From a bacterium (GTDB lineage: Bacteria; RBG-13-61-14; DATKZS01): a DNA stretch of 64,000 bases. The stretch lies in contig DATKZS010000196.1 of NCBI GenBank assembly GCA_035527835.1, positions 1,058 through 65,057 of the forward strand. Reading direction: 5' to 3'. Numbering within the stretch: the first letter of the stretch is position 1; every line of letters begins with the position of its first letter. Below are positions 1 to 64,000 of this stretch, in pieces. The notes beneath the pieces are model-generated. The model did no database searches, was not told the origin of the DNA, and saw only the letters and a program-made list of their open reading frames with translations. The position numbers and the translations under genes were made by a program.

Positions 1-969
1 ATGCGGGCTCTTTATTTTGACGGGGCGCGGATCGGGCTCAAGGAGGTGGATGCGCCGCGGCCGGGGCCGGGAGAGGCCCTGGTCCGGGTGCGGGCCGCCG
101 GCATCTGCGGCACGGACCTGGAGATCGTGAAGGGCTACATGGGTTTTGTCGGCGTGCCCGGCCACGAGTTCGCGGGCGTGATCGTCGAGGCCCCGGACCG
201 GAGCTGGATCGGCCGCCGGGTCACCGGCGAGATCAACCTGGCCTGCGGCCATTGCCGCTTCTGCGGGCAGGGCCTCCCCCGCCATTGCCCGAATCGCGCC
301 GTGCTCGGCATCGTCAACAAGGACGGCGCGTTCGCACAGTACCTCACGCTCCCGGTCGCCAACCTCCACGCGGTCCCTGATGATCTGGACGACGAGACCG
401 CGGTATTCGTGGAGCCGGTGGCGGCGTGTTACGAGATATTGGAACAGGCCGGCCTGGCCGGGAAGCGCGTCGCGGTCCTGGGCGACGGCAAGCAGGGCAT
501 CCTGGCCGCGCGGGTCCTGGCCGCGGAGGGCGTAAAAGAGATCGCGCTCGCGGGCCGCCATCCGGAAAAGCTCGCGCGGGCGAAGGCGGACGGGATCACC
601 ACTTTCATGATCTCCGACCTGCTGGCCGCGGCCGCGGACCCCTTCAGCAAATTCGACGCCGTGGTGGAGGCCACGGGCCGGACGGACGGCTTCGCGGCCG
701 CCCTCGCCTGCGTCCGGCCGCGCGGCGTGATTATTCAGAAGTCCACGGTGGCGGGACCGGTCCCGGTTGACCTTTCCCGCGTGGTGGTGGACGAGGTCAC
801 GGTGATCGGCTCCCGCTGCGGCCCGTTTCCGCCGGCCATCCGCGCGCTGGCCGCCGGCAAGGTCAAGGTCAAGGATCTGATCAGCGGCCGCTACCCGCTC
901 GCGCGGGGCGAGCAAGCATTCGCGGCCGCGTCGGAGCCGGGGGCGATGAAGGTCGTGGTGAGTATGTAG
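1..969 (+). CDS. Zn-dependent alcohol dehydrogenase, MDR superfamily (threonine/sorbitol dehydrogenase-like)
   Basis: 322-aa ORF. Catalytic zinc ligand motifs CGTD and GHEFAG. Structural zinc cluster CGHCRFCGQGLPRHC. Rossmann motif VLGDGKQG. Confidence 0.85.
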   Translation: MRALYFDGARIGLKEVDAPRPGPGEALVRVRAAGICGTDLEIVKGYMGFVGVPGHEFAGVIVEAPDRSWIGRRVTGEINLACGHCRFCGQGLPRHCPNRAVLGIVNKDGAFAQYLTLPVANLHAVPDDLDDETAVFVEPVAACYEILEQAGLAGKRVAVLGDGKQGILAARVLAAEGVKEIALAGRHPEKLARAKADGITTFMISDLLAAAADPFSKFDAVVEATGRTDGFAAALACVRPRGVIIQKSTVAGPVPVDLSRVVVDEVTVIGSRCGPFPPAIRALAAGKVKVKDLISGRYPLARGEQAFAAASEPGAMKVVVSM

Positions 970-998
970 AGACGGTTTCAGGACCCTGATAAGAATTT

Positions 999-1070
999 TA
1001 ACAAGGATATTCAGGATGTTAAGGATAAAAAAAAGATGAAATAATCCTGGAAATCCTGAACATCCCTGTT
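999..1070. repeat. AGGAT-nonamer palindrome, copy 1 (upstream of the permease gene)
   Basis: AACAAGGATATTCAGGATGTTAAGGAT-A8-...ATCCTGGAAATCCTGAACATCCCTGTT, with flank AATTTCTTC. Confidence 0.75.
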
Positions 1071-1093
1071 AATAATTTCTTCAATTTATGTAA

Positions 1094-2035
1094 ATGGAAA
1101 ACGAGGAACATACATCTCGCGCACGCCTCCCCGCGAGTCCGGGACGGATGGTGGCGAGGAGGCTGGGCCGCAACTGGTGGGCCATGGCCGGCCTGATTAT
1201 TATCATCATCCTGTTGGGCCTTGCCGTGTTCGCGCCCTGGATCGCGCCCTACGGCTACGAAAAAATTGACTACCAGGCCAAGCTGGCCGGCCCCTCCTGG
1301 GCCCATTGGCTGGGCTGCGACTTCCTGGGCCGCGACCTCATGTCCCGCATGATTTACGGCGCGCGCGTCTCGCTGGCGGTGGCCGTGGTCTCGACGCTCA
1401 TCAGCCTGGGGCTGGGCACGGCCTACGGCTCGATCTCCGGCTACGCCGGCGGCCGCCTCGACAACGCCATGATGCGGGTGGTGGACGTGATCTATTCCTT
1501 CCCCGACCTCCTCCTCATCATCCTGGTCAACGCCAGCATCAACCGCGAGTGGCTCGACGGCCTGCTCGCCCGCCCGGGCCTCGGCCTGATCGCCCTCTTC
1601 GTCAACGCCGACAACCTGGCGCTGCTCATCGCCTTGTCGCTGGTGAGCTGGGTGTACGTGGCGCGGCTGATCCGGGGCGAGGTGCTCCGGCTCCGGGAGG
1701 AAACCTATATCGAGGCCGCAAGAGCGCTGGGCGTCGGACACACCGGGATCATCGTCCGCCACATCCTGCCCAACACCTGGGGACCGCTCATCGTCACCCT
1801 CACCTTCCGCATCCCGGCCGTGATCCTGGCCGAGAGCACCCTGTCCTTCATCGGGCTCGGCATCCAGCCGCCCAAGTCGTCGTGGGGCACACTCGCCGCC
1901 GACGGATGGACCTCAATGCAGTTCTACCCCCGACTCATCCTCGCCCCCAGCATCGCCATCTTCATCACCATGATCGCCTTCAACTTCCTGGGCGACGGAC
2001 TGCGCGACGCCCTCGCCCCCGAGCGCAAGGTTTGA
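1094..2035 (+). CDS. ABC transporter permease, DppC/OppC (peptide/nickel) family
   Basis: 313 aa. N-terminal TM after a short cytoplasmic leader. Conserved permease core with an EAA-like loop (EAARALGVG). ATG at 1094 follows an A/T-rich upstream palindrome. Confidence 0.8.
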   Translation: MENEEHTSRARLPASPGRMVARRLGRNWWAMAGLIIIIILLGLAVFAPWIAPYGYEKIDYQAKLAGPSWAHWLGCDFLGRDLMSRMIYGARVSLAVAVVSTLISLGLGTAYGSISGYAGGRLDNAMMRVVDVIYSFPDLLLIILVNASINREWLDGLLARPGLGLIALFVNADNLALLIALSLVSWVYVARLIRGEVLRLREETYIEAARALGVGHTGIIVRHILPNTWGPLIVTLTFRIPAVILAESTLSFIGLGIQPPKSSWGTLAADGWTSMQFYPRLILAPSIAIFITMIAFNFLGDGLRDALAPERKV

Positions 2036-2056
2036 CCCCGAGACAATGCTCTCCTG

Positions 2057-2390
2057 AATAAATGGACCGGAGAACCGCCAAGGCGCCAAGAACGCCAAGA
2101 GTTACGATTTTATTACAAGCCTAAGCCCGGCTTCGCGCCGCCGCCAAGCCCACTTCGCCGAAGTAGCTTCGGCTACGAAGGCTGAACCTGCCCGCCGTAT
2201 GACTTTGGCAGGCGGGAGCGCTATGTCGCGCCGGAGGCCGGGCAAAAGATTTTTTCTCGGCGCTCCAGTCGGCCGGTTCGCCAAGCAGGTCGGGGCCAAA
2301 GTTAAAAAGCTTTTTTAAGTCCCGGCGCAAAGAAACACCAAATTCTGCTGGGCGATCCTTGGCGGTCTTGGCGCCTTGGCGTTTTTCTTA
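2057..2390 (+). mobile_element. MITE-like element with terminal inverted repeats, copy 1 (upstream of the AraC-family gene)
   Basis: Left end GGACCGGAGAACCGCCAAGGCGCCAAGAACGCCAAG. Right end CCTTGGCGGTCTTGGCGCCTTGGCG (reverse complement). No ORF inside. Confidence 0.6.
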
Positions 2391-2685
2391 GTGTCTATTT
2401 CGGACAATAATGCCTCAAGATTAGAAATTTTAATCCGCGAAAAAAAATTGTATTTTCTTGTTGACTTTGCCCCCTATACAAGGCTAGTATATGGAAAGGG
2501 AAAAGGGAAAGGCCGCGGCCCATGGATGGCGAGGGTCTGGCGCCCGGAAGACGCGCCGGGCTCCCTGGCCATAAAATATCAACTCCGGGCGCCTATAACT
2601 GTCAGCCGCGGCCTTGCAAGAGAAGTGCAGAACGCCCCGCAGATCCAGGCCCGCCGGGCCGGCAAGTCGAGAGGGAGAAAGAACA

Positions 2686-3338
2686 TGGCCAACGTCATCA
2701 TTTATTTTCATGACCCGACGGAGGGGGCGGCGCTCCGCCGGCCGGTGGGAGACGGGGTCAATTTCACCATGGCCCGGGGCTGGGACGACTTGAGCGGAAG
2801 GCTCTCCGAGGGCCGGCCCTGCGACCTCATCATCCTGGAGGGAGCGCCCACCGGGCTCAAGCCCGATCTGGCCCGCCGTATCAAGAAGATCAAGGACATC
2901 CCGGTCTTATTCTTCGAGGAAAAAAAGCCCGAGGCGGGTCCCTCCGCCGGCGCCGAGTGCCCGCCCCAGAGCGAGGTCTGGAAGGAGGCCGCCGCCCTCG
3001 CCTGTTCCGCCGACCCCATGGAAAAGGCCCGCCAGTTCATGGACGACAACTTCCGCGAGCAGCTCACCCTGGACCAGATCGCCGCCGTCGCCGGAATCTC
3101 CGCCAGCTACTTCTGCCGCCGCTTCAAGGGCAGGCTCGGGGAGTCGCCCATCACCTATCTCCGCAACCTCCGCATCGCCCGCGCCTCCTACCTGCTCGAG
3201 CACACCAGCCTCCAGCTCGCCGAGATCACCCAGCAGAGCGGGTTCTTCTCCGTCTCCTACTTCTGCCGCGAGTTCAAAAAGGCCATCGGCATCTCCCCCA
3301 TCCAGCACCGGAGGGAGAGCGGGAGAAAGAAGGTTTAG
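2686..3338 (+). CDS. AraC-family transcriptional regulator with degenerate N-terminal receiver-like domain
   Basis: C-terminal tandem HTH typical of AraC (LTLDQIAAVAGISASYFCRRFK ... QQSGFFSVSYFCREFKK). ATG at 2686 is preceded by GAGGGAGAAAG. The track ORF starts further upstream at an alternative start. Confidence 0.8.
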
Positions 3339-3510
3339 AGGTTCGAGGACTTGTCCACGGCGATGGCTGATAAATTGAAACGGCAACGGGGTTTAGAAAT
3401 TACGGCGCGCAAAAACTTCGGCAATGCAATCCGTCAACCCTGAACATCCTTAAATTTAATCTCTTGGCCCCGATGAGCCTCGGGTCTTAAACCTCAAACC
3501 AGTGCTGTCC

Positions 3511-3735
3511 AAAATAAACGGACCGGAGAACCGCCAAGACGCCAAGGATTATTTTTAAACACGATTTTAAGAGGGCTGGGGTGCGAATATTTCTTGCTTG
3601 GCGCTCCCGTCGGCCGGTTCGCCAAGCCGGTTGGGGCCAACGCTGCGGAGCTGTTCTTTGCCGGGCCGCCAAGAAACATCATGATTTACTTGGCGATTCC
3701 TGGCGCTCTTGGCGTCTTGGCGGTTTTCTTACGGC
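3511..3735 (+). mobile_element. MITE-like element, copy 2 (downstream of the AraC-family gene; shorter)
   Basis: Left end GGACCGGAGAACCGCCAAGACGCCAAG. Right end CTTGGCGCTCTTGGCGTCTTGGCGG. Shares an internal segment GGCGCTCCMGTCGGCCGGTTCGCCAAGC with copy 1. Confidence 0.6.
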
Positions 3736-3787
3736 CTATTTTGGACAAGAGTGACCTCAAACCCCAAACCTCAAACCTCACTCATCC

Positions 3788-4603
3788 TCACCGGCGCCGC
3801 GCGCCAGGCTTGCGCCGCGGCCGGGGCGCCGCGGCCGGGCCGGTGTCCTCGCCCAGGCCCGAGACCACATAGGTCCCGGACCGGCCGTCGCGGTAGAGCA
3901 TGATCAGACCCTGGTTCTCCGCGTCCTCCAACAGGCCGTTGAACATGCGGTAGCCGTAGTTGCCCTCGTCAAAGCTCGGGTCCTTGCGCTTCATCGTGTC
4001 CTTCACCATCGAGGCGTAGATCACCGGCTTGTTCTCACGCATCAAGGCCGTCACCGAATCCAAGAGCAGCCCGAAGACCTCCTTCTTGCCCTCCGGCAGC
4101 TTGCCAGAGCCGGCGCCCTGGTCCTTCACCACCGTCTTCAGGTCCTCGTAGTAAATGAACTCGTCGCAGTTGTCGCGCAAAAGCTCGGAGGTCGAGCCGC
4201 GCATCCCGAGACCGATCACGTATTTCCCGTTCTCCTTGAGCTTGCTCATCAGCGGCGAGAAGTCCGAGTCGCCGGACACGATGACAAAGGTGTCAATGTG
4301 CGCCTTGGCATAGGCCAGGTCAATGGCGTCCACCACCAGCCGGATGTCCGCCGAGTTCTTGCCCGTGATGTCGCGCTTGGGGATCTCGATCAGTTCGATC
4401 GCGGCCTCGTGCAGCTTCTGCTTGTAATCCGAGTACCGCACCCAGTCCGCGTAAGCCCGTTTCACGATGATCTTGCCCTTCTCAACCAGCCGCGCCAGAA
4501 CCCGCGTGATGTCGAACCGCCCGCCGCCTTGCTTGAACCCCAGCGCCAGGTTCTCGAAATCTATGAACACCGCCAGCCTTCGCTCTTGTTCTACTATTTG
4601 CAT
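3788..4603 (-). CDS. NYN-domain (LabA-like) protein with C-terminal OST-HTH/LOTUS domain
   Basis: 271 aa. N-terminal NYN/PIN-like motifs (VFIDFENL, IVSGDSDF). C-terminal LOTUS-like segment (GYRMFNGLLEDAENQGLI). Confidence 0.75.
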   Translation of the reverse strand: MQIVEQERRLAVFIDFENLALGFKQGGGRFDITRVLARLVEKGKIIVKRAYADWVRYSDYKQKLHEAAIELIEIPKRDITGKNSADIRLVVDAIDLAYAKAHIDTFVIVSGDSDFSPLMSKLKENGKYVIGLGMRGSTSELLRDNCDEFIYYEDLKTVVKDQGAGSGKLPEGKKEVFGLLLDSVTALMRENKPVIYASMVKDTMKRKDPSFDEGNYGYRMFNGLLEDAENQGLIMLYRDGRSGTYVVSGLGEDTGPAAAPRPRRKPGARRR

Positions 4604-4635
4604 GAATTAGGCTCCTTATTCTCCTGATTACCATA

Positions 4636-4738
4636 ACCGCTTATGCGGGTTTTTGGTTTGTAGTTTGTGGTTTGCGGTTAATGCCCGACAAGCCGGACTT
4701 GAATCGGAAACCACAAACCAAAAACCACAAACTACAAA
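4636..4738. repeat. long hairpin built from octamer repeats (GGTTTGNG)n/(CNCAAACC)n; likely terminator of the HIT gene
   Basis: GGTTTTTGGTTTGTAGTTTGTGGTTTGCGG ... CCACAAACCAAAAACCACAAACTACAAAC, a roughly 30-bp near-perfect inverted repeat. Confidence 0.75.
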
Positions 4739-5083
4739 CTATCCCAACCCATGAAGCGGCCTGCCCCCGATCAGGTGCAAATGCAAATGAAACACCACCT
4801 GGCCCGCTTCCCGGTTCGTGTTGATCACGCAGCGGTAGCCGTCATCCGCGACCCCCAGTTCCCGGGCCAGCCTGGCCGCCGCCGCGAACAGGTCGCCCAT
4901 CAAGTTCTGGTTCGACTCATTAATGCCGTTCACCGACTCAACGTGCTCGCGCGGCACGATCAGCACGTGCACCGGAGCAATGGGGTGGACGTCCTTGAAG
5001 GCCACCAGGACCCCGTCCTCGTAAACCGTCTCCGAGGGTATGGTCCCGGCGATGATCTTGCAGAACAGGCAGTCGTCCGGCAT
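4739..5083 (-). CDS. HIT-family (histidine triad) protein
   Basis: Histidine triad HLHLHLIG and LFCKII motif. Internal ATG at 5083 is preceded by an AGGGGGG Shine-Dalgarno. The track ORF extends 11 codons upstream. Confidence 0.85.
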   Translation of the reverse strand: MPDDCLFCKIIAGTIPSETVYEDGVLVAFKDVHPIAPVHVLIVPREHVESVNGINESNQNLMGDLFAAAARLARELGVADDGYRCVINTNREAGQVVFHLHLHLIGGRPLHGLG

Positions 5084-5260
5084 CGTTGGTTCCCCCCTTT
5101 TCGGGCCTCGATTCACCGTTTATTCTGGGGCCAAGGCGCTCTATTGTCAAATCCGAAGAAATGCGGTATTAATGGACTATATGATGTCGGCGCGGTATAA
5201 TCCGGCCGGACCCGGATGGCCCGGCCCATCATCCAACAGCGATTGAGAAAGGAACCCTGA

Positions 5261-5806
5261 ATGCGCGTCAAAGGAACACTGGTCCTGGATTACGTCCGCA
5301 TAATCCGCGCGAACCGCGGCCAGGACTGGTCCAAGTATCTGACCCCCGAGGACTGGCAAATCATTGACAGCCAGGTGCTGTCCTCGCAATGGTACCCCTA
5401 TGACTCTTTCCGCCGCATCGCCTTTGCCGTCTTCAAGGTGATCGCCAAGGGCAACCTGAAAACCGCCGAGACCTTCGGCCGCTTCACCGTCAAGAACATG
5501 CTCGGAGTGTACAAGAACATCCTCGTGCCCGGCGACCCCGCCGCCAGCATGGACAAGCTGGCCCGCCTCCGCCGCACCTTTTTCGAAGGCGAAATGGACA
5601 CCAAGATACTCGAGCACGGCAAGGGATGGCTCCGCTACGAGATCATCGTGTTCGCCCAGGAGGAAGACAACGAGCGCATCGAAGCCTTCTGCCACCAGGC
5701 CGCCGGAAACCTCATCGAGATCACGGAACAGTCCGGAGGCAAAAACATCAAGGCCGACATCTCCCTCAAATCCACGGGCGGAGAGATCAAGGTGAGCTGG
5801 GAATAA
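5261..5806 (+). CDS. hypothetical protein (possibly DUF2378/TIGR02265-like)
   Basis: 181-aa ORF with good codon usage and a GAAAGGAACCCTGA-ATG context. Family assignment is from memory only. Confidence 0.55.
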   Translation: MRVKGTLVLDYVRIIRANRGQDWSKYLTPEDWQIIDSQVLSSQWYPYDSFRRIAFAVFKVIAKGNLKTAETFGRFTVKNMLGVYKNILVPGDPAASMDKLARLRRTFFEGEMDTKILEHGKGWLRYEIIVFAQEEDNERIEAFCHQAAGNLIEITEQSGGKNIKADISLKSTGGEIKVSWE

Positions 5807-5809
5807 ATA

Positions 5810-5912
5810 GTAAGGATGAGGGATGAAGGATGAAACAAGGATGCCCGGTGCTCAGGGGTTCATTCCCGAGCTTTCATCCTTCACCCTTCACACTTTCATA
5901 CTTTCAAACTCC
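5810..5912. repeat. heptamer-arm hairpin (AAGGATG)n, terminator-like, 3' of gene 5261-5806
   Basis: AAGGATGAGGGATGAAGGATGAAA ... TTTCATCCTTCACCCTTCACACTTTC. Confidence 0.6.
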
Positions 5913-5963
5913 CGGATGACTCCCGCCCTTGGCCCGCCCCGGGGCAGGCCGTATAATTGAAGA

Positions 5964-8246
5964 ATGCCCGACCTTGCTCCATCCGCGTCCTGCCTGCCCC
6001 AGGCCATGGCCCTGCTGGCCGCGGCCTGGGCCGCGGCAAGACTCCTCATCCTGCACGCTCCCGTGATCTTTTTCGCGCTGGCCGCCGGCCGGGCCCTGTA
6101 TCGCGGCGGCGAGCGGCTCCCGGTCTTGGTCTCGGCGATGGTGATCTATTTCCTCGCCCTCTGCCTACCGTTATGGGCGGGGCCCAGGCTGTCGTTCTGG
6201 TGGCTCGCGGCGTGGGCGGCGGCGTACGGAGTAATGGGAATCGCCATCAGGCTATGGGAGGCGCGCAAGGCGGATGCGCGGGCTGAAAACCCGGGCCGCT
6301 CCGGAATCGCGCCCGACCCGGCTACGCAGGGCGGCGTCATCACCATCGCGCTCCTTTTGACCGCCCTGCTCGCCACCGGGATTTTTGACCCGCGCTTCGA
6401 CCACGACCCCCTCACCTATCAGCTTTACTTCGCGGCCACGTGGCTCCATGACGGCCGCGTCTCCATCGTGCCCACTCCCTTCGGCGACCCGTCCCAGGCC
6501 TACGGCCCCGCCCTGGCCTCGATGTATTACCTCTGGCTCATGGCGCCCATCGGCAACGACATGCTGGCGCAAGCCGGGCAGTGGCCGTTTTTACTGCTCA
6601 CGGTCCTGGCCGCGTGCGGACTGGCCGATGAGCTCGGCGCCGGCGAGCGCCGCGCCTTTCTCGCCGGGCTCTTCATCTTCATGGCGCCGCTCACGGTTTA
6701 CGAGGGCCGGAGCGCGCTCTCCGACCTCGCAACGGCCGGCTTTTTCGCATCGTCCTTGTATTTCCTGGTCCGCGCCGGCCGCGTGCGCAAGCCCGTGGAC
6801 CTGGCGCTCGGGCTCCTGGCCGCGGGGCTGATGGCCGGCTGCAAGTTCACGGCCGCGCCCCTCCTCGTCCTCCTCCTGCCGCTCCTCGGTTTCGCGGGCT
6901 TGCGCGCTCGCGGCCGAGGGGCCTGGGCCGCGTGGCTTGCCGGTATCGCCGCCGCCATGGCCGGCGGCGGAATCTGGTGCGCCCGCAACTGGCTCATCGC
7001 CGGCAACCCCTTTTTCCCCATCAGCATCTCCGTCATGGGCCATGAAATTTTCCCCGGGCTTTACGGCCGCGAGCAGATGTTAAGCTGGGTGTTCCACCAA
7101 GAGGGAATGCGGGCCTGGCGGGACGTGATGAGCGCTAATTTCTCGCCGCTGCTGCTGGGCCTCGGCGCGCTGGCGCTCATTGGTCTCGTGGCGATGCGGG
7201 CCGGGATGGCGCGTCCCGCCATCATCTACATGGCGCTCCTGCCGCTCCTTATTGACCGCATGTACTGGGAGGTGATGCCCTTTCAGGTGGACCGCTTCTG
7301 GATCCCCGCCGTCCCGGTCCTGGCCGCGGCCCTGGCCGCCGCAAGCTCATGGCGCTGGCCCCTGGCCGTTGCCGCCCTGGCCCTGGCCTACGCCGGCCTG
7401 TTCATCTTCCCGGTTCCCGAGATTCCAGGCCCCGATACCCTGCTCTGGATCAAGATCGCCCTGCCCTTCTCAGCCGCCGCGGGCTTGGCCCTGGCCTTTG
7501 CTTACCGCCGGCTTTGCCAAGCGGCCTCGAAAAAAAGCCCGGCCACAACGCCATCCGCCTGGCCGCATCCGCCCGCGTTGTCCATTGTGGCCGCGGCATT
7601 TTTCTTTCTCATCACCGCGGCGGGCCTCCGCTCCTACGAGTACCGCCGCGCGGCCGCGCTCTCCGGCCTGAAGTCCGGCCCGGGCTGGCTCGCGCTGCCC
7701 TGCTCCGCCGGCGGCGCCACCGTGGCCTACACCGGCGCCAATATGCCCTACCCGCTCCTGGGACCCCGGCTCCAAAACCGCGTGGAGTACGTGTCGCCCT
7801 CCGGCCGCGTCATGCCCCTGGACCACGAGCTGTTCCGCGACATGGGCCGCCAGGCCCCGCGCTTCCAGACCCCGGAGCCCATGCTCTCCGGACTCTCCCT
7901 GGCTAAGGAGCAATGGGCGCACGGCGTGGCCGCCTCCGGCGCCGATTACCTGTTCGTGACGAGGCTCAGCCGCAACGCGCTGCTCAACACCGCCCACGAC
8001 CCGGACGGCTGGCCCCTCGAAGACTCCTGGGCCCGATCCGCGCCCCGCGCCTTCCCGCCAGTGTACCAGGACCGGTTCACCAGGATTTACCAGGTGGACC
8101 GATCCGCTCCACTCTCCCTTCCCGACAAGAAAACCGACCGCCCCGCCGACGCCATCGCCGCCTGTTCCTCAGCCGCCAACCCCGACTGCCCCCGATTCTT
8201 CCCCCTCGCCCCCATGGCCCTCCGCTCCATCCAAACCAGCCCATGA
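5964..8246 (+). CDS. polytopic membrane protein, GT-C-type glycosyltransferase-like (PMT/ArnT-like) with C-terminal soluble domain
   Basis: 760 aa. At least 10 predicted TM helices in the first 520 aa. Loop motif FDHDPLTYQLYF resembles the DE-Y loop of the GT39/GT83 families. Confidence 0.55.
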   Translation: MPDLAPSASCLPQAMALLAAAWAAARLLILHAPVIFFALAAGRALYRGGERLPVLVSAMVIYFLALCLPLWAGPRLSFWWLAAWAAAYGVMGIAIRLWEARKADARAENPGRSGIAPDPATQGGVITIALLLTALLATGIFDPRFDHDPLTYQLYFAATWLHDGRVSIVPTPFGDPSQAYGPALASMYYLWLMAPIGNDMLAQAGQWPFLLLTVLAACGLADELGAGERRAFLAGLFIFMAPLTVYEGRSALSDLATAGFFASSLYFLVRAGRVRKPVDLALGLLAAGLMAGCKFTAAPLLVLLLPLLGFAGLRARGRGAWAAWLAGIAAAMAGGGIWCARNWLIAGNPFFPISISVMGHEIFPGLYGREQMLSWVFHQEGMRAWRDVMSANFSPLLLGLGALALIGLVAMRAGMARPAIIYMALLPLLIDRMYWEVMPFQVDRFWIPAVPVLAAALAAASSWRWPLAVAALALAYAGLFIFPVPEIPGPDTLLWIKIALPFSAAAGLALAFAYRRLCQAASKKSPATTPSAWPHPPALSIVAAAFFFLITAAGLRSYEYRRAAALSGLKSGPGWLALPCSAGGATVAYTGANMPYPLLGPRLQNRVEYVSPSGRVMPLDHELFRDMGRQAPRFQTPEPMLSGLSLAKEQWAHGVAASGADYLFVTRLSRNALLNTAHDPDGWPLEDSWARSAPRAFPPVYQDRFTRIYQVDRSAPLSLPDKKTDRPADAIAACSSAANPDCPRFFPLAPMALRSIQTSP

Positions 8247-8456
8247 TGCCCCAACACCCGCAGATGCGGCCCAGGGGCTGCGGGCGCCCTTGCAGGTCTT
8301 CACCCCTACCAATTATTGCATACGCGGATCAGGGGGAGCGGGTGCCCTCACCCGCGCTCACCCGCGTCTCAAAATTTTTATCTTGACCTGGAACCCAACC
8401 GCCACTCCGTTGTCTATTAACTATCCCCGAAAGGAAGCCAAACCCTTTCATCAGCA

Positions 8457-8497
8457 CAACCGCCCCGGGTAACCCGCCTGGGGCGGTTGTGTTTTTA
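8457..8497 (+). terminator. rho-independent terminator after the GT-C gene (first of two tandem similar modules)
   Basis: CAACCGCCCCGGG...CCTGGGGCGGTTG stem followed by TGTTTTT. A second near-copy at 8588-8625 lacks a clean T-run. Confidence 0.6.
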
Positions 8498-8675
8498 TGA
8501 ATCTCATGCATTTTTCTGAAACCTTTGTTCAGAAAATGAATCTAAATAAGTGAATCCCCGAAAAGAAGCCAAACCTTTTCATCATGCAACCGCCCCCGGG
8601 AAGTTCCCAGGGGCGGTTGCATTTATAAGCATTTCAATAAGTTATAGCGACGATGGACCATTCAAGCAACCAAGA

Positions 8676-8790
8676 GCTCGCACAGAGACACTGAGGCACA
8701 GAGATTTATGGGGTTTCAATAAGACTGTTCCGGTCTTTTCATCAAAAAAACCAATTAAAACCTCTGTGTTCTCTGTGCCTCTGTGCGAGA
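8676..8790. repeat. CACAGAGA hairpin, copy 1 (upstream of the groESL promoter)
   Basis: CTCGCACAGAGACACTGAGGCACAGAGA ... TCTGTGTTCTCTGTGCCTCTGTGCGAG. Confidence 0.7.
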
Positions 8791-8847
8791 TCCCCCTCTC
8801 CTGATTCCATTCCGGGCATTTTTTGTAAAAATTTCGTGCTTCCCCGC

Positions 8848-8875
8848 TTGCTTTTTCCGCGGGAATGACTATAAT
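8848..8875 (+). promoter_or_regulatory. sigma70-type promoter of groESL (TTGCTT-N16-TATAAT)
   Basis: -35 at 8848-8853, -10 TATAAT at 8870-8875, located 9 nt upstream of CIRCE. Confidence 0.7.
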
Positions 8876-8884
8876 GACCACAGA

Positions 8885-8912
8885 TTAGCACTCTACTAGG
8901 GGAGAGTGCTAA
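8885..8912 (+). promoter_or_regulatory. CIRCE operator (HrcA binding site)
   Basis: TTAGCACTCT-N8-AGAGTGCTAA perfect inverted repeat matching the CIRCE consensus TTAGCACTC-N9-GAGTGCTAA, 53 nt upstream of groES. Confidence 0.9.
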
Positions 8913-8964
8913 TCCGTTCTTAGGACTATCAAACCGGAAAAATACGGGAGAAAGGAGTAAAGCT

Positions 8965-9291
8965 ATGAAAATCAAGCCGTTACAAGACCGCGTACTGGTG
9001 ACCAGGATCGAGAAGGAGGAAAAGACGGCCGGAGGGATCATCATCCCGGACACGGCCAAGGAAAAGCCCGCGGAGGGCAAGATCGTGGCGGTGGGCCCGG
9101 GCAAGACCACTGACGAGGGCAAGGTGATCAAGTTGGACGTCAAGGTCGGCGACCACGTGCTGTTCGCTAAATACGGCGGGACCGAGGTCAAGGTTGACGG
9201 GGTCGAGTACCTCCTGATGCGGGAGGAAGAGATCCTGGGCGTGATCGAGGGATCGGGCTCCCATAAAGATTCCAAGAAGAAAAAGAAGTAA
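8965..9291 (+). CDS. groES: co-chaperonin GroES (with Lys-rich C-terminal tail)
   Basis: [12 protein letters not shown]...[13 protein letters not shown]...KYGGTEV; canonical Cpn10. Shine-Dalgarno GGAG 8 nt upstream. Confidence 0.97.
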
Positions 9292-9299
9292 TTAAATAA

Positions 9300-10979
<1,680 letters not shown>

Positions 10980-11006
10980 TTACATCCGCGAAACCTCGCC
11001 AACCAA

Positions 11007-11035
11007 GGCGGGCCCTCGGGCCCGCCTTTTTTTTG
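11007..11035 (+). terminator. rho-independent terminator of groEL
   Basis: GGCGGGCCC-TCG-GGGCCCGCC stem-loop followed by T8. Confidence 0.85.
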
Positions 11036-11527
11036 CGCCGTGTCCACTGCCGTCAAATCCAGGCCACGGAGCCCGTTTCCCCAAAAATTTTTACCCTGTT
11101 TCGTCACGGTGTCCAACAAAATCCGCGGCTTGCCCGCCAGGGCCCCATTTTCTGTGGCCCAAGGGCTGGGACGCGGAGGCACTTTCGCGGCCCAATTCCC
11201 AGGCCCCTGTGGCCTGCGGTCCGGGCCGCAAAAACGCCTCCGTGTCCTAACCATCAGGCCACCCGCGTCCTATAATCCAGGCCACGAAATGACGCACCGA
11301 AACCGGCCCTTAAATTTACTTTTTTGACCCAACCATTCATTTTTCGTAGAGCCATTCTCACCTCGGAAAAATAGTAGCAAGTAGCCAGTAGCCGGTAGCC
11401 AGGGCTCAAACCCCAAACCTCAAACCCCAAACCTCCCTCATGCCCCCCTACTATTCGCAAACTGGTCGCACCGAAAAGGAAAAAAAGTAATGGTCCAAGG
11501 AAAGGGAGTAGCCAGCAGCCAGGGAGA

Positions 11528-11625
11528 AGATAAAAAAGGCTTGAGGTTTGAGGTGTGAGGTTTGAGATTGGAGGCTTAAGATCGGGATGTTAACCACAAA
11601 CCCCAAACCCCAAACCTCAAACCTT
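11528..11625. repeat. octamer-repeat hairpin
   Basis: GGCTTGAGGTTTGAGGTGTGAGGTTTGAG ... AACCACAAACCCCAAACCCCAAACCTCAAACC. Confidence 0.7.
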
Positions 11626-11713
11626 TCTTCCCTCCTTCGTGCCCTTGGTGTCTTCGTGGTTCAATTCTCTTTCCTCAAACCTCAAACCCCAAACCTCAAA
11701 CCTCATTTTCCCC

Positions 11714-11741
11714 TTGACATCGAACCATGAAGGGATATACT
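11714..11741 (+). promoter_or_regulatory. promoter module copy P1 (TTGACA-N16-TATACT)
   Basis: Module CCCTTGACATCGAACCATGAAGGGATATACTGGACCGAGAATCGCGGGAAGG... No obvious downstream gene. Confidence 0.45.
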
Positions 11742-11934
11742 GGACCGAGAATCGCGGGAAGGAGAAGGAAAGGCCGGATGGTGAGCGGAAGAAAATATGA
11801 ACCACAAAGGCACAAAGAACACAAAGAAAAAAACATTCTTCCCCCTTCGTGCCCTTTGTGCCTTGGTGGTTAAATTCTTTCTCTTCCCTGGCTACCGGCT
11901 ACTTGCTACTGGCTACTTTTTCCCCACTTTTTGC

Positions 11935-11962
11935 TTGACATGGAAGCAGGAAGGGATATTCT
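11935..11962 (+). promoter_or_regulatory. promoter module copy P2 (TTGACA-N16-TATTCT)
   Basis: Long form of the module, extending to about 12090 with the conserved tail AATGTTAAATGTTAAGACCTGA. Confidence 0.4.
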
Positions 11963-12279
11963 GGCAGAGAGATTACGGGAGGGGATGGACAGGAAAGGCA
12001 GGATGGGGAATGGGACCGGAAAGCGGCGGGCGCGGGGAAGAATGATGAGGCTAATGTTAAATGTTAAGACCTGACCCCAATCACTTCGTGGTTCAATTCT
12101 CTTTCCTCAAACCTCAAACCTCAAACCTTTCTTCCCCCCTTCGTGCCCTTGGTGTCTTCGTGGTTCAATTCTCTTTCAACAAACCCCCAACCTTTCCTCC
12201 CGGGATATTGATGTCCCCGATCCCGTCCAACCCTTGATACCACAGGGTATCATGGTTGCGGATCATGGGACCATCGTCT

Positions 12280-12951
12280 TTATCCGCCCATGGCCTTGAC
12301 CGCTTCCACGGACCATTGCAGAGCGCCATCAAAGGCCTCGCGGGTCAGGTCCGCGCGCGAGAGGCTAAGGACCAGGGAATGGCTGGGAAGATAAAACATT
12401 ACGGAGATGATGGCCTTCGAGAGCAAGGGCAGGCCCTCACGCACCACCGGCAAGGACAAGCTTGAGTAGTCCTCTGAAACAGGATGGACCGCAAAGATAT
12501 AATTCCCAGCCAGCTCCGTACCGGCCAGTCCGGGAATCTGGGCCAGGTCCTCCTCCGGATCAATCTCATCGTCCTCCCGGCGCCGCTCCAGCTCGATGAT
12601 TTCTTCCCCGTCCGGGTCCTTCACCTCTCCCACGGTCAGATACCAACGCTTGGCCTTTTTGGGCAGGTATTCCAGGACGACCTTGCTCATCCCCGCGCGG
12701 CCTTCCATCCGCCTCTCCTGCGTCCCCTCCACCGGTTTTAAATCATACGCCGCCACGAGCTCGGCCCACAATGGATCGCCGCTGAACAGAACCTGAATCT
12801 TCTCCCGGATACCCATTTGGTTTCGGCCCTCCTTGATTTTTCCTCGCCAGGAATGCAACAACATCCCCTGACCAATGGCGCGGACAATCTTGTCCGCTGA
12901 CAACCTATTGTACATCGCGACCAAAATAACGCCGCCTCGGTGAAACCGCAA
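12280..12951 (-). CDS. hypothetical protein (acidic, no recognisable domain)
   Basis: 223-aa ORF, the only minus-strand ORF in the island. Start is uncertain; internal Met candidates exist. Confidence 0.4.
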   Translation of the reverse strand: MRFHRGGVILVAMYNRLSADKIVRAIGQGMLLHSWRGKIKEGRNQMGIREKIQVLFSGDPLWAELVAAYDLKPVEGTQERRMEGRAGMSKVVLEYLPKKAKRWYLTVGEVKDPDGEEIIELERRREDDEIDPEEDLAQIPGLAGTELAGNYIFAVHPVSEDYSSLSLPVVREGLPLLSKAIISVMFYLPSHSLVLSLSRADLTREAFDGALQWSVEAVKAMGG

Positions 12952-13015
12952 GCTGGAACGCAGTATCCAAACCTCCCCCTCCCCAAGCTGCCGGCTGCTT
13001 TTTTTCTTTTTCCGC

Positions 13016-13043
13016 TTGACATGGAATCAGGACGGGATAGACT
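13016..13043 (+). promoter_or_regulatory. promoter module copy P3 (TTGACA-N16-TAGACT) driving the DUF4258/YgiT pair
   Basis: Same module as at 11714, 11935, 13805 and 14047. 15 nt upstream of ATG 13058. Confidence 0.6.
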
Positions 13044-13057
13044 GGCAGGGGATTACG

Positions 13058-13360
13058 ATGACGATCAAGGAGATTCAAGATAAGATCAAGGCCGGCAGCC
13101 ACCGCTATTCGGACCATGCGGTGAAAAGAATGATTAAAAGGTCAATTGAGGACCATGAGGTTGAGCAGGCTGTTTTAACGGGAGAGATCATAGAAGAGTA
13201 CCCCCGCGATAAGTATTCTCCCAGCTGCCTGGTTTTCGGAACCACGGACAAGGGGAGGCCCTTGCACGTCCAGGTTTCATTTCCGCCCCAAGTTGTTATA
13301 ATAACCGTATATGAGCCGGATCAAGATGAATGGACGGATTATCGGGTCAGGAGGAGGTGA
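13058..13360 (+). CDS. DUF4258-family putative toxin
   Basis: Roughly 100-aa protein with a (S)DHAVKRM motif typical of DUF4258. ATG at 13058. The track start at 13016 is a TTG lying inside the promoter -35. Confidence 0.7.
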   Translation: MTIKEIQDKIKAGSHRYSDHAVKRMIKRSIEDHEVEQAVLTGEIIEEYPRDKYSPSCLVFGTTDKGRPLHVQVSFPPQVVIITVYEPDQDEWTDYRVRRR

Positions 13361-13366
13361 AGCAAC

Positions 13367-13609
13367 ATGAAATGCGTATTCTGCGGCGGCCAAACCAAAA
13401 GCCAAAAAGTGACCTTTGTTGATGACGAGCAAGGCAAATACCTGGCGGTCGAGAACGTACCCGCCCAGGTCTGCACCAGGTGCGGAGAAAAAACCTATGA
13501 CCCCGAAACCACCAGGCTCCTCCTCGACTACGCCCGCAACCGCCGCCACCCCGCCAAAACCTTTAACATGCCCGTCTTCGACTTCGAAAAACCCGGCGAC
13601 AGGCCATGA
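13367..13609 (+). CDS. YgiT-type zinc-finger (MqsA-like) putative antitoxin
   Basis: MKCVFCGG...CTRCGE zinc ribbon of the TIGR03831/YgiT type. Sits 6 nt downstream of the DUF4258 gene. Confidence 0.7.
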   Translation: MKCVFCGGQTKSQKVTFVDDEQGKYLAVENVPAQVCTRCGEKTYDPETTRLLLDYARNRRHPAKTFNMPVFDFEKPGDRP

Positions 13610-13635
13610 GCGGGCCTTAAGGAGTAGCCGGCAGC

Positions 13636-13800
13636 CAGTAGCCAGGGAAAAGCTTAAGACTTGAGGCTTGGGGCTTGAGGCTTGAACCACAAACCCCAAA
13701 CCTCAAACCACAGACCTTCCTTTCTTCCCTTCGTGCCTTCGTGGTTCAATTCCCCCTCTTCAACCACAAACCCCAAACCTCAAACCACAAACCTCATTTT
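13636..13800. repeat. octamer-repeat tracts (CTTGAGG/AAACCACAAACC) in the island
   Basis: Visible period-8 tandem arrays. Short ORFs in the track translate them as KPQTSNL-type peptides. Confidence 0.7.
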
Positions 13801-13804
13801 ATGC

Positions 13805-13832
13805 TTGACATCGAACCAGGAAGGGATATACT
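13805..13832 (+). promoter_or_regulatory. promoter module copy P4 (TTGACA-N16-TATACT)
   Basis: Short form of the module, nearly identical to P1 over about 100 nt. Confidence 0.45.
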
Positions 13833-14046
13833 GGACCGAGAATCGCGGGAAGGGATGGACGGGAAAGACGGGATGGGGAGCGGAAGAAAATATGAACCAC
13901 CATGCCACCAAGATCACGAAGAACAATAAATCATCCTTCTTCCCTTCGTTCCCTTGGACTTCGACGAGCTCAGTCGAGTCGTGCCTTCGTGGTTCAATTC
14001 TCTTTCTTCCAACCCCAAACCTCAAACCACAAACCTCATTTTTCCC

Positions 14047-14074
14047 TTGACATTGAACCCGGAAGGGATATACT
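14047..14074 (+). promoter_or_regulatory. promoter module copy P5 (TTGACA-N16-TATACT) upstream of the AT-rich orphan gene
   Basis: Near-consensus hexamers, followed by a purine-rich leader and then gene 14295. Confidence 0.55.
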
Positions 14075-14294
14075 GGCGGAGAAATTACGGGAGGGAATGG
14101 ACGGGAAAGGCGGGATGGGGAACGGGACCGGAAAGGGGAGCGCGGGGAGAAGAATGAGAAGGATAATGTTAAATGTTAAGACCTGATCCCAATCCCATGC
14201 CAATCCCCATGCCAATCCCCACCACCAATCCCCACCAACAGCCCCTTGAGACCAGAAGCCGCTTTTTCCAAATATAATTAGAGAGGGTAGGAAA

Positions 14295-15497
14295 ATGATG
14301 GCAAAGACTTACTCACCTACAGACATTTTTTTTGATCCATTAGTTGATAGAGATTATTATTACACCATCCTTCCTCTTCTTCCGTTACTATATGATCATA
14401 TTTATATTTATTATCCGAGTGACAATTGGGCCAAGGTTACAAATTACCTTTCTCCGACGACACGTATTAGCTACATTCAAAATCTGAGACATTGGATTAG
14501 CAAAGGAGTAATTATACCAGTCTTAAAAGGTGAATATCCATTGAAAGATGACATAAGAAAAAAGAGATCTGAAATGGATGGGCCTTCCGAAGAGTTTAAA
14601 AATGTTCTGAAAAAATATAGAAAGGACTATCAAGAATCTTTAATAACTCTTGATGTACAATCAACGCTAAGAGGGTATGATGAAGCTAGAAAACTAATTC
14701 AGGAAATTGGGAACGAAGAACAAATCATTAATATGATTAAGCTAGACCTTAATGAAGCTATTCCCGACCTTTTTTATTATTATGCCGGCGGACCAAGAGC
14801 AACCAGTTCTAAATTGCTCCTAGAGATAATCAGTGCATATAAAAATGACGATTGGATTAGAAAAGATAACGAGCTTGGAGAATATTTGCTTCCAAGCACT
14901 GCTGCATACCAATATCATGCCATTACAGATCTTGGTGAAAAAAAGAGAATAGAAGATATATATCATAATACTATTATTGTAAGAGCAGTTGATATTCTTG
15001 ATGAGAAACGACTCAGACGAGATATTTGTGAATGGCCTGAAAAAGATAATATTGAAACATGGCGTGAGTTGGGTCTTCACAGAATATTGAGAGTGTTCTT
15101 ACACTCACAGGCAATTTCAAATAATCCAGATGTACAAGCAAATGAACTAGAATACACAAGCATAGAGCTTGGCAATAGATTAACTAAACTTCGATCACAA
15201 CTTCCAGGTGAATTGGCATCTCTTTTAGTTGACAAAGGATTGTTATCGCAAATTATTATTTGCCTTACTGCGTCACTAGGCATTGTAATTGGTGATGCAA
15301 CATCAACAATTATTGGAGGCTTGGTAACTCTCTGTGTGGGCAATATAGGAAGCAAAGCTATTTTATTCAGCCTAAAGAGGATAAAATGGGATAAATTCAT
15401 TGATGCTATTGAAGATGTTTTAGGCTCCAAGTCAAATAGAACGTTGGAGAGCATTGCACTTGCCTTTGGAGATGTTATAGTCTTAGGAAGAGAGTAG
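14295..15497 (+). CDS. AT-rich orphan protein of unknown family; soluble 300-aa N-terminal region plus two C-terminal TM helices
   Basis: 400-aa uninterrupted ORF whose DNA is strikingly AT-rich relative to everything around it. Shine-Dalgarno GAGGG is 9 nt upstream. C-terminal hydrophobic segments LLSQIIICLTASLGIVIG and IIGGLVTLCVGNIG. Confidence 0.7.
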   Translation: MMAKTYSPTDIFFDPLVDRDYYYTILPLLPLLYDHIYIYYPSDNWAKVTNYLSPTTRISYIQNLRHWISKGVIIPVLKGEYPLKDDIRKKRSEMDGPSEEFKNVLKKYRKDYQESLITLDVQSTLRGYDEARKLIQEIGNEEQIINMIKLDLNEAIPDLFYYYAGGPRATSSKLLLEIISAYKNDDWIRKDNELGEYLLPSTAAYQYHAITDLGEKKRIEDIYHNTIIVRAVDILDEKRLRRDICEWPEKDNIETWRELGLHRILRVFLHSQAISNNPDVQANELEYTSIELGNRLTKLRSQLPGELASLLVDKGLLSQIIICLTASLGIVIGDATSTIIGGLVTLCVGNIGSKAILFSLKRIKWDKFIDAIEDVLGSKSNRTLESIALAFGDVIVLGRE

Positions 15498-15618
15498 AAA
15501 GAAATTATTTATGTTCATCCGGTTAAAGAGTACTTTTGCTGATGAAGATGAAGCAGTCTCATCTTAAAATATTCATTATCACGATATCCATAAGCCTGTC
15601 TTTTCAGTGGGGATTGGG

Positions 15619-15712
15619 GTCATCTATAAAAGTCCCAGTCAAGACAAATCTCTCTTTTCCTGAAGACAAATTTTCTTCATCTGGGAAGGGCTCCCCCCTC
15701 GCCATCGCCGCT
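15619..15712 (+). repeat. X module of the composite 3' block (copy 1)
   Basis: TCATCTATAAAAGTCCCAGTCAAGACAAATCT...CTGGGAAGGGCTCCCCCCTCGCCATCGCCGCTG. Second copy at 17991-18085. Confidence 0.75.
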
Positions 15713-15820
15713 GTGCGGGATCGGGATCGGGGGTCAGGTCTCGACATTAGACATTTGTTTACGTATTCAGGGTATGTTTAATCAACCCTTACCGGGTTGG
15801 GCGGTGGTGATGGGATTGTG

Positions 15821-15880
15821 TCCCAGGGTAGGCCGAAGACGGCCAACCCTGGGCTATTTTATGTTTGCCCTTTCAGGGAG
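15821..15880 (+). repeat. REP-like element, copy 1 (partial: central and right hairpins only)
   Basis: TCCCAGGGTAGGCCGAAGACGGCCAACCCTGGGCTATTTTATGTTTGCCCTTTCAGGG. Confidence 0.75.
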
Positions 15881-15980
15881 TAACAATAATGCCGCGGCCA
15901 GGGGATGCGAATTGTGTGGGTGGGGGTCAGACCCTTGTTTGACTGTTTAACGGGGCGGAATTTTTCAGCCGTCTTTATCT

Positions 15981-16080
15981 CGCCCTTTCAGGGCTGAAAA
16001 GGATATTTGGGGCGGCGATATCCCAGGGTAGGCCGGGGACGGCCAACCCTGGGCTATTTTATGTTTGCCCTTTAAGGGCG
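15981..16080 (+). repeat. REP-like triple-hairpin element, copy 2 (full)
   Basis: CGCCCTTTCAGGGC ... CCCAGGGTAGGCC-loop-GGCCAACCCTGGG ... GCCCTTTMAGGGCG. Lies 3' of gene 14295-15497. Confidence 0.8.
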
Positions 16081-16139
16081 TAACAATAATGCCGCGGCCA
16101 GGGGATGCGAATCGGGAGAGGTTGTGGCGGGCATCAAAG

Positions 16140-16345
16140 AAAGGTTTGTGGTTTGAGGTTTGTGGTTTGTGGTTGAAGAAAGGAGATTGAACCACGAAGG
16201 CACGAAGGTAGGAAAAGAGGTTTGTGGTTTGAGGTTTGTGGTTTGTGGTTTAATAGCCAAACCTCAGACCTCAGACCTCAAGCCTCACACCTCAAACCTC
16301 AATCCTCGCGCCCGGACCTCAAACCCCAAACCTCACACCTCAAAC
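16140..16345. repeat. octamer-repeat tract pair (GGTTTGWGG arms then CCTCAAACC arms)
   Basis: Tandem 8-mers on one strand followed by their complement. Part of composite block I. Confidence 0.75.
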
Positions 16346-16440
16346 CTCATCTCCCTTGATTCATGATGCTTGATCGGGCATAGTTGGGCCATGTGGAGAA
16401 CAGGTTTGTGGTTTGGGGTTTGCGGTTTGTGGTTGAATAA

Positions 16441-17970
16441 ATGAAGATTCGGGATCAGGGCCGGGAATTGGAACGACAAACCACAAACGACAAACTTCGC
16501 GTTGGCCGGGGAGGTGCGGGGATGAAGGAACGGAGATTATGCGTTTTCATCAGCGGCGTGATTGTGGGAGCGGCTTTAGGCGTTGGGCTGGGGTGTCTTC
16601 GTCTGAAGAGCGTGGAGGCGGTGGTTCGGGAGCCGGAGGTCCCCGGGGAGTCACGGCTTGCCTATACCCCGCCTCCGGAGCCGAAGTTTTCCGCGGAGTT
16701 TGCGGCCAAGTACATGCCGGTGCTGCTGAGCATGATACAGCCTCAAATCGAAAAGGTGACGGATGATATTTACGTTGCCATGGGATACGCCATGGGCAAC
16801 GTGACCATGGTGATCACTGACGAGGGCCTGGTGATCATTGACACGACGGAGAGCGAGGACTCGGCGCGGAGGATCATGGCGGACTTCCGCAAGATCACGG
16901 AGAAGCCGGTGCGCTATATCATCTACACCCATTTTCATCCGGACCATAACCAGGGGACCCGGGCTTTTTATTCGGAGGGGGTCGAGATTATCGCGACCAG
17001 GGAATTTTTGAACTGGATCCACGGCGCCAATCCCGGACTGGGCGACCAACATTTTCGGCGCGTTCTGGACATACTGGGAGGGGCCGCGGAGCCGGAGTAT
17101 GCCTTCTCCATGCCTTTTTCCAGCCCCTACCTGAGCGCGGGAAAGGCGCCCGAGGCCATGATGCCGACCATTACCTTTGACGAGCAGTATTCTTTCAGCC
17201 TGGGCGGCAAGCGGTTCGATCTTTTCCACACGCGGGGGGAGACCGAAGACCATTTGGCGGTCTGGATGCCCGAGGAGCGGGCCTTGCACGTCGGAGACCT
17301 TTATTATCATTCCTTCCCCAACCTGGCGGGCATCATGCTGGAGGCCCGGCCGGTCCGCGGCTGGATGGCGTCGCTGTCGCGCTTCATCGCGCTTGGGCCG
17401 GAGTACCTCATCCTCGGCCACACCAAACCTCTTAAAGGCCAAAGCCATATCCAGGAGCACCTGGAGAACTATCTGGCCGCCATCCAGTACGTGCACGATG
17501 AGACTCTCCGATACATCAACAACGGCAAAAGCGTCGAAGAGGCGGTGGCCGGGATCAATCTTCCCGACAGCCTTGCCCGGCTGCCGTATCTGCAGGGGCT
17601 TTACGGCAGGGTGGACTGGTCGGTCCGGGACATCTACCACGCTTATGCCGGGTGGTACGACGGCTGGGGCGCCGGGCTCAATCCCCTGCCCGGGAAGTTC
17701 CGGGCCCGGGAGATCGTCGCGCTGGCCGGAGGAGCCGATAAAATCCTTTCCCGCGCCATCGCGCTCCAAAAGAACGGTGAATATCAGCTCTCCGCGGAAC
17801 TGTGCGACGTCGTCATCGCGGCCAACCCCCAAGACAAGCTGGCCCACACCGTCATGGCCTACGACATGCAATACCTCGCCTTCAGCTCCGACAACCTGCT
17901 CTGCATCGGCGCCTATCTGTCGGCGTACTCCATGCACATGAAGGCCGCAAAAACGGGCGCGGGAACGTGA
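16441..17970 (+). CDS. MBL-fold metallo-hydrolase, alkyl/aryl-sulfatase (SdsA1/BDS1)-like, N-terminal membrane anchor
   Basis: THFHPDH zinc motif, IIDT, and a downstream dimerisation-like region. The start may be the internal MKERRLCVF at 16522. Confidence 0.75.
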   Translation: MKIRDQGRELERQTTNDKLRVGRGGAGMKERRLCVFISGVIVGAALGVGLGCLRLKSVEAVVREPEVPGESRLAYTPPPEPKFSAEFAAKYMPVLLSMIQPQIEKVTDDIYVAMGYAMGNVTMVITDEGLVIIDTTESEDSARRIMADFRKITEKPVRYIIYTHFHPDHNQGTRAFYSEGVEIIATREFLNWIHGANPGLGDQHFRRVLDILGGAAEPEYAFSMPFSSPYLSAGKAPEAMMPTITFDEQYSFSLGGKRFDLFHTRGETEDHLAVWMPEERALHVGDLYYHSFPNLAGIMLEARPVRGWMASLSRFIALGPEYLILGHTKPLKGQSHIQEHLENYLAAIQYVHDETLRYINNGKSVEEAVAGINLPDSLARLPYLQGLYGRVDWSVRDIYHAYAGWYDGWGAGLNPLPGKFRAREIVALAGGADKILSRAIALQKNGEYQLSAELCDVVIAANPQDKLAHTVMAYDMQYLAFSSDNLLCIGAYLSAYSMHMKAAKTGAGT

Positions 17971-17990
17971 ATCAGGGATCGGGAATCGGG

Positions 17991-18085
17991 ATCATCTATA
18001 AAAGTCCCAGTCAAGACAAATCTTTCTTTTCCTGAAGACAAATTTTCTTCGTCTGGGAAGGGCTCCCCCCTCGCCATCGCCGCTG
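17991..18085 (+). repeat. X module of the composite 3' block (copy 2)
   Basis: About 95% identical to 15619-15712. Confidence 0.75.
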
Positions 18086-18230
18086 AAGCTTGGCGGCCCC
18101 GAGATTTCTTGCCTCGGCCGGTTCGCGCCGGGGATGGGGGATGGGGGTCAGACCCTTGTTTGACGGGGGATGGGGGTCAGACCCTTGTTTGACTGTTTAA
18201 CGGGGCGGAATTTTTCAGCCGTCTTTGTTT

Positions 18231-18330
18231 CGCCCTTTCAGGGCTGAAAAGGATATTGGGGGCGGCGATATCCCAGGGTAGGCCGCAGACGTCCAACCCT
18301 GGGCTATCTTATTTTTGCCCTTTCAGGGCG
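18231..18330 (+). repeat. REP-like triple-hairpin element, copy 3
   Basis: Near-identical to 15981-16080. Lies 3' of gene 16441-17970. Confidence 0.8.
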
Positions 18331-18546
18331 GAAGCAGGATAGCCCGCATAGCTTGCTATGGGGGTGGCCGGGGCCACGGGATGCGATTGCGGAGTCATTA
18401 TGGCGGGCATCAAAGAAAGGTTTGTGGTTTGAGGTTTGTGGTTTGTGGTTAAATACTCAAACTTCAGAGTGGGACAGCCCACATAGCGAGCTATGTGGGG
18501 TATCCGGTGGAGGGAATTTTTTTCGATGATGCGGCGGCGGTTCGGC

Positions 18547-18629
18547 CGTCCCGCCGGGACTTGATGGTTTTTTTCCGCCTGGTCCCCAGGAAAGAATTCC
18601 TGGGCTAATTTCAAGCCGTCCCGCCGGGA
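18547..18629. repeat. GTCCC-CGGGAC palindromic element, copy 1
   Basis: GTCCCGCCGGGAC ... CCCAGGAAAGAATTCCTGGG ... GTCCCGCCGGGAC. Confidence 0.7.
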
Positions 18630-18738
18630 CTAAAGGCCTCAAGACGGAAGGAGTAGCGGGTAGCGCGCAGCCAGGGAATACGAAGCTCCAAACCACAAAC
18701 CTCAAACCCCAAACCTCAAACCTCAACGCCTGCTGGTC

Positions 18739-18766
18739 TTGACAATGGAATTGATGCATCTATAAT
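18739..18766 (+). promoter_or_regulatory. consensus sigma70 promoter of the antitoxin-RelE operon (TTGACA-N16-TATAAT)
   Basis: Perfect -35 and -10 hexamers, 55 nt upstream of ATG 18821. Confidence 0.75.
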
Positions 18767-18820
18767 CGAATCAGGAGTGCGCTGGAAGGGCGCATCAAAT
18801 TCCGGAGGCGAGGAGATCAT

Positions 18821-19024
18821 ATGACCAATAGCGATGCCACGGCCGAGGTTTTTATCACGGCGCTGAAAGCCTTGCCCAAGACCGAGCGCGACGCGGTCCT
18901 GGTGCGCATCGCCCGGGACAAGGAATTCGCCCGCGACCTCCTCGACCTCGCCGTCATCTCCTCCCGCGGCCACGAACCCTCCCGTCCCTTCCGCGAATAC
19001 CTGGCGGCCAAAAGAAAAAAATGA
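18821..19024 (+). CDS. putative type II antitoxin (partner of RelE/ParE)
   Basis: 67 aa. Overlaps the downstream toxin by 4 nt (ATGA). Preceded by a consensus promoter and a GGAGG Shine-Dalgarno. Confidence 0.55.
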   Translation: MTNSDATAEVFITALKALPKTERDAVLVRIARDKEFARDLLDLAVISSRGHEPSRPFREYLAAKRKK

Positions 19025-19275
19025 ACGCCAAGCGCGCCTACGCCGTCAGCATCAAGCGCTCGGCGGAAAAGGAAATGGACCGCCTGCCCGCGGACATCTT
19101 CGACCGCATCGCCTCCGCAATCCTTGACCTCGAAACCAATCCCCGCCCTCCCGGATGTAAAAAGCTCCGGGGCATCGAAGAATACCGCCTCCGGGTCGGG
19201 CCGTATCGAGTCCTCTATACCATTGACGATCCCGGGAAAAAGGTATTCATCATATCGGTGGGCCATCGCCGGTAA
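19021..19275 (+). CDS. RelE/ParE-family toxin
   Basis: 84 aa. YRVLYTID...KVFIISVGHRR C-terminus characteristic of RelE/ParE. Confidence 0.8.
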   Translation: MNAKRAYAVSIKRSAEKEMDRLPADIFDRIASAILDLETNPRPPGCKKLRGIEEYRLRVGPYRVLYTIDDPGKKVFIISVGHRR

Positions 19276-19356
19276 GTTTACCGCGGCATTTGATGCGCGC
19301 TTTGTGGTTATGGGACCGGCTCCGGTAAAGTCGCTCCCTCAGGCTGGAGACGGGTC

Positions 19357-20817
19357 TTACTCGATGCTTGCGGCCATGACTCGATAGACGAGCGCGATGC
19401 GTCCGTCGCGGTTGAAGGCTCGGAGGAAGAGGTAGGTTAGCCTGAATTTGCCTTGTGGGGTCGTGACCACGGTGTCGCGGTTTTTTGCTGACTTCAGGAA
19501 TCCGAAGCGCTGCCAGTCCACCTGCGAGATGTTGAGCCACACGATCAAGCCCACGTCATGCGTGAGCACCTGCTCCAACACAAAACGGTCCGGGTCATCG
19601 CCTGGCTTGATTTCTCCCCAAGTGTAGGCCTCCCGGCCGGTGGTGTACTTGAAGATCAGCGGGTTCTGCCCCAGCACCGCTTCTTCGCCGGGAACTTGGC
19701 GCAGCGACTTCGCGGCCTCCAGGATCGGGTCCCCCGGCAGCGCGGCCAGTCCGTAAAGATAAAGGCCGCTGACCGCCAGCAGCGGGACCAGCACGCCCGC
19801 CGCCGCGGCCGTCTTCATCCGCGGCTCCCGCTCCGGCCGGCGCGACGCGTCCCATTTCACGAAGCGGTCCAGGCCCAGCGCCGCCGGCGCGAGCACCGCC
19901 GGCATCAGCGCCAGCAGGAACCGGTCCTGGTACCACCACCAGATGACGTGCAGGCCCGTGTAGAGCGCGGCGAACCCGGCGAGGTAAATGAGCCACTTAC
20001 GTTGGAGCCGGGCCAGGCCCAGGGCCGCGGCGGCCAGGGCCACCGGCCCGAAGTCCTTGACCAGGCCCAGGCCGATCTCGGCCAGGTGGAGATGTAACAC
20101 CACCAACTCCAGCCAATAGGAGGTCCTGCTCAGCGTTCCGTAGGTCAAAAGGTTCCGGATCAGCCACGGCGACGCCGCCAGCGCCGTTCCCGCGAGCCCC
20201 TTGATCACGGCGCGTCCGCTGCCGAGGTTGGCGATCACGAACACCAGGACCAGCAGGTAACCCTCGTACCTGGTGATCATGGCAAGCCCCAGCATGAGCC
20301 CCGCCGTAAAAAAGCGCTCCGTGCTCAGCAGCCAGTAAGACAGCAACAGCAGCAGCGTGAAGATGGGCATCACGTTCACGTCCCGGTACTGGTCCCAGCC
20401 CACCGCCATCAGCGCCAGCGCCGCCGCCGCCGTCAGCGCCGCCCAGCGCGAGGCCTGGAGGCGCCGCGCCAGCAGGAACAGGAGCGGAGGCAACATGGCC
20501 CCGCAGCCGACGCTGACCGCCTGCCCCCATTTCTCCACCCCGATCGCGCCGCCCGCCGCCAGGTTGAATAACGCCATCAGGAACGGATAAAACGGCAGGA
20601 ACTTGGCGTACGGCTCTCCCATAACCACGTACCCGCCGCGAAACAGGTTCTCGGCAAGCTCGATGTAAGTAAAACCGTCCGGCGTGACCACGCGGAAAAA
20701 CCAGGCGAGCGCGCCATAGCCCAGCAACCCCGCGCCCAGCAGGATCATCGCGATGCCGCGGTCAGAAGCGGCGTCCCGGCTGTCCGTGCAAATGTTCAGC
20801 AGCTCGTTCCCCCTCAA
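19357..20817 (-). CDS. GT39/GT83-like (PMT/ArnT family) membrane glycosyltransferase
   Basis: DGFTYIELAENL DE-motif in the first periplasmic loop. At least 10 TM helices. The start may be the internal MILLGAGLL. Confidence 0.7.
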   Translation of the reverse strand: MRGNELLNICTDSRDAASDRGIAMILLGAGLLGYGALAWFFRVVTPDGFTYIELAENLFRGGYVVMGEPYAKFLPFYPFLMALFNLAAGGAIGVEKWGQAVSVGCGAMLPPLLFLLARRLQASRWAALTAAAALALMAVGWDQYRDVNVMPIFTLLLLLSYWLLSTERFFTAGLMLGLAMITRYEGYLLVLVFVIANLGSGRAVIKGLAGTALAASPWLIRNLLTYGTLSRTSYWLELVVLHLHLAEIGLGLVKDFGPVALAAAALGLARLQRKWLIYLAGFAALYTGLHVIWWWYQDRFLLALMPAVLAPAALGLDRFVKWDASRRPEREPRMKTAAAAGVLVPLLAVSGLYLYGLAALPGDPILEAAKSLRQVPGEEAVLGQNPLIFKYTTGREAYTWGEIKPGDDPDRFVLEQVLTHDVGLIVWLNISQVDWQRFGFLKSAKNRDTVVTTPQGKFRLTYLFLRAFNRDGRIALVYRVMAASIE

Positions 20818-21467
20818 CTTTTCTGGAGTCCGGCGAGGTCCTTGTTGGCGCCGAGGATGACGAGGAGGTGGGAGGCCTTGATGCGGGTGTCGGGCTCGGG
20901 GATGAAGGTGATTTCCTCGGGGACCTTGTCGCGGATGGCGAGGATCTGGCAGTGGTAGCGCTTTCTGAATTCGAGTTCGAGCAGGGTCTTGCCGACCATT
21001 TCCTTGATGGGTATCATCTCGATGATTGAGAGGTCTGGTCCGAGGGGCAGGTAGTCGGCGATGTTGGCGCCGTGGAGGCTGGAGGCGATGCGGATGCCCA
21101 TGTCGCGCTCGGGGAAGACGATGCGCTGGACGCCGATGAGCTCGAGGATTTTGGCGTGGTCTTCGGAGAGGGCCTTGGCCACGATTTTCTTGACTCCGAG
21201 CTCGCGGAGGTGCATGGCGGCGAGGATGGATGATTCGAGCTTGTCGCCGAGCGACAGGACGACGGCGTCCATGCCGGTTAGGCCGAGCTGTTGGATGGCG
21301 CGGCGGTCGGTGGCGTCGGCGACCACGGCCTTGCTCACGTAGGCCTTGATCTTGTCCACCATGGTCTCGTCGTAATCAATGGCCAGGACGTCGCTTCCCA
21401 GCTCGGCGAGCTTGCGGGCCATGTAATAGCCGAAGCTGCTCATCCCGATTACCGCGATCTGCGCCAT
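20814..21467 (-). CDS. trkA: Trk/Ktr potassium-uptake NAD-binding subunit
   Basis: Rossmann motif IAVIGMSSFG, plus RCK_N and RCK_C domains. 217 aa. Confidence 0.9.
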   Translation of the reverse strand: MAQIAVIGMSSFGYYMARKLAELGSDVLAIDYDETMVDKIKAYVSKAVVADATDRRAIQQLGLTGMDAVVLSLGDKLESSILAAMHLRELGVKKIVAKALSEDHAKILELIGVQRIVFPERDMGIRIASSLHGANIADYLPLGPDLSIIEMIPIKEMVGKTLLELEFRKRYHCQILAIRDKVPEEITFIPEPDTRIKASHLLVILGANKDLAGLQKS

Positions 21468-21493
21468 TCTTCACCTCTCTATTAAAAGATTTT

Positions 21494-21580
21494 CAGACAG
21501 GATGAACAGGATCAACAGGATATTGGGAAGAGGCCATTTGCTTTTTTTCTCATCATCCTGTTAATCCTGTTAATCCTGTC
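21494..21580. repeat. AGGAT-nonamer palindrome, copy 2 (between trkH and trkA, upstream of the trkA start)
   Basis: GACAGGATGAACAGGATCAACAGGAT ... ATCCTGTTAATCCTGTTAATCCTGTC. Confidence 0.75.
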
Positions 21581-21617
21581 TAAAAAATTCTTCATGACTT
21601 CGGTCCGCCGCCCCACC

Positions 21618-23027
21618 CTACCCTATCATGATTTTCTCTTCCGGGAACTTGTAGGCCCGGCCGGCGCGGCGGCGCTCGAGCGCGAACACCAGGGTCAGGG
21701 GTCCGAGCCTGCCGATGAACATGAGGAGCGTGATGAGCAGGCGCCCGCCGTCGCTCAGGTCCGGCGTGATTCCGGTGGACAGGCCGACCGTGCCGAACGC
21801 CGAGACGCTCTCGAACAACAGCTCCATGAACAGGCGGCGGTCAAGGCCCAGCGCCGGGACCTCCACCTCCGCGATCAACAGGACCAGCACGATCAGCCCG
21901 ATCAGGAACAGGGACAGCAGCACCAGCGACAGCGAGTGATCAACGTCGCCGCGGCTCACCGACCGCCCGAACGCCGACGGCGCCGAGAAATTGCGCAGCC
22001 GCGACAGGACCACGATCAGGATCACGCCCGCGGTCGTGACCTTGACGCCGCCGGCCATGGAGCCCGGCGCCGCGCCGATGAACATGAGCACGATCAGCGC
22101 GAACAGCGAGGCGTCCGAGAGCTTCCCGATGTCAACGGTGTTGAACCCGGCGGTGCGGGCCGTGACCGACTGGAACAGGGAGCGGAGCGCGGCCTGGCCC
22201 CAGGGCATGCGCGCGAGCAGGTGGGGCCGCTCCAACCCGTAAAGCAACACCGCGCCGCCCACGATCAAGAGGAGCGTCATCGCCACCACGATCTTGGTAT
22301 GGAAGCTGATGCGGCGCTTGGCCGGGTCCGGGTCGCGCTTCAAGGTGTCCCACAAATCAACCAGCACGAAGAAGCCGATCCCGCCGAGCACGATCAGCGC
22401 CATGACCGTGAAGTTCACCGTCCCGTCGCCCGCGTACTTCATCAGGCTGTCCGCAAACGGCGAGAACCCGGCGTTGCAGAACGCCGACACCGAATGGAAC
22501 AAAGAGAGCCATAGCGCCCGCCCCCACGGATAGTCCCGCACCCACCGCGAAAACAACAGCACCAACCCCGCCCCCTCCGCGCAGAGCGTGAAGATCAGTG
22601 CCCGCGACAGCATCTCGGAGAGGCTGTAGCGCCGGAGCTTCAGAAACGACCCGCTGGCCGCGTCGCTCATCGAAAGCGGCGCCTTGCCCCGCATCATGAA
22701 CAGGATGAAGGTCCCGAACGTCATGATCCCGAACCCGCCGAACTGGATCATGCCAAGGATCGCGGCCTGGCCGAAGTCCGTGAACGCCGTGCCCGTGTCC
22801 ACCACCGTAAGCCCGGTCACGCACACCGCCGAAGTCGCCGTGAACAGAGCGTCAACAAAGCTCAAGGACTTGACGTGCGAGATCGGGAGCATCAGGACAA
22901 GGGCCCCAACCAGGATCACCGAGCCGAAGCTCAAGATGGCGAGCTGGCCCGCGTTCATCCGGCGCCAGACCTGGCTGAAAAATCGCCGCATGCAGGCAAT
23001 TGTAATGAGAGCGGGGAGGAGAGTCAA
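21618..23027 (-). CDS. trkH: Trk/Ktr potassium-uptake membrane subunit
   Basis: 469-aa polytopic protein with repeated pore-loop GxG segments typical of TrkH/KtrB. Start is uncertain because the 5' end abuts a GC-rich octamer repeat tract. Confidence 0.88.
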   Translation of the reverse strand: MTLLPALITIACMRRFFSQVWRRMNAGQLAILSFGSVILVGALVLMLPISHVKSLSFVDALFTATSAVCVTGLTVVDTGTAFTDFGQAAILGMIQFGGFGIMTFGTFILFMMRGKAPLSMSDAASGSFLKLRRYSLSEMLSRALIFTLCAEGAGLVLLFSRWVRDYPWGRALWLSLFHSVSAFCNAGFSPFADSLMKYAGDGTVNFTVMALIVLGGIGFFVLVDLWDTLKRDPDPAKRRISFHTKIVVAMTLLLIVGGAVLLYGLERPHLLARMPWGQAALRSLFQSVTARTAGFNTVDIGKLSDASLFALIVLMFIGAAPGSMAGGVKVTTAGVILIVVLSRLRNFSAPSAFGRSVSRGDVDHSLSLVLLSLFLIGLIVLVLLIAEVEVPALGLDRRLFMELLFESVSAFGTVGLSTGITPDLSDGGRLLITLLMFIGRLGPLTLVFALERRRAGRAYKFPEEKIMIG

Positions 23028-23029
23028 AA

Positions 23030-23160
23030 GGGGAGTGGGGCTTGAGGCCTGGGGCTTGGGGCTTGGGGCGTGAGGCCTGGGGCTTGGGGCGTGGGGCCTG
23101 GGGCTTGGGGCGTGAGGCCTGGGGCCTGGGGCTTGGGGCGTGAGGCGTGAGGCAAGAGCG
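23030..23160. repeat. GC-rich variant octamer tandem repeat (GGGGCKTG/AGGCCTGG)n, about 16 units
   Basis: Direct tandem array immediately upstream of the trkH 5' end. Confidence 0.8.
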
Positions 23161-23202
23161 CTTCATAGTTTACTGTTTCAATCTGATTGGCTCTTTTTCT
23201 AC

Positions 23203-23302
23203 AGCCCTGAAAGGGCAATAATAAGATAGCCCAGGGTTGGCCGTCCTCGGCCTACCCTGGGATATCGGCGTCCATAATATCCTTTTCAGCCCTGAAGGGG
23301 CG
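23203..23302 (-). repeat. REP-like triple-hairpin element, copy 4 (reverse orientation, 3' of the FmdE gene)
   Basis: Reverse complement matches the 15981-16080 copy over about 100 nt. Confidence 0.8.
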
Positions 23303-23431
23303 TAATAAAAACGGGCAATGGCATCTGAGATCAAACAAGGGAAGGCTTATTAATTCCGAAAAACTATAATGTTGCAGGCACGCGGCCCAGGTTTTCAACC
23401 TGTGCCCTCCCCAAACCTCAAACCCCAAACC

Positions 23432-24022
23432 TCAAACCTTTTCCGCGCACGGAATGCAGAGCACCTTGCCTTTCACTTTCCTCGTCCGCGTGTCCATCAC
23501 CGGCTCGCCGCAGGAGGCGCAGATCAGGCTCTGGTGGATCTCGGCCTCGGCGGGGAGCGTGATCCTCACGTTCTTGATGTTGAAGAGGTCATCGTCCTTG
23601 GCGGTGAGGAGCATTTTCACGCGGTCCTCGCGGCTGGGCGCGGGCCTGGCGAACACGTCCGGCCGGAGCGCCACCCGCACCGCTTTTCCGCCGGGCCTTT
23701 TCGCGAACGTGAACACCTGCTTGCCGTAGTCGCGGAAAAACAGGTTGCCCTTGCCGAAGGTCGCGCCCGTCAAGAACTGCACCGCGTCCACGGCACAGGA
23801 GTTGTTCTCCACGATGGCAATCAGCTCCTCGTCGCCCGACCGCCTCCCCCGGAGCCTCTTCATCCCCGCCTTCGCCGCCCGATAGCCGATCAGGAGCCCG
23901 GGGCAGAGGTGGCCGTGGAAGGAAACAACACCACTCAACTCTCTATTTAATTTCAACTCCTTTTTGCGGCTGTTTCTTGTCGTCATTAGGATCATACCTC
24001 CATTCTGCATGCTGGATTCCAC
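23432..24022 (-). CDS. FmdE/FwdE-family protein with C-terminal zinc ribbon
   Basis: FHGHLCPGLLIGYRA motif of PF02663. C-terminal CxxC...CxxC. Confidence 0.75.
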   Translation of the reverse strand: MESSMQNGGMILMTTRNSRKKELKLNRELSGVVSFHGHLCPGLLIGYRAAKAGMKRLRGRRSGDEELIAIVENNSCAVDAVQFLTGATFGKGNLFFRDYGKQVFTFAKRPGGKAVRVALRPDVFARPAPSREDRVKMLLTAKDDDLFNIKNVRITLPAEAEIHQSLICASCGEPVMDTRTRKVKGKVLCIPCAEKV

Positions 24023-24116
24023 CCTTCTGAACCTATGGCCAGCTATTATTCAGCCGACCCCTGGTGGTAATCTCTTTTAATGATGACGAATCCAGCATTA
24101 TGTTTCATTGGCGGAC

Positions 24117-25865
24117 CTATTCCGATTGTTCCGGCCTCGGTATGATTTTAAATCCATCAAGCGTCATCCAGGTTTTCCGTTCCGCTTCCCGGTAGATGCT
24201 TTCCGCATCCTGATGGATGAAATCCTCCCGGAAAGGCCAGGATTGAACCTCCGCAGTGCCATCTTCGATGACGTACGAAAAAATGATGGACTTGCCATCG
24301 GAAGAAAAAAACGCCCTGGTTAATTGATAATGACGTTCGACCGGGCCGGCCCAGATATTATCCCAGAAAAAGCTCATGAGCGGCGACCAATCGCTGGTTT
24401 GCCAAAGATGAGCCACATCCTTCTGGAGAAGAAAATACTTGCCGTTAGGACTAAATGAAATGTCGTAGCCGGGCGTGTCTCCTATATTAATACTTAATTC
24501 GAGCTCTTTTGACTCGGTATTCCAGACCCGGAGCGCCGCCTGGTGGCAACCGCTATTATTAGGATCATATTCATCGCATCCCGAGGCCACAATGAATTTT
24601 CCATCGGGAGTAAATTGGAATGGGCCGACATAGCCTGCGAAGGATCTGATATTCCCGATGGTGCTCCCGTCCTGAGCCGAAAAAATGTCAATGGTGCCAT
24701 CATGTCCACTGGCAATATACCTTCCCTCCGGGGAGAAGACCACTCTGTTCGCCGTATAACGGAATCCCTGATTATTGAATTGTCTTAGTCTCTGGCCGGT
24801 TTCCACATTCCAAAGCTGGAAGAAATCACCTCCACAACTGAGGGCACGACTCCCGGTTGGAGAAAATATCAGCCTATAGATTTTCGCGCCCTTTCCGTCA
24901 CCGTTAAAGGTTTTAAGGACTTTGCCGGAATTCATGTCCCATAGTTTCAACCTAGTCTTGGTGCAATTCTCATTTTTATCCTGGCCATTGCATTCCGCGG
25001 AAATGCCGATTTTTCCGTCAGGCGAAATGGCGGCCGAGGTAATGGACCCGTCGCTGAATTCGATCGTCCGTTCTTTTTTAAATGAATCCAGGTTCCAGAC
25101 CGTTATTTCTTCAGGCCGCAAGGAAACGCCTCGTTTGCCGTCGGAGGAGAAAACAAAGCCAGGATAAATTATTCCCCTGTCTTCCTTGGGCGCGATCGTG
25201 ATCGTCTTATCCTTTTCGCCCAGCTTGCGGACATAGATGGTCCAATACTGGCTGCTACTGAAGAACTTGCCGTCGAGAGAAATATTCGAGACATGGGCAT
25301 CAACTCCCTCTTCTAAAAAGACTTGATCTCCTTTATTGAACAGATAGTTATCATCCTGCAGATAATACAGGTAGGTCTTTGCCTCTTGCCGGCCCAGGAT
25401 GAGGGATTGGGCAAAGTAGAGTCTGGAAGCGCCCAGATAATCAAATGACGAGGCGCTTCTTGCCATTGCCAACGCAAGCCTGCCCAGTTGCAGGTAGGCC
25501 TCGGCCTGCTGCTCTTTGGGCTTTCGCGCGATCTGCTCGGCCAGATCAAGCCGCGCCAGGGCTTCATCCCTTTCTCTTTCGGCCTTTCCTTTTTCTCCCT
25601 GGGCTTCTCTGGCCGCATCAAATTTTTCCGCCGCCCGCTGGTTGGCGTAGGCAATTTCAAACCGTTGGTGAGAAATTATCTTCCTTGACTCTTCCACTTG
25701 GCTGCATGCGAAACATATTTCGCTATGCCTCATCATGCTGAGCCGCAGAAAAAGGAAAATAGAAAGTGCGAGGACCAGCACGAGAGCCAGGATGAAGGCC
25801 CGACTCCATCTGACTCTCGGCGGCTTTTTTCGATTCTCCGATCCTGGGTTCCGGCTTGCAGTCAT
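24117..25865 (-). CDS. membrane-anchored WD40/beta-propeller repeat protein
   Basis: N-terminal TM segment (AFILALVLVLALSIFLF). Coiled and TPR-like linker. Multiple WD-like repeats (SPDGK, SPTGSR, SPEGRYIASGHDG, TPDGKF, SPNGKY). Confidence 0.75.
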   Translation of the reverse strand: MTASRNPGSENRKKPPRVRWSRAFILALVLVLALSIFLFLRLSMMRHSEICFACSQVEESRKIISHQRFEIAYANQRAAEKFDAAREAQGEKGKAERERDEALARLDLAEQIARKPKEQQAEAYLQLGRLALAMARSASSFDYLGASRLYFAQSLILGRQEAKTYLYYLQDDNYLFNKGDQVFLEEGVDAHVSNISLDGKFFSSSQYWTIYVRKLGEKDKTITIAPKEDRGIIYPGFVFSSDGKRGVSLRPEEITVWNLDSFKKERTIEFSDGSITSAAISPDGKIGISAECNGQDKNENCTKTRLKLWDMNSGKVLKTFNGDGKGAKIYRLIFSPTGSRALSCGGDFFQLWNVETGQRLRQFNNQGFRYTANRVVFSPEGRYIASGHDGTIDIFSAQDGSTIGNIRSFAGYVGPFQFTPDGKFIVASGCDEYDPNNSGCHQAALRVWNTESKELELSINIGDTPGYDISFSPNGKYFLLQKDVAHLWQTSDWSPLMSFFWDNIWAGPVERHYQLTRAFFSSDGKSIIFSYVIEDGTAEVQSWPFREDFIHQDAESIYREAERKTWMTLDGFKIIPRPEQSE

Positions 25866-25959
25866 GGTTAATCAGCCTTTCATGGCGCCTTCAGCGCTCA
25901 AAGAGCCGAGTGGAACCGCGTTCTTATCCAGCACGGGTCGCGCGGCGGAGCGGAATGGG

Positions 25960-26328
25960 TCAGAGCTTTGCAGCCAAATTCCTTTCTCGGTGCCTTGTCT
26001 CTTCAACCACCACGATGGTCCCCTTCTCCAGGGCGGACGTGGAATCCTTCAGGACTTTGCGGAGTCGCTCGATCACGTGTTCACTCCTGCAGTCATGAAG
26101 CCTGAAAATGACGACACTCACGAGACGACCACCAGAGAGGGAGATTATCTCCCCGAAATCGAGGTCAAAGGTCAGCAGGACCCTTTTTTCGGAAAAGGCC
26201 TTCTCGAATATGGCGCCGTTGGGGAGACGCTGCAGGTTTTCATCCCGGAGGTGGACAGCGTCGTGCCCTTCGGCGCGGAGATACTGCATCACGCGTTGTG
26301 ACACGCCCATGTCGGCAAGGAATCGCAT
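25960..26328 (-). CDS. DUF5615-family PIN-like putative toxin
   Basis: MRFLADMGVS...LLTFDLDFGE pattern. Lies immediately downstream of a DUF433 gene. Confidence 0.7.
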   Translation of the reverse strand: MRFLADMGVSQRVMQYLRAEGHDAVHLRDENLQRLPNGAIFEKAFSEKRVLLTFDLDFGEIISLSGGRLVSVVIFRLHDCRSEHVIERLRKVLKDSTSALEKGTIVVVEETRHRERNLAAKL

Positions 26329-26334
26329 CCGTCC

Positions 26335-26556
26335 CTACCCGGAATGAACTTCTTCCTGAGCGAGCCAGGCCGCGTATTCCAGGGACTGCTGGATGTCCTC
26401 CGGCTCCAAGTCGGGATAGTCGTCAAGGATCTCCCGTGGCGTTGCGCCGTGGGCGATCTGGCCCACGATCACTGAGACCGGGATCCTCATGCCCCGGATG
26501 CAGGCCCGGCCGCCCATGATCCCGGTATCAAAGGTTATGCGCTCGAATGTCTCCAT
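26335..26556 (-). CDS. DUF433-family putative antitoxin
   Basis: GGRACIRGMRIPV signature of DUF433. 73 aa. Confidence 0.75.
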   Translation of the reverse strand: METFERITFDTGIMGGRACIRGMRIPVSVIVGQIAHGATPREILDDYPDLEPEDIQQSLEYAAWLAQEEVHSG

Positions 26557-26664
26557 GACTTTTGCCTCCTCTGGTTATGTTAGCATATGAGAGCACCAAT
26601 CTATAAATAGAGCTAACTCCGTCCCTTCTTAACCTCAAACCCCAAACCTCAAACCACAAACCTC

Positions 26665-27849
26665 TCAATCATACCCGATGGACTTCATCCCGTTCGAGAG
26701 CACGTCCCTTGAGATGATGAGGCGCTGGATTTCGGAGGTTCCTTCATAGATGCGCATGGCCCGGACCTCGCGGTAGACGGCCTCGATGGGTCCTTCCTTC
26801 ATGTAGCCCATGCCGCCGAAGAGCTGAACCGCGCGGTCGGCGATGCGGCCGACGGCCTCGGTGCAGAAGAGCTTGACCATGCTGGCGCGGGCGCGGTCGC
26901 GGTCGCCCTGGTCCAGGCGCCAGGCGGAGTCGTAGACCATGGTCTTCATGGCGTAGAGCTCGGTGATCATGTCGGCCAACATCCACTGGATGGCCTGGAA
27001 CTCGGCGATGGGCTTGCCGAACTGGACGCGGACCTGGGCGTGCCCGCGGCAGAGCTCGATCAGCCGCCGCGAGATGCCGATGGAGCGCGCGCCCTGCGAC
27101 AGCCTCCCCTCTTCCAGCACCCGCATCGCGATTTCGAAGCCCTGGCCCTCCCGGCCCAAGAGGTTCGCGGCCGGGACCTCGCAGTCCTCGAAAATCAGCT
27201 CGCACTGCTTGCAGATGTCCGTGCCCATCGAGTCCTGGAGCTTCCCGATCGTGAAGCCCGGCGTGCCCTTCTCCACCACGAACGCGCTCATGCCCTTCCT
27301 GCCCTTTGACTTGTCCGTCACCGCCACCACCGTGTGCACGTCCGAGATGTCGGCCTTGGTGATGAAATGCTTCATGCCGTTGAGCACGTACTGGTCGCCC
27401 TTCTTGTCGGCCTTGGTGAGGATGGAGGACGCGTCGGAGCCGGCGTTGGGCTCGGTGAGCGCGAAGCACGAGAGCAGCTCGCCCGTTGCCATGCGCGGCA
27501 GGAACTTCTGTTTCTGCTCCTCGCTCCCGTAGTACACGAGGCCGAGCGAGCCGATGCCGATGTTGCCGCTGATTAAAAAGCAATAGGCCAGGTTGGCGCG
27601 CGCCAGCTCCTCCTGGATCAGCATGCACTCCACCGTGGACATGCCCATGCCGCCGTACTCCTGCGGCACCGTGATCCCGAACAGCCCCATCTCCTTCATC
27701 TGCGCCGCGATCTTGTCCGGAATCTTCTTCTCATGCTCCACCTGCTCATTGATCGGGATCAACTCCTTGTCCACGAACCGACGGATGTTGTCCCGCAATA
27801 CCCGGTACTCCTCGGGAAACTCGAAATCCATGTCACTCCTCCTTGATAA
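26665..27849 (-). CDS. acyl-CoA dehydrogenase
   Basis: 394-aa protein starting at MDFEFPEEY. ACAD N-terminal, middle and C-terminal domain motifs (CFALTEPNAGSD, YEGTSEIQRLII). Confidence 0.92.
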   Translation of the reverse strand, partial: LSRRSDMDFEFPEEYRVLRDNIRRFVDKELIPINEQVEHEKKIPDKIAAQMKEMGLFGITVPQEYGGMGMSTVECMLIQEELARANLAYCFLISGNIGIGSLGLVYYGSEEQKQKFLPRMATGELLSCFALTEPNAGSDASSILTKADKKGDQYVLNGMKHFITKADISDVHTVVAVTDKSKGRKGMSAFVVEKGTPGFTIGKLQDSMGTDICKQCELIFEDCEVPAANLLGREGQGFEIAMRVLEEGRLSQGARSIGISRRLIELCRGHAQVRVQFGKPIAEFQAIQWMLADMITELYAMKTMVYDSAWRLDQGDRDRARASMVKLFCTEAVGRIADRAVQLFGGMGYMKEGPIEAVYREVRAMRIYEGTSEIQRLIISRDVLSNGMKSIGYD

Positions 27850-28093
27850 TGGTGTTACACCTCGATCACCCGGCCACCGGCCGGAGGCCGCCTCCCACAT
27901 TCCCCGCGGCCAGATGTAACATATCAGGGCGGGGCGGGGATAATCAAGAAGGGAGCAGGCAAGGCGGGTTGCGCAGTGCAGCCCCGGGAGGGGCGGGCGA
28001 AAGTAGCCCAGCAATTCATTGCTGGGTGGGCCGGCAGCACCGATGCCCCGAGTCCCGGAGGGACGACCGAGTCTTGCTCAACTCATGATCGTC

Positions 28094-28177
28094 CGTCCCT
28101 ACGGGACTTGGCGGTTTTTTCCCGCCCAGTTCCCAGGAATAAATTCCCGGACTACTCTCGAAATGTCCCTCCGGGAC
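28094..28177. repeat. GTCCC-CGGGAC palindromic element, copy 2
   Basis: GTCCCTACGGGAC ... CCCAGGAATAAATTCCCGG ... GTCCCTCCGGGAC. Confidence 0.7.
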
Positions 28178-28270
28178 TACAATACTTCAAGGCCAGAAAG
28201 TTCTGAAATTCAGTAACACTTGAATCATGGCGATGGTTAATCATTGAAGAGATCAAACGACGGATTCCGC

Positions 28271-28510
28271 TCAGCCCGTCAGCTTTATTTTTTCCGACTG
28301 GCCGGAGACCTGGTTGACGAATTCGAGCAGGCCGGAGGGGGAGGAGGCGAGCTGGTCGTTGGCGTTGAGGAATTCGATGCCGTAGACGGAGCCGTCGGGC
28401 GCGATGTCAACGTTGAGCTCATCGCTGATATGGAGAGTTGTGACCTCCGCGCCGTTCTCGCGGAGCCGGAGATAAGCAATGTTGTATTTGGGATCATAAG
28501 TCAGCTTCAT
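28271..28510 (-). CDS. DUF2283-family protein (solitary)
   Basis: MKLTYDPKYNIAYLRL...IEFLNAN typical of DUF2283. No DUF4258 partner is adjacent. Confidence 0.6.
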   Translation of the reverse strand: MKLTYDPKYNIAYLRLRENGAEVTTLHISDELNVDIAPDGSVYGIEFLNANDQLASSPSGLLEFVNQVSGQSEKIKLTG

Positions 28511-28758
28511 GGGCGTCCCTCCCGGCCATGCGCGTTATCGCCTGAGGGTGAATCCGAACGTTCATCGTAATGTTCATTCTAACTTATCATGCCGGTGATT
28601 TTCAATCTTACATCGAAGTTAACGATTCAGCCGCCTCGATAAAGGAGAGATCAATGAAAGCGGCGTCATGCCGCCGCACTCCAGGGTTATTTTTGAACCT
28701 CCTCCCGGGATGGTGTATGTTGAAGGGTACTTTATTTTTTCCGGGAGGTATTTTCAAG

Positions 28759-29829
28759 ATGGCCCTCAAGATCGCGGTCAAGAAAACCGACCAGCCCGGC
28801 GCGCTGCCGCCGGACGATGCGCTCGGGTTCGGCAAGATTTTCACCGACCACATGTTCATCATGGATTACACCAAGGGCAAGGGCTGGCACGACGCGCGGA
28901 TCGTTCCTTACGGCCCGTTCGTGCTGGACCCGGCCACCATCATGCTCCATTACGGCCAGGCCACGTTCGAGGGGCTCAAGGCCTTCCACGCCGGCGACCG
29001 CATCCAGCTCTTCCGGCCGCAGGCCAACATCCTGCGCATGAACAAGTCCAACGCGCGCGTGTGCATCCCGCCGCTGGATCCTGACGACCACCTCCAGGCC
29101 ATCACCGCGCTGGTCGGACTGGAGAGCCGCTGGGTGCCCAGGAACGAAGGCACCGCGCTCTACATCCGGCCGACCGTGATCGCGACCGAGCCGTTCATCG
29201 GGGTGCACGTGTCGGACCGCTACATTTTCTTCATCATCCTGTCGCCGGTGGGGGCGTACTACAAGGAGGGGTTCAGCCCGGTGAAGATCCTGGTGGAGGA
29301 CGAGTACATCCGGGCGGCGGCGGGCGGTCTCGGCGAGGCCAAGACGCCGGCGAATTACGCGGCCAGCCTGCTGGCGGCGGAGAAGGCGCAGAAAAAGGGG
29401 TTCACCCAGGTGCTGTGGCTCGACGGGGTCGAGCGCAAGTGGATCGAGGAAGTGGGCACCATGAACATCTTCTTCCTGATCGGCGACGAGCTGGTCACGG
29501 CGCCGCTCGCCGGGACCATCCTCCCCGGCGTGACCCGCGACAGCGTGCTCAAGCTCACGCGCGAATGGGGCCTGAAGGTTTCCGAGCGCAGGCTCTCGAT
29601 TGGCGAGGTGATGAAGGCCGCGCAAGACGGGTCGCTCCAGGAGTGCTTCGGCACGGGCACGGCCGCGATCATCTCCCCGGTCGGCTCGCTCACTTACAAG
29701 GACCAGACGGTTTCGGTGACCGGCGGCAAGGTCGGGCCCTTGGCGCAAAAACTCTACGACACCATCACCGGCATCCAGTACGGCAAGCTCAAGGACCCGT
29801 ACGGGTGGACCGTGGTGGTGGAGACGTGA
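28759..29829 (+). CDS. ilvE: branched-chain amino acid aminotransferase
   Basis: Class IV aminotransferase motifs (FEGLKAF, EVGTMNIFF, GTILPGVTR). ATG at 28759 with a GGGAGG Shine-Dalgarno. Confidence 0.92.
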   Translation: MALKIAVKKTDQPGALPPDDALGFGKIFTDHMFIMDYTKGKGWHDARIVPYGPFVLDPATIMLHYGQATFEGLKAFHAGDRIQLFRPQANILRMNKSNARVCIPPLDPDDHLQAITALVGLESRWVPRNEGTALYIRPTVIATEPFIGVHVSDRYIFFIILSPVGAYYKEGFSPVKILVEDEYIRAAAGGLGEAKTPANYAASLLAAEKAQKKGFTQVLWLDGVERKWIEEVGTMNIFFLIGDELVTAPLAGTILPGVTRDSVLKLTREWGLKVSERRLSIGEVMKAAQDGSLQECFGTGTAAIISPVGSLTYKDQTVSVTGGKVGPLAQKLYDTITGIQYGKLKDPYGWTVVVET

Positions 29830-29881
29830 AGAGAGTAGCAAGTAGCCGGTAGCCAGTAGCAAGGGGAAGACGGCGTGCAGA

Positions 29882-29912
29882 GGGACGGCGGAAGGGGCCG
29901 TCCCTTTTTATT
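29882..29912 (+). terminator. rho-independent terminator after ilvE
   Basis: GGGACGGC-GGAAGG-GGCCGTCCC followed by TTTTTATTT. Confidence 0.6.
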
Positions 29913-29997
29913 TGCGCGCAAGAAAACTTATGATGTTGATGGGCGTTATTGGAGCTTGAAGCAAGGTGACCGCAATCAAGGGACGGGAGGGAAGGCC

Positions 29998-32271
29998 ATG
30001 AAAAACGCGGGCTGGAAGATATGGGCGGCGGCGGTGCTGCTGGGGCTGGCGGCGTGCACGAGCGGGGCGGGGGGAGGCAATAAGCCGATCTCGCTCCTGC
30101 CGGCGTTTTCGGGCGAGGACCTGGCGGCGAAGCTGGGGAGCTATTACGCGCCGGTGCGGTCCGACGTGCAGCCGAGCGTGCCCGCATATAACCTTCCCCT
30201 CGCGCCCGCGGACATTCAGAACCTCGACGACGTGCTCGCCAAGATCGGCCTCGCCGTCCCCGCCCGCGACAAGCTGCTTCAGAACGGCTTTGCCACCGTC
30301 TCCTTCGGCAGCCTGGACGACATCGTCGCGGCCTACGACCGGATCAAGGAGCTGGAGATGCCGGTGTTCGTCACCACCGACTCCGTGCTCCACTTGTACC
30401 ACATCCAGTTCGACGAGACGCTGCGGGTGATCGAGGAGAAGGAATTTTATCCGGACCTCACGGCCCTGACCCGCGTGTTCCGGGCCGAGATGGAAAAGCG
30501 GTATGGAGCGAGCAAGGGCCTGGAGAAGACGGCGTACAAGAAGGGCCTCGCCTATTTCGCGGTGGCGGAGAAGCTGCTCGACCCCGAGGCCCGGGTCCCG
30601 GCGTCAGTGCAAGATTGGGTGGACACCGAGCTCGGCTACATCGAAAAGCACGGGGGCTTCGAGGACAGCCCGATCTTCACCTACCGGGAGGACTACTCGC
30701 AGTACGTCCCGCGCGGGCATTATACGAGGAGCGAGGAGCTGAAAAGGTACTTCAAGGCCATGATGTGGTACGGCCGGCTGACCATGCTGATCAAGGGCAG
30801 CGACGAGAGCGGGCCGGACGCGCATTTTGACGCGCTGGTCTCGAAGGAAGAGGCGCAGGCGCAGACCATGCTGGGCGCGGCCATCGCCTCTCTGTTCGGC
30901 GAGCTTCAGGTGGGCGACCGGAGCGCGGCCCAGGTGTGGGAGCGCATCTACGCGGTGACGGCTTACTACGTGGGCCTGGCCGACGACCTCACCCCGCAGG
31001 ACTACGTCAAGGCGCTCGGCGAGGTGTTCGGCGACAAGTTCGAGCCGGGCGCGTTGGCCGACCCCGCCGTCTTCGGGAAGTTCCAGGACCGGATCGCGCG
31101 CCTGAAGCCGCCGGCCATTTACAGCGGCACCGGCGAGTCCGGGGTCAACATGGACCTGCAGCCGGACCGCGCGCTCTCGCCCGAGCAGCTCGACCGCATC
31201 CTCGGCAAGACCATGGGCTTCCGCATGATGGGCCAGCGCTACATTCCCGATTCCTACATCCTGGGCCAGTTGGTGGCGCCGGTGGTGGGCAGCGGACTGG
31301 GCGCGCCGGCCTTTACCACGGTCATGATCCCCGACTTCGGCCCCATCCGCGGCTTTCCCCGCGGGCTCGACGTCATGGCCGTGCTCGGCTCCGACCGTGC
31401 GCTCGCGGTCATGGACTCGCTTGGCGACACCAACTACGCCAAGTACCAGGACCAGATGAAGAAGCTCCGCGACGAGTTCGGAAAGATCTCCGTCTCCGAC
31501 TGGAACCGCAACCTTTATTGGTCCTGGCTTTACGCGCTGAAGGGATTGACCGAGCCGACCCGCGGCCCGGGCTGGCCCACCTTCATGACCACCGATACCT
31601 GGGCCGACAAGCAGCTCAACGCCGCGCTCGGCTCCTGGTCCAGCCTCCGCCACGACACCATCCTCTACGCCAAGCAGAGCTACACCCCCACCATCACCGC
31701 CGAGTCGGCCCCTCCGCCGCGGCCTAGCCCCAAGCCGGTGGTCGGCTACGTCGAGCCGGCGCCCGAGTTCTACGCGCGGCTGGTCGCGCTCACCCGCATG
31801 AGCGAGAAGGGACTCAAGGAGATGAAGGTGCTCGATGACGAATCGCTGGGCCGGCTCCAGTCGCTGGGGGCGATCCTGGCGCGGCTGCAGGCGCTTTCGG
31901 AAAAGGAGCTGAAGAACGAGGAGCTGACGGAAGAGGACTACGCATTCATCCGGAATTTCGGCGAGCGCCTGTCGGCGGTGGTGAGCGGCGCTTCCGAGGC
32001 GGGCCAGAAAACGACGCTGATCGCGGACGTGCACACGGACCAGAACACCGGCCAGGTGCTGGAGGAAGGCACGGGGTATCTCAGGCTGATGCTGGTGGCC
32101 TACAAGCTGCCGCAGGGCCACGTCCTGGTCGGCGCCGGGCCCGTCTTCTCCTACTACGAGTTCAAGCACCCCATGTCCGACCGCCTCACCGACGAGAAAT
32201 GGCGGACCATGCTGCAGGGCCGGGACCAGCCCAGGCTGCCGGAATGGACGGGAAGCTTCGCGGCGGAGTGA
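29998..32271 (+). CDS. secreted lipoprotein of unknown function (possibly DUF3160-like)
   Basis: Lipoprotein signal MKNAGWKIWAAAVLLGLAAC. 757-aa mature protein. GGGAGGG Shine-Dalgarno. Family name is from memory only. Confidence 0.65.
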   Translation: MKNAGWKIWAAAVLLGLAACTSGAGGGNKPISLLPAFSGEDLAAKLGSYYAPVRSDVQPSVPAYNLPLAPADIQNLDDVLAKIGLAVPARDKLLQNGFATVSFGSLDDIVAAYDRIKELEMPVFVTTDSVLHLYHIQFDETLRVIEEKEFYPDLTALTRVFRAEMEKRYGASKGLEKTAYKKGLAYFAVAEKLLDPEARVPASVQDWVDTELGYIEKHGGFEDSPIFTYREDYSQYVPRGHYTRSEELKRYFKAMMWYGRLTMLIKGSDESGPDAHFDALVSKEEAQAQTMLGAAIASLFGELQVGDRSAAQVWERIYAVTAYYVGLADDLTPQDYVKALGEVFGDKFEPGALADPAVFGKFQDRIARLKPPAIYSGTGESGVNMDLQPDRALSPEQLDRILGKTMGFRMMGQRYIPDSYILGQLVAPVVGSGLGAPAFTTVMIPDFGPIRGFPRGLDVMAVLGSDRALAVMDSLGDTNYAKYQDQMKKLRDEFGKISVSDWNRNLYWSWLYALKGLTEPTRGPGWPTFMTTDTWADKQLNAALGSWSSLRHDTILYAKQSYTPTITAESAPPPRPSPKPVVGYVEPAPEFYARLVALTRMSEKGLKEMKVLDDESLGRLQSLGAILARLQALSEKELKNEELTEEDYAFIRNFGERLSAVVSGASEAGQKTTLIADVHTDQNTGQVLEEGTGYLRLMLVAYKLPQGHVLVGAGPVFSYYEFKHPMSDRLTDEKWRTMLQGRDQPRLPEWTGSFAAE

Positions 32272-32376
32272 GGCGAAGATAGAATCAAGAATCAAGAATA
32301 CAGAATCGAGAAGATAGGAGTCAGTCGTCCGCGGTGTTCCGGGTGCGCTGTTTTAAGCTGGCCGTCTCTTTTTCGG

Positions 32377-32477
32377 GCGCCCTGAAAGGGCAATAATAAG
32401 ATAGCCCGGGGTTGGCCGTCTTCGGCCTACCCTGGGTTATCGGCGACAATAATATCCTTTTCAGCCCTGAAGGGGCG
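32377..32477 (-). repeat. REP-like triple-hairpin element, copy 5 (reverse orientation, 3' of the OYE gene)
   Basis: Reverse complement matches the other copies. Confidence 0.8.
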
Positions 32478-32528
32478 TAATCAAAGCGGGCAATGGTATC
32501 TGAGATGCGACATGATCAGGCTTAATAA

Positions 32529-33641
32529 TTATGAAGACCTATCTTTCTTGTGCCGCTCCCGGTACTCGACCATGCACTCGACGCCGTTTCCGTACTTGAC
32601 CGTGCCGAAGCACTTGCTGCACGAGATGCACCGGGCCTTGGCCGGGTCGCCCTGCTTCCAGCGCTTGACCAGTCCCGGCTCGCGGATGAATGGCCGGGAC
32701 ATGGAAACGAAGTCAACCGCGCCCGACCCGAGCGCGCGGTTGATGACCGCGGGGCTCCGCCACCCGCCCACGCTGATCACCGGGCACTTGACTTGGGCCT
32801 TCACCATCTTGGCCAGCTCCAGGAGATACGCCTCGTCCTTCTCCTCCCGGATGCCCGTGCGCGACGGGTTAAGCTTGCCCGACGCCCGCATCCCGCCGCT
32901 CACCTCGATCGCGTCAATGCCCGCCTCCGCCAGCGCCCGCGCCACCGGCAGCGCCTCCGTCGGCGTCACCGAGCCTTCCACGAAATCGTCGAGGCTCAGC
33001 TTGATGAATACCGCGAGCCGGCCCGCGTTTTTCCGCACCGCCTGGTACACCTCCATCACGAACCGTTGCGGGTCGCCGTACTCGTCGTCGCGGATATTGA
33101 AGCGCGGGCTCATGAACTGGTCAAGAAGGTAGCCGTGCGCGCCGTGGATCTGCACGGCGTCGAACCCGGCCGCCGCCGCGCGCGCCGCCCCCTCGCCGAA
33201 CACTCCGGCCAGCTCCCTGACCTCGCCGGTGGACAGCGCGCGGGGGGTGATGTTCGAGGACGGATGCAGCACCGCGGACGGGCCCACCGGCTCCACCCCG
33301 CCCAGGTCCTCCGCCGTGGCCTGCGCGCCCACGTGCGCGAGCTGAGCGCTGATCCGGCCGCCGGCCTTATGCACCGCGTCCGCGAGGCGCTGGAAGCCCT
33401 CCGTCTGATCGTCGGAATAAATCCCGGCCATGCCGCGGAGTGCCTTGCTCCCGGCCGCCACCGCGGTGATGCCCAGGACGATCAGCCCGATCCCGCCCCC
33501 GGCCAGCCGGACCATGTACTCGATGTGCTTGTCCGTCACCCGGCCCTGCTCATCGGCCAGGGCCTCCCAGGTGGCGGAGCGGATGATCCGGTTCGGGAGC
33601 TCGAGGCCGCCGATCCTGCCGGGAGTGAACATGTCAACCAT
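32529..33641 (-). CDS. NADH:flavin oxidoreductase (Old Yellow Enzyme family) with C-terminal Cys cluster
   Basis: OYE TIM-barrel motifs (RIIRSATWE, HGAHGYLLDQF). C-terminal CISCSKC...C. ATG MVDMF start. The track start is a TTG inside the upstream palindrome. Confidence 0.85.
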   Translation of the reverse strand: MVDMFTPGRIGGLELPNRIIRSATWEALADEQGRVTDKHIEYMVRLAGGGIGLIVLGITAVAAGSKALRGMAGIYSDDQTEGFQRLADAVHKAGGRISAQLAHVGAQATAEDLGGVEPVGPSAVLHPSSNITPRALSTGEVRELAGVFGEGAARAAAAGFDAVQIHGAHGYLLDQFMSPRFNIRDDEYGDPQRFVMEVYQAVRKNAGRLAVFIKLSLDDFVEGSVTPTEALPVARALAEAGIDAIEVSGGMRASGKLNPSRTGIREEKDEAYLLELAKMVKAQVKCPVISVGGWRSPAVINRALGSGAVDFVSMSRPFIREPGLVKRWKQGDPAKARCISCSKCFGTVKYGNGVECMVEYRERHKKDRSS

Positions 33642-33669
33642 GATAACCACCTTGGAAGAAGAAATAGCT

Positions 33670-33739
33670 AACAAGGATGTTAAGGATCTTCAGGATAAAG
33701 ACGAGAACAATTATCCTTAATATCCTTAACATCCTTGTT
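33670..33739. repeat. AGGAT-nonamer palindrome, copy 3 (immediately upstream of the OYE gene start)
   Basis: AACAAGGATGTTAAGGATCTTCAGGAT ... ATCCTTAATATCCTTAACATCCTTGTT. Confidence 0.75.
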
Positions 33740-33778
33740 ATTAAATTCTTGTCGGAGTTATGAAACCGGAGCTTCTTT

Positions 33779-34159
33779 TCAGCTCCCCAGCTTGTCCTGG
33801 GCCACGTCCTTGACCCGGCTCACCATCTCGTCGAAGTTGTTGGACTTGATGATAAAGGCCTCGGCCCCGAACTCGAAGCACAGGTCCATGAGCGCGGCGT
33901 CTTTCTTGCCCGAGTGGATCACGATCACGATGCTCTTGGTCACCGGGCTTTTCTTGAGGGTCCGGCAGATCTCGATGCCGTCGAGTCCCGGCATCATGAT
34001 GTCGAGCAGGATGATCTGCGGCTTTTCCTCCAGGACCCGCTTGTAGACCTCCAAAGAGGTGTCCACGGTGGTGACCTCGAAGCCGGCCTCCTGGAGCGCG
34101 TCCTTGGTCATGGCCAGGAGCAGCCTGTTATCGTCAGCGACCAGAATTTTCACGGGCAT
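33779..34159 (-). CDS. single-domain response regulator (CheY-like receiver)
   Basis: KILVADD ... ILLDIMMPGLDG ... receiver signature. Confidence 0.9.
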   Translation of the reverse strand: MPVKILVADDNRLLLAMTKDALQEAGFEVTTVDTSLEVYKRVLEEKPQIILLDIMMPGLDGIEICRTLKKSPVTKSIVIVIHSGKKDAALMDLCFEFGAEAFIIKSNNFDEMVSRVKDVAQDKLGS

Positions 34160-34192
34160 TATATTTTCCCTTTATCTTGTGCCGGGCGGGCC

Positions 34193-34717
34193 TCAGGTTC
34201 TCCGGGGCCGCCGCAGCGCGATGGACAGCGCCGTGGTCAGCTTCTTCACGTCCTGGTTGGTCTTGCGCAGCCGCTCGGCGATGATCTTGGCGATGTTGAG
34301 CAGGATGCGGTGCGCGCTCTTCAAGTCCTCCTCGGAAAAGCTCTGGAAATCCCCGCTGGTGATGGAAAGCAGCTTGCCTTCACTCAGCGCCACGATGGTG
34401 GCCGAGCGCTTGTCCGACTTGAAGATGAACGCCATCTCTCCGAACATGGCCCCGGACCCGAGCTTCACCAGCACCTTGTCCATGGCCGAGGCCTCTTCCT
34501 CCCACAGCCGCGGGCCCAGGGTGATGGACATCGTGATCTCGACCTGGCCCTGCTCGATGATATAGACGCAGTCGCCCTCGTCGCCTTCCTTGATTATCAC
34601 ATCACCGGCCTTCATTTCAACCGGGCGGCAAATCTTCGACAGCAGGGCGAGGCCCTCCTCGGACACTCCCGAGAAGGCCGCCACCTTTTTCAGGAACTCG
34701 ACCGTGGCGTCGCTCAT
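34193..34717 (-). CDS. cyclic-nucleotide-binding domain protein
   Basis: cNMP-binding fold with FGEMA and RSATIVA motifs. Confidence 0.85.
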   Translation of the reverse strand: MSDATVEFLKKVAAFSGVSEEGLALLSKICRPVEMKAGDVIIKEGDEGDCVYIIEQGQVEITMSITLGPRLWEEEASAMDKVLVKLGSGAMFGEMAFIFKSDKRSATIVALSEGKLLSITSGDFQSFSEEDLKSAHRILLNIAKIIAERLRKTNQDVKKLTTALSIALRRPRRT

Positions 34718-34718
34718 G

Positions 34719-35990
34719 TCAGGCCCCCGCGCCGGGCGTCTTGTCGCCCTGGTCCGCGATCAGCAGGGCGAGGTCGTTCTTCTGCACCTTGTAACTATCG
34801 GGAGGGTTGATGCGCAGCTTCATGGCGCTGCCCTTGGTGAAATAGTCCTCCTCCATCCCCTCGAACTGCCGCTTGATGAAAAGGTCTATGGCCGACATGT
34901 CCTCCGACAAGATGTCGTCCAGCGACATCCCCCGCTCCTCCTCGCTCACCACCCCGATCACCAGCGCGCCCCGCTTCTCCCGGAAATGCCGGGAGAGCGC
35001 CGCGAAGTCCTGCTCCACCAGCGAGAGCGGGATCTTGGCCTGCTGGATCAGCGAGCCCCGCCACGGGTATAAGAGCTCCTCCACCGCCAGGGTCACCCCC
35101 GGCGCCGTGATGGCGTTCGCCAGCAGGTAATCGTCGTGGCCGCCGATCACCACCACCTGGTCCACCTGCGCCCGCTTCAGGTGCGAGACGTTCTGCTCCT
35201 CCACCAGCTCCGCGCAGACCTTCACCGCGTGGTTCATGGACTTCACCGCCAGCGCGCACAACACCGTGCGCTCGTCCGCCTTGGCGTAACCCTCCCCGAT
35301 CGAGCCGTCCGCCAGGATGGCCACGCTCCGCGCGAAACCGACGTTCGCCCGCTGCAGCACGCTCTCGTGCACGAAATCGCCCCGCACGAACCGCAGGCCC
35401 TGCCGCTTGAACTGGAACAGGAGCTCGCTGATCTCCGCCTCGGCAAGGTTGTTCACCAGCGCCACCTGGGCCCCGTCGCGCGTGTCACGGTAGATGATGT
35501 CCAGAAGCGACTTGCCACGCGCGTTCCACCCGCAAATCACGATGTGGTTGCGCCACGTCACCTTCTCCATGCCCTTGCCCTCCAATAGCCGCTTCTCCAC
35601 GAACCACGATACAATCGTCGCCGTCAGCACCGACGTCAGGATCATGCTGGAGAGGATCACCAGGACGGTGAGCCCCCGACCCCACGCCGTGTGCGGGGTG
35701 ATGTCCCCGTAACCCGTGGTCGTTCCTGAAATGAACATCCAGTAGATGGCCTTCCCGAAACTGGTGATCCACTTGCCCGGGTCCCGCGGGTGCAGACTGA
35801 GCGCCGCCCTCTTCTCGATGAAAAATACCGCGAGCCCCAGCGCGAACGCGATCAAGCCCACCAGCACCATCAGCCGCACCGAGGGCTCGTGCAATATCCG
35901 GTCCTTTAAATCCCGGAACGACTCGCGCGCCCCGATCGCCTGCTCGCGCGCCCAGCCCCGGAGCTCCCGATTCTCCGTAACTTTGCTCAT
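34719..35990 (-). CDS. potassium channel with RCK/TrkA-N domains
   Basis: Selectivity filter TTGYGD. Two TM helices flanking the pore. RCK Rossmann motif HIVICGWNARG. ATG at 35990 (MSKVTENR). Confidence 0.85.
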   Translation of the reverse strand: MSKVTENRELRGWAREQAIGARESFRDLKDRILHEPSVRLMVLVGLIAFALGLAVFFIEKRAALSLHPRDPGKWITSFGKAIYWMFISGTTTGYGDITPHTAWGRGLTVLVILSSMILTSVLTATIVSWFVEKRLLEGKGMEKVTWRNHIVICGWNARGKSLLDIIYRDTRDGAQVALVNNLAEAEISELLFQFKRQGLRFVRGDFVHESVLQRANVGFARSVAILADGSIGEGYAKADERTVLCALAVKSMNHAVKVCAELVEEQNVSHLKRAQVDQVVVIGGHDDYLLANAITAPGVTLAVEELLYPWRGSLIQQAKIPLSLVEQDFAALSRHFREKRGALVIGVVSEEERGMSLDDILSEDMSAIDLFIKRQFEGMEEDYFTKGSAMKLRINPPDSYKVQKNDLALLIADQGDKTPGAGA

Positions 35991-36069
35991 TAAATGATGG
36001 CTCGTCCGACCAATTACGGTATCATGACGGCGGCGCACATTCAAGATGGTTCGCGCGCGCGAGAACGGA

Positions 36070-36170
36070 TAATATGGGCGCGGATCGCGTAGAGCGTAGA
36101 GCGCGGGGCGAATGGCGTAAATCAAATCAGCGCCAAAGTAACGGTCTTTAACGCCCTGCGCCCTTCGCTC
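36070..36170. repeat. heptamer-arm hairpin (GCGTAGA)n in the divergent promoter region between the K+ channel and GNAT genes
   Basis: GCGTAGAGCGTAGAGCG ... CGCTCTACGCTCTACGCTTTACGC. Confidence 0.65.
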
Positions 36171-36248
36171 TACGCTCTACGCTTTACGCTCTGCTCTTGA
36201 CCCGCCGCCCCCGCGTCTATATCCTGAATTCAGGCTTGGGGTGAACGG

Positions 36249-36833
36249 ATGTTATTGCCGGAAAAGCAAATGCCGCTGGAATTTGACGCGGCCGGGGAAT
36301 TTTCCCGGGCCCTGGTGCAAACCAAGGACGGCCGCGAGTTCGTGGTCCGGCCCTGCCGCCCCGCTGACCGGCCGCTCCTGGAGCGGATGTTCCGGTCGTG
36401 CTCCAAGGAAACCCTCTACACCCGTTTTCTGTCCCCCGGGCTCGGCGTGCCCCTGCGCTACCTCGACCGCCTCATGCGCCACAACCCGCCGTCCGTCATC
36501 TCGCTCATGGCCGAGTGCGGCGAAGACGGCGAGCCACGGGCCGTCGCTCTCATGAACTTCGTCGAGACCGGGCCGGAAAACCACGGCGAGATCGCGATCG
36601 TGGTCCAGGACGAATTCCAGAACAACGGCCTGGGCTCAGTTATGCTCCAGCTCCTCTATGAGCTGGCCCGCAAAAAAGGCGTCAAAAAATTCGTCGCCGA
36701 CATTGACGCCAGCAACCGCCGCGTCTTCCACCTCATTAAGAGGAGCGCCATGCCCTGCACCATCAGCATCTTCCAGGGCGTGGCCCACGCCGAGCTGGAC
36801 ATGACGGCGGCGCCGTCCGGGCGCTCATCGTAG
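36249..36833 (+). CDS. GNAT-family N-acetyltransferase
   Basis: Acetyl-CoA binding motif QNNGLGSVMLQ and the general GNAT fold pattern. Confidence 0.8.
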   Translation: MLLPEKQMPLEFDAAGEFSRALVQTKDGREFVVRPCRPADRPLLERMFRSCSKETLYTRFLSPGLGVPLRYLDRLMRHNPPSVISLMAECGEDGEPRAVALMNFVETGPENHGEIAIVVQDEFQNNGLGSVMLQLLYELARKKGVKKFVADIDASNRRVFHLIKRSAMPCTISIFQGVAHAELDMTAAPSGRSS

Positions 36834-36959
36834 CGCCGGCATCCTGCCGGCCGCCTGCTAATCGTAGCGGCGGGCCTGAAGCCCCTCCCCGTTTTCCCTT
36901 TGCATCCTTGCAAGGCCCGCTCCCGCTCCTTATAATAAGCGGGAAGAGACCGAAGCCTG

Positions 36960-37313
36960 ATGATGAAAACAAGGCAATACCTTCGCGTGCCCATCCCGAC
37001 GCCGGTGCGGATCAAGGTGACGGAACGGGATGAGGAGTTCCGGCTGGCCAGCATCGAGGACATCAGTTGGGGCGGCGCCTTCGTGATCATGAAGACGCCG
37101 GCGCCCAAGGGCTCGCGTATCATCCTGCAATTCCTCTTTTCCGACGAGAGCGTGATCCTGGAGCTGTGGGGGACCGTGGTCCGGGTGCGGCCGGCCACTG
37201 ACGGGGCCCTCGCCGGCGTCGGCGTCGAGTTCGATTCCCTGGACTACGACGCGCAGAGCCTGATCCAGCGCCTGGTGGATGAAGAGATCCGCGCGGTCGT
37301 CCTGAACGTGTGA
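36960..37313 (+). CDS. PilZ-domain protein
   Basis: RxxxR (RVPIPTPVR) and D-x-S-x-GG (IEDISWGGAF) c-di-GMP-binding motifs. Confidence 0.8.
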   Translation: MMKTRQYLRVPIPTPVRIKVTERDEEFRLASIEDISWGGAFVIMKTPAPKGSRIILQFLFSDESVILELWGTVVRVRPATDGALAGVGVEFDSLDYDAQSLIQRLVDEEIRAVVLNV

Positions 37314-37342
37314 TCCATGACCGCTTGCTTCACGCTGGCCCG

Positions 37343-39940
37343 ATGAAGAAAAAACCCAAGCTGGTGGAGGTCGCAGTGGACGCCCGCCTCAACGCGCCCC
37401 TCACTTACGCCCTGCCCGGGACCATGGACCCCGCGGACCTGGCCGGAAGGCGCGTGATCGTGCCCCTCGGAAAAAGAAAGGTCACCGGGTACGTCATCGG
37501 CTTCCCCGAATCCGCGCCCGTGGCCCCGGCCGCCCTCAAAGAAGTGCTCTCCGTCCTCGACCCCGAGCCGCTGTTCGACCCGGCCATGCTCAAGCTCTTC
37601 CGCTTCGCCGCCCGCTATTATTTCCGGCCGCTCGGCGAGGTCATCAAGGCCGCATTGCCCGCCGGCATCAACACCGCCTCCCGCCGCGTCGTCACCATGA
37701 CCGGCGCCGGCGCCGCGCTGCTGACCACCGCCGACGCGGACGCAACCGATGACGGGGACGAGGAGCCCAAGCTGACTTCGGAAGAGCTTGCGCTGCTGGA
37801 GTCCATCTTCCGCGACGGCCCGATCGAGGCGGACAAGCTGATTGGGGGCGCGGCTGCCCTCAGCCGCGCCTGCTACCGCCGCCTGCTCGACCTCGGCCTC
37901 ATCAGCGAGGACCAGGCCCTGGCGCGCGCCCGCGTCAGCGAGAAAACCGAGACCGCGCTGGTCCTCGACCGCGCGCCCAACGATGACGACCTGGCGGCGC
38001 TGTCCCGCCGCGCCCCCGCCCAGGCCCGCCTGCTCCGCGAGCTCGCGCAAAAGGGATGCGTGACGCTCAAGGACCTGCGCGAGCGCTACCCTGACCCCGC
38101 CCGCATCGGCCGCGCCCTGGCCGGGGCCGGGCTCGCCAAGATGGTCAAGCTCCGCGCCTGCCGCGACCCGTTCTCCCTGGTCCTGCCCCTGGCCCCGCCG
38201 CCCGAGACCCTCATGCCCGAGCAGGAAGAAGCGGTCGCGGCGGTCAGCGCCGCCCTGGCCGCGCGCGAGTTCCGCGTCTTCATGCTGCAGGGCGTCACCG
38301 GCTCGGGCAAGACCGAGGTCTACCTCCGGTCCATCGCCCGGGCCGCCGAGCTGGGCCGCGGGGCCATCATGCTCGTGCCCGAGATCGCGCTCACGCCCCA
38401 GCTCATCTCGCGCTTCCGCCAGAAATTTCCGGCCGAGACCACCGCCGTGCTCCACAGCGCGCTCACGCCGGGCGAGCGCCACGACGAATGGTGGCGCATC
38501 AGGCGGGGCCAGGCATCCATCGTGATCGGCGCCCGCTCCGCGCTCTTCGCTCCGGTCAAGGACCTCGGCGTGATCGTGGTGGACGAGGAGCAGGACCCGG
38601 CCTACAAGCAGGACCGCGGCTTCATGTACAACGCCCGCGACCTGGCCGTCATGCGCGGCAAGGAGGAGCGCGCGGCCGTGGTGCTCGGATCGGCCACCCC
38701 TTCCATGGAAAGCGCCCACCGCGGACGGGCGCAAGGCGGCTATACGGTCCTCCACCTGCCCCGCCGGGTGGACGGATGCTTCATGCCCGGCGTGGAACTC
38801 GTGGACCTGCGCGCGCTCAAGAACGCACCATCGGCCGCCTCCATTACTGAGCTCAAGGTCAGAGACCGCGACCGCCTGGCCGCCGCCGAGCTCCTGTCAC
38901 CGCCCCTGCGCGACGCCATCGGCCAGGTCCTCAGCCGCGGCGAGCAGGCCGTGCTGTTCCTGAACCGGCGCGGCATCGCGTCGTTCCTCGTCTGCTTCGA
39001 CTGCGGCCGCCGCTTCGTCTGCCCCAACTGCGCCGTGAGCCTCACCCGCCACGGCGCGCCCACCGCCGGCAAGGTGGACCACTTCTACGGCGAGCCGGGA
39101 AACGGATACCTCCTCTGCCATTACTGCGGCTATCACGAGCCCGTGCCCCGCGTCTGTCCCCAGTGCCGCGGCGTGCGCGTCTTCCCCTTCGGAGTGGGCA
39201 CCGAGCAGATGGAGGCCGTGACCGCCGAGGCCTTCCCGTCCGCCCGCGTCATGCGCATGGACTCCGACGTGATGACCGGACGCGAGTCCTACTTCCGCCT
39301 GCTCGACCGCGTGTTCCGCCGCGAAGTGGACATCGTGGTCGGCACCCAGATGGTGGCCAAGGGACACGACCTGCCCGGCGTCACCCTGGTCGGCGTGCTG
39401 CTCGCCGACGTGTCGCTCAACGTCCCCGACTTCCGCGCCGGCGAGCGCACCTTCCAGATGCTCACCCAGGTCGCCGGCCGCGCCGGACGCGGCGCCGCGC
39501 CCGGACGCGTCATCATCCAGACCTTCCAGCCCGACCACTACGCCATCCGCCTGGCCGTGCACAACGACTTCGAAACGTTTTACGAGGAGGAGCTCAAGAT
39601 GAGGGAGGCGCTGTGGTACCCGCCGTTCGCGCGGCTGGCCAACCTCCGCATCTCCGGGCTCCAGGACGAGGCCGTGAAAAAGGCCGCGACGCTCGCCGGG
39701 TCCGCGGCCCGCGGAAGAGCCCGGTCAAAAATCTTCCGCGACCGCGTGCGCATCCTGGGCCCGGCCCGCGCGCCCATCGCCCGCATCAAGGGCAAAAGCC
39801 GCTGGATGATGATGATCAAAGCCGACACGCCCCAGATCATGTCCGCCTTCTGCGAGACGCTCTCCGCCTCGCTCCGCGACAAGTCCGTCCCCGCCTCCGT
39901 GCGCGTCGAAATTGACCGCGACCCGGTCTTTCTGCTGTAA
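37343..39940 (+). CDS. priA: primosomal protein N' (replication restart helicase PriA)
   Basis: Walker A GVTGSGKT, DEAH-like VVDEEQD. Cys-rich zinc-binding region (CFDCGRRFVCPNC...CHYCGY...CPQCRG). C-terminal winged-helix region. Confidence 0.93.
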   Translation: MKKKPKLVEVAVDARLNAPLTYALPGTMDPADLAGRRVIVPLGKRKVTGYVIGFPESAPVAPAALKEVLSVLDPEPLFDPAMLKLFRFAARYYFRPLGEVIKAALPAGINTASRRVVTMTGAGAALLTTADADATDDGDEEPKLTSEELALLESIFRDGPIEADKLIGGAAALSRACYRRLLDLGLISEDQALARARVSEKTETALVLDRAPNDDDLAALSRRAPAQARLLRELAQKGCVTLKDLRERYPDPARIGRALAGAGLAKMVKLRACRDPFSLVLPLAPPPETLMPEQEEAVAAVSAALAAREFRVFMLQGVTGSGKTEVYLRSIARAAELGRGAIMLVPEIALTPQLISRFRQKFPAETTAVLHSALTPGERHDEWWRIRRGQASIVIGARSALFAPVKDLGVIVVDEEQDPAYKQDRGFMYNARDLAVMRGKEERAAVVLGSATPSMESAHRGRAQGGYTVLHLPRRVDGCFMPGVELVDLRALKNAPSAASITELKVRDRDRLAAAELLSPPLRDAIGQVLSRGEQAVLFLNRRGIASFLVCFDCGRRFVCPNCAVSLTRHGAPTAGKVDHFYGEPGNGYLLCHYCGYHEPVPRVCPQCRGVRVFPFGVGTEQMEAVTAEAFPSARVMRMDSDVMTGRESYFRLLDRVFRREVDIVVGTQMVAKGHDLPGVTLVGVLLADVSLNVPDFRAGERTFQMLTQVAGRAGRGAAPGRVIIQTFQPDHYAIRLAVHNDFETFYEEELKMREALWYPPFARLANLRISGLQDEAVKKAATLAGSAARGRARSKIFRDRVRILGPARAPIARIKGKSRWMMMIKADTPQIMSAFCETLSASLRDKSVPASVRVEIDRDPVFLL

Positions 39941-39997
39941 TACGCCGCGCATCATCGGCGCCTACCCTGTTCCCGCGATCATGTTATAAAATAATGG

Positions 39998-41260
39998 GTG
40001 ATGAAGACCGGCGGAAAAAGCCTGTGGCTGCACGTCTGGCACGCGTCCATGCTGATCGCCGCCATCGCCATCATCGCGCGCTACGACGTGATCGAGGCCG
40101 GGAGCTCGGTCCGGCGCCAGCCGACCCTCCCCGAGCTGCAGGCCGTCCTCACCGGAGGCGTCAACGCCGCGCGCGAAGACCGGCCCATCCCGCACTACCA
40201 GGGCGCGGTGGAGAGCGGCAACGCCGCCACTCCGGCGGCGGCCGTGTCCACCACGGCGCTTCCGCCCGCGGTCAAGGGCTACGTGGACGAGATCAACGCG
40301 CTGGTGGCGGTGGACAACACCGGGACCATCCGCGGCGTCAAGATCATCGCCGACCGCGAGACGCCGGAGTACATGCGGCGCGTGCTCGACGCCGGGTTCC
40401 TTGGCCGCTTCATCGGCAAGAGCGTGGCCGGAGGGCAAGGCACCGGCAAGATTGACGCCGTGACCGGCGCCACCATCACCGCCGCCGCCATCCGCGACGA
40501 CGTGTCCGCCGCCGCCGCCATCGCCGCCACCCGGCTCTATGGCCTCTCCGCGCCCGCGCCCGTCATGCTTTCATGGGCCACGGCATTTACCAGCCCGGCG
40601 ATCATCCTGTGCCTTTGCGCGCTGGCCCTCGCGCTCTGGGCCCGCTTCGGCAAGTGGCCCAGGCGTGGGAGGCGGGAGGCGGCGTGGATTGTCTCCATCA
40701 TCGTGATCGGCGTTTACGCCATGACGCCCTACACCCTCGTCCATACCTGCCAGCTGCTGAAGCTCAATTTCCCGGGGCCGGCCAACGCTTTACTCCTGGT
40801 CCTCGCCTCCTACGTCCTCGTCACCACCCTGCTCGCGGGCCCGCTCTGGTGCGCGTACTCCTGCCCCTTCGGAGCGCTCGAGGAATTATTGGCCAAGCTC
40901 CCGGTCAAGCGCTGGAAGGTGAGCCCGCGCGTCATGACGTGGGCGCGGGAGATGAGATACCTCACGCTGTTCACGGCCATCGCGGGAGTGTTCGGTCTCG
41001 GCGTCCACGCCTTTGCCGACGTCGAGCCGTTCGGGCATCTCTTCGGCCGCTCGCATAATCCCGCGGCCTGGGCCTTTATCGCGGCGGCGCTCTTCGGCGC
41101 GGTGTTCGTGAAGCGGTTCTGGTGCCGCTTCTTCTGCCCGACCGGCGCGTGCCTCATCATCCTCTCGTCCCATCGGCGCCTGCTCCGGTCGGTGGGTCGC
41201 GGCGTTGACGACGCGGGCATTGACCGCCCGGACGAGGAAAGGCGGGAGCAAGGAGAATAA
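39998..41260 (+). CDS. FMN-binding-domain membrane protein of the NosR/NapH/MauN polyferredoxin type
   Basis: Periplasmic FMN_bind motif DAVTGATIT (flavinylation threonine). Polytopic C-terminal half with CxxxCP and CxxCxxGxC motifs. Confidence 0.6.
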   Translation: MMKTGGKSLWLHVWHASMLIAAIAIIARYDVIEAGSSVRRQPTLPELQAVLTGGVNAAREDRPIPHYQGAVESGNAATPAAAVSTTALPPAVKGYVDEINALVAVDNTGTIRGVKIIADRETPEYMRRVLDAGFLGRFIGKSVAGGQGTGKIDAVTGATITAAAIRDDVSAAAAIAATRLYGLSAPAPVMLSWATAFTSPAIILCLCALALALWARFGKWPRRGRREAAWIVSIIVIGVYAMTPYTLVHTCQLLKLNFPGPANALLLVLASYVLVTTLLAGPLWCAYSCPFGALEELLAKLPVKRWKVSPRVMTWAREMRYLTLFTAIAGVFGLGVHAFADVEPFGHLFGRSHNPAAWAFIAAALFGAVFVKRFWCRFFCPTGACLIILSSHRRLLRSVGRGVDDAGIDRPDEERREQGE

Positions 41261-41941
41261 ATGGAGACTGACCTGCTGGCGGGATTGGAGAGGCCTTGTT
41301 GCGTGATGACGATTTTCCCGCACCCGGACGACGAGAGCTTTGCCGCGGGCGGGGTCATGGCGCTTTATTTCCGCGACCCGGGGGTGCGGACGGTGTCGCT
41401 GTGCCTGACCAAGGGCGGCAAGAGCGAGGCCATGAAGAAGGCGGGGCTGCCGCAGGAGCGGGAGACGGTGATCCGCGAACATGAGTATATGGCGGCCACG
41501 GCGGTCCTGGGCATTGGCCGGCCCATGATCTGGGACTACGGCGACCAGGAGCTCGCGAACGCTCCCGCCGGCGAGGTCAAGGGCCGGATCGTGGAGGCGA
41601 TGAAGGAGAACGCGGCGGACGTGGTCATCACCTACGGACCGGAAGGCATCACCGGGCACGTGGACCACCTGTTCTGCTCGCGCGTGGTTGAAGAGGCGTC
41701 CCGGGAGGCTCGGGTGAAGAGGCTTTTCATGGTGAGCGCTCCCGAGCGGATGGCGCGCCTCATGATCGGGCAGAGGGTTTTACCCCCGACTCATGCCGTT
41801 GACGTGCGGCGGGTCTACCCGGTCAAGATGCTGGCGCTCAAGGCGCACGCCAGCCAGATGCTGGTCTCGCGCCAGCCCATGCTGTGGGTGGGAGTGGTGA
41901 TGCGGATGTACGGGAAAGAGTATTTTCACCGGGCGATCTAA
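41261..41941 (+). CDS. PIG-L/LmbE-family N-deacetylase
   Basis: IFPHPDDES motif at the N-terminus and an HxDH motif. Start overlaps the upstream stop (TAAATG). Confidence 0.85.
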   Translation: METDLLAGLERPCCVMTIFPHPDDESFAAGGVMALYFRDPGVRTVSLCLTKGGKSEAMKKAGLPQERETVIREHEYMAATAVLGIGRPMIWDYGDQELANAPAGEVKGRIVEAMKENAADVVITYGPEGITGHVDHLFCSRVVEEASREARVKRLFMVSAPERMARLMIGQRVLPPTHAVDVRRVYPVKMLALKAHASQMLVSRQPMLWVGVVMRMYGKEYFHRAI

Positions 41942-41984
41942 GATAAGTATTTAGTATCTAGTATATAGTATTTAGCGGGGCGAG

Positions 41985-42752
41985 TCACAGCCGCTCAAAA
42001 CTTTTCGCTTCCACCCATCCGCTGAAGCCGCCGGGAGCTGATACGTTGCACCAGCCGCGGTCGCACTGAGCGACGGTGACGTCAATGCCCGAGACCAGGT
42101 CGAAGAGCGCGGCGTTCTCGTCTCCCGGGCCCGAGTGCGCCGTTACCTTTTCCGCGACGATCACGCCGCGCGGCGTGAACACGTCGCGCTTGATCCGGGT
42201 GGCGGCGAACGGCAGGGTGATGACCAGGGCGGCGGCCGCTATATAAAGCGCGAGGCGTGACGCCTCCCGCGCCCTTCCTCTGGCGACGATCATGGCGATG
42301 GCGGCGAGGGCCAGGGCCCAGTAGGCGGCGAGCGCGGCGGCGGTCCATTCGCTCGCGCTGAGATATTCCACGGCCGCGTTGAAGGCGCGGGTGAACGGGC
42401 CTTGCGGCAGCTCGGGCAGGCGCGCGGTGATCATTGCCCGCGCGTAGGCCAGGTTGAACCTGAGGTCGGGGTCGCGGGGCTCGAGCCGCTGGGCGCGCAA
42501 ATAATCTCCCACCGCGCGTCCCAGCTCGCCGCTCTTGAGCTCGGCGTTGCCCAGGTTGAAATAGAGGTCCGCGTTGCCCGCCCCGGCCTCCAGCGCCTTC
42601 CCGTACGCTTCCCGCGCCTCCGCGAACCTGCCCTGCTGATACAGGGCGTTGCCCTGGTTGTACAGGGCCGCGGCCGAGGTGCCGGCGTGCAGAGCCGCAG
42701 GCGCGAGAGTGAGCGCGGCGAGCAGAGCGATGATGGCGCGGGCCTTGCTCAC
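41985..42752 (-). CDS. batE: TPR plus SH3b-domain protein, BatE-like
   Basis: TPR repeats followed by a C-terminal SH3b-like segment (GWCNVSAPGGFSGWV). Likely GTG start at 42752 overlapping the batD stop (GTGA) with a GGAGAA Shine-Dalgarno. The track ORF extends further. Confidence 0.65.
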   Translation of the reverse strand: MSKARAIIALLAALTLAPAALHAGTSAAALYNQGNALYQQGRFAEAREAYGKALEAGAGNADLYFNLGNAELKSGELGRAVGDYLRAQRLEPRDPDLRFNLAYARAMITARLPELPQGPFTRAFNAAVEYLSASEWTAAALAAYWALALAAIAMIVARGRAREASRLALYIAAAALVITLPFAATRIKRDVFTPRGVIVAEKVTAHSGPGDENAALFDLVSGIDVTVAQCDRGWCNVSAPGGFSGWVEAKSFERL

Positions 42753-44539
42753 TTGCCGTTCTCCTTTTCCAGCCTCAGGATCAGGGCCTGGGCCCGGTCC
42801 AGGAGCTTGGCCGCGCCTTCCGCGCCCAGCGTGCCGGGCATGAACCGGGCGCGGTCGCATTCGGAGAGCACCGCTTCCGCCTCCTTGGCCACCTCCTCGC
42901 TTATGCCGGCGCGGTCGAGGCTCACGGCGGCGTCGGCGGTGGTCATGCCGGAGTCGGGCAGGTTGAGCCGGTCCGCGATGTAGCCGGCGAGCGCGCGGTG
43001 AATGAGCGCGTAGGCCGGGGCCGGGTCATTGGCCCTGGCCGCGGCCCGGGCCTCCTTGACCGCCTTCCTGCTTCTTTTCATGGCCCGGCTCTTGCGGGCA
43101 AAGGCCACGTCGCGGAGCAGCTTGTCGCTCCTTCTCCTGAGCCCGAAGGCGAGGGCCACGGCGGCGAGCGGCGCGAGCTGGGCCGCGGCGAAGAGGGGCG
43201 AGCTCATGATCCAGAGGCGCTGCTCGTTGAGGTCAGCGCGGTCGGGCTTGATGTAGCGCAGGTCCTTGCCCACGGTCCGGATCACGGCGGGCTCCTGGCC
43301 GGCCTCGCTCTGGGCCGCGGGCGCGGCGGCGCCGGTGACGGAGAGCTTGATGCGCGCGCTTTGCGTGGTCCGATACCTCCCGGTCTCGGGGTCGAAGTAG
43401 GAGAAGGCAAAGGGCGGGAGCTCGTAAGTCCCGGGCTGGTGCGGCACGATGATCATCTTGAAGTGGCGCACCCCGAGGGCCATGCCTTTTTCCTGGGTGG
43501 TCTGTTTTTCCACGGCCTCGGTATAGAGGTCGAAGTCGGAGGAGAGGGCGGCTTCAGGCTTGGGCAGATAGTCCGGGTGCGCGGTGCCCTCGACGGTCAT
43601 GGTGAACTTGAACTGCTCGTTGGCCTTGACGGAGCCGGCGTTGCGGTCGAGGCTGATCTTGAACTGGCCCACGGCCCCGCTGAAGTCCGCGGGCCTGCCC
43701 TGCTCCGGCAGCGGCTTCACCTTCACGGCCACCGGCGCTGACGCCACGGTTCGCTGGTCCAGGGCCACCTGGCCGAAGAAATCGCGCTCGCCGGTGGGCA
43801 CTCCGTAGGTGATGACCAGCGGATCAATCACGGCGTTGCCGGCCTTGATCGGGAACAGCGCCATTCCCTTCAAGTAAGCCACCTGCCAATTAACGCCGGC
43901 AAAATTTTTGGTGACGGGGTCCAGTTGCGATACGGTGCCCAGGTCCTCGGACACGAATTCGCCCGCCGTGGGCACCTGGGCCAGGCCGGCATTGCGGAAG
44001 GGCCTGCGGTAATAGATGTACCAGGAGGCCACGATCTGCTCGCCCACGTAGGCCTCGCTCTTGTCGAGCTTGAGCTCGAGGTAAGGGTCGGCCGGGGGCT
44101 GCCAGGCCGTTCCGCCCGGCTCCACGCCCGGGCCCGACGGCTCCATGACCTGGACGGTGATCGCGTCGCTTTGCACCAGCGCCCCGCCCACGCGGTAGCG
44201 GATGGGAGGGATGGTGACGGTCCCGGCCTGCTTGGCCTGGAAATAGAGCTTCATGCCGAGCGACCCGGAGCGCGTGATGGAGCCGTTGATGATCTGCATG
44301 CTGGTCTGCGCAAACGGGCCCTGGCTGTTCACGAGCCAGAGGTAGGGCATAAGGTCCGGCGCCGGGAACGGCCCGTTGTTCTCGACGTTTGGTCCCTGCA
44401 GGTTCACGGACAGGACCATCTGCTCGCCCACGAACAGGCGCGAGCGGTCAACGCTGGCCGTGAGCGTGGGCGAGCGTGGCTGCGCCAGCACCACGGCCGG
44501 CGCCAGCAGCGCGAGCAGGAAAACCGCGGCCTTCCTCAC
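42749..44539 (-). CDS. batD: BatD-like oxygen-tolerance protein
   Basis: Signal peptide. Roughly 400-aa periplasmic region with a repeated beta-rich domain. TM helix. Cytoplasmic tail. Operon position after the TPR gene. Confidence 0.7.
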   Translation of the reverse strand: MRKAAVFLLALLAPAVVLAQPRSPTLTASVDRSRLFVGEQMVLSVNLQGPNVENNGPFPAPDLMPYLWLVNSQGPFAQTSMQIINGSITRSGSLGMKLYFQAKQAGTVTIPPIRYRVGGALVQSDAITVQVMEPSGPGVEPGGTAWQPPADPYLELKLDKSEAYVGEQIVASWYIYYRRPFRNAGLAQVPTAGEFVSEDLGTVSQLDPVTKNFAGVNWQVAYLKGMALFPIKAGNAVIDPLVITYGVPTGERDFFGQVALDQRTVASAPVAVKVKPLPEQGRPADFSGAVGQFKISLDRNAGSVKANEQFKFTMTVEGTAHPDYLPKPEAALSSDFDLYTEAVEKQTTQEKGMALGVRHFKMIIVPHQPGTYELPPFAFSYFDPETGRYRTTQSARIKLSVTGAAAPAAQSEAGQEPAVIRTVGKDLRYIKPDRADLNEQRLWIMSSPLFAAAQLAPLAAVALAFGLRRRSDKLLRDVAFARKSRAMKRSRKAVKEARAAARANDPAPAYALIHRALAGYIADRLNLPDSGMTTADAAVSLDRAGISEEVAKEAEAVLSECDRARFMPGTLGAEGAAKLLDRAQALILRLEKENGK

Positions 44540-45285
44540 CAGTCCTTCTCCTTGCCCCGCTGCTGGGGCTGATATGACTCCATGAATTTCTTCATGTCCT
44601 CTTCTTCGCTCTGCTGCACGGCCTGCAACAGCCGCTTGGCTTCTTCCTCGCTGATCTTGCCCTGTTCCCGGGCCGAGCCCGCGGGCTTGGCCTCCTCATC
44701 CGGCTTCTGCTGCTGCTCCGCGGTCGAGCCGGCGGCGGGCTCAGGTTCTTGATTGGGTTCCGGCTTCTTCTCCTGGCCCTGCTGGTTTTGCTGATTCTGC
44801 TGCCCTTGCTGGTTCTGGGGCTTAGGCTGTTGCTGTTGTTTCTTCAGCTTGATGTTGCGGCGCACCACCTCGATGTTGAACTTGGCGTCCTGGTCATCGG
44901 GATTGATTTGCAGGGCGTTCTGGTAGTTCTCCACGGCCTTTTCCAGCGTCTCGATCTTCTGCTCCTTCATGCCCTGCTTGAAGTAGACGTTGCCCAGGTT
45001 GTAATAGGCCTGCTCGCGCACTTCCGGGTCGGCGGCGGCCAGGGCCTGATCATACTCCTTTTGGGCCTCGTCGTAATTGCCTTCCTTGTAAAAGGTGTCG
45101 CCGATGTTGAAATGGAGGCGATAGCTCTCAGAGCTTTTTTCGTCGCTCATGTCCTTGGCCCGCATGTAGCCGGCGCGGGCGAGGTCGTACTTTCCCTGGT
45201 TGAAGAGGTCAGTGCCCTGGGAGGCGGCGCGGCCCATGCGGTAGTAGTCCACGAAGTCCTGCTCGGCGCGGGCGGGAAAGGACAT
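44536..45285 (-). CDS. batC: TPR-repeat protein, BatC-like, with Q/N-rich tail
   Basis: TPR repeats (YNLGNVYFKQG etc.). Start is uncertain: the 345-aa track ORF reaches 45573 (ATGA overlap with batB), but its first 100 codons are encoded by a palindromic repeat element. Confidence 0.65.
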   Translation of the reverse strand: MSFPARAEQDFVDYYRMGRAASQGTDLFNQGKYDLARAGYMRAKDMSDEKSSESYRLHFNIGDTFYKEGNYDEAQKEYDQALAAADPEVREQAYYNLGNVYFKQGMKEQKIETLEKAVENYQNALQINPDDQDAKFNIEVVRRNIKLKKQQQQPKPQNQQGQQNQQNQQGQEKKPEPNQEPEPAAGSTAEQQQKPDEEAKPAGSAREQGKISEEEAKRLLQAVQQSEEEDMKKFMESYQPQQRGKEKDW

Positions 45286-45441
45286 CAGCAACAGGACCGC
45301 AAGACCGGTGAATAATATTACTGCCGAGAGCGATGAATGACCGTGGCAGGTGGAGCCCGACACTCCTGTCGGGCGGTGTCTGCTTGGTTGAGATGGTCCG
45401 GGGACAGGAGTGTCCCCGCCACCACTGTGGCAATCTCGGCC

Positions 45442-45524
45442 GTCCCTGCCGGGACTTAAGGGTTTCTTATGTCCACATTCCCAGGAATAAATTCCCGGGC
45501 TATTCTCGGCTGTCCCTCCGGGAC
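45442..45524. repeat. GTCCC-CGGGAC palindromic element, copy 3 (between batB and batC)
   Basis: GTCCCTGCCGGGAC ... CCCAGGAATAAATTCCCGGG ... GTCCCTCCGGGAC. Confidence 0.7.
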
Positions 45525-45569
45525 AAAAAATGTCCGAACCCCGGGTTAATTTATTTCCGTTGCATACCC

Positions 45570-46598
45570 TCATTTGTTTTTTCGCCTCCTCCCGTCAGGT
45601 ATCACGGCTTCGAGCATGAGGCAGGCGATGGCGATGGCGACGAACCACTGGAAGCGGTCCTCGTAGTGGACCTGGTACTGCTCCTCGAAGGTCTTCTTCT
45701 CCATGCCCGCGATGCCGGCGTAGATGTCCGCGAGCTCGGTCCCGGAGGCGCGGTTGTCGAGGCGGCGGTACTTGCCGTCGCCGGCCAGCGCGATCTTGCG
45801 GAGCGTGTTCTCGTCGAGCTTCGTGATCACCACCTTGCCCTGGCGGTCGGTCTTGTCCACCGTGCCGTTCGGCGTTTCCAGCGGTATGGGCGCGCCCTCG
45901 GTCCGGCCCACGCCGACCGTATAAATCACCGCGCCGTCCTGGTGCAGGTCCCCGGCGACCTTGACCGGGTCCTTGCCCTCCCGGCCTTGCTCCAGGTTCT
46001 CGCCGTCGGTGATCAGGATGATGACCTTGTGCTTGTTGGTGCTCCGGTCGAAGTTCTTGGCGGCCTCTTCGAGCGCGTCGGGGATGTCGGTTCCGGGCTC
46101 GGGCACGGACTTCTCGTCAATGATGTCGAGGAACATGCGGGCGGCGTCGTAGTCGAGGGTGAGGGGGCACATGGTGAAGGCGGCGCCGGAAAACACGACG
46201 ATCCCGATGCGGTCACCCTTCATCAGCTCGACGAGCTTTTGGATGGCGTTCTTGGCCTTGGCCAATCTGGCGGGGGCCACGTCCTGGGCCAGCATGGAGG
46301 CCGAGGTGTCGAGCACCACCACCACGTCCACGCCCTTGCGCTCGATCTTCTCGCGCGTGGCTCCCCATTGCGGCGCGGCCAAGGCCAGAACGATGAAGCA
46401 CACCGCGACGAGGACCAGCAGCGCCTTGGCCGCGCGGCCGCGCATGGACACGGCCATGCCCGCGCGCATGAGCAGCTCCGGGTTGCCGAAGCGCCCGAGC
46501 GCGCGCCGTCCCATCCGCATGGCGGCCAGAAAAAATATCGCGAGCGCGGGCGCGAGCAGGAGCAGGTAGAGCCGCTCCGGATGCGCGAAGTTAATCAT
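45570..46598 (-). CDS. batB: von Willebrand factor A domain protein, BatB-like
   Basis: vWA MIDAS motif VVVLDTSASM and an N-terminal TM segment. Confidence 0.8.
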   Translation of the reverse strand: MINFAHPERLYLLLLAPALAIFFLAAMRMGRRALGRFGNPELLMRAGMAVSMRGRAAKALLVLVAVCFIVLALAAPQWGATREKIERKGVDVVVVLDTSASMLAQDVAPARLAKAKNAIQKLVELMKGDRIGIVVFSGAAFTMCPLTLDYDAARMFLDIIDEKSVPEPGTDIPDALEEAAKNFDRSTNKHKVIILITDGENLEQGREGKDPVKVAGDLHQDGAVIYTVGVGRTEGAPIPLETPNGTVDKTDRQGKVVITKLDENTLRKIALAGDGKYRRLDNRASGTELADIYAGIAGMEKKTFEEQYQVHYEDRFQWFVAIAIACLMLEAVIPDGRRRKNK

Positions 46599-46605
46599 GC
46601 GGTCC

Positions 46606-47604
46606 TCACGGCAGGCTCCGGAACACGGTCCGGCCGATGGCCAGCTCCGCGATCAATAAGAGCAGCGCGGCCGCGGCCCACGGGCCGAAGGCCTCCGAAT
46701 AGCGGTAAAACTCCTTCACCTTGACCTCGGTCTTTTCGAGCTTGTCAATGTCGTCGAAGATCTGCTTAAACGCCTGCTCGTCGGTGGCGCGATAATACTT
46801 GCCTCCGGTCACGCGGGCGATCTCCTTCATCTGGCTCTCGTCCACCGTGGCCATCGCCGGCACGAAGCTCATTCCGAAAATGCTCTGCACCTTGCGCATT
46901 ATGCCGGTGGGCACGATGCCGATGGTATAGACCTTCACCTTCATGGCCTCGGCGATTCCGGCCGCGGTCATGGGATCAATGCCCTGGTTGTTCTGGCCGT
47001 CGGTGACCAGGATCACCACCTTGGACTTGGCCTTCGAGTCCTTGAGCCGGCTGACGGCGGTGGCCAGGGCAGTGCCGATGGCGGTGCCGTCGAACTCCTG
47101 GCGCGTGAACTGCGCGCGGCCGATGATCTGCTTCAAGATCGTATAGTCCACGGTGAGCGGGCACTGGGTGAAGGCGATGCGCGAGAAGACCACCAGCCCA
47201 ATGCGGTCGTTCTGCAATCCCTTTTCCCGCTCCTCCACGAAGCGCCGCGCCACGGCCTTGGCCGCGCCCAACCGGTTCGGCTCCATGTCCTTGGCCTGCA
47301 TCGAAGTGGAAACGTCGAGCACGATCATGATGTCAATGCCCTTGGACAGAATCTCCTGCTCCCGGTTGCCGTACTGCGGGCGGCTGAGCGCGAAGACCAG
47401 GGTGGCGATGGTCAGCGCCCGGAGCGCGATCACGGAGTGCCGGAGGCGCGCGCGGTTGGAGGCCGGGACTTCCTTGAAGGCGGACAGGTCGGAGAACACG
47501 ATGCGCGGCCGGCCCCATCCCTCGACCCAGCGGTGGAGGAGCACCACGAGCGGCGCCAGAACCAGCGCCGCGAGCAGCCACGGGTCCTGGAAGCGGAACA
47601 TCAC
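46606..47604 (-). CDS. batA: von Willebrand factor A domain protein, BatA-like
   Basis: vWA MIDAS motif IMIVLDVSTSM and N-terminal TM helices. Confidence 0.8.
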   Translation of the reverse strand: MMFRFQDPWLLAALVLAPLVVLLHRWVEGWGRPRIVFSDLSAFKEVPASNRARLRHSVIALRALTIATLVFALSRPQYGNREQEILSKGIDIMIVLDVSTSMQAKDMEPNRLGAAKAVARRFVEEREKGLQNDRIGLVVFSRIAFTQCPLTVDYTILKQIIGRAQFTRQEFDGTAIGTALATAVSRLKDSKAKSKVVILVTDGQNNQGIDPMTAAGIAEAMKVKVYTIGIVPTGIMRKVQSIFGMSFVPAMATVDESQMKEIARVTGGKYYRATDEQAFKQIFDDIDKLEKTEVKVKEFYRYSEAFGPWAAAALLLLIAELAIGRTVFRSLP

Positions 47605-48725
47605 GCCGCCTCCTTCTGTTCCACGGCCGGCGGCTTTTCCATGGTGTTTTGCACGATCTCGCGGCAGCGGGCGATGGCCGTGCTCCGCTCTTCGGGGCGG
47701 GGCGCGTAACGCGCGAACTTCACGCGGTCGGCCTCCTCCAGGAAGCGCCTGGTCTTGTCATAGTCGCCGTGCTCGATGTCCCTGTCCTTGAGCCGCCCGG
47801 CGATTTCGGAGGTCGTGTATTCGAGCGCGTACATCAGGAAGCGCAGGGCCAGGTACTTGCGCATGATGCGGCTAAGCCGCGTGTAATACTGTTCGTACTC
47901 GCTCGCGGAGAGCATCGCTTGTTCCAGCGCGTCCAGCTCCTCGAACGCGAGCTCGTGCGCGGGCCGAAGCGGCAGCGGCGCCTCCTCCTCCCGCCGGCGC
48001 CGCCGGAGGGCGATGAAGACGGCGATGGCCGCGGCCAGTAAAAAGGCCGGGATGAGCAGCCAGGGCAGGTATTTTTTCACCGGGAGCTCGATGGCCACCG
48101 GCGGCTTCACGTCGCGGATGGTCAGGTCCTCCGGGTTGGTCACCGGCGCGACCCGGACCCGGGCCGACTCCGCCCTGAGGTCGTGCTCCTGGCCCGCGGG
48201 ATCAATCACGATCACCGGCAGCGGCGGGATGACCAGGTCGCCGGTGTCATAGGCCGTGATGGTGAAGTGCAACTCCTGGCCCTTGCCGGCCGGAGTGAGG
48301 GGCGCGCCCGTGACTTTTTCGAGCCACGCCCGGACGCGGTCCATGGCGGTCGTTTCTTTTTTTTCCAGCTCGGGGAAGCTGTAGTCGCGGATCAGGAACT
48401 CGCCGAGCTGGGCCCCGGGCGGCGGCATCATGATCCTGGAGCCGGGCGGGGCCTGGATGACCAAAGAATAATGGACCAGGTCGCCTACCCTTATGACCGC
48501 CTTGTCCAGGCTGGTGATGATCTTGATGGGGCCGGAGGCCGCGAGCGCGCCGGGGATGCGGGAGGGGAGCTGGGGCTGCGGCGAGAGCTGGAGCGGCGGC
48601 AGGGACGGCGCGGGCCGGGCCGTGGCGCCGGTAGCGGGGGCGGGCTGGGCCGCGGCCAGGGACGGGCCCAGCAGGCAGAGCGCGGCAATCAGCGCCGCGA
48701 TCTTATTTTGATGGCGTGTCAGCAT
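47601..48725 (-). CDS. Bat-operon membrane protein with DUF4381-like cytoplasmic tail
   Basis: Signal or TM segment, periplasmic domain, one TM, and a C-terminal tail with RVKFARYAP motif. Start taken as MLTRHQNK at 48725. Confidence 0.5.
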   Translation of the reverse strand: MLTRHQNKIAALIAALCLLGPSLAAAQPAPATGATARPAPSLPPLQLSPQPQLPSRIPGALAASGPIKIITSLDKAVIRVGDLVHYSLVIQAPPGSRIMMPPPGAQLGEFLIRDYSFPELEKKETTAMDRVRAWLEKVTGAPLTPAGKGQELHFTITAYDTGDLVIPPLPVIVIDPAGQEHDLRAESARVRVAPVTNPEDLTIRDVKPPVAIELPVKKYLPWLLIPAFLLAAAIAVFIALRRRRREEEAPLPLRPAHELAFEELDALEQAMLSASEYEQYYTRLSRIMRKYLALRFLMYALEYTTSEIAGRLKDRDIEHGDYDKTRRFLEEADRVKFARYAPRPEERSTAIARCREIVQNTMEKPPAVEQKEAA

Positions 48726-49545
48726 CGTTGATCGGGAACACCCGTGTTTCATGGGTTTTGGAAAGCTCTTCCCAGAGCTTGCGCATTGCGTCCTCACTGC
48801 GGAGGTCCGTGCCCTCCCGCCTCAGATATTCGGCGGCCATCACCTCGCGCTCTGCCTGTTCCATTGCGGGCTTGAGCGCCGGCGTGGCGTCGTAGCGCTT
48901 TTTAACGGCCTCTTCGGAAAGCATCAGCGTGAGCACATAGTGCTGCACGAGCTGGTTCTTGGTCTTGGCGTCCTTGATCCCGTCGTCGCCCAGGCGCGGG
49001 CCCAGGTGGTTCATGACCTCGTCCCAGGTCACGCTCCTGCCGTCCACCACCGCCACTACCGGACTGGTGTCGCCGGTCTGTACGGCAGGCGCCGCGCTTC
49101 CGTCGCCGGTGAGCTGGCGGAGCAGCGCCTGGGCCTGTTTCCTGTCGCCGAGCTTTTCCATGCAGGCCACAGTCCCCTTACCGGCGTCGTTCGACCAAGG
49201 CGCGTCGGGCCGGAGCGCGGTGGCCATGGTGTAATAGGCGGCGGCATGGGAGCAATCGCCCAGCTTCTCGTCGGCCATCTTTCCCATCTTGAAGAGGAGG
49301 TCGGCCTCGTCGCTCCTTGATTGAAAGACTACTTGCCGATAGCGGTCCAGTTCATCGAGCGCCGGTCCATATAGGCCCCTTGCTTCCAGCGCCGATGCCA
49401 GGTCGCGAAGACGATCACTGTCAGTATAACTATGGATGTCAGTTCTAATTCCGAAATAATATGTGGCAAATATTCCGAACGTGAAAACCAAAATAAAAGG
49501 ATAGAACAAATAAAAGAGCATGAATTTGACGTCTCTCTTCATCAC
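48703..49545 (-). CDS. membrane-anchored hypothetical protein (TPR-like / SurA-N-like regions)
   Basis: N-terminal TM (FMLFYLFYPFILVFTFGIFATYYF). Sits in the operon between DUF58 and the DUF4381-like gene. ATGA overlap with the DUF58 stop. Confidence 0.5.
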   Translation of the reverse strand: MMKRDVKFMLFYLFYPFILVFTFGIFATYYFGIRTDIHSYTDSDRLRDLASALEARGLYGPALDELDRYRQVVFQSRSDEADLLFKMGKMADEKLGDCSHAAAYYTMATALRPDAPWSNDAGKGTVACMEKLGDRKQAQALLRQLTGDGSAAPAVQTGDTSPVVAVVDGRSVTWDEVMNHLGPRLGDDGIKDAKTKNQLVQHYVLTLMLSEEAVKKRYDATPALKPAMEQAEREVMAAEYLRREGTDLRSEDAMRKLWEELSKTHETRVFPINDADTPSK

Positions 49546-50474
49546 CTCGCCCTCCTCGCCCTGGCCTTGAAGAATTTGATCAGGGAGCGGTCGTAGGGCT
49601 CACCGGCCGAGACCGGGATGTTGTCGAGGTCCCTGGAGAGGAAGACGTGGTCGCGCCTGGCGTCGGCCTCGCGGGTGATGGCGGCGAAGAGCTCGCGGGT
49701 ATGCTGGTCATAGGTGTCCACCACGATGCGCTCTCCGGTCTCGGCGTCTTCGAGCTCGATGAGTCCGACTGGTTCGAGCTGTTTTTCGCGGGGGTCGGAC
49801 AGGGGCACGGCGATGAGGTCGTGGCGCTTGCCGGCGATGCTGATGGCCTTGTCGTATCCGGTGGCCATGAAGTCGGAGATGAGGAAGACGACGGCCTTTC
49901 TTTTGTGGACTCGGGAGAGGTATTCGAGGGCGGCGGCGATGTCGGTGTGCTTCCCTTGGGGCTTGAAGAAGAGGACCTCGCGGATGATGCGGAGCACGTG
50001 GGTGCGTCCCTTCTTGGGCGGGATCGAGCGCTCGACCTGGTCGGTGAAGATGATGAGCCCGACGCGGTCGTTGTTGCGGACGGCGGAAAAGGCGAGCAGG
50101 GCGCAGAGCTCGGCGGCGAGCTCGGCCTTCTGCTTGTCGCGGGTCCCGAAGTAGAGCGACGAGCTGGCGTCCACCATCAGGATCACGGTGAGCTCGCGCT
50201 CCTCGTGGAAGACCTTGACGTAGGGGTGGCCGGCGCGGGCGGTGACGTTCCAGTCAATGATGCGCACGTCGTCGCCGGGCGTGTACTCCCGGACCTCGGA
50301 AAACTCCATGCCGCGGCCCTTGAACACGCTGTGGTACTGGCCCGCCATGACCTCGTTGACCACGCGCCGCGTGGTGATCTCGATGCGCCGGACCTTTTTC
50401 AGGAGCTCGCGCACCGACTCGGCGCCGTTCTTATCAGCGGCGGCGCGAGGCGGGTTATGGGTTGAAGTGGTCAT
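49542..50474 (-). CDS. DUF58 (vWA-like) protein
   Basis: EFSEVREYTPGDDVRIIDWNVTAR signature of DUF58. Follows moxR. Confidence 0.85.
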   Translation of the reverse strand: MTTSTHNPPRAAADKNGAESVRELLKKVRRIEITTRRVVNEVMAGQYHSVFKGRGMEFSEVREYTPGDDVRIIDWNVTARAGHPYVKVFHEERELTVILMVDASSSLYFGTRDKQKAELAAELCALLAFSAVRNNDRVGLIIFTDQVERSIPPKKGRTHVLRIIREVLFFKPQGKHTDIAAALEYLSRVHKRKAVVFLISDFMATGYDKAISIAGKRHDLIAVPLSDPREKQLEPVGLIELEDAETGERIVVDTYDQHTRELFAAITREADARRDHVFLSRDLDNIPVSAGEPYDRSLIKFFKARARRAR

Positions 50475-50489
50475 ATCAAGCTCATTGTT

Positions 50490-50570
50490 TCACGCCAAGG
50501 CGCAAAGGCGCGAAGGGAAAATAATTTGAATAAAACTTTGCGTTCTTTGCGCCTTTGCGTGAAAAATTCT
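50490..50570. repeat. hairpin related to the MITE ends (GCGCAAAGGCGCAAAG ... CTTTGCGCCTTTGCG)
   Basis: Between moxR and DUF58. A near-identical hairpin sits at 58025-58135. Confidence 0.6.
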
Positions 50571-51560
50571 TCACGGAATCTCCACGTGGTCGAAGATCTC
50601 GCGCACGATGGTCTCGCTGGTCACTTCCTCGGCCTCGGCCTCGTAGGTCACGATGACGCGGTGGCGGAGCACGTCGGGTCCGATGGCCTTCACGTCCTCC
50701 GGGGTCACGTAGCCCCGGTGGCGGATGAAGGCGTGGGCCTTGGCGGCCAGGTTCAAGTAGATGCTGGCGCGCGGGCTGGCCCCGTAGGCGATGAGCCCCT
50801 GCAGGTCCTTCATGCCGTAGCTTGACGGCTCGCGGGTCGCGAACACCACGTCCACGATGTACTGCTTGATCTTGGGGTCCATGTAGATCATGCGCACGGC
50901 GTCGCGGGCCGCGGCGACGTCGGCCGGGCCGATGACCGCCTCCGGCTGCGGCGTTTCCTGGCCGGTCATGCGCTCCATGATGTCGAGCTCCTCCGCCTTG
51001 TCCGGGTAGCCCACCACCACCTTGAGCATGAAGCGGTCCACCTGCGCCTCCGGCAGCGGGTACGTGCCCTCCTGCTCGATCGGGTTCTGGGTGGCCATCA
51101 CCAGAAACGGCGGCGTCAGCGGATACGTGGTGTCGCCGATGGTCACCTGCCGCTCCTGCATGGCTTCGAGCAGCGCGCTCTGCACCTTGGCCGGCGCGCG
51201 GTTCACTTCGTCGGCCAGGATCAGGTTGGCGAACACCGGGCCTTTTTTCGGGGTGAAGGTGGAGGTGCGCGGGTCGTAAATCTGGGTCCCGATGATGTCG
51301 GCGGGCAAGAGGTCCGGGGTGAACTGGATGCGCTGGAACTTGGTGCGGACGATCCGGGCCAGCGTGCGGATGGTCATGGTCTTGGCCAGGCCGGGCACGC
51401 CCTCCAACAGCACGTGCCCGTCGGCCAGGAGCGCGATCAGGAGCCGCTCCAGCATGTTGCGCTGGCCCACGATCACCTTGCCCGCCTCCTTGAGCACCGC
51501 GTCCACGAACTTGCTCTGCTCGGAAACCTTGGCGTGAATCGCCTGCATGTCGAGTTCCAT
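50571..51560 (-). CDS. moxR: MoxR-family AAA+ ATPase
   Basis: Walker A LEGVPGLAKT, Walker B ILADEVNRA. 329 aa. Confidence 0.93.
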   Translation of the reverse strand: MELDMQAIHAKVSEQSKFVDAVLKEAGKVIVGQRNMLERLLIALLADGHVLLEGVPGLAKTMTIRTLARIVRTKFQRIQFTPDLLPADIIGTQIYDPRTSTFTPKKGPVFANLILADEVNRAPAKVQSALLEAMQERQVTIGDTTYPLTPPFLVMATQNPIEQEGTYPLPEAQVDRFMLKVVVGYPDKAEELDIMERMTGQETPQPEAVIGPADVAAARDAVRMIYMDPKIKQYIVDVVFATREPSSYGMKDLQGLIAYGASPRASIYLNLAAKAHAFIRHRGYVTPEDVKAIGPDVLRHRVIVTYEAEAEEVTSETIVREIFDHVEIP

Positions 51561-51651
51561 TGGCCCGCCCCCTTTGAGAAAGAGTATTTAGTATCTAGCA
51601 TTTAGTATTTAGCGCATTAACGTTCAAGAATGACCGCATCGGTGTTCATCC

Positions 51652-52719
51652 TTATGATCCGTGTTCATCTGTGTTTGATTCCCCCACGCCTGTGCCCATG
51701 CTCTCGCCCTCCGCGACGAGTCCCTTGAGCGTCTCCATGGCCTGGTCCAGCTCGGCGCCGCGCGGCTCACGTCCCGCGAACTTGACCTCGTCGGCCAGCT
51801 TCTCCAGCGCGATGATTTTCGAGCGCCACTCCCCGCCGAGCTTGCCGGCCACCGCCGCCGCCAAAGCATCACGGCTCTGCGAGCGCGCCTTGATCTCAAG
51901 CACGTCCTCGCAATAGTGCTTCATCTCGGCCGTGAGCGCCTTCAAGAACGCGCCCACGTCTCCGGCCATGCGCAGCCGGTCGGCCTCCTTGAGCCGCTCG
52001 CGCGCGATCTCGTGGCGCGTGCGCTCCGGCTCCACCGATTTCTCTTCGATCCTCCGCGCCTTGATCCAGAGCCAGCCCAGGCCCGCAACGCAGGCCAGGG
52101 CCGCGAGGCCGAGCCCGATCTTGACCGCCGGATTGGCCGTGAGCTTGGCCGCGGTGAGCCGCTCCGGGGTCACGGTCACGGGTATTACTTGGGTCTTGAG
52201 CTCGGCCTGGTCCCGGGAGCCGATGTAAAAATACTTGATGGCCACCGGCTTGATCTCTGAGGCCCCGGCCTTGTCGGCGTGGAACTCATAGGTGTACTCG
52301 CGCGAGACCTTGACTTTATCGCCCGAGAGCGTGGTCTCGGAATGGAAGCTGTTGGCGAAGAGGGTGAGGCCGTCGGCGGACGGCGGCTCGGGGAACTCGA
52401 AGTCCAGCGGCAGGGCCGGCTGCGAGGCCGGCTCCTCCCAGGTGAGCGTCACGATCAGGTCCACCGTCTGGTCCTGGGCCACGCTGGGCTGGTCCACCCT
52501 GGCGGAGATGGTGACCGATGGGAGCGGCCGGTACGGTGCGGCGGGGGCCGCGGTGTCTCCGGCCGCCGGGGCCGTTGCCGGGCCGGGCGCGGCCGGAGGC
52601 GCGGGCCGGTTCTGCTGGAGCGGCGGGGGCGGCAGCTCGGGAAAATCCGCGGCCGGCGCGAGAGAGGCCGCGAGCAGCGCGCACGCCGCGGTCAGAACCT
52701 TGAGCCTTAGGCCTGCCAT
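51652..52719 (-). CDS. secreted/membrane protein, paralog of the 47601-48725 gene (BatD-N-like periplasmic domain plus DUF4381-like tail)
   Basis: Signal peptide, Pro/Ala-rich linker, beta-rich domain, one TM (IGLGLAALACVAGLGWLWI), and a tail with VKFAGREP motif. Confidence 0.5.
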   Translation of the reverse strand: MAGLRLKVLTAACALLAASLAPAADFPELPPPPLQQNRPAPPAAPGPATAPAAGDTAAPAAPYRPLPSVTISARVDQPSVAQDQTVDLIVTLTWEEPASQPALPLDFEFPEPPSADGLTLFANSFHSETTLSGDKVKVSREYTYEFHADKAGASEIKPVAIKYFYIGSRDQAELKTQVIPVTVTPERLTAAKLTANPAVKIGLGLAALACVAGLGWLWIKARRIEEKSVEPERTRHEIARERLKEADRLRMAGDVGAFLKALTAEMKHYCEDVLEIKARSQSRDALAAAVAGKLGGEWRSKIIALEKLADEVKFAGREPRGAELDQAMETLKGLVAEGESMGTGVGESNTDEHGS

Positions 52720-52861
52720 GTTTCAACCACCGATGGGAATTTTATCAGGGCGTTCATGGTTTCCTTATTACATCTTGGCCCGCTTACCAGCCCTCCCTGA
52801 ACGAAGAGATGGCGCGGGCCATCACCGGCCTTTTAAGGCTGGTAAAAATTTCTATTAGAAC

Positions 52862-53003
52862 CGGTTTCATAACCAGGACAACCACCTAAGATGAAAAGAT
52901 TATTAACAAGGATATTCAGGATTACCAGGATGGCTTCTGGTTTTTTTGATCCTGAACATCCTGAATATCCTTGTTTAAAAATTCTTGGGGAGGTTATGAA
53001 ACC
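52862..53003. repeat. AGGAT-nonamer palindrome, copy 4 (extended, about 140 bp; upstream of the Bat operon)
   Basis: CCGGTTTCATAACC...AACAAGGATATTCAGGATTACCAGGAT...ATCCTGAACATCCTGAATATCCTTGTT...GGTTATGAAACCG. Confidence 0.75.
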
Positions 53004-53243
53004 GCCTCTAAGATACTAAAGTCGGGCGGGCGGACTGTCAAGGCTCATGATGCCCGATTCCGGCCCCAAGGCGTAAGCCTCGCTTGCTAATTCCGGGGTT
53101 ATGACAACCGGGCCGGGCCTTTGGTTTCATGAGGATGAAGGTAAAATTATTGACCGGAGCGGGGAGCGTTGGTAGTATGTGGTGGATTTTTCGGAGCCGG
53201 CCAGGAGGGCCGTGATGACGGAACCGGGGATGGAGAAAAATAA

Positions 53244-54362
53244 GTGAGCGGCGCGGACAAGAATTCGGAGCAGGCCGGGGGGAAGGGCTCGCCCCGTCCC
53301 GGGGGCCGCTACCGGGAGGCGTTGTTGCCGGTGGCGATCCTGATCGGGATGGCGGCGGTTTTGACGGCGGGTTGGGACCGGTTCGTGCCGGCGGACGAGC
53401 GGATCCTGGGGATCTTTTTCAAGCCGGAGAACCTGGGCAACATCCTCAGGCAGAACGCGCATTACGGCATCCTGGCGGTGGGCATGACGTTCGTGATCAT
53501 CTCGGCGGGGATTGACCTGTCGGTGGGCTCGCTCTTGGCTTTCAGCTCGGTGGTGATGGCCTCGATGATAGACCGGCATCCGGGCGGCGGCGCGGGTCTC
53601 GCGCTGCTGGCTCTCGGCGCCGGGATCATGGCGGGCACGGGGCTCGGGCTCGCCAACGGTTTTTTCATCACTTACAGCAAGGCGCTTCCGGGGTTTTTGT
53701 GGCGGCGGGCGGCGGCCAGGGTGAAGAAAGCGCGGGCGCCGCGGCTGGCGATGGTTCAGATCCAGCCGTTCATCGTGACGCTGGCGATGATGAGCATCGC
53801 GCGGGGGTTCGCGTTTTTATGGACGGGCGGGCGGGGCATAGACATTTACGGGGACCAGCCGGCGGCGTTCGCGGCGCTGGGCCAGGACCTTGACCTGTGG
53901 GTGGTGAAGGTCCCGTGGCCGGGCGTGATCTTTTTGCTGGTCGTGTTCGCGTCGCACGTGGTGCTCTCGCGCACCCGCTTCGGGCGGTTCACCTACGCCA
54001 TCGGGTCGAACGAGCCGGCGGCGGCGCTCTCGGGCATCCCGGTGGCGCGGGTCAAGGTCATGGTTTACGCCATCTCCGGCGCGCTGTGCGGTCTCGCCGC
54101 CGCCATTTACACCTCGGTGCAGAACGCGGGCCGGCCCGACGACGGCATCGGCTTCGAGCTCGACGCCATCGCCGCCGCCGTGATCGGCGGGACCTCCCTG
54201 GCCGGGGGCAGGGGCAGCGTGGGCGGGACCCTGATCGGAGCGCTCATCATCGGCGTGCTCAACAACGTGCTCGGGCTGCGCGGCATTGACCCCAACCTGC
54301 AGCGCGTGTTGAAGGGCGCCATCATCATCGCCGCCGTGCTCCTGCAAAAGGACCGGGACTGA
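53244..54362 (+). CDS. sugar ABC transporter permease (RbsC/AraH family)
   Basis: Conserved permease core. Carries a roughly 25-aa Arg/Ala-rich insertion (ALPGFLWRRAAARVKKARAPRLAMVQ) in a cytoplasmic loop. GTG start. Confidence 0.8.
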   Translation: MSGADKNSEQAGGKGSPRPGGRYREALLPVAILIGMAAVLTAGWDRFVPADERILGIFFKPENLGNILRQNAHYGILAVGMTFVIISAGIDLSVGSLLAFSSVVMASMIDRHPGGGAGLALLALGAGIMAGTGLGLANGFFITYSKALPGFLWRRAAARVKKARAPRLAMVQIQPFIVTLAMMSIARGFAFLWTGGRGIDIYGDQPAAFAALGQDLDLWVVKVPWPGVIFLLVVFASHVVLSRTRFGRFTYAIGSNEPAAALSGIPVARVKVMVYAISGALCGLAAAIYTSVQNAGRPDDGIGFELDAIAAAVIGGTSLAGGRGSVGGTLIGALIIGVLNNVLGLRGIDPNLQRVLKGAIIIAAVLLQKDRD

Positions 54363-54364
54363 AG

Positions 54365-55093
54365 ATGTGGACCGGCAAGCTCCTCGGCCGCAGCGCCGGG
54401 TTCACGATCAAGAACGCCTGGCCCCTGCTCGCCGCCCTCGCCATCTTCGCCCCCGTGGATTACGCGCTCAACCATTTCCACCATTTCCTGTTCGAGAACC
54501 TGAAGGTTTTTTCCGGAGAGCTTTTCTTCGCGCCGCCGCTTTCCGTGCTGCTCATCAACCTGGTGTACGCGCTGTACCAGGCCCTGCTCTACGCCCTGAT
54601 CTGGTCGCGGCTCCACGCCACGCCGCTCACCTATAAAGCCTTCCGCGACTGGCTCGCGCTCTCGTTCTGGAATTTCTACCTCTACTTCCTGATCTATTAT
54701 CTGATCATGGTCGTCGGCGCCGGACTGCTCATGATCCCGGTCCTGATCTTCTACCTCGTCTTCCCCTACCTCGACCTCGCCATCCTCTTCGACCAGAAGC
54801 CGCTCGGCGCGGCCATCCGCAAGAACCTCGCGCTCATCGCGCTCATGCCCGTCCCCGTCATCACCTTGAGCCTGATCCGCTTCGTGCTCGCCGGCTTCAT
54901 CCCCCTGATCCTGTTCGCGGCCGGCAACAGCGATGCCTATCAGGACGCCTACACCTTTTTGCTTCCGCTCCTGTCGCTGCCGGTGGACGTGTCGGTGGTG
55001 GTCCTCTATTCCTACCTCACCCGCCACAAGATCCCCCGCTTTTACGGGGGACTCGATTTTGACGACGCCGCGCCCCATGGCGACTGGTTCTGA
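54365..55093 (+). CDS. hypothetical polytopic membrane protein
   Basis: 242 aa with 6-7 predicted TM helices. Starts 3 nt after the permease stop. Confidence 0.5.
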   Translation: MWTGKLLGRSAGFTIKNAWPLLAALAIFAPVDYALNHFHHFLFENLKVFSGELFFAPPLSVLLINLVYALYQALLYALIWSRLHATPLTYKAFRDWLALSFWNFYLYFLIYYLIMVVGAGLLMIPVLIFYLVFPYLDLAILFDQKPLGAAIRKNLALIALMPVPVITLSLIRFVLAGFIPLILFAAGNSDAYQDAYTFLLPLLSLPVDVSVVVLYSYLTRHKIPRFYGGLDFDDAAPHGDWF

Positions 55094-55182
55094 GCCGGCC
55101 GTCTTTTTGTTGACCTGCTCGGCGCCGGGTCATAGAATATGACCATTGGAGGGTGAGTTCTCGCCCTCGACGAGAATAATTT

Positions 55183-55258
55183 CACACCGAGACACAGAGA
55201 ACACGGAGAGAAAAACAAAACTCCATTCTTTCTCTGTGATCTCCGTGCCTCCGTGCGA
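55183..55258. repeat. CACAGAGA hairpin, copy 2 (upstream of the ABC substrate-binding protein gene)
   Basis: TCACACCGAGACACAGAGAACACGGAGAGA ... TCTCTGTGATCTCCGTGCCTCCGTGCGA. Confidence 0.7.
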
Positions 55259-55279
55259 AATAAAAGGGAGGGATGGGAA

Positions 55280-56269
55280 ATGAAACATACAGCCGTTGCG
55301 ACGATAGTTTTCTGCGCCGCGCTGGTGCTGGGCTGCCAGGACCGGTCGTCCGGCCCGTCGCCGGAGGGCGGCGCCAAGGCCCCGGAGGCGGCGGCGCCGG
55401 TCAGCGGCGCGAAGGCGCCGGGCCGGCCGTATATCATCGGTTTTTCGCAGTGCACGTTCGAGGACCCGTGGCGCATCAACATGAACCAGCAGATGGAAGA
55501 GGCGGCCCGGGAGCACCCGGAGATCAAGCTGGTGATCGCGAACGGCGAGAACCGCAACGACAAGCAAATAGCGGACGTGGACAACTTCATGGTGAGGGGC
55601 GTTGACGCTCTGATCATCAGCCCCCGGGAGGCGGCTCCGCTCACGGCGGTGGTGGCCAAGGCCCATGACCGGGGCATCCCGGTGATCGTGCTGGACCGGC
55701 GGGTGATCGGCGACAAGTACACCTGCTTCATCGGCGCCTCCAACCTGGCCATCGGCAGGGCCGCGGGCGAGTACCTGGCCCAAAAGCTCGGCGGCTCGGG
55801 CAAGATCGTCGAGATCGAGGGCATCCTGGGCGCGACGGCGACGCAGGAGCGCCACGACGGCTTCCGCGAGGTCATGGCCAAGAACCCGGGCCTCGAGATC
55901 ATTTACGACCAGCCCGGCGACTACAAGCGCTCGCCGGCCAAGCAGATCATGGACAACGCGCTGCAGGCCTTCCCCCAGATTGACGCGGTGTACGCCCACA
56001 ACGACGAGATGGCCATCGGCGCGTTCCTGGCGGCCAAGGCCGTGGGCCGGGAAAAGGACATGGTGATCGTGGGCATTGACGGCCAGGGCGAGGCCGTCAA
56101 GATGATCCGCGCCGGCGACCTCTCCGCGACCTTCGTCTATCAGAACGGATCCAAAGAGGCCATCGAGACCGCGCTCAAAATCCTGAGCGGCGAACAGGCG
56201 CCAAAGGAGATCGCGCTGGAAGCCATCCGCATCACCCGGGACGAACACCCGGAGTACCAGGGGTTCTGA
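55280..56269 (+). CDS. sugar ABC transporter substrate-binding lipoprotein (periplasmic binding protein, RbsB-like)
   Basis: Lipoprotein signal MKHTAVATIVFCAALVLGC. PBP type I fold motifs. AAGGGAGGGATGG Shine-Dalgarno. Confidence 0.85.
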   Translation: MKHTAVATIVFCAALVLGCQDRSSGPSPEGGAKAPEAAAPVSGAKAPGRPYIIGFSQCTFEDPWRINMNQQMEEAAREHPEIKLVIANGENRNDKQIADVDNFMVRGVDALIISPREAAPLTAVVAKAHDRGIPVIVLDRRVIGDKYTCFIGASNLAIGRAAGEYLAQKLGGSGKIVEIEGILGATATQERHDGFREVMAKNPGLEIIYDQPGDYKRSPAKQIMDNALQAFPQIDAVYAHNDEMAIGAFLAAKAVGREKDMVIVGIDGQGEAVKMIRAGDLSATFVYQNGSKEAIETALKILSGEQAPKEIALEAIRITRDEHPEYQGF

Positions 56270-56326
56270 GCTCACGGCTTGAAAAAACCGGGACCGCCGA
56301 TACAATCTTAAGTAAAGGCTGCCGCG

Positions 56327-56647
56327 ATGGACCAAGAAACAAAGACCATTCTCTCCGAGTTCCGGCGCGGCCTGGAAGCGCTTTATGGCTCCAGGCTGAA
56401 ACACCTGGTGCTGTTCGGCTCACGGGCGCGGGGGGATGCGGACCGGGAGTCGGACATTGACGTGTTGGTGGTGCTGGGGGGATCGGTGGACGCTGGACGG
56501 GAGATTTCCCGCTGCGGGCAGTTGATGGCTGACGCGTCTCTGGCCCATACCGTGGTCATTTCATGCGTCTTCATGGAGGAGGACAGGTTTCTTCATCGCC
56601 AGGGACCGTTGCTTAGAAACGTGCGCCGAGAGGGGATCGAGATATGA
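56327..56647 (+). CDS. nucleotidyltransferase-domain antitoxin (MNT/MntA-like)
   Basis: GSRARGDADRESDIDVLVV minimal nucleotidyltransferase motif. Confidence 0.8.
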   Translation: MDQETKTILSEFRRGLEALYGSRLKHLVLFGSRARGDADRESDIDVLVVLGGSVDAGREISRCGQLMADASLAHTVVISCVFMEEDRFLHRQGPLLRNVRREGIEI

Positions 56648-57039
56648 GTCCTGACGAAAAAGAGCTGCTCTATAAAGCCGGTGAGAGTCTGAAAGCGGCC
56701 CGAATGATGCTGGAGGGAGGGTTCCCCGGATTCGCGGCATCACGGGCCTACTATACAATGTTCTACGTTGCCCAGGCGTTTCTGGAGCGTGAAGAGATGG
56801 CCTTCTCCAAGCATTCCGCGGTCATCTCCTTTTTCGGCAAGACTTTCAGCGGCACCGGCCGGGTCCCCTCTGAATTCCATCGCTACCTTTTGGAGGCTCA
56901 AGCAGCGCGCCTTGATGGCGACTACACGGCGCCGGAAAAGGTAAGCCGGGAACAGGCCGCGCTGCATATTGAACACGCGCAGAAGTTCCTGGACCTGGGT
57001 GAGAAAATGCTCGGACCCAAGGATGAATCAAAGGGATGA
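56644..57039 (+). CDS. HEPN-domain toxin (HepT-like)
   Basis: HEPN R-x4-6-H-like region in the C-terminal half. ATGA overlap with the MNT gene. Confidence 0.75.
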   Translation: MSPDEKELLYKAGESLKAARMMLEGGFPGFAASRAYYTMFYVAQAFLEREEMAFSKHSAVISFFGKTFSGTGRVPSEFHRYLLEAQAARLDGDYTAPEKVSREQAALHIEHAQKFLDLGEKMLGPKDESKG

Positions 57040-58013
57040 AAAAGTCCCGCCTCACCCTCTTTTCCTCCGCCGTGTTCATCGCCGCCGCCGTCATCGTGTT
57101 TTCCGTGTTCTCGCTGTTTGCGGACCGGCCCGCTCCCGGCCCGGCCGACACTCCCGGCTTTTACCGCGCGGCCGCGATTCCGGGCGTGGCCCATGAGCAC
57201 GTTCCGGGCATGACCGGCCATTTGAACGGGGTCGCGGCGCGGATCAATGAGCAGGGCTGGCGCGGAGGCGGGATCGAGATGCCCAAGCCCGCCGGCAATG
57301 TCCGGATCGTGGTCACGGGCGATTCCGTGGTCTTCGGCCAGGGGGTGGAGGAAAACTCGACGCTCGCCGTCCAGCTCGAAAAAAAGATCGAGGCTTTAGC
57401 CCCGGCGAAAAAATGGGAGACGATCAACGCCGGCGTGCGCGGTTATAATATAAAGGACTACGCGCTGATCTTTAAGCCCCGCGTCCTGGCCCTCGATCCG
57501 GACCTCGTGGTCCTGGTCATTACCGAGATCAACGATCCGGAGCGGGTCCCGTTCATTCCCCATTCCCCGAAAATGGACCGCTGGAAAAGGGCATGGTGGA
57601 CCAGGCTGCCCTTTATCAGGCCCCTGCTGGCGCTGCCGGTGGCCGAGGAGATGGGCCGCCTGCTCACGGCCCACGTGCGCGGGCTCTATGACCCGGCGGG
57701 CCCGGAATGGCCGGCGTTCCTGAAAGAATTGACCGACATTGTCAACGCGAGCCGGGAGGCCCACGTCGCCATCATCGTCGTGACCTTTCCCTACCTGGAT
57801 GACGCCGACGTGTTCCACGACGAGAGAGCGCGCCTGCAGCGGGCGCTCACGGAGCTCGGGGTCCCATGGATTGACCCGCGGCCGGAATTGGCACGCCACG
57901 CCTCATCCGCGCTGGTGGTGAGCAGGAACGATTTTCATCCTAACGCCCTGGCGCTGGGCATCACCGCCGGGCTGCTGGCGGGAACGGTGGTACGCGAATT
58001 TATTCAGCAGTGA
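57036..58013 (+). CDS. SGNH/GDSL-family hydrolase, signal-anchored
   Basis: GDS block IVVTGDSVVFGQG. N-terminal TM. ATGA overlap with the HEPN stop. Confidence 0.7.
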   Translation: MKKSRLTLFSSAVFIAAAVIVFSVFSLFADRPAPGPADTPGFYRAAAIPGVAHEHVPGMTGHLNGVAARINEQGWRGGGIEMPKPAGNVRIVVTGDSVVFGQGVEENSTLAVQLEKKIEALAPAKKWETINAGVRGYNIKDYALIFKPRVLALDPDLVVLVITEINDPERVPFIPHSPKMDRWKRAWWTRLPFIRPLLALPVAEEMGRLLTAHVRGLYDPAGPEWPAFLKELTDIVNASREAHVAIIVVTFPYLDDADVFHDERARLQRALTELGVPWIDPRPELARHASSALVVSRNDFHPNALALGITAGLLAGTVVREFIQQ

Positions 58014-58024
58014 CGATGCAAGGG

Positions 58025-58135
58025 ATTTTAAGCGCAAAGGCGCAAAGAACGCCAAGAATCAGCAGGAAAAAATCCGGTGCATCCTGTAAATTCCGCTCTT
58101 CCTTTGCATTCTTTGCGCCTTTGCGCTTAAAAAAG
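58025..58135. repeat. hairpin related to the MITE ends, second copy
   Basis: GCGCAAAGGCGCAAAGAACGCCAAG ... CTTTGCATTCTTTGCGCCTTTGCGC. Confidence 0.6.
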
Positions 58136-58182
58136 AAGCTCAACTCAAGGACCAGCCATCATTCCCTTCACCACGGCCCTGC

Positions 58183-59402
58183 TCACTCATAGCGCAGGGC
58201 CTCGATGGGATCGAGCTTGGCCGCGCGCCAGGCCGGGTAGAACCCGAAGAAGATTCCGACCATTCCCGAGAAGATAAGCGCGAGCAGGATGTAGGCCGGG
58301 CTCACCAGCACCGGCCAGCCGGCGGTGCTCGACAAGATTTTGGCCGCCCCGATGCCGAGCAGGATGCCGATGATCCCGCCGATCCCGGACAGCACCATGG
58401 CCTCGACCAGGAACTGCATCAGGATGTCCCGCCGCCTGGCCCCCACCGCCATGCGCAGCCCGATCTCGCGCGTGCGCTCGGTCACGGAGACCAGCATGAT
58501 GTTCATGATTCCGATGCCGCCCACCATCAGGGAGATGGAGGCGATGACCGTGAGCAACAGTGTCATTACCCGGGACACCTGGGTGATGGTGGAGGTGACC
58601 TCGGTCATGTCCATGATGGAGAAGTCGTCTTCGGCGCCCGGGGCCAGGTGGTGCCGCTGCCGGAGCAGCGCGGTGATGTCGTCGGTGGCCTGGTCCAGGA
58701 CCTTCATCGAGCTGAGCTTGACCATGATCTGGTCAACGTCGTTGAACTGCGAGTTCTGCAGCACGTGCCGGCAGGTGGTCCACGGGATCACGATGGTGTC
58801 GTCCTGGTCCATTCCAAACGCCGCGGTCCCCTTCGGAGCAAACACCCCGATCACCCGGAAAGGCATGTTGCCGATCCGGATGGTCTCGCCGATCGGGTCC
58901 TCGTCGTTGAAAAGCTGCTTGACCACCGTCATCCCCAGCACCGCCACCCGCGAGCTGATCGTAACCTCGGAATCCATGAAAAAACGGCCCGCCAGCAAAC
59001 TCCAACTGCGAATTTCCGGATACGACGGAGCAACGCCCTGAATCTGCGTCGCCCAGTTCATGTCCTGGTAAATAACCTGCCGGCCCGTGCGCTCCAGCGG
59101 CGTCACCGCCGCGACGTAAGGGCTTTCCTTGAAGATCGCCTCCGCATCCTCCGCCGTCAGCGTCCGCGAGCTGCCCGCGCCGCCGTGCATGCCCCGCATC
59201 ATCGAGCTGCCGGGAAAGATGATCATCAGGTTGTTGCCCAGGCTCTTGATCTGGTCCTGGATCATGACCGTGGCGCCCTGGCCCACCGCCATCATCGCGA
59301 TCACCGCCGCGATGCCCACGATGATCCCCAAGGTCGTCAACAGCGAGCGCACCTTGTTGCGCACCAGCGCCCGCATCGCCACCCGGAGCGTCGCCCACAC
59401 GT

Positions 59403-59406
<4 letters not shown>
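58183..59406 (-). CDS. ABC transporter permease, FtsX/MacB-type
   Basis: N-terminal TM, large periplasmic domain, and C-terminal FtsX 3-TM bundle. Confidence 0.88.
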
Positions 59407-60074
<668 letters not shown>

Positions 60075-60075
60075 G

Positions 60076-61308
60076 TCAGTGCGCCACCCTGCGCACGTTG
60101 CGCGACGGCATCTGCGGCATGAACGGGTTCACCTGCTGGTTGCCCTCCCCCGCCTCCACCATCCCGACCACCACCTGCTGACCCGCGGTGAGGCCGGGAC
60201 CCGACACCTCGGTAAACGAGCCGTCGCTGATGCCCGTCGTCACCCTGACCTCGGAAAGGCCCTTGTCCGCAAGCACATAAATCTTGTGCCCGTGCTCCAC
60301 GGAACGGCCTTGCTCGCCCGCGCCCGCCCAGGGCACGCCCGCGGCCTCTCCCTGCGCCGCGGGGCGGAAACGCAGCGCCGCGTTCGGGACCTTGAGCACG
60401 TCCTCGTGCCGCGCCACCTCGACCGAGACGTTGGCCGTCATCCCCGGCAAGAGCTTGCGCTCCGGGTTCTCGGCCGTGATGATCACCGTATAGGTCACCA
60501 CGTTCTGCACCGTGGTCGCGTTGATCCGCACCTGCGTCACCTCGCCGTGGAAGGTCTGGTCGGGGAAGGCGTCCACCGTGAACGACACCGGCTGGCCATC
60601 GGCCGCCTTCCCGATGTCGGCCTCCGGGATCGCCGCCTCCACCTGGACATGGCTCAAGTCCGTGGCGATCACGAAGATGGTCGCCGCGGCCAGGCTCGCC
60701 ACCACGGTCTGGCCCTCGCTCACGTTGCGCGCCACCACCACTCCGTTGACCGGCGACTTGATCACCGTGTAGCTCAGGTCCGCCTGCGAAAGACGCAACT
60801 GCGCCTGGGCCTGGTCCACCGCCGCCCGTGACTGCTTGAGCTGCGCCACCAGCACGTCGCGGCTGGCCACGTCCGCGTCCAGCTCCGAGAGCGAGATCAG
60901 GTTCCGGGGCAGGAGCTGGCGGTCGCGCGCAAGCTCCTTCTCCGCCTTCCAGAGCTGCGCCTTGACCTGCTGGACGTCGGCCCTGCTCCGTACCACGTTG
61001 GCCTGGTCCTGGGCCACCCGGGCCTCGTAAACCGTGGGGTCTATCTGCGCCACCGTCTGGCCTTCCCGGACCTCCGAGTTGAAATCAACGTAGAGCTTGC
61101 TGATCCGGCCCGTCACCTGCGTGCCCACCTCGACCTGCTTGATGGGCTGGACCGTGCCGGTGGCCTTGACCGTCTGCACCACCAGGCCCTTCCCCACCGC
61201 CGCCACGTTGTAGCCAAGACCGCCGTTCCCGTCGCGCCACAGCCGCCACGCCCCCAGCGAACCCACCGCCACCACCGCCACCGCGGCATAAACCCAACGC
61301 CGTTTCAT
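60076..61308 (-). CDS. efflux periplasmic adaptor (HlyD/MacA family)
   Basis: Signal-anchor, coiled-coil hairpin, and beta-barrel/lipoyl regions. Confidence 0.88.
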   Translation of the reverse strand: MKRRWVYAAVAVVAVGSLGAWRLWRDGNGGLGYNVAAVGKGLVVQTVKATGTVQPIKQVEVGTQVTGRISKLYVDFNSEVREGQTVAQIDPTVYEARVAQDQANVVRSRADVQQVKAQLWKAEKELARDRQLLPRNLISLSELDADVASRDVLVAQLKQSRAAVDQAQAQLRLSQADLSYTVIKSPVNGVVVARNVSEGQTVVASLAAATIFVIATDLSHVQVEAAIPEADIGKAADGQPVSFTVDAFPDQTFHGEVTQVRINATTVQNVVTYTVIITAENPERKLLPGMTANVSVEVARHEDVLKVPNAALRFRPAAQGEAAGVPWAGAGEQGRSVEHGHKIYVLADKGLSEVRVTTGISDGSFTEVSGPGLTAGQQVVVGMVEAGEGNQQVNPFMPQMPSRNVRRVAH

Positions 61309-62777
61309 GGCTCATTTCCCCCGGTAATATGCTGAATCTGCGCCACCGCGGCCAGGTAATCGAACCGCGCCTGCACCTCTTGCGCCCGCGCGTTGCTGAG
61401 GCTCGTCTCCGCGTCCGTCAAATCCACGGCCGACGCCCGGCCGATCCTGTAAAGCTCGGTCACCAGCTCCAGGTTGTCCTGGGCCTGGCCCACCACCTGC
61501 TCCGTGAGCTCCATCCGCCTCTTCGCGTCCTCCAACTGCGCCTGGGCCTGCTTGAGCTGCACGAAGATCTGCTGCTCCAGCTCCGACTTCCGAGCCCGGG
61601 CCGACCGCAGCGCCGCCGCCGCCTGGTCCACCGAGTTCACCTTCCGAAACCCGCTGAACAGGTCCAGCGAGATGAGCGGGCCCACCGCCCAATTCCACGT
61701 CAGCGGAAAATCGCTCCCGTTCCAGGTATAGCCCGCGCCCAGCGTCAGCTTCGGCGCCAGGTCCGCGATCGAGTAATCAACCCCCGCCGACGCCGCCCTC
61801 TCCTGCTCCATGAGCGCCAGCAGGCTCGGGTTGTGCGACCGCGCCTCATCCATCAGCGCGTCAAACGCCACGCTGTACTCCGTCACCGCCGGCTCCGTCA
61901 CTATAAATCCCGGGTCTTCGGCCAGCCCCATCGCCTGCGCCAGCGCCGCGCGCGAGGTCTTCACCGCGTTCTCCGCGCTGATCACGTTGAGCCGCGCGTT
62001 GCCCAGGTCCACCTCCGCCTTGGTCAGGTCGTACCGGATCCGCCGCCCCACCTCCACCAGGGCCCGGGTCTGCTCCAGGTGCGCCTCGAACTCTTTCTCC
62101 GTGTCCCGCGCCACCACCAAGAGCGCCTGCGCCTTCGATAAATCGTAATACGCCTGCCGCACCAGAAACGTGACGTCGTTCGCCGCGGACCGCAAATTCT
62201 GTTCCGCCGCCAGCTTGTTCGCGCCCGCCTGCCGCACCAGCGCCGACGTCCGCCCGAAGTCCAACAGCAACTGGTCCAGGTTCACCCCCGCGCTGTACGA
62301 ATCTTCCGAGTCGTTGCTCGGAGAAGGCGCGCCCGGCGCCGAAGAGTTCTGCGTGGTCCGCTCGTACTGGGCCTGCGACCTTACCGTCGGCAGATACCCC
62401 GACACCGCGTCCTGAGCCCGGCTCCGGGCAATCGCCAGGTTCTCCTGGGCCACCACCATTTGCGGATGATATTGAAGCGCGAGCTCCACCGCCCGCTCGG
62501 CCGTGAGCTCCGTGCCCGCCGAAAGCCCGGCCTCCGCCGCCGTAACCGTCCGCTCGCCCGCCGGCGCCCGGCTCGCGTCCTGCGCCAGACGGGCGTTCTT
62601 GATCTGCGTACAGCCTCCGCCCGCCGCCAGCACCAGCGCCAGGATGACGCGCAACCCGGCCGCCCGCCCGGACCTTTCTTTCCTCGCCTTCATTGCTTCT
62701 CTCCTCGCACTGCCGTCCCTGCCACTATCCGCATGAGGGTTCTTTCCTATACTTTTGAGAAACATGGTTTTCTTCAC
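61305..62777 (-). CDS. TolC-family outer-membrane efflux protein
   Basis: Lipoprotein-type signal (LAAGGGC). Tandem coiled/beta repeats typical of OEP. Start is uncertain. Confidence 0.8.
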   Translation of the reverse strand: MKKTMFLKSIGKNPHADSGRDGSARREAMKARKERSGRAAGLRVILALVLAAGGGCTQIKNARLAQDASRAPAGERTVTAAEAGLSAGTELTAERAVELALQYHPQMVVAQENLAIARSRAQDAVSGYLPTVRSQAQYERTTQNSSAPGAPSPSNDSEDSYSAGVNLDQLLLDFGRTSALVRQAGANKLAAEQNLRSAANDVTFLVRQAYYDLSKAQALLVVARDTEKEFEAHLEQTRALVEVGRRIRYDLTKAEVDLGNARLNVISAENAVKTSRAALAQAMGLAEDPGFIVTEPAVTEYSVAFDALMDEARSHNPSLLALMEQERAASAGVDYSIADLAPKLTLGAGYTWNGSDFPLTWNWAVGPLISLDLFSGFRKVNSVDQAAAALRSARARKSELEQQIFVQLKQAQAQLEDAKRRMELTEQVVGQAQDNLELVTELYRIGRASAVDLTDAETSLSNARAQEVQARFDYLAAVAQIQHITGGNEP

Positions 62778-62845
62778 TCCCCTTTTCTTCTAATGAAACA
62801 ATATTTCTTCCTCAGCGTTCTCCGCGTCTCTGCGGTTTTATAAAA

Positions 62846-63457
62846 CTATTTGCTACCAACAGCCACGCCGTGCAGAAAAAAGTCCGCGTGCAGCGCGGCC
62901 TCTTCCTCGATCGGAGTGTTCTCGTCTCTCATCATCCGCTCCATCACCAGCGCCACGCTCGACATCACGAACATGGCCGCCGCCTTCTCCGGCGGCAGGG
63001 GGCGGAACATGACCTGCTTTACGCCCTCATCGTAAACACGACTGATCTTAAGTATAAGCACTTGTTGCCGGTCACGCCCTTTGGGGTGCATCCGCGGGCC
63101 GGAAAGTTCCGGGTCCAGAAGCACCCGGAAGAACGCCCGGTTCTCGTCAAAATATTTCAGCACGCACAGGACCACGTCCCTGAGCCGCTGGTCCGGGGCC
63201 GCCCCCGAACCCAGAATCTTGTCTATCTCCTTGTCCAGCGGGTCAAGGCTGCTCCTGACCGCGTAACGCAAAAGATCGTCCTTGTCCTTGAAATAGTTGT
63301 AGAGCGTGCCCTTCGCCATCCCCGCCGCCTGCGTCACCCGCTCCATGGTCAGCTTCCGCCAACCCTCCTCCACCAATATCTGTATCACCGCCCGATGCAG
63401 CGACTCCTTCATCATCGCGTGCCACATCTCTTTTCTTTCTTCCTGCGGATTCACCAT
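62846..63457 (-). CDS. TetR/AcrR-family transcriptional regulator
   Basis: HTH LTMERVTQAAGMAKGTLYNYF. Divergent from nothing obvious; sits upstream of the efflux operon. Confidence 0.85.
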   Translation of the reverse strand: MVNPQEERKEMWHAMMKESLHRAVIQILVEEGWRKLTMERVTQAAGMAKGTLYNYFKDKDDLLRYAVRSSLDPLDKEIDKILGSGAAPDQRLRDVVLCVLKYFDENRAFFRVLLDPELSGPRMHPKGRDRQQVLILKISRVYDEGVKQVMFRPLPPEKAAAMFVMSSVALVMERMMRDENTPIEEEAALHADFFLHGVAVGSK

Positions 63458-63783
63458 GTGATCCCCTTGAATGACCATTCGGTCATAAATTGACCATTTA
63501 TTCATTATACGAACATAATAGTCATTTTATTTACTCTTTAGTCATTTGTCAAGCCGAAAAGTTCACCGAATTTTACAATAAGCAGGGAGGTTCTCAGAAA
63601 AAAGGATCGAGGATCGAGGAGCGAGGATCGAGGGGGTCCGCAAAATATCCTCGATTCTCGCTTCTCGCTCCTCGCTTCTTTTCATAATTTCCGGGCGCCG
63701 CCTCGCGACATGAGCGACTGCGCCCGAGAGTGGATCATTCTCGAGTCCGCGAGCAGGTGCTCTTAAGCCGGAAGAACCAATTT

Positions 63784-64000
63784 TATTTCGGCTCGCGGAA
63801 GGAGCCGTTGGCCATGGGGATGGCGAGGAGGGACTCGATTTTTTCGAGGACGGCGTCGCGCTCGTCTCCCCGCATCTGTTCGCGGACTCGGGCGGCGAGG
63901 ATGTCGAGGACCTGGGCGAAGGTCGCGGGTCCCTTGTTATTGAGGTCCGGGGGGATGTGGGGCTTGAGGTCGGTGGTGACGTCGGAGAGGGGGAAGGCGG
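63784..64000 (-). CDS. 3' end of an unidentified gene running off the window
   Basis: Open frame on the minus strand with a TAA stop at 63784-63786. Codon usage matches the genome. Confidence 0.3.

Follow-up and report, generated by a model that had tools for sequence, protein, structure and literature searches.

An AT-rich gene in a GC-rich neighbourhood

The gene analysed here, X, is an intact open reading frame at positions 14295–15497 on the plus strand of the window, the whole 64,000-nt stretch of DNA under study. It starts with ATG and encodes 400 aa according to the open reading frame list; a second ATG at 14298 would give a 399-aa version. The protein is identical to NCBI HUT55484.1, named 'hypothetical protein', and the same locus, assembled three more times from different samples at 99.8–100% identity, encodes the identical protein. 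A purine-rich, Shine–Dalgarno-like stretch, agagagggtagg, read from the sequence at 14280–14291 on the plus strand (3–14 nt before the ATG), is a putative ribosome-binding site. X sits in a repeat-rich, TA-rich spacer with groESL on one side and trkAH on the other. The two TA modules that a sequence-only reading of the window had placed around X are both complete pairs: a DUF4258 and MqsA-like pair at 13016–13609, 0.7 kb away, and an antitoxin and ParE pair at 18821–19275, 3.3 kb away. X itself was rejected as a type II TA member, as no small cognate partner gene lies next to it in an operon.

X has a GC content of 0.352 (35%), against 62% for the window, and a GC3 of 0.264, against 0.61–0.90 in ten neighbouring genes. 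It is the lowest-GC 1,203-nt window in the 64 kb (z = −5.4 against 51 non-overlapping windows), with a CAI relative to the neighbours of 0.24 (versus 0.49–0.83). The skew towards AT-rich codons extends to the amino acids, FYMINK residues making up 31% of X and 17–27% of its homologs. Windowed GC and codon adaptation thus confirm an anomaly that had been noticed by eye, and the AT-rich run quoted at the time is present in the gene. Because the homologs have 44–59% GC, in line with their own contigs, the low GC of X reflects its donor and is not typical of the family. The extreme composition and codon anomaly, together with the ordinary GC of the homologs, support recent import from a low-GC donor into a high-GC host (a MAG), in agreement with the horizontal acquisition proposed earlier.

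Fine-scale GC delimits the foreign DNA to a tract of about 1.35 kb (about 14262–15606), which consists of X, its sole gene, with roughly 30 nt upstream and 110 nt downstream. On the upstream side homology to host repeats ends near 14194, and on the downstream side it begins again near 15607. The tract and its borders lack integrase, transposase and phage genes as well as terminal repeats, no tRNA was found in the whole window, and plasmid, phage and IMG/VR collections gave no relative. A mobile element (transposon, IS, integron cassette or prophage) was discarded as the carrier, as the tract holds X only and its flanks are host repeats.

The repeat-containing 3′ block noted before is host repeat DNA at 15609–16180, delimited by repeat families D6, D7, D11 and D12, pairwise alignment and sub-threshold Rfam matches. 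It comprises Acido-Lenti-1-like hairpins, themselves sub-threshold in Rfam, and GGTTTGN heptamer arrays, is duplicated at 17981–18453, and marks the downstream edge of the insert, outside the X gene. An Rfam search of the flanks returned these hairpins and spurious miRNA-like matches to the heptamer arrays, and nothing else. Upstream, a promoter scan found TTGACA-N16-TATACT at 14047–14074, 221 nt ahead of the ATG and matching at 11 of 12 positions. The near-consensus promoter sequence previously noted upstream of X is present, but it is not specific to the gene: it lies in a 31-nt host repeat (family D10, here at 14046–14076 on the plus strand) with five plus-strand copies where none is expected. 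Transcription of the foreign gene may start from this repeat.

X might nevertheless be functionless passenger DNA in this host, silent or decaying, whatever the family does elsewhere. Its composition is unameliorated and its codon fit very poor, the 1.35-kb tract carries no mobility gene or dedicated regulator, the NUDIX partner usual in the family (see below) is missing, and other family copies are frameshifted. Against this, the frame has stayed open across 400 codons of AT-rich DNA, which is prone to stop codons, near-identical copies of the locus recur in different samples, and a strong promoter-like element and a Shine–Dalgarno-like site precede the gene. We regard a functionless passenger as an improbable description of this copy.

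The next gene downstream, at 16441–17970 on the plus strand, encodes an alkyl-sulfatase-like MBL-fold hydrolase and had been put forward as a possible partner of X. The two genes are adjacent and on the same strand, and the hydrolase has an N-terminal membrane anchor or signal-like segment. However, its gene has a host-like composition (GC 0.60, GC3 0.77) and so was not co-acquired with X, the two are about 940 nt apart, with host repeats in between, and it is this gene that the second copy of the repeat block trails. An MBL gene is absent from every other family locus, and the hydrolase has no PADLOC match. A two-gene system of X and this hydrolase is very unlikely.

A small family with a soluble domain and a hydrophobic hairpin

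X had been described as an orphan but belongs to a small, conserved and previously undescribed family, with about 20 known relatives in approximately 15 billion sequences and a single NCBI record. Thirteen cluster representatives, all at E ≤ 5e-15, were recovered among 1.84 billion. The full-length relatives share 35–50% identity with X (E from 1e-62 to 1e-100), approximately 70 invariant columns, and the motifs FFDPW, YYPSD, NDDWIR, LGEYLLP, WRxLGLH and FGDVxVxG. Between X and these relatives synonymous sites are saturated (pS ~0.8, with pN ~0.4); dN/dS is usable for one close pair only, P0003/P0004, at 0.6, the remaining pairs being saturated. A profile search of a 5.8-billion collection with the family alignment gave no further distant relatives, and a scan of metagenome contigs added one fragment, L007. 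Two scans of 185,579 GTDB species genomes, based on specific peptide or DNA patterns that divergent copies could escape, found no relative, which implies that the representative of the host species lacks the gene or is absent from the set. In the sequence collections covered, the family is very rare, with a patchy, star-like distribution. The 48-aa 'members' of the 90% cluster of X proved to be unrelated peptides, a clustering artefact.

The N-terminal soluble region (residues 7–275, 14313–15119 on the plus strand) combines a Rossmann-like α/β core, with strands at residues 10–13, 35–39, 73–78 and 117–119, and a helical subdomain. Four of the motifs above fall here, along with GxYP, DGP, TxRGR, AYQYRAL and the extended WRxLGLHxxLRxFL. 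As had been stated, no family can be assigned to this region: the Pfam, NCBIfam, PADLOC and PHROGs profile libraries gave none for X, and Pfam at E ≤ 10 gave only sub-threshold glycine-zipper noise when run across the 15 family members. A PDB sequence profile search gave only an insignificant match (E 0.87), between the hydrophobic region and a TM segment of a CBS-hemolysin. Neither profile nor fold searches recognized a SLOG- or LSDAT-type domain in X. The nearest folds, all weak, are Rossmann-like enzymes, namely cyclodipeptide synthases (or HUP-type enzymes more broadly), NRPS reductase domains and nucleotidyltransferases. Since the fold is not assignable, it is the NUDIX partner and the Rossmann-like topology that suggest nucleotide binding. 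Pfam, NCBIfam, PADLOC, PHROGs and the PDB contain no relative that could be detected, so the domain would, once characterized, define a new domain family.

Residues D14, S42/D43, D95, R126, E177, N184-D185-D186, E196 and H262 are invariant in the family and resemble a catalytic site more than a passive sensor. This resemblance and the enzymatic nature of the weak nearest folds would suit an enzyme that is anchored in the membrane and serves accessory metabolism of nucleotides, cofactors or the envelope. In this reading the C-terminal hairpin would be an anchor only, the NUDIX protein would remove or supply an NDP-X intermediate, and there would be no conflict role; we return to this alternative with the gene neighbourhoods.

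The only hydrophobic stretch of X spans residues 305–361 and reaches a Kyte–Doolittle 19-residue maximum of 2.06. Within it, alignment resolves a Gly-rich hairpin at residues 315–358 (15237–15368 on the plus strand), made of two short hydrophobic segments around a loop that varies in length. The second segment carries a small-xxx-small or GxxxGxxxGxxxG pattern across the family on inspection of the alignment. Hydrophobicity and Gly pattern are kept in 7–8 of 8 full-length members, with indels in the loop only. Both peptides singled out earlier as C-terminal hydrophobic helices are present, and by hydropathy they form a conserved, membrane-type hairpin. Membrane insertion is a prediction for a hairpin whose segments are short (approximately 16–18 residues), moderately hydrophobic in some members (maximum 1.47–2.08) and modelled by AlphaFold at low confidence (pLDDT < 50). 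The tail that follows (residues 359–400, 15369–15494 on the plus strand; delimited by alignments and the secondary structure of the model) includes two helices by prediction, is basic at KRIKWDK and ends in the conserved motif FGDVxVxG. Topology was read from Kyte–Doolittle hydropathy and the positive-inside rule, and the latter predicts a cytoplasmic tail.

The closest known parallels to the hairpin are Gly-zipper_YMGG, Gly-zipper_Omp and 'glycine zipper 2TM' proteins, which likewise have two short hydrophobic segments joined by a turn and a GxxxGxxxGxxxG second segment. Gly-zipper_YMGG/Omp matches appear in 4 of 15 members, all below threshold (E 0.06–0.12). These families consist of small proteins, most of them exported or lipoproteins, whereas X lacks a signal peptide and has a domain of 300 aa predicted to be cytoplasmic.

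Linkage to NUDIX hydrolase genes

Nine contigs have a NUDIX hydrolase gene immediately upstream of X, on the same strand and overlapping it or within 13 nt, which is how we define the NUDIX–X module. Searching from the X side gave five of these (L005, L006, L007, L009 and L017); searching from the NUDIX side, all four contigs fetched (L019–L022) had X directly downstream. Stop and start codons overlap (ATGA, TGATG or TAATG) at 6 of 8 readable junctions, and gaps of 5 nt and 12 nt separate the genes in L017 and L009, respectively. The NUDIX proteins belong to two unrelated types, one Zn-ribbon NudC-like and the other NudE/AdpP-like, and the best matches of both are ADP-X hydrolases, below curated cut-offs. 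They also match PADLOC PDC-S07, a single-gene NUDIX candidate, at E 2e-10 to 3e-5; the match covers the generic NUDIX domain only (22–38 bits), and no X-like partner has been described for PDC-S07. Aside from NUDIX, no metabolic neighbour of X is conserved.

The commonest layout in the family is therefore a translationally coupled two-gene operon, not the single-gene system that had been supposed. That operon is missing in the window, where no relative of the partner NUDIX proteins was found (tblastn E > 0.2) and only host repeats lie upstream of X. The window holds a solo copy of a family whose usual form is NUDIX–X. It is not exceptional in this: about half of the X lineages, the window included, lack NUDIX, and intact solo copies occur in at least five lineages (the window, L004, L008, L010 and L011–L016), so NUDIX is not an obligatory antidote.

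This last point weighs on the idea that NUDIX–X is a selfish, TA-like addiction module with no anti-phage benefit, X being the membrane toxin and NUDIX its enzymatic antidote, and the window copy an orphan toxin tolerated as silent or attenuated. Frameshifted copies of X exist in L018 and in L021/L022, and in the latter two the upstream NUDIX gene is intact, which counts in favour of this idea; translational coupling of two genes and a setting among other TA modules and mobile elements fit as well. Yet solo X in so many lineages is hard to square with a required antidote, and the length of X (400 aa) and the size of its conserved soluble domain set it apart from small membrane toxins. We consider an addiction module unlikely.

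Gene neighbourhoods and candidate function

Several homologs, compared by neighbourhood as had been proposed, lie close to candidate defence genes or mobile elements. In L019 and L020 a full-length PADLOC PDC-S14 gene is directly upstream of the module (342 bits). L021 has TIR-like genes and a PDC-S62 fragment nearby, the TIR-like matches being weak and placed 0.7–2.7 kb upstream of the NUDIX gene with an opposite-strand gene in between. A PDC-S11 fragment, an integrase, a Prim-Pol gene and transposases occur in L011; L018 has an integrase and L010 transposases. Two loci are not island-like: L004, where X adjoins ComEC and PolB, and L008, where it follows larE-larC-x-larB. The family contigs are mostly short, and this island association is one of adjacency. 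It lends X, by association, a putative conflict or defence flavour.

The earlier assignment of X as a phage-defence effector is thus upheld in its setting, the homolog loci lying near PADLOC candidates and mobile genes, but not in any match of X itself to a defence model. PADLOC-DB v2.0.0, which includes Abi families and PDC candidates, gave no match at E ≤ 1 for the window X or for the L019 X, setting both apart from the PDC-S07 candidates; 'abortive-infection effector' therefore stays a hypothesis. No CD-NTase, cyclase, TIR or mCpol gene occurs in the window or directly beside homologs.

The same neighbourhoods bear on the metabolic enzyme introduced above. The L008 copy follows genes of the NaAD-using nickel-pincer cofactor pathway (larE, larC and larB), and with the ComEC–PolB locus of L004 this speaks for a metabolic role. 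The family's extreme rarity and star-like distribution, with none found by two pattern scans of the species genomes, its repeated proximity to integrases, transposases, TA modules and PADLOC candidates, and NUDIX as its only conserved metabolic neighbour all speak against it. A metabolic role has some standing but is, on balance, somewhat unlikely.

Our leading, still tentative reading is that X is a recently acquired solo copy of a rare family found elsewhere as NUDIX–X in defence or mobile islands, and acts in a conflict system as a membrane effector under nucleotide control. The glycine-zipper hairpin would anchor the protein in the inner membrane, and the cytoplasmic Rossmann-like domain would bind or process a nucleoside-diphosphate-X compound, ADP-ribose- or NAD-like. 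Upon a trigger, hairpins would assemble and damage the membrane, and the infected or invaded cell would stop growing. Where present, the NUDIX partner might hydrolyse that nucleotide, setting a threshold or keeping X off. The gene, its foreign source, the family, the link to NUDIX and the island settings are established by the data; membrane insertion, nucleotide ligand, toxicity and defence role are all predictions of this model.

A more specific and rather less probable version makes NUDIX–X a two-gene system for conflict or phage defence that has not been described before. In it, NUDIX would police an ADP-ribose- or NAD-type nucleotide, and this nucleotide would gate a fusion of two parts, a Rossmann-like sensor or enzyme domain of a new kind and a glycine-zipper hairpin that forms pores. 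The window would then be an example of transfer of the effector without its partner, and of its intact survival in a distant host of high GC. If true, bacterial immunity would gain both a new family of effectors and a new logic of control, in which a signal-degrading NUDIX is paired with a membrane effector and which recalls, in concept, Panoptes and the ADP-ribose-gated TRPM2 channels.

CARF-TM and 2TM effectors occur in CBASS, Pycsar and type III CRISPR systems. In Panoptes, the TM effector OptE has a soluble domain to which a cyclic dinucleotide made by OptS binds (PMC12657218). Like these effectors, X is predicted to join a soluble cytoplasmic domain to a short transmembrane module, and like OptE-type operons NUDIX–X comprises two genes with a partner enzyme that acts on nucleotides; X modules also lie in defence or mobile islands, and by analogy inner-membrane damage would be the expected outcome. 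X has no sequence or fold similarity to any of these effectors, and its soluble domain is N-terminal, approximately 300 aa long and of no assigned fold, with ligand binding putative. Its partner is also a hydrolase rather than the nucleotide synthase of Panoptes, with no cyclase, CD-NTase or mCpol nearby.

Prokaryotic SLOG/LSDAT–TM proteins and the Macro-TM effectors of type II Thoeris embody an ADP-ribose-linked channel logic. TRPM channels belong with them: their melastatin domain, which is SLOG-type, is N-terminal, and their NUDT9-homology NUDIX domain is C-terminal (PMC13143021). NUDIX–X similarly unites a Rossmann-like soluble domain, a predicted membrane module and an ADP-ribose-type NUDIX function. 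The extreme rarity of the family probably gives it little ecological weight.

Composition and distribution of the X family

The gene encoding X (14295-15497, + strand, 400 aa) stands apart from its surroundings. Its GC content is 0.352 and its GC3 0.264, against GC3 values of 0.61-0.90 in ten neighbouring genes; it is the lowest-GC 1203-nt stretch in the window (z = -5.4, 51 non-overlapping windows), and its codon adaptation relative to the neighbours is 0.24 versus their own 0.49-0.83. Windowed GC and codon adaptation thus confirm the AT-rich ORF amid GC-rich genes that a sequence-only reading had pointed out; the anomaly is genuine and exceeds what chance would give. The gene sits inside a short AT-rich tract (about 14262-15606) in which we found no mobility gene, and homology to host repeats ends at ~14194 and returns from ~15607. 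Because homologues have GC contents of 44-59%, near those of their own contigs, low GC is not a property of the family. Amino-acid content is also shifted, with FYMINK residues (AT-rich codons) at 31% versus 17-27% in homologues and GARP residues (GC-rich codons) at 20% versus 23-30%. Together with homologue GC, this composition indicates that the gene evolved for long in a low-GC genome and arrived in its host recently, and the recent horizontal acquisition proposed earlier was right.

X is no orphan, as had been supposed, but a rare, undescribed family. An exhaustive phmmer search of 1.84 billion cluster representatives gave 13 family matches, all with E ≤ 5e-15 and an empty twilight zone, and a word-indexed search of 5.8 billion sequences gave four. 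Two pattern scans over 185,579 species-representative genomes found no relatives, nor did searches of PLSDB plasmids, INPHARED phages and IMG/VR. The window protein, HUT55484.1 ('MAG TPA: hypothetical protein [bacterium]'), is the sole member with an NCBI source; an identical locus occurs in three further assemblies. Full-length members share 35-50% identity in a star-like pattern, with saturated synonymous sites (pS ~0.8), pN ~0.4 and about 70 invariant columns. Peptides of 44-48 aa (P0040-P0042, up to 27 contigs) that are clustered with the window protein (P0001) at 90% identity are sequence-unrelated, glycogen-synthase-like C-terminal peptides, and were discarded as a clustering artefact.

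Linkage to NUDIX hydrolases

The window copy is solo; the object of interest is the NUDIX-coupled operon. A NUDIX hydrolase gene lies immediately 5′ of X, on the same strand, in loci L005, L006, L007, L009 and L017. Searching from the NUDIX side, we found 24 close relatives of the Zn-ribbon NUDIX, and each of the four contigs retrieved for two of these (L019-L022) carries X immediately downstream; X is complete in L019, truncated at the contig end in L020 and frameshifted in L021 and L022. In six of eight readable junctions the NUDIX stop codon overlaps the X start codon (ATGA, TGATG, TAATG), and the other two have gaps of 5 and 12 nt; judged from sequence, the overlap implies that translation of the two genes is coupled. 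The NUDIX genes in this position are of two unrelated types: the Zn-ribbon type, whose best match is the NAD+ diphosphatase NudC, and a second type best matched by NudE/AdpP ADP-sugar hydrolases, both matches being sub-threshold. Such non-orthologous displacement in the same position speaks for a link through function rather than through inheritance. That the coupled pair is a selfish addiction module appears improbable.

The partner occurs in 4 of 10 X lineages, loci found via NUDIX left out; X is solo in the window, L004, L008, L010, L011-L016 and L018, and no relative of the partner NUDIX proteins was found in the window. The single-gene system envisaged earlier is not supported for the family. 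There is a small chance that the window copy is silent passenger DNA in its host. Joint action with the adjacent MBL-fold hydrolase (16441-17970), also suggested earlier, is very hard to credit and was rejected: the MBL gene has host composition, and none of the other family loci described here has one beside X.

A frameshift interrupts X near residue 170 in L021 (4898-6098) and L022 (593-1793), with the same break in JGI and Logan assemblies, and near residue 115 in L018 (687-1932), which points either to decay of these copies or to a site of recurrent slippage.

Predicted architecture and genomic context

Pfam, NCBIfam, PADLOC and PHROG models gave no match to X, in keeping with the earlier view that its N-terminal region holds no assignable motif, and the family profile found nothing among PDB sequences. 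An AlphaFold2 model based on 15 aligned sequences is confident over residues 7-220 (pLDDT 80-94, pTM 0.74), with residues 276-400 below pLDDT 50. The confident part is predicted to form a Rossmann-like beta-alpha-beta core with helices after it. In Rossmann-like proteins, ligands are bound at the C-terminal ends of strands, and the model places conserved motifs at these putative ligand-binding positions (FFDPW after strand 1, YYPSD after strand 2, GxYP after strand 3, TxRGR after strand 4). The C-terminal hydrophobic segments noticed earlier hold up: residues 305-361 are the sole hydrophobic region (Kyte-Doolittle maximum 2.06) and comprise two short segments, with indels confined to the loop between them. 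The second keeps a GxxxGxxxGxxxGxxG pattern, and 4 of 15 members have sub-threshold Gly-zipper matches. The second segment is followed by basic residues and X lacks a signal peptide, which suggests that the hairpin is oriented N-in, C-in. That X is a membrane-anchored accessory enzyme we consider unlikely, if less so than an addiction module or passenger DNA.

Neighbouring genes place several loci in islands. In L019/L020, NUDIX + X follows a full-length PADLOC candidate, PDC-S14 (342 bits). L021 carries a PDC-S62 fragment and, 0.7-2.7 kb upstream of NUDIX + X, two adjoining genes (1722-3680) whose TIR-like domains score below threshold (TIR_2 E 1e-4 and 3e-3; ThsB E 1e-4); as TIR enzymes produce ADP-ribose-type signals, these are a lead for the X ligand. 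L011-L016 hold a PDC-S11 fragment, a WD40 giant, transposases and an integrase/Prim-Pol element; an integrase lies immediately upstream of X in L018, transposases flank it on both sides in L010, and L017 has a weak Mrr-like gene. Two loci are exceptions: X lies beside ComEC and PolB in L004, and in L008 (429-5349) it comes 72 nt after larB, in the same orientation, at the end of the series larE, larC, an unknown 240-aa gene, larB. The larE, larC and larB products synthesize the nickel-pincer cofactor from NaAD, and this gives another, separate link to NAD-type nucleotides. The phage-defence role proposed earlier is plausible but unproven, with island neighbours (PDC-S14, integrases, toxin-antitoxin (TA) genes) in its favour and the lack of a PADLOC model match against it.

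The gene, family, NUDIX linkage and context are established; beyond these, the best-supported reading, which we hold tentatively, is a conflict-system effector causing nucleotide-linked membrane damage under NUDIX control. The cytoplasmic Rossmann-like domain would bind or process an NDP-X nucleotide that the NUDIX enzyme destroys, and the tethered glycine-zipper hairpin would, on activation, damage the inner membrane. In its logic the scheme comes closest to Panoptes, in which a nucleotide-pool-controlling enzyme keeps a transmembrane effector in check (PMC12657218); TRPM channels likewise combine a Rossmann-type domain, a membrane module and an ADPR-type NUDIX (PMC13143021), both being likenesses of design only. 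None of the membership tests placed X in a known family. The proposed combination of a soluble domain and a transmembrane effector in islands is of an already known kind.

The repeat-rich spacer around window X

The whole spacer lies between groES-groEL and trkA-trkH. As described earlier, TA modules (two in all) stand on both sides of X, with DUF4258 and MqsA-like genes upstream and the MBL/alkyl-sulfatase-like gene, then an antitoxin and ParE, downstream. The near-consensus promoter-like site upstream of X (TTGACA-N16-TATACT, 14047-14074) is real but not gene-specific. It belongs to a 31-nt repeat with a sigma-70-like promoter, present in five copies, all + (11713-11743, 11934-11964, 13015-13045, 13804-13834 and 14046-14076; variants of the site included), versus 0 expected by chance; one copy immediately precedes the DUF4258 operon and another precedes X by 221 nt. 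Five copies mark it as a host repeat rather than a module imported with X, and it may act as a portable promoter. The listed TTG start of the DUF4258 toxin ORF (13016-13360) falls within this repeat; the ATG at 13058 is probably the true one (100 aa, full DUF4258 match kept).

The 'REP' block 3′ of X (15609-16180) is likewise present, but a second copy follows the MBL gene (17981-18453; about 500 nt, 84-95% identity, with indels), so that direct repeats bracket that gene. GGTTTGN heptamer arrays (complement CAAACCN) crowd the spacer (11400-18730) and recur at 3753-3777, 4648-4740, 23407-23438 and 26631-26662, with 61 matches to an 18-nt pattern in the whole window versus 0.02 expected. Together with a hairpin-like unit, 'CTTCGTGGTTCAATTC', and the promoter-like unit, they form composite intergenic repeats of 0.7-1.3 kb between all small genes from groEL to trkA, a region that may be a gene-insertion hotspot.

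Two genes of host composition lack any match in Pfam, NCBIfam and PADLOC: one encodes a 223-aa protein (12280-12951, - strand), given as 178 aa in public assemblies, and the other, located upstream of trkA, a polytopic membrane protein of 486 aa (19357-20817, - strand). A few kb from the X region lies a further TA-type gene, for a DUF5615/Mut7-C PIN-like toxin (25960-26328, - strand, E 1e-24). A 582-aa membrane-anchored WD40 beta-propeller protein (24117-25865, - strand) lies in a second, milder low-GC patch (about 0.47-0.50 versus 0.62). The Acido-Lenti-1 RNA motif matches at 45480-45525 (+) and 27980-28026 (-) with 41.5 and 41.3 bits (Rfam gathering score 37), and several weaker copies, sub-threshold at 18585-18631, 18272-18330 and 15822-15866, lie within repeat blocks. 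These matches hint at an Acidobacteriota- or Lentisphaerota-like host, and the 'RNA' may itself be a repeat hairpin.

Follow-up and report, generated by a model that had tools for sequence, protein, structure and literature searches.

The two look-alike blocks that flank a sulfatase-like gene in the 64-kb stretch of DNA analysed here (the window) are probably mosaics of insertion sequence (IS) relics and dispersed intergenic repeats built up 3' of a gene, and not a dedicated cassette element; this grading covers the whole explanation, guided IS insertion and local copying included. The data show which element the first module (X) derives from, how this parent IS is built and where it inserts, that the hairpin and heptamer families are dispersed, and that a syntenic relative lacks 358 nt of block II; the common module order of the blocks would probably stem from guided IS insertion together with local copying of a 260-nt unit.

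The gene between the blocks, annotated initially as MBL-fold and sulfatase-like, encodes an MBL-fold hydrolase with an alkyl-sulfatase dimerisation domain (PF00753, PF14863). Its start is most likely at 16522 and not at 16441, from which 27 extra codons would read through a heptamer hairpin, and the resulting 482-aa product is on record in other assemblies. The resemblance of the flanking blocks proved real and far beyond chance: two consecutive plus-strand genes are each followed by the same modules in the same order, namely X, a GGGGGTCAG motif, hairpins, GCCG..GGCCA..GGGATGCGA...GGCGGGCATCAAAGAAAGG, arrays first of (GGTTTGT)n and then of (CAAACCT)n, and lastly a promoter. BLAST aligned the two X copies (15609–15713 and 17981–18085; 105 nt, 95% identity, E = 3e-43) and a second collinear pair (15918–16177 and 18168–18453; 260/286 nt, 84% overall, E = 4e-86), the first 166 nt of which are 93% and the last 87 nt 89% identical. 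Direct repetition of entire ~0.8-kb blocks had been suggested; the module order supports this, but only ~370 of ~800 nt per block align collinearly in a self-comparison of the window, the remainder consisting of insertions or of similarity between short tandem arrays. X occurs exactly twice in the window and GGGGGTCAGACCCTTGTTTGAC exactly three times, always within the blocks (chance expectation, none); X and the GGGGGTCAG motif are confined to the blocks, whereas every other module recurs elsewhere in the window. Block I also contains an internal duplication with a 200-nt period (15821–15912 and 16021–16112, 96% identity). Since both blocks were recovered in independent assemblies from several samples at 99.6–100% identity, an assembly artefact is excluded. 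The features are given below with window coordinates and strand; L011, L020, L021 and L022 are contigs carrying complete IS copies, and L025 is the closest relative.

12053–12078, plus: unoccupied IS target AATGTTAAATGTTAAGACC-TGA-CCCC (match to the target).
14165–14190, plus: unoccupied IS target-like site AATGTTAAATGTTAAGACC-TGA-TCCC, directly 5' of a low-GC gene (match to the target).
15609–15619, plus: G-rich run GGGGATTGGGG, a half-target directly abutting X_I; by sequence, intact IS copies have flanks of this form.
15620–15713, minus: X_I, relic of the transposase-distal IS end (RE), IS nt 1–94, with the transposase sense on the window's minus strand; 96–98% identical to the termini of the L011 and L020 copies.
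15714–15755, minus: G-rich heptamers, then unoccupied IS target GGGATCGGGATCGGGGG-TCA-GGTCTCGACATTAGACATT (core 15734–15736), identical to the occupied-site flanks in L011, L021 and L022.
15821–15912, plus: hairpin copy I_a (long-stem, Acido-Lenti-1-like) with GCCGCGGCCAGGGGATGCGAAT; 200-nt-period duplicate, 96% identical to 16021–16112; RF01687, 19.3 bits at 15822–15866.
15922–15943, plus: GGGGGTCAGACCCTTGTTTGAC, IS-target-like by sequence; its G-run/TCA side matches the putative IS guide, the other flank is off consensus.
15969–16080, plus: hairpin copy I_b, the dispersed four-hairpin core of ~110 nt; it shares 92% identity with copy II and 86–88% with 23204–23315 and 32378–32489; fold z = −4.5.
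16091–16141, plus: GCCGCGGCCAGGGGATGCGA...GGCGGGCATCAAAGAAAGG, copy of the sulfatase gene's ancestral 3' flank; 89% identical to 18367–18453, with the L025 homologue downstream of the orthologue.
16142–16349, plus: (GGTTTGT)n at 16143–16174 and 16217–16251, (CAAACCT)13 at 16258–16349 and a CACGAAGG-type spacer; inverted copy of the composites 13657–13794 and 11537–11705.
16356–16384, plus: putative promoter-like element of the sulfatase gene, TTGATT-N17-CATAGT, read by eye and below the consensus-scan threshold; position and spacing kept in L025.
16403–16495, plus: heptamer-array hairpin in the sulfatase gene 5' leader, fold z = −5.0; 3' arm and Shine-Dalgarno region kept in L025.
16522–17970, plus: MBL-fold alkyl/aryl-sulfatase-like gene, 482 aa (Pfam PF00753, PF14863); exact product in five contigs.
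17974–18331, plus: 358-nt segment missing from the L025 locus (G-rich array, X_II, target-like repeats, hairpin module II); pairwise alignment with clean break points, and synteny.
17992–18135, minus: X_II, relic of the same IS end, nt 1 to ~145; 91–93% identical to L011 and L020 over 137–149 nt.
18136–18193, plus: two tandem 29-nt units GGGGGATGGGGGTCAGACCCTTGTTTGAC, a target-like motif by sequence.
18219–18330, plus: hairpin copy II; RF01687, 26.8 bits at 18272–18330; fold z = −2.8.
18332–18412, plus: ancestral sulfatase 3' flank, hairpin CCCGCATAGCTTGCTATGGGGG then GCCGGGGCCACGGGATGCGA...GGCGGGCATC; 84% identical to L025 2229–2308, directly after the orthologue's stop codon.
18419–18450, plus: (GGTTTGT)n array, inverted partner of 18689–18726; not in L025.
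18542–18632, plus: short-stem Acido-Lenti-1-like element; RF01687, 35.5 bits at 18585–18631 (gathering threshold 37); similar to 28089–28179 and 45436–45528.
18689–18766, plus: (CAAACCT)n array directly 5' of a consensus promoter TTGACA-N16-TATAAT (18739–18766) for an antitoxin/ParE pair at 18821–19275 (sequence and promoter scan).

The X module comes from a 1423-nt element of the IS110 family that has the IS1111 layout, and represents its broken transposase-distal end. It matches the terminus of complete ISs on six contigs (L008, L010, L011, L020, L021 and L022) and starts exactly at the IS end, X_I being the terminal 94 nt (96–98% identity to intact copies) and X_II ~145 nt (91–93%). In the intact IS a left end of 69 nt precedes the gene for a DEDD transposase of 343 aa, and a non-coding tail of 322 nt follows downstream of the transposase; this long tail and the short subterminal inverted repeats (CTATAAAAG near both ends) are those of the IS1111 type. 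X comprises the last 94–145 nt of the tail, which leaves out the guide loops; within it lie the subterminal inverted repeat and, of a predicted circularisation-junction promoter (TTGACT-N17-TACTAT), the −35 half. The transposase of the intact copies on L010 and L011, outside the window, contains the domains PF01548 and PF02371, scores 147.4 bits (cutoff 140) against the NCBIfam model NF033542 ('IS110 family RNA-guided transposase') and has PDB matches to the recombinases of IS621 and ISCro4. In the window tblastn found no transposase, only IS nt 1–94 and 1–145 being present; no intact IS turned up in the window, in the adjoining 10.5 kb or in sequences from the same samples, and the intact parent came from metagenome contigs only. 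The ISs at both blocks would have been truncated after insertion.

From six complete copies and two right-end junctions the IS target reads AATGTYWAATGTYRAGACC-TG-ACCCC, the insertion point AGACC-TG-ACCCC being the place where a conserved short motif meets a run of heptamers rich in C, or in G on the opposite strand. All of these copies and junctions show sequence-specific insertion at a shared core with no added target duplication. The window holds three empty consensus-type targets, one of them 20 nt past X_I; the GGGGGTCAG motif resembles the target, and GGGGGTCAGACCC fits its consensus on one flank only. The tail of the IS may encode a guide (seek/bridge) RNA: a fold with two stem-loops is predicted for three sequences, a stretch matching the donor end (CATAGATG) is present, and the tail has GGGGUCAG where the target is C-TG-ACCCC (L010, L011) and GGGGACAA where it is T-TG-TCCCC (L008), the latter in one variant IS only. 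Full or half-matching targets, such as GGGGG-TCA-GACCC, lie at the left edge of hairpin units. Guided insertion there would put X first and the G-run/TCA motif second, so that the location of the targets would explain why both blocks share this order.

These properties are in line with those of IS1111-type members of the IS110 family with seek/bridge RNAs, such as ISEc11, ISPa11 and ISKpn4, and of IS621 of the IS110 type (PMC11187229). The IS1111-type elements described there share with the parent IS a DEDD transposase, a long downstream non-coding region, short inverted repeats in subterminal position, a promoter whose −35 and −10 halves sit at the two ends and are joined on circularisation, a strict target with a shared core and no added duplication, and, as predicted for the parent IS, a non-coding RNA with short target- and donor-matching stretches. 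A preference for repeated extragenic sequences is likewise shared with ISPa11 and ISPpu9. Unlike these elements, the window has end fragments of 94–145 nt only, and RNA guidance is here deduced from sequence; moreover, the parent IS targets the junction of a conserved 19-nt motif and a heptamer run, unlike REP hairpin or attC targets. The kinds of element found here, IS110/IS1111 relics and dispersed repeats, are already known, and the blocks provide further examples of them.

Related to the Rfam motif Acido-Lenti-1, the hairpin module is an intergenic repeat that is dispersed, folds strongly and has terminator-like features; in the mosaic reading, the hairpins may terminate or stabilise the upstream transcript. 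The REP-like hairpins of the initial annotation turned out to be a stable palindromic unit with nine copies in 64 kb (five long-stem and four short-stem), all intergenic and with fold z-scores of −2.8 to −4.5. The Rfam entry for the Acido-Lenti-1 motif (RF01687; Weinberg et al. 2010, PMC2864571) is that of an sRNA gene from Acidobacteria and Lentisphaerae. The cmscan alignment, the multiple alignment and the folds showed a pair of hairpins with a conserved U-rich linker of the CUAnUUU type between them, and the block copies align to the model. The gathering threshold of 37 bits was passed by two copies (45480–45525, 41.5 bits; 27980–28026, 41.3 bits), whereas the block copies stayed below it in cmscan (35.5, 26.8 and 19.3 bits). 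Further differences are the much longer first stem and two extra hairpins of the long-stem form, and the occurrence as a multi-copy dispersed repeat (nine copies per 64 kb) in an unclassified lineage.

Dispersed extragenic palindromes are familiar as the REP/BIME (REPIN) elements of Enterobacteria and Pseudomonas, which form mosaics, often lie 3' of genes and serve as landing sites for IS110-family elements. Like these, which are also discussed in PMC12288879, the hairpin units are dispersed, extragenic, clustered between genes and used as IS110-family landing sites; unlike them, they are longer (~110–260 nt, four hairpins) and interleaved with heptamer arrays. No RAYT-type transposase was seen in ~74.5 kb of the genome.

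The repeats initially described as octamers have a unit period of 7. The window contains 39 period-7 arrays, 35 of which lie in the 19% that is non-coding, and several adjoin −35 boxes, often just upstream. Intergenic direct repeats of heptamers also occur as the STRR repeats of cyanobacteria. The TAACTGA repeats of Beggiatoaceae (PMC4679880) are a further case of such intergenic heptamer direct repeats. Both resemble the present arrays in being short, few-copy 7-nt arrays at many intergenic loci; here, however, there are many unit sequences, typically in inverted pairs forming long stems, the copy number differs by multiples of 7 between samples, and C-rich arrays adjoin −35 boxes.

How block II came to lie beside the gene is suggested by L025, which carries an 85% identical sulfatase orthologue with syntenic downstream genes (TrkA, 95% identical; a 476-aa protein, 66% identical to the window's 486-aa protein) and a counterpart of the promoter-like element, TTGACA-N17-AATAGT. 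The L025 locus is without 17974–18331 and without the array 18413–18476, while 18332–18412 is retained. In L025 the gene occupies the same locus but the first 358 nt of block II are missing; the block would therefore have been added beside a resident gene and not moved with it, although the difference could instead be a deletion in L025. According to the mosaic reading, a piece of ~260–290 nt (target-like motif, hairpin module, sulfatase 3' flank and heptamer array) would have been copied locally across the gene. For X, the data favour neither a single relic that was duplicated nor two independent insertions, because X_I is as similar to X_II (97.9%) as to the intact IS on L020 (also 97.9%).

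A one-off segmental duplication of the whole sulfatase 3' block, for example of gene and flank in tandem with the upstream gene later lost or replaced and indels following, would let the order simply be inherited, and we regard it as a tentative possibility. All shared parts are similar in identity (89–98%), the ~74.5 kb of the genome covered contains X and the 260-nt unit nowhere but in these two neighbouring intergenic regions, and the shared unit spans the junction of the hairpin module with GCCG..GGCGGGCATC, which in L025 is the gene's 3' flank with no hairpin module beside it. Yet X_I stops at IS position 94 and X_II at ~145, and the two differ in their left flanks and in the following sequence, the empty target after X_I being missing from block II; the equal closeness of X_I to X_II and to the L020 copy likewise speaks against it, as do the differing offsets of the matching parts (2372, 2250 and 2276 nt) and the large unrelated parts of the blocks. 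In addition, the hairpin copies 23204–23315 and 32378–32489 are an equally tight pair (93.7%) that flanks no common gene, and tight subfamily pairs can therefore arise without local duplication.

Doubtful, too, is the explanation that the blocks are selected 3'-UTR elements, kept as terminators, RNA stabilisers or sRNA genes, and that similar function led to a similar layout. The long-stem hairpins, all five of which are oriented like the upstream gene, have very stable folds, a GC-rich stem precedes a U-rich tract, a terminator scan marked two sites within the blocks, and the related Rfam motif is listed as an sRNA. However, the short-stem copies occur in both orientations relative to genes, terminator-like matches in the region were no more numerous than expected from shuffled sequence, X, an IS fragment, likewise folds no better than shuffled sequence (z about −1.5), and the L025 gene has no hairpin module. 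Selection would account for one module and not for the whole block.

A functional cassette array, in which gene and 3' block are mobile and the block is the recombination site of an integron-like or IS110-type recombinase acting in trans on G-run/TCA sites, is highly improbable: the stretch from GroEL to TrkA does contain consecutive same-strand accessory genes, each repeat-bounded (two toxin-antitoxin pairs, with a 38% GC gene and the sulfatase gene between them) and each followed by a structured repeat as in integrons, five G-run/TCA sites surround the sulfatase gene in direct orientation, and sulfatase orthologues have differing neighbourhoods in more distant relatives, but inverted R'' (RYYYAAC) and R' (GTTRRRY) core sites 50–150 nt apart were absent from both strands of the whole window, no gene product of the window showed an integrase, tyrosine recombinase or transposase domain, each gene is served by a promoter-like element of its own, L025 has the sulfatase gene as a resident of the syntenic locus without the start of block II, and none of the block modules was found in the gene neighbourhoods of L023 and L026. 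Of the proposed recombination or termination element, the IS relics with their target sites and the terminator-like hairpins are indeed present, whereas a cassette system is not supported. The blocks are possibly a substrate for homologous recombination, as was also suggested, the flanking direct repeats being 94–260 nt long and 90–98% identical; contigs from seven samples contained no gene-less (deletion) or gene-content variant, a comparison of low power because assemblies tend to break within the blocks.

The solo X copies invite comparison with MITEPpu9 (ssr9 module) of Pseudomonas putida KT2440, in which a segment usually found 3' of the transposase gene of the IS110-family element ISPpu9 also stands alone at IS-type targets (PMC12288879), as does X. 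MITEPpu9 has IS-end-like boxes on both sides and its own minicircles, whereas solo X has a true IS end on one side only, no left-end-like sequence being present at the inner ends of X (15700–15733 and 18125–18150). Two directly oriented G-run/(T/A)CA half-targets enclose every solo X copy, and two solo copies that derive from different IS subtypes, and are found in different organisms, share their end nucleotide, which simple truncation does not explain. It is conceivable, if improbable, that X (IS nt 1–94) is a discrete hitch-hiking module and not debris. Should the RNA-guided recombinase produce or mobilise such units, the five direct G-run/TCA sites surrounding the sulfatase gene might be recombined by it as well; the blocks would then record RNA-guided shuffling of intergenic modules, possibly also of the gene between them, in this uncultured lineage.

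Comparison of the window with itself bore out the initial annotation in that two collinear matches, rather than short repeats in shuffled order, join the region 3' of gene 14295-15497 (block I) and the region 3' of the MBL-fold sulfatase-like gene (block II). The first pairs 15609-15713 with 17981-18085 (95% identity over 105 nt), and the second pairs 15918-16177 with 18168-18453 (260 versus 286 nt, copies 26 nt apart in length; 93% identity across the first 166 nt and 89% across the last 87). Beyond these matches, both blocks contain a (GGTTTGT)n array, then a (CAAACCT)n array and then a promoter-like element. Collinearity, proposed for the whole of each ~0.8-kb block, held for about half of each and failed for the remainder, and block I contains an internal 200-nt duplication. 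The terminal repeats, described at first as octamer-repeat hairpins, are heptamers, and the start of the sulfatase-like gene, placed earlier at 16441, is probably 16522. The window contains three copies of the motif GGGGGTCAGACCCTTGTTTGAC and two of the core of the first module of each block (X), every copy within the blocks, where none would be expected by chance, and independently assembled contigs from other samples carry the same region at 99.6-100% identity. Given the repeat matches and the independent assemblies, the observation is therefore real. Metagenome contigs of this population (L001, L004, L005, L014-L016 and L019) repeatedly end in or beside the repeat blocks (e.g. at window 16121, 16110, 16484 and ~18740); the repeats set a limit on how far this lineage can be assembled, and MAG assemblies break at the blocks.

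In a scan of public collections, the invariant X core was present in one unrelated MAG and six metagenome contigs. On contigs L008, L010 and L011, X runs on into conserved sequence ending in an opposite-strand 343-aa protein, which has both IS110-family domains, scores above the NCBIfam curated cutoff for 'IS110 family RNA-guided transposase' and matches the PDB recombinases IS621 and ISCro4. In the complete insertion sequence (IS), which measures 1423 nt, the transposase lies between a left end of 69 nt and a non-coding tail of 322 nt, and X makes up the final 94-145 nt of that tail. As read from its sequence and judged by published criteria (PMC11187229), the IS carries IS1111-type hallmarks: a long non-coding region downstream of the transposase, a short subterminal inverted repeat (CTATAAAAG), and ends that, when joined, would yield TTGACT-N17-TACTAT. 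The window encodes no transposase and holds two X copies:

15620-15713, X_I, corresponding to IS nt 1-94
17992-18135, X_II, corresponding to IS nt 1 to about 145

X was rejected as a stable RNA structure, as it folds no better than shuffled sequence (z about -1.5, both strands), which is more in keeping with a fragment than with a functional RNA; it had no Rfam match on either strand and was not found in viral contigs. It was likewise rejected as a small protein gene, since the RBG_13 copy has a stop codon within the 33-codon reverse-strand ORF of X_I. Contig L023 carries another IS110-family transposase (13795-14820; 26% identity to that of the IS), 2.3 kb downstream from its 82% sulfatase orthologue.

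According to six complete copies plus two additional right-end junctions, the target of the IS, in transposase orientation, is AATGTYWAATGTYRAGACC-TG-ACCCC. Three unoccupied target sites lie in the window:

12053-12078, unoccupied IS target
14165-14190, unoccupied IS target
15714-15755, other strand, unoccupied IS target starting immediately after X_I

When folded, the non-coding tail forms two stem-loops, the first of which carries GGGGUCAG in L010 and L011, where the target is C-TG-ACCCC, and GGGGACAA in L008, where the target is T-TG-TCCCC; the second carries CATAGATG, matching the IS end. In these three sequences, one of them a variant, the tail looks as expected of a seek or bridge RNA, which is suggestive of a guide function. 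The second module of the initial annotation, GGGGG-TCA-GACCC..., matches the G-run/core side of the target and differs in the other flank, and in both blocks the hairpin unit has this GGGGG-TCA-GACCC motif as its left edge. Insertion guided to positions beside such sites would account for the order of the modules, with the IS end first and the G-run/TCA motif second.

The 'REP-like' hairpins of the blocks were placed by Rfam next to Acido-Lenti-1 (RF01687), the block copies scoring 35.5, 26.8 and 19.3 bits against a threshold of 37 and two copies elsewhere in the window lying above it. A long-stem form of roughly 110 nt occurs five times (twice in block I, once in block II, and at 23204-23315 and 32378-32489) and a short-stem form four times. 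All copies are intergenic and fold strongly (z -2.8 to -4.5), and the U-rich tract after the main stem is terminator-like by a simple scan. Each of the five long-stem copies has the orientation of its upstream gene, which is not so for the short-stem form. Pairwise identities define two subfamilies, each with its own extra flanks: the second block I copy and the block II copy are 92% identical, the copies at 23 and 32 kb 93.7%, and identity across the subfamilies is 86-89%. The MAG with the above-threshold copies (45436-45528 and 27980-28179) is Deltaproteobacteria-like, and the phyla listed for the family do not include it; one copy lies within a bat-type operon, in a spacer and antisense to the genes, and another is paired in inverted orientation with the copy next to it. 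A coding location for the match at 45480 was rejected, as the first roughly 90 codons of the ORF are translated repeat DNA and not protein-like. Our literature search on Acido-Lenti-1 returned nothing besides the 2010 discovery table.

Gene order was unchanged in every contig with exact flanking proteins (seven samples), and these samples contained no variant without a gene, including the loss of the sulfatase-like gene that the initial annotation had envisaged. Sulfatase orthologues at 82% and 69% identity have other neighbourhoods and short spacers, and no block modules accompany the orthologues in L023 and L026. The closest relative (L025, 85% orthologue) is syntenic downstream, with a TrkA 95% identical and a 476-aa protein 66% identical to the 486-aa protein of the window, and has the equivalent of 18332-18412 directly after the stop codon. 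Compared with L025, the window has an additional 358 nt (17974-18331) comprising a G-rich run, X_II, two target-like units and the hairpin module, as well as an extra heptamer array and a toxin-antitoxin pair; upstream of the sulfatase gene, similarity between the two is limited to the promoter-like element and roughly 60 nt at the end of the leader, and the arrays differ. The sequence GCCG..GGCGGGCATC is the sulfatase gene's own 3' flank in both the window genome and L025, and has two further copies in block I beside the hairpin modules, where the best explanation for it is that a piece of roughly 260-290 nt was copied locally from one side of the sulfatase gene to the other.

For the X copies themselves, two separate insertions are favoured by their different truncation points, their different flanks and the empty target after X_I only, while a single duplicated relic with a shared local history is favoured by the two X and the two 260-nt units being the sole copies in about 74.5 kb of genome, in adjacent spacers only (the 10.5 kb of this genome covered beyond the window held no further copies). 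Between X_I and X_II, 2 of 94 positions differ, X_I is equally distant from the intact IS of L020, and the derived substitutions common to both do not separate duplication from independent insertion. The initial suggestion of a cassette array was abandoned, as attC-like sites, including any attC-type pair, and recombinase genes are absent from the window; the blocks are not integron-like. They are mosaics of an IS relic, a target-like motif, a dispersed hairpin repeat, a copied flank, heptamer arrays and a promoter. The X without the rest of the IS (solo X) in the RBG_13_61_14 MAG (L006) is of another IS subtype than X_I, but the two have their end at one and the same IS nucleotide (nt 94; window 15713, L006 about 5739). 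G-run/(T/A)CA half-sites lie on both sides of all three solo X copies, with a G-run plus (T/A)CA within 9-20 nt after each.

Using TRF and a simple detector, we found 39 period-7 arrays of about 4-5 units each in the window, 35 of them in the 19% that is non-coding; periods 5 and 6 showed no such bias. Unit sequences are many and inverted pairs common. Stretches of intergenic DNA with such arrays include:

11373-11917, period-7 array
13652-14038, period-7 array
23030-23153, period-7 array
36151-36197, period-7 array
41944-41975, period-7 array
51583-51612, period-7 array
63603-63679, period-7 array

C-rich arrays lie directly upstream of TTGAC -35 boxes at a number of genes, among them the antitoxin/ParE pair that follows block II, an arrangement that suggests a link between heptamer arrays and promoters. 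It was seen in six places:

11673-11721, C-rich array with TTGAC-type -35 box
13762-13814, C-rich array with TTGAC-type -35 box
14009-14054, C-rich array with TTGAC-type -35 box
16316-16361, C-rich array with TTGAC-type -35 box
18689-18744, C-rich array with TTGAC-type -35 box
23036-23010, minus strand, C-rich array with TTGAC-type -35 box

Assemblies differed only by indels in heptamer arrays (23036-23153 and 13717-13758), with 21 nt (a multiple of 7) added at 23057 in L003 and L005 and about 42 nt in L004, and a length change at 13717-13758 between L001 and the window; array copy number therefore varies within the population. Outside the finding itself, the density and organisation of these arrays are the more unusual feature of this lineage. 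Related contigs have similar heptamer hairpins, for instance (GATTTTA)n in L012 and, in L023, one that immediately follows the sulfatase stop codon. Promoter-plus-leader modules (TTGACA-N17-TATACT) are also repeated, in two families (11925-12085 and 14046-14190; 11715-11880 and 13806-14005), one with a purine-rich leader of roughly 100 nt ending in the IS target motif and the other with a hairpin of the CACGAAGG type whose translation gives a spurious MNHKGTK... ORF. Between the TrkA and TrkH genes, 9-nt tandem arrays form an inverted pair (ACAGGATCA at 21497-21521, ATCCTGTTA at 21555-21579).

Gene 14295-15497 (400 aa, 38% GC in a genome of roughly 63% GC) had no Pfam, NCBIfam or PADLOC match and looks horizontally acquired; an empty IS target and a C-rich array (14165-14237) lie on its left side, and an inverted G-rich run and X_I on its right. 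Directly upstream of the solo X in MGQK01000099.1 (Deltaproteobacteria bacterium RBG_13_61_14), a low-GC 420-aa gene (L006 5838-7100) matches the PADLOC candidate defence family PDC-S54 (E 4e-60). Homology between these two low-GC genes was rejected, as their comparison found none. A 14-kb part of the window has three small toxin-antitoxin-like pairs:

13058-13609, unassigned 100-aa ORF and YgiT-type zinc-finger protein
18821-19275, unassigned 67-aa ORF and ParE, absent from the syntenic locus of L025
25960-26556, DUF5615 and DUF433

The closest precedents are IS1111-type elements that a seekRNA guides (PMC11187229) and ISPpu9 of Pseudomonas putida, which inserts into REP clusters and whose 3' module is also found alone (PMC12288879); unlike that module, solo X has no IS-end-like box at its inner end. 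Nothing here overturns current understanding. Acido-Lenti-1 behaves in this genome as a dispersed, REP-like and terminator-like repeat, a point relevant to its classification as an sRNA, and the conserved 100-nt "module" that follows genes in this lineage should be annotated as an IS110/IS1111-family end rather than as a regulatory RNA or cassette site. For an undescribed IS1111-type element, the data provide a natural target consensus, the junction of a 19-nt motif and a heptamer run, as well as unoccupied sites and truncated solo ends sharing an end point, which bear on the biology of RNA-guided insertion sequences.

Follow-up and report, generated by a model that had tools for sequence, protein, structure and literature searches.

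Bacterial MITEs such as Correia/NEMIS (Neisseria) and ERIC (enterobacteria) are elements of 100-350 bp that have inverted termini and no coding capacity; they are intergenic, occur in either orientation, form long hairpins if transcribed, and show insertion polymorphism between related genomes. REP, BIME and REPIN sequences are extragenic, GC-rich, multicopy hairpins that form dimers and alternating arrays, carry GTAG beside the stem-loop, lie among mosaic modules, have loops that are hit by insertion elements, and occasionally insert at gene ends (Nunvar et al., 2010, PMC2817692; Di Nocera et al., 2013, PMC3733652). From the PVC group, Di Nocera et al. (2013) reported REPs of the GTAG-tagged superfamily, with head-to-head dimers, in Opitutus terrae and R. 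baltica. Acido-Lenti-1 (Rfam RF01687; Weinberg et al., 2010, PMC2864571) is known from a description in Acidobacteria and Lentisphaerae, where it was presumed to be a small RNA and was given no function; it is characterized by a hairpin of the form CC[CU]AG...CU[GA]GG, a CUA-type linker of ~12 nt and a short GC hairpin, with many copies per genome and tandem arrays spaced ~200 nt apart. The intergenic repeat described here shares the listed features of the MITEs, the REP-type sequences and Acido-Lenti-1 and, judged by reciprocal matches of structure models, is a divergent relative of Acido-Lenti-1 that is widespread in Verrucomicrobiota and Planctomycetota.

The stretch analyzed (the window) comprises 64,000 nt of contig DATKZS010000196.1. 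A pattern search for the central hairpin of the repeat confirmed the five copies listed in an earlier note, with matches at 15822, 16022 and 18272 on the plus strand and at 23230 and 32405 on the minus strand, against an expectation of 0 in dinucleotide-preserving shuffles; GCCCTTTCAGGGC, with at most one mismatch, occurs nine times compared with 0.18 expected, in every case as a flanking hairpin. These five copies, designated type I, are alignable across ~115 nt and define a unit of ~120 nt in which a first hairpin (H1) is followed by a ~25-nt spacer, the central hairpin, a linker, and a third hairpin (H3). The central hairpin has the form CCCAGGG-UAG-(variable stem)-CAA-CCCUGGG-CU. It had been described as a 13-bp stem but consists of 8 bp, a conserved A·A mismatch and a further 5 bp capped by a 4-nt loop, NNGA. 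Directly 5′ of the variable stem-loop is an invariant GTAG, which is paired with CAAC (T-A, A·A, G-C) inside the 13-position stem. The mismatch is retained in 101 of 107 distinct units, and the hairpin base is nearly invariant over 20 nt across phyla. In the window lineage, a U-rich tract, CUAUYUUAUUWUU, lies 3′ of the central hairpin on the element's own strand only; this linker is missing in most other genomes. The units fold significantly better than shuffled sequence (z-scores of -2.9 to -5.2), and the two strands of a unit fold about equally well.

Copies were scored with R1, a covariance model of the unit that was also used to search other genomes and loci. The first, c1 (15769-15891, plus strand; 81.8 bits), contains H1 at 15783-15799, the central hairpin at 15822-15853 and H3 at 15867-15879; previously listed as partial, it is matched by R1 over its full length and is a complete unit whose H1 is a variant, CAACCCTTACCGGGTTG, rather than GCCCTTTCAGGGC. 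Its neighbor c2 (15966-16091, plus strand; 97 bits; repeat family D9), with H1 at 15982-15994, the central hairpin at 16022-16053 and H3 at 16067-16079, is a 200-nt tandem duplicate of the 3′ half of c1 plus flank. The third copy, c3 (18216-18341, plus strand; 95.5 bits; H1 at 18232-18244, central hairpin at 18272-18303, H3 at 18317-18329), is part of a 359-nt block (17975-18333, plus strand) that starts directly after the stop codon of a sulfatase gene, ends 2-4 nt past H3, and contains a module termed D20 (17981-18085) and two 29-mers (18136-18193) in addition to c3. The segment 15609-16177 is paralogous to 17981-18453, and its flanks occur nowhere else in the DNA compared. On the minus strand, c4 (23171-23367; family D8) is a complete, MITE-like copy with its core unit at 23192-23317 (104 bits), H1 at 23289-23301, the central hairpin at 23230-23261 and H3 at 23204-23216; in the orientation of the element, it runs from TA and GTTTTTCGGAATTA through H1, the central hairpin and H3 to GATTGAAACAG and TA. 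The last copy, c5 (32334-32546, minus strand), is likewise complete, as delimited by alignment with the orthologous locus L050, and has its core unit at 32367-32492, H1 at 32464-32476, the central hairpin at 32405-32436 and H3 at 32379-32391. It is inserted within the final codons of the OYE gene, to which it supplies a new C-terminus and a stop codon (32529-32531).

Beyond these five copies, the window holds four related units of a second type (type II), and the three-hairpin layout is common to all. An Acido-Lenti-1-like unit on the plus strand at 18532-18642 (R1, 27.8 bits, E = 2.5e-5) was also read directly from the sequence, revealing a short central hairpin, CCCAGGAAAGAATTCCTGGG, and two flanking hairpins that both read GTCCCGCCGGGAC; blastn finds it similar to 28089-28179 and 45436-45528. 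The former segment belongs to a head-to-head dimer detected by R1 (27969-28075, minus strand, and 28079-28189, plus strand), which occupies 27969-28189 within the spacer that separates the divergent ACAD and aminotransferase genes and scores 41.3 bits with the RF01687 model at 27980-28026 on the minus strand. The latter belongs to a plus-strand unit at 45422-45536 (R1, 16.6 bits; RF01687, 41.5 bits at 45480-45525), lying antisense between co-directional minus-strand genes for a VWA protein and a TPR protein, whose strands were confirmed by Pfam.

Two type II units thus exceed the RF01687 gathering score of 37 bits. Type I copies fall below it, c3 reaching 26.8 bits (18272-18330) and c1 19.3 bits, with the remaining three under the reporting limit of the model; the scores are only 19-27 bits because the central stem is lengthened, being extended relative to Acido-Lenti-1 by the invariant UAG/CAA with its A·A mismatch and by the variable distal stem. 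The homology is reciprocal in that R1, conversely, detects the type II units of the window. The RF01687 alignment spans model positions 1-46, the order and spacing of parts are equal in types I and II, and the architecture of the Rfam family is present (an 8-bp hairpin CCYAG...CURGG, a CUA-containing linker of ~12 nt and a 5-bp GC hairpin). When the published Acido-Lenti-1 seeds are viewed with their flanks, an H1 hairpin is found ~24 nt upstream, as are tandem arrays ~200 nt apart, whereas the Rfam model includes neither H1 nor the dimer organization. No Rfam match was obtained at 18 loci with ~50 type I units. An orphan Rfam "sRNA" family, with no function assigned since 2010, is in this way tied to a far larger one that is missing from Rfam annotation, spans Verrucomicrobiota, Planctomycetota and related MAGs, and has as its true unit three hairpins, usually in dimers.

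Searches with the covariance model recovered 114 non-redundant units in 13 genomes, none annotated by Rfam and most of them in (-,+) head-to-head dimers (~45 counted) or alternating -+-+ arrays (several). By gene calls made in this analysis, 58 of 61 arrays are intergenic, and array contexts across the 13 genomes include 28 co-directional, 11 convergent and 8 divergent spacers. The comparison of the repeat to REP/BIME sequences made in the earlier note holds to this extent: the units are extragenic and hairpin-rich, and they form dimers and alternating arrays; the 3′-UTR role attached to that comparison does not stand. The hairpins covary, with 11 pairs changed on both sides and an observed score that none of 500 shuffles attains, and with three or four of the standard pair types (GC, CG, AU, UA) at several H3 positions. 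Because G·U pairs (43) and A·C pairs (45) are about equally frequent in the stems, there is no bias towards one transcribed strand. Comparative sequence analysis shows a core that is conserved, with compensatory hairpin changes, in many Verrucomicrobiota and Planctomycetota genomes, usually as a head-to-head dimer. This covariation points to selection on the folded structure, which would fit a functional RNA and a single-strand-specific HUH enzyme equally. The window lineage itself carries at least 24 copies with core identities of 81-98%. Other insertion elements target hairpin loops of family members, and no consistent link to particular genes was seen in the window or at the other loci.

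It had been proposed that the repeat always lies 3′ of a gene in fixed orientation, and that this fits an mRNA-stabilizing or terminating role in 3′ UTRs rather than random insertion. All five type I copies of the window do lie just downstream of a gene on the same strand. At three of the four loci, however, the gene that follows also runs in that direction, which places the copies there equally upstream of it, and as c1, c2 and c3 are local duplicates and not independent, the five represent about three independent events. An additional sample of 19 monomers of the same subfamily was drawn from the same metagenome, on contigs that do not necessarily belong to one genome. Between co-directional genes, with gene strands Pfam-confirmed at five of these loci, eight of the additional copies are antisense and one is sense; others lie between convergent and between divergent genes. 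Among the type II units of the window, one is antisense within a co-directional run and two occupy a divergent spacer. By the refuting condition set in the earlier note itself, the inference of a 3′-UTR role from fixed orientation fails: it is refuted by the antisense placement of 8 of 9 copies, by the occupation of divergent spacers and by the duplicate origin of c1-c3; five same-sense copies in one window do not make an orientation rule. The U-rich tract 3′ of the central hairpin could terminate transcription at sense copies, but terminator activity cannot account for the whole family; the U-rich tail occurs on the element's own strand in this lineage only, and 8 of 9 additional copies are antisense.

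The preference for a 3′-UTR role over insertion is further contradicted by comparison with orthologous loci of relatives (80-85% identity), in which the element is missing where the window has c3, c4, c5 and the type II dimer. At locus L049, blastn and reading of the junctions reveal that 17975-18333 is missing, leaving the c3 site empty. The spacer between the OYE and DUF3160 genes measures 64 nt at L050 compared with 257 nt in the window, and the c5 site there is without the element; in the window, a remnant of the old OYE C-terminus adjoins the insert, and the junction with the relative is not clean. The FmdE-TrkH spacer is 84 nt at L053 compared with ~400 nt in the window, with c4 missing, and the ortholog has 142 nt between the ACAD and aminotransferase genes compared with 890 nt in the window. 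An R1 search of the contigs of the empty-site relatives (21.6 kb of syntenic DNA) revealed no copy. Judged by these alignments, the window copies are lineage-specific insertions, and the four empty sites constitute direct evidence that the element is gained by insertion. While Acido-Lenti-1 is a presumed sRNA, its relatives in Verrucomicrobiota, Planctomycetota and an unclassified MAG behave as an insertion element, and such loci should not be labeled small RNAs or terminators by default.

Canonical copies in the window lineage are ~195-225 nt long and are bounded by short inverted termini, TAGTGTATC and GATACACTA, at which the similarity between copies stops. A subfamily in OY969777 (nine copies) has sharp boundaries and GAGCAWWTYAA termini. 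The terminal inverted repeats expected of MITEs accordingly bound the unit in both groups, although they are degenerate and only 9-10 nt long. Most OY969777 copies and several copies of the window lineage, c4 among them, have TA on both sides, which may be part of the terminus. The Correia end, TA adjoining TAGTGGATTAA, is comparable to these TA ends and to the element's termini, which start TAGTG-. Inverted termini are missing around c1-c3, and none are visible in Planctomycetota dimers, which stop right after the outer hairpins. A pattern search for the termini across the window and all loci found them only at copies of the element, and no transposase with matching ends was found in this DNA.

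We estimate at about even the chance that the repeats are a non-autonomous, hairpin-rich intergenic element, MITE-like or BIME-like, with a core homologous to Acido-Lenti-1. Transposition in trans would have spread the copies; an enzyme of the IS630/Tc1 type is suggested by the TA-flanked inverted termini. Copies would persist where insertion is tolerated, in spacers and at the extreme 3′ ends of genes; c1-c3 would later have been multiplied through local duplication. Any terminator or mRNA-stabilizing effect would be a by-product, plausible only for sense copies, in which the central hairpin is followed by CUAUYUUAU. A MITE whose core is more conserved across phyla than its ends is unusual: in contrast to Correia/NEMIS and ERIC, the triple-hairpin core is far better conserved than the termini, many copies are near-perfect foldback dimers without separate termini, and no cognate transposase is known. 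Nearly invariant and carrying the A·A mismatch, the hairpin base is a probable protein recognition site, which may be read in single-stranded, folded form. The ends of IS200/IS605 elements and PATEs offer a parallel, having subterminal imperfect hairpins with strand-specific mismatches that are recognized as single-stranded DNA; unlike these, the element has no associated TnpA/TnpB gene, its dimer hairpins are inverted rather than direct, and no conserved target tetranucleotide was detected for it.

A REP/BIME-type element moved by a RAYT (HUH Y1 class) that recognizes the central hairpin, with its GTAG and A·A mismatch, as folded single-stranded DNA in the way TnpA-REP recognizes E. coli REPs, is an unlikely explanation, if the least unlikely of the alternatives. 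GTAG lies right 5′ of the variable stem-loop, the strand-specific mismatch is conserved, the dimers and alternating arrays are like those of REPINs and BIMEs, and the targeting of hairpin loops by other insertion elements is known for REPs. A search for a RAYT gene, which the earlier note had recommended, did yield one RAYT-like ORF in OY969777 (L039:4274-4726, minus strand; Pfam Y1_Tnp, 23.0 bits; motifs MPDHLHLL and YVLHNPVRAGLV), but the element does not flank this gene: the nearest dimer lies past the rsfS gene. The RAYT-like ORF is adjoined instead by a different, canonical GTAG REP, GTAGGGACGGCAGTCCCCTGCCGTCC, which recurs at L006:3346. A motif scan of all loci and the window, ~530 kb of DNA that carries the element, revealed no further RAYT motifs. 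Moreover, the GTAG is not an unpaired tag but is base-paired within a bigger stem, the unit of ~120 nt has three hairpins compared with the 20-40 nt of REPs, and inverted termini flanked by TA are present on copies in two lineages. Slightly less probable again is the idea that the hairpin base may be the site for a strand-specific enzyme or host factor acting on folded single-stranded nucleic acid. If this is true, Acido-Lenti-1-type elements would be a distinct mobile or domesticated class defined through conservation of an internal hairpin and not of the termini, neither classical RAYT-REPs nor ordinary DDE-mobilized MITEs. A cross-phylum invariant hairpin with a fixed mismatch is a practical starting point for identifying the protein that recognizes it.

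We consider it rather improbable that the family is a functional structured RNA, either an sRNA as in Rfam or a 3′-UTR terminator or stabilizer, with copy number reflecting function. The covarying hairpins, the high conservation of the motif across phyla, the folding z-scores and the U-rich tract of the window lineage are what such an RNA would predict, and at the FmdE-TrkH locus an ancestral hairpin, GCCGGCATCCTGCCGGC, is missing while c4 lies sense in the expanded spacer. Against this stand the variable orientation to transcription, including the antisense type II unit, the symmetric head-to-head dimers formed by most members, the near equality of both strands in folding and in G·U and A·C pairs, the restricted occurrence of the U-rich linker, the inconsistent gene associations, and the empty orthologous sites in close relatives. 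Still less probable is that the element serves a host structural or topological factor as its DNA site and spread by recombination or gene conversion and not by transposition, by analogy with E. coli BIMEs, to which IHF, gyrase and Pol I bind. The invariance of the 20-nt hairpin base suggests that a conserved partner acts in trans, and the mosaic context of repeated modules, with local duplication giving c1-c3, would suit this mode of spread, but the scatter of copies with defined ends and inverted termini over many contigs, the insertion of c5 inside a coding 3′ end and the copy-free syntenic DNA of close relatives do not. Integron attC sites at the 3′ ends of gene cassettes would share the imperfect hairpins, the conserved mismatch, the variable tip and, in the window, the position 3′ of genes. 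This reading has almost no chance of being correct and is contradicted by the sequence: inspection of the required arms reveals that the R″/R′ boxes (RYYYAAC / GTTRRRY) are missing, the neighbors are large, irregularly spaced housekeeping genes located on both strands, inverted dimers and units in divergent spacers occur, and no integrase is present among the window and flanking proteins scanned against Pfam.

For the host, the elements help explain the greatly expanded intergenic spacers of the window lineage, and they can remodel protein C-termini. Many other repeated intergenic modules lie near the copies, giving these spacers a mosaic character.

The central hairpin pattern of the repeat recurs in the window at 15822, 16022 and 18272 on the plus strand and at 23230 and 32405 on the minus strand, matching the five positions reported in the earlier note, and no match was found in 100 shuffled sequences. 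The flanking hairpin sequence GCCCTTTCAGGGC, with up to one mismatch allowed, occurs nine times in the window against an expectation of 0.18, and every occurrence is a flanking hairpin of one of these five copies (c1 to c5), which can be aligned with one another across ~115 nt. Each copy opens with a first hairpin (H1), followed after ~25 nt of spacer by the central hairpin; a linker of 10-13 nt starting with CU(A) then leads to a third hairpin (H3). The central stem, previously described as 13 bp, consists of 8 bp, an A·A mismatch and 5 bp, and is capped by an NNGA loop in which the first two positions differ among copies. A covariance model of the unit (R1) covers c1 from end to end (15769-15891; 81.8 bits), and this copy is thus not partial, as had been thought; its first hairpin is CAACCCTTACCGGGTTG in place of GCCCTTTCAGGGC. 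A GAUA/UAUC extension of the central stem appears in the minimum free energy folds of the window copies, is unconserved in other genomes, and was left out of the model.

At gathering threshold, Rfam assigns no family to any of c1 to c5, and reports two matches to the Acido-Lenti-1 RNA motif (RF01687) elsewhere in the window, at 45480-45525 on the plus strand and 27980-28026 on the minus strand. When the threshold is relaxed, RF01687 also matches c3 (26.8 bits) and c1 (19.3 bits), relative to a gathering score of 37 bits. MicroRNA matches in the same sub-threshold search are spurious and derive from inverted heptamer arrays at 16209-16356. The two passing copies, together with units at 18532-18642 and 28079-28189, share this arrangement of three hairpins, their central stem being shorter (type II), and R1 detects all four. 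Likewise, published RF01687 seed sequences, when viewed with their flanks, carry H1 ~24 nt upstream and include tandem copies 200 nt apart. The common layout, the sub-threshold matches and the detection of type II units by R1 indicate that the window copies are a divergent "type I" branch of the Acido-Lenti-1 family, distinguished by a longer central stem whose extra length comes from an invariant UAG/CAA segment plus a variable tip. The original description of the motif noted its presence in Acidobacteria and Lentisphaerae, at times near group II introns, and nothing further (PMC2864571). A literature search with the hairpin sequence returned only unrelated primer sequences.

When one genome per species was scanned for exact matches to the pattern, the type I hairpin appeared at 43 loci in 12 genomes, with ~20 of these loci in the complete Verrucomicrobiae genome OY969777 and others in Akkermansiaceae, Methylacidiphilales, "Spartobacteria", Gemmataceae and another Planctomycetota metagenome-assembled genome. 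In these loci and the window (13 genomes), R1 identifies 114 non-redundant units, the majority of which form head-to-head (-,+) pairs with abutting H1 ends and partners that differ in their distal stems; some are arranged as -+-+ arrays. Rfam annotates none of the units in the 18 loci examined. No copy of the hairpin was found in viral contigs, and a phage vector is therefore without support.

The earlier note had proposed that the element lies in fixed orientation 3′ of same-strand genes, where it would stabilize or terminate transcripts. Within the window, c1 and c2 (15966-16091) reside between the 14295-15497 gene and a sulfatase gene, and c3 (18216-18341) between the latter and a ParDE-like operon, all of these genes being on the plus strand. 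The c4 copy (23192-23317) lies between FmdE and TrkH, both on the minus strand, and c5 (32367-32492) between the convergent DUF3160 and OYE genes. A 200-nt tandem duplication and a block duplication, the latter with flanks absent from all other DNA examined, connect c1, c2 and c3, and the five copies therefore represent approximately three independent events. Of the type II units, that at 45422-45536 is antisense to the co-directional VWA and TPR genes on either side of it, and the dimer at 27969-28189 sits between divergent ACAD and aminotransferase genes. Scanning metagenome contigs with a lineage-specific 20-mer yielded 23 loci, mostly from the sample holding the window's contig, in which R1 found 19 further type I monomers. 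With gene strands assigned by a codon-usage gene caller, and nine flanking genes checked by Pfam, the copies between co-directional genes comprise eight antisense and one sense, and others occupy convergent or divergent spacers. The arrays in 13 genomes are similarly dispersed (28 co-directional, 11 convergent and 8 divergent spacers). These observations contradict the proposed placement rule, and correspond to the outcome that the earlier note itself had named as incompatible with it. At sense copies, termination or stabilization may still occur incidentally, since in this lineage alone the central hairpin is followed by a U-rich tract, but such a role does not explain the family.

Comparison with relatives of the window reveals sites lacking the element. 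In a contig with 85% DNA identity (L049), the sulfatase stop codon runs straight into the homologue of 18332-18411, and the 359 nt of window positions 17975-18333 are missing, the segment ending 2-4 nt past H3. In a second relative, which preserves the synteny of OYE and DUF3160, these genes are separated by a 64-nt spacer, and the window carries ~213 nt extra (32334-32546). The old OYE C-terminus and stop codon persist as a remnant at ~32315-32330 beside the c5 insert, which has supplied a new end (...HKKDRSS*, compared with ...KKKSKIEDE* in the ortholog). The FmdE-TrkH spacer of this relative is 84 nt with a small hairpin, versus ~400 nt of heptamer arrays and c4 in the window, and the divergent ACAD/aminotransferase spacer (27848-28737) measures 142 nt versus 890 nt in the window. 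The latter and other loci suggest a general intergenic expansion by repeats in the window lineage. R1 finds no unit in the contigs of either relative. An 82% sulfatase orthologue (L047/L048) lacks synteny and thus serves only as an "element absent" control.

The ends of the element were defined by aligning 22 lineage copies with their flanks. Similarity reaches ~65 nt 5′ of H1 and ~35 nt 3′ of H3 and then ends; the left boundary is TAGTGTATCCGAATTA and the right one GATTGAWACAC-TA, and these form short inverted termini with TA outside. Those of c4 read TTA-TA-GTTTTTC...GAAACAG-TA-AAC. Core identity among 20 copies ranges from 81 to 98% (median 89%). OY969777 contains nine near-identical copies of ~345 bp, each a dimer with arms, that are sharply bounded and carry GAGCA-type inverted termini flanked by TA at either end. 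Planctomycetota dimers end just beyond the outer hairpins. In several units of OY969777 (L020, ~4560-4600; L023, 1735-1889; L026, 1003-1156; the right flank of L033), another repeated element, whose terminus is TACCAATTCTAAATTGAATTTAGTCTAAACAATCCGTCATCCTGAGC, has entered a TA that lies inside or next to a small hairpin loop. The unit hairpins are thus targets for insertion, just as REPs are for some IS elements.

The element is most economically interpreted as a non-autonomous mobile repeat within the Acido-Lenti-1 superfamily, MITE-like in the window lineage and BIME-like in arrays. It would insert wherever tolerated and be amplified in part through local duplication, and its conserved hairpin is probably the site that a protein recognizes. 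GTAG-tagged REPs with head-to-head dimers have already been reported in PVC bacteria (PMC3733652), so this kind of element is already known; what is new is the variant itself, its link to RF01687, and its breadth. No gene-carrying autonomous element with the same inverted termini (TAGTGTATC...GATACACTA) occurs in the DNA examined.

A REP/RAYT mechanism, a functional RNA and a host-factor site are less probable alternatives, every one of which conflicts with at least one of the present tests. For the first, a motif scan of all DNA examined detected one RAYT-like ORF (L039:4274-4726; HUH and YxxxNP motifs; Pfam Y1_Tnp, 23.0 bits). The rsfS gene stands between this ORF and the nearest dimer, and the ORF abuts a different, canonical GTAG REP, GTAGGGACGGCAGTCCCCTGCCGTCC (L039:4238-4263), which recurs at L006:3346-3358; because the sole RAYT found is paired with another REP, its association with the present element was rejected. 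The TAG of the GTAGGGACGGCAGTCCCCTGCCGTCC REP is also the stop codon of the upstream gene, and the L039 copy lies in an AT-rich segment.

In an alignment of 22 sequences, 92.9% of cells pair, both partners vary in 11 pairs, and the observed covariation is equalled in none of the shuffles. Among 107 distinct units, several positions of H3 exhibit three or four of the standard pair types (GC, CG, AU and UA), and covariation extends to the distal central stem. Wobble pairs give no RNA strand signal (43 G·U versus 45 A·C), and both strands fold about equally well. Together, these results establish that the fold is under selection, with no sign of one transcribed strand. The base of the central hairpin is near-invariant, with the A·A mismatch in 101 of the 107 units. 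An integron attC reading is ruled out on sequence and context.

Several other features of the window were observed. Many intergenic spacers are filled with tandem arrays of 7-nt units (GGTTTGT/GGTTTGA, CAAACCT, GGGGCKT, AGTAGCC, AGAATCA, AGGATCG and others), for which TRF reports ~35 period-7 rows; examples are 16143-16174, 16219-16251 versus 16258-16349, 18419-18450, 18689-18726, 23030-23153, 23409-23439, 32281-32312 and 63603-63679. Some form inverted pairs that fold as long hairpins, one overlaps the FmdE stop codon, and several stop just upstream of promoter-like sites. They are present in L049 and lacking from the orthologous spacer of the second relative (L053). The array at 18689-18726, for instance, precedes a predicted promoter with perfect sigma-70 consensus (TTGACA-16-TATAAT, 18739-18766), ahead of a two-gene ParDE-type toxin-antitoxin pair (18821-19024 and 19021-19275, the latter with a Pfam ParE_toxin match) that is missing from L049 at the orthologous locus. 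The region 11300-14250 is dense in repeated modules, including 88-160-nt repeats (families D3, D7, D11, D12 and D16) with only short ORFs between them, and contains five near-consensus promoter-like TTGACA-16 nt-TATACT sequences at 11707, 11928, 13009, 13798 and 14040. The 400-aa ORF at 14295-15497 has no Pfam match and is called as a gene in the source assembly. It was not recognized as one by a gene caller trained on long ORFs of the window, and its origin may be foreign. Finally, a small hairpin module, CCCRCATAGC-NN(NN)-GCTATGYGGG, is repeated in the spacer 3′ of the sulfatase gene, at 18345-18368 and 18477-18508; its conservation extends to L049 (2235-2260 and 2322-2353).
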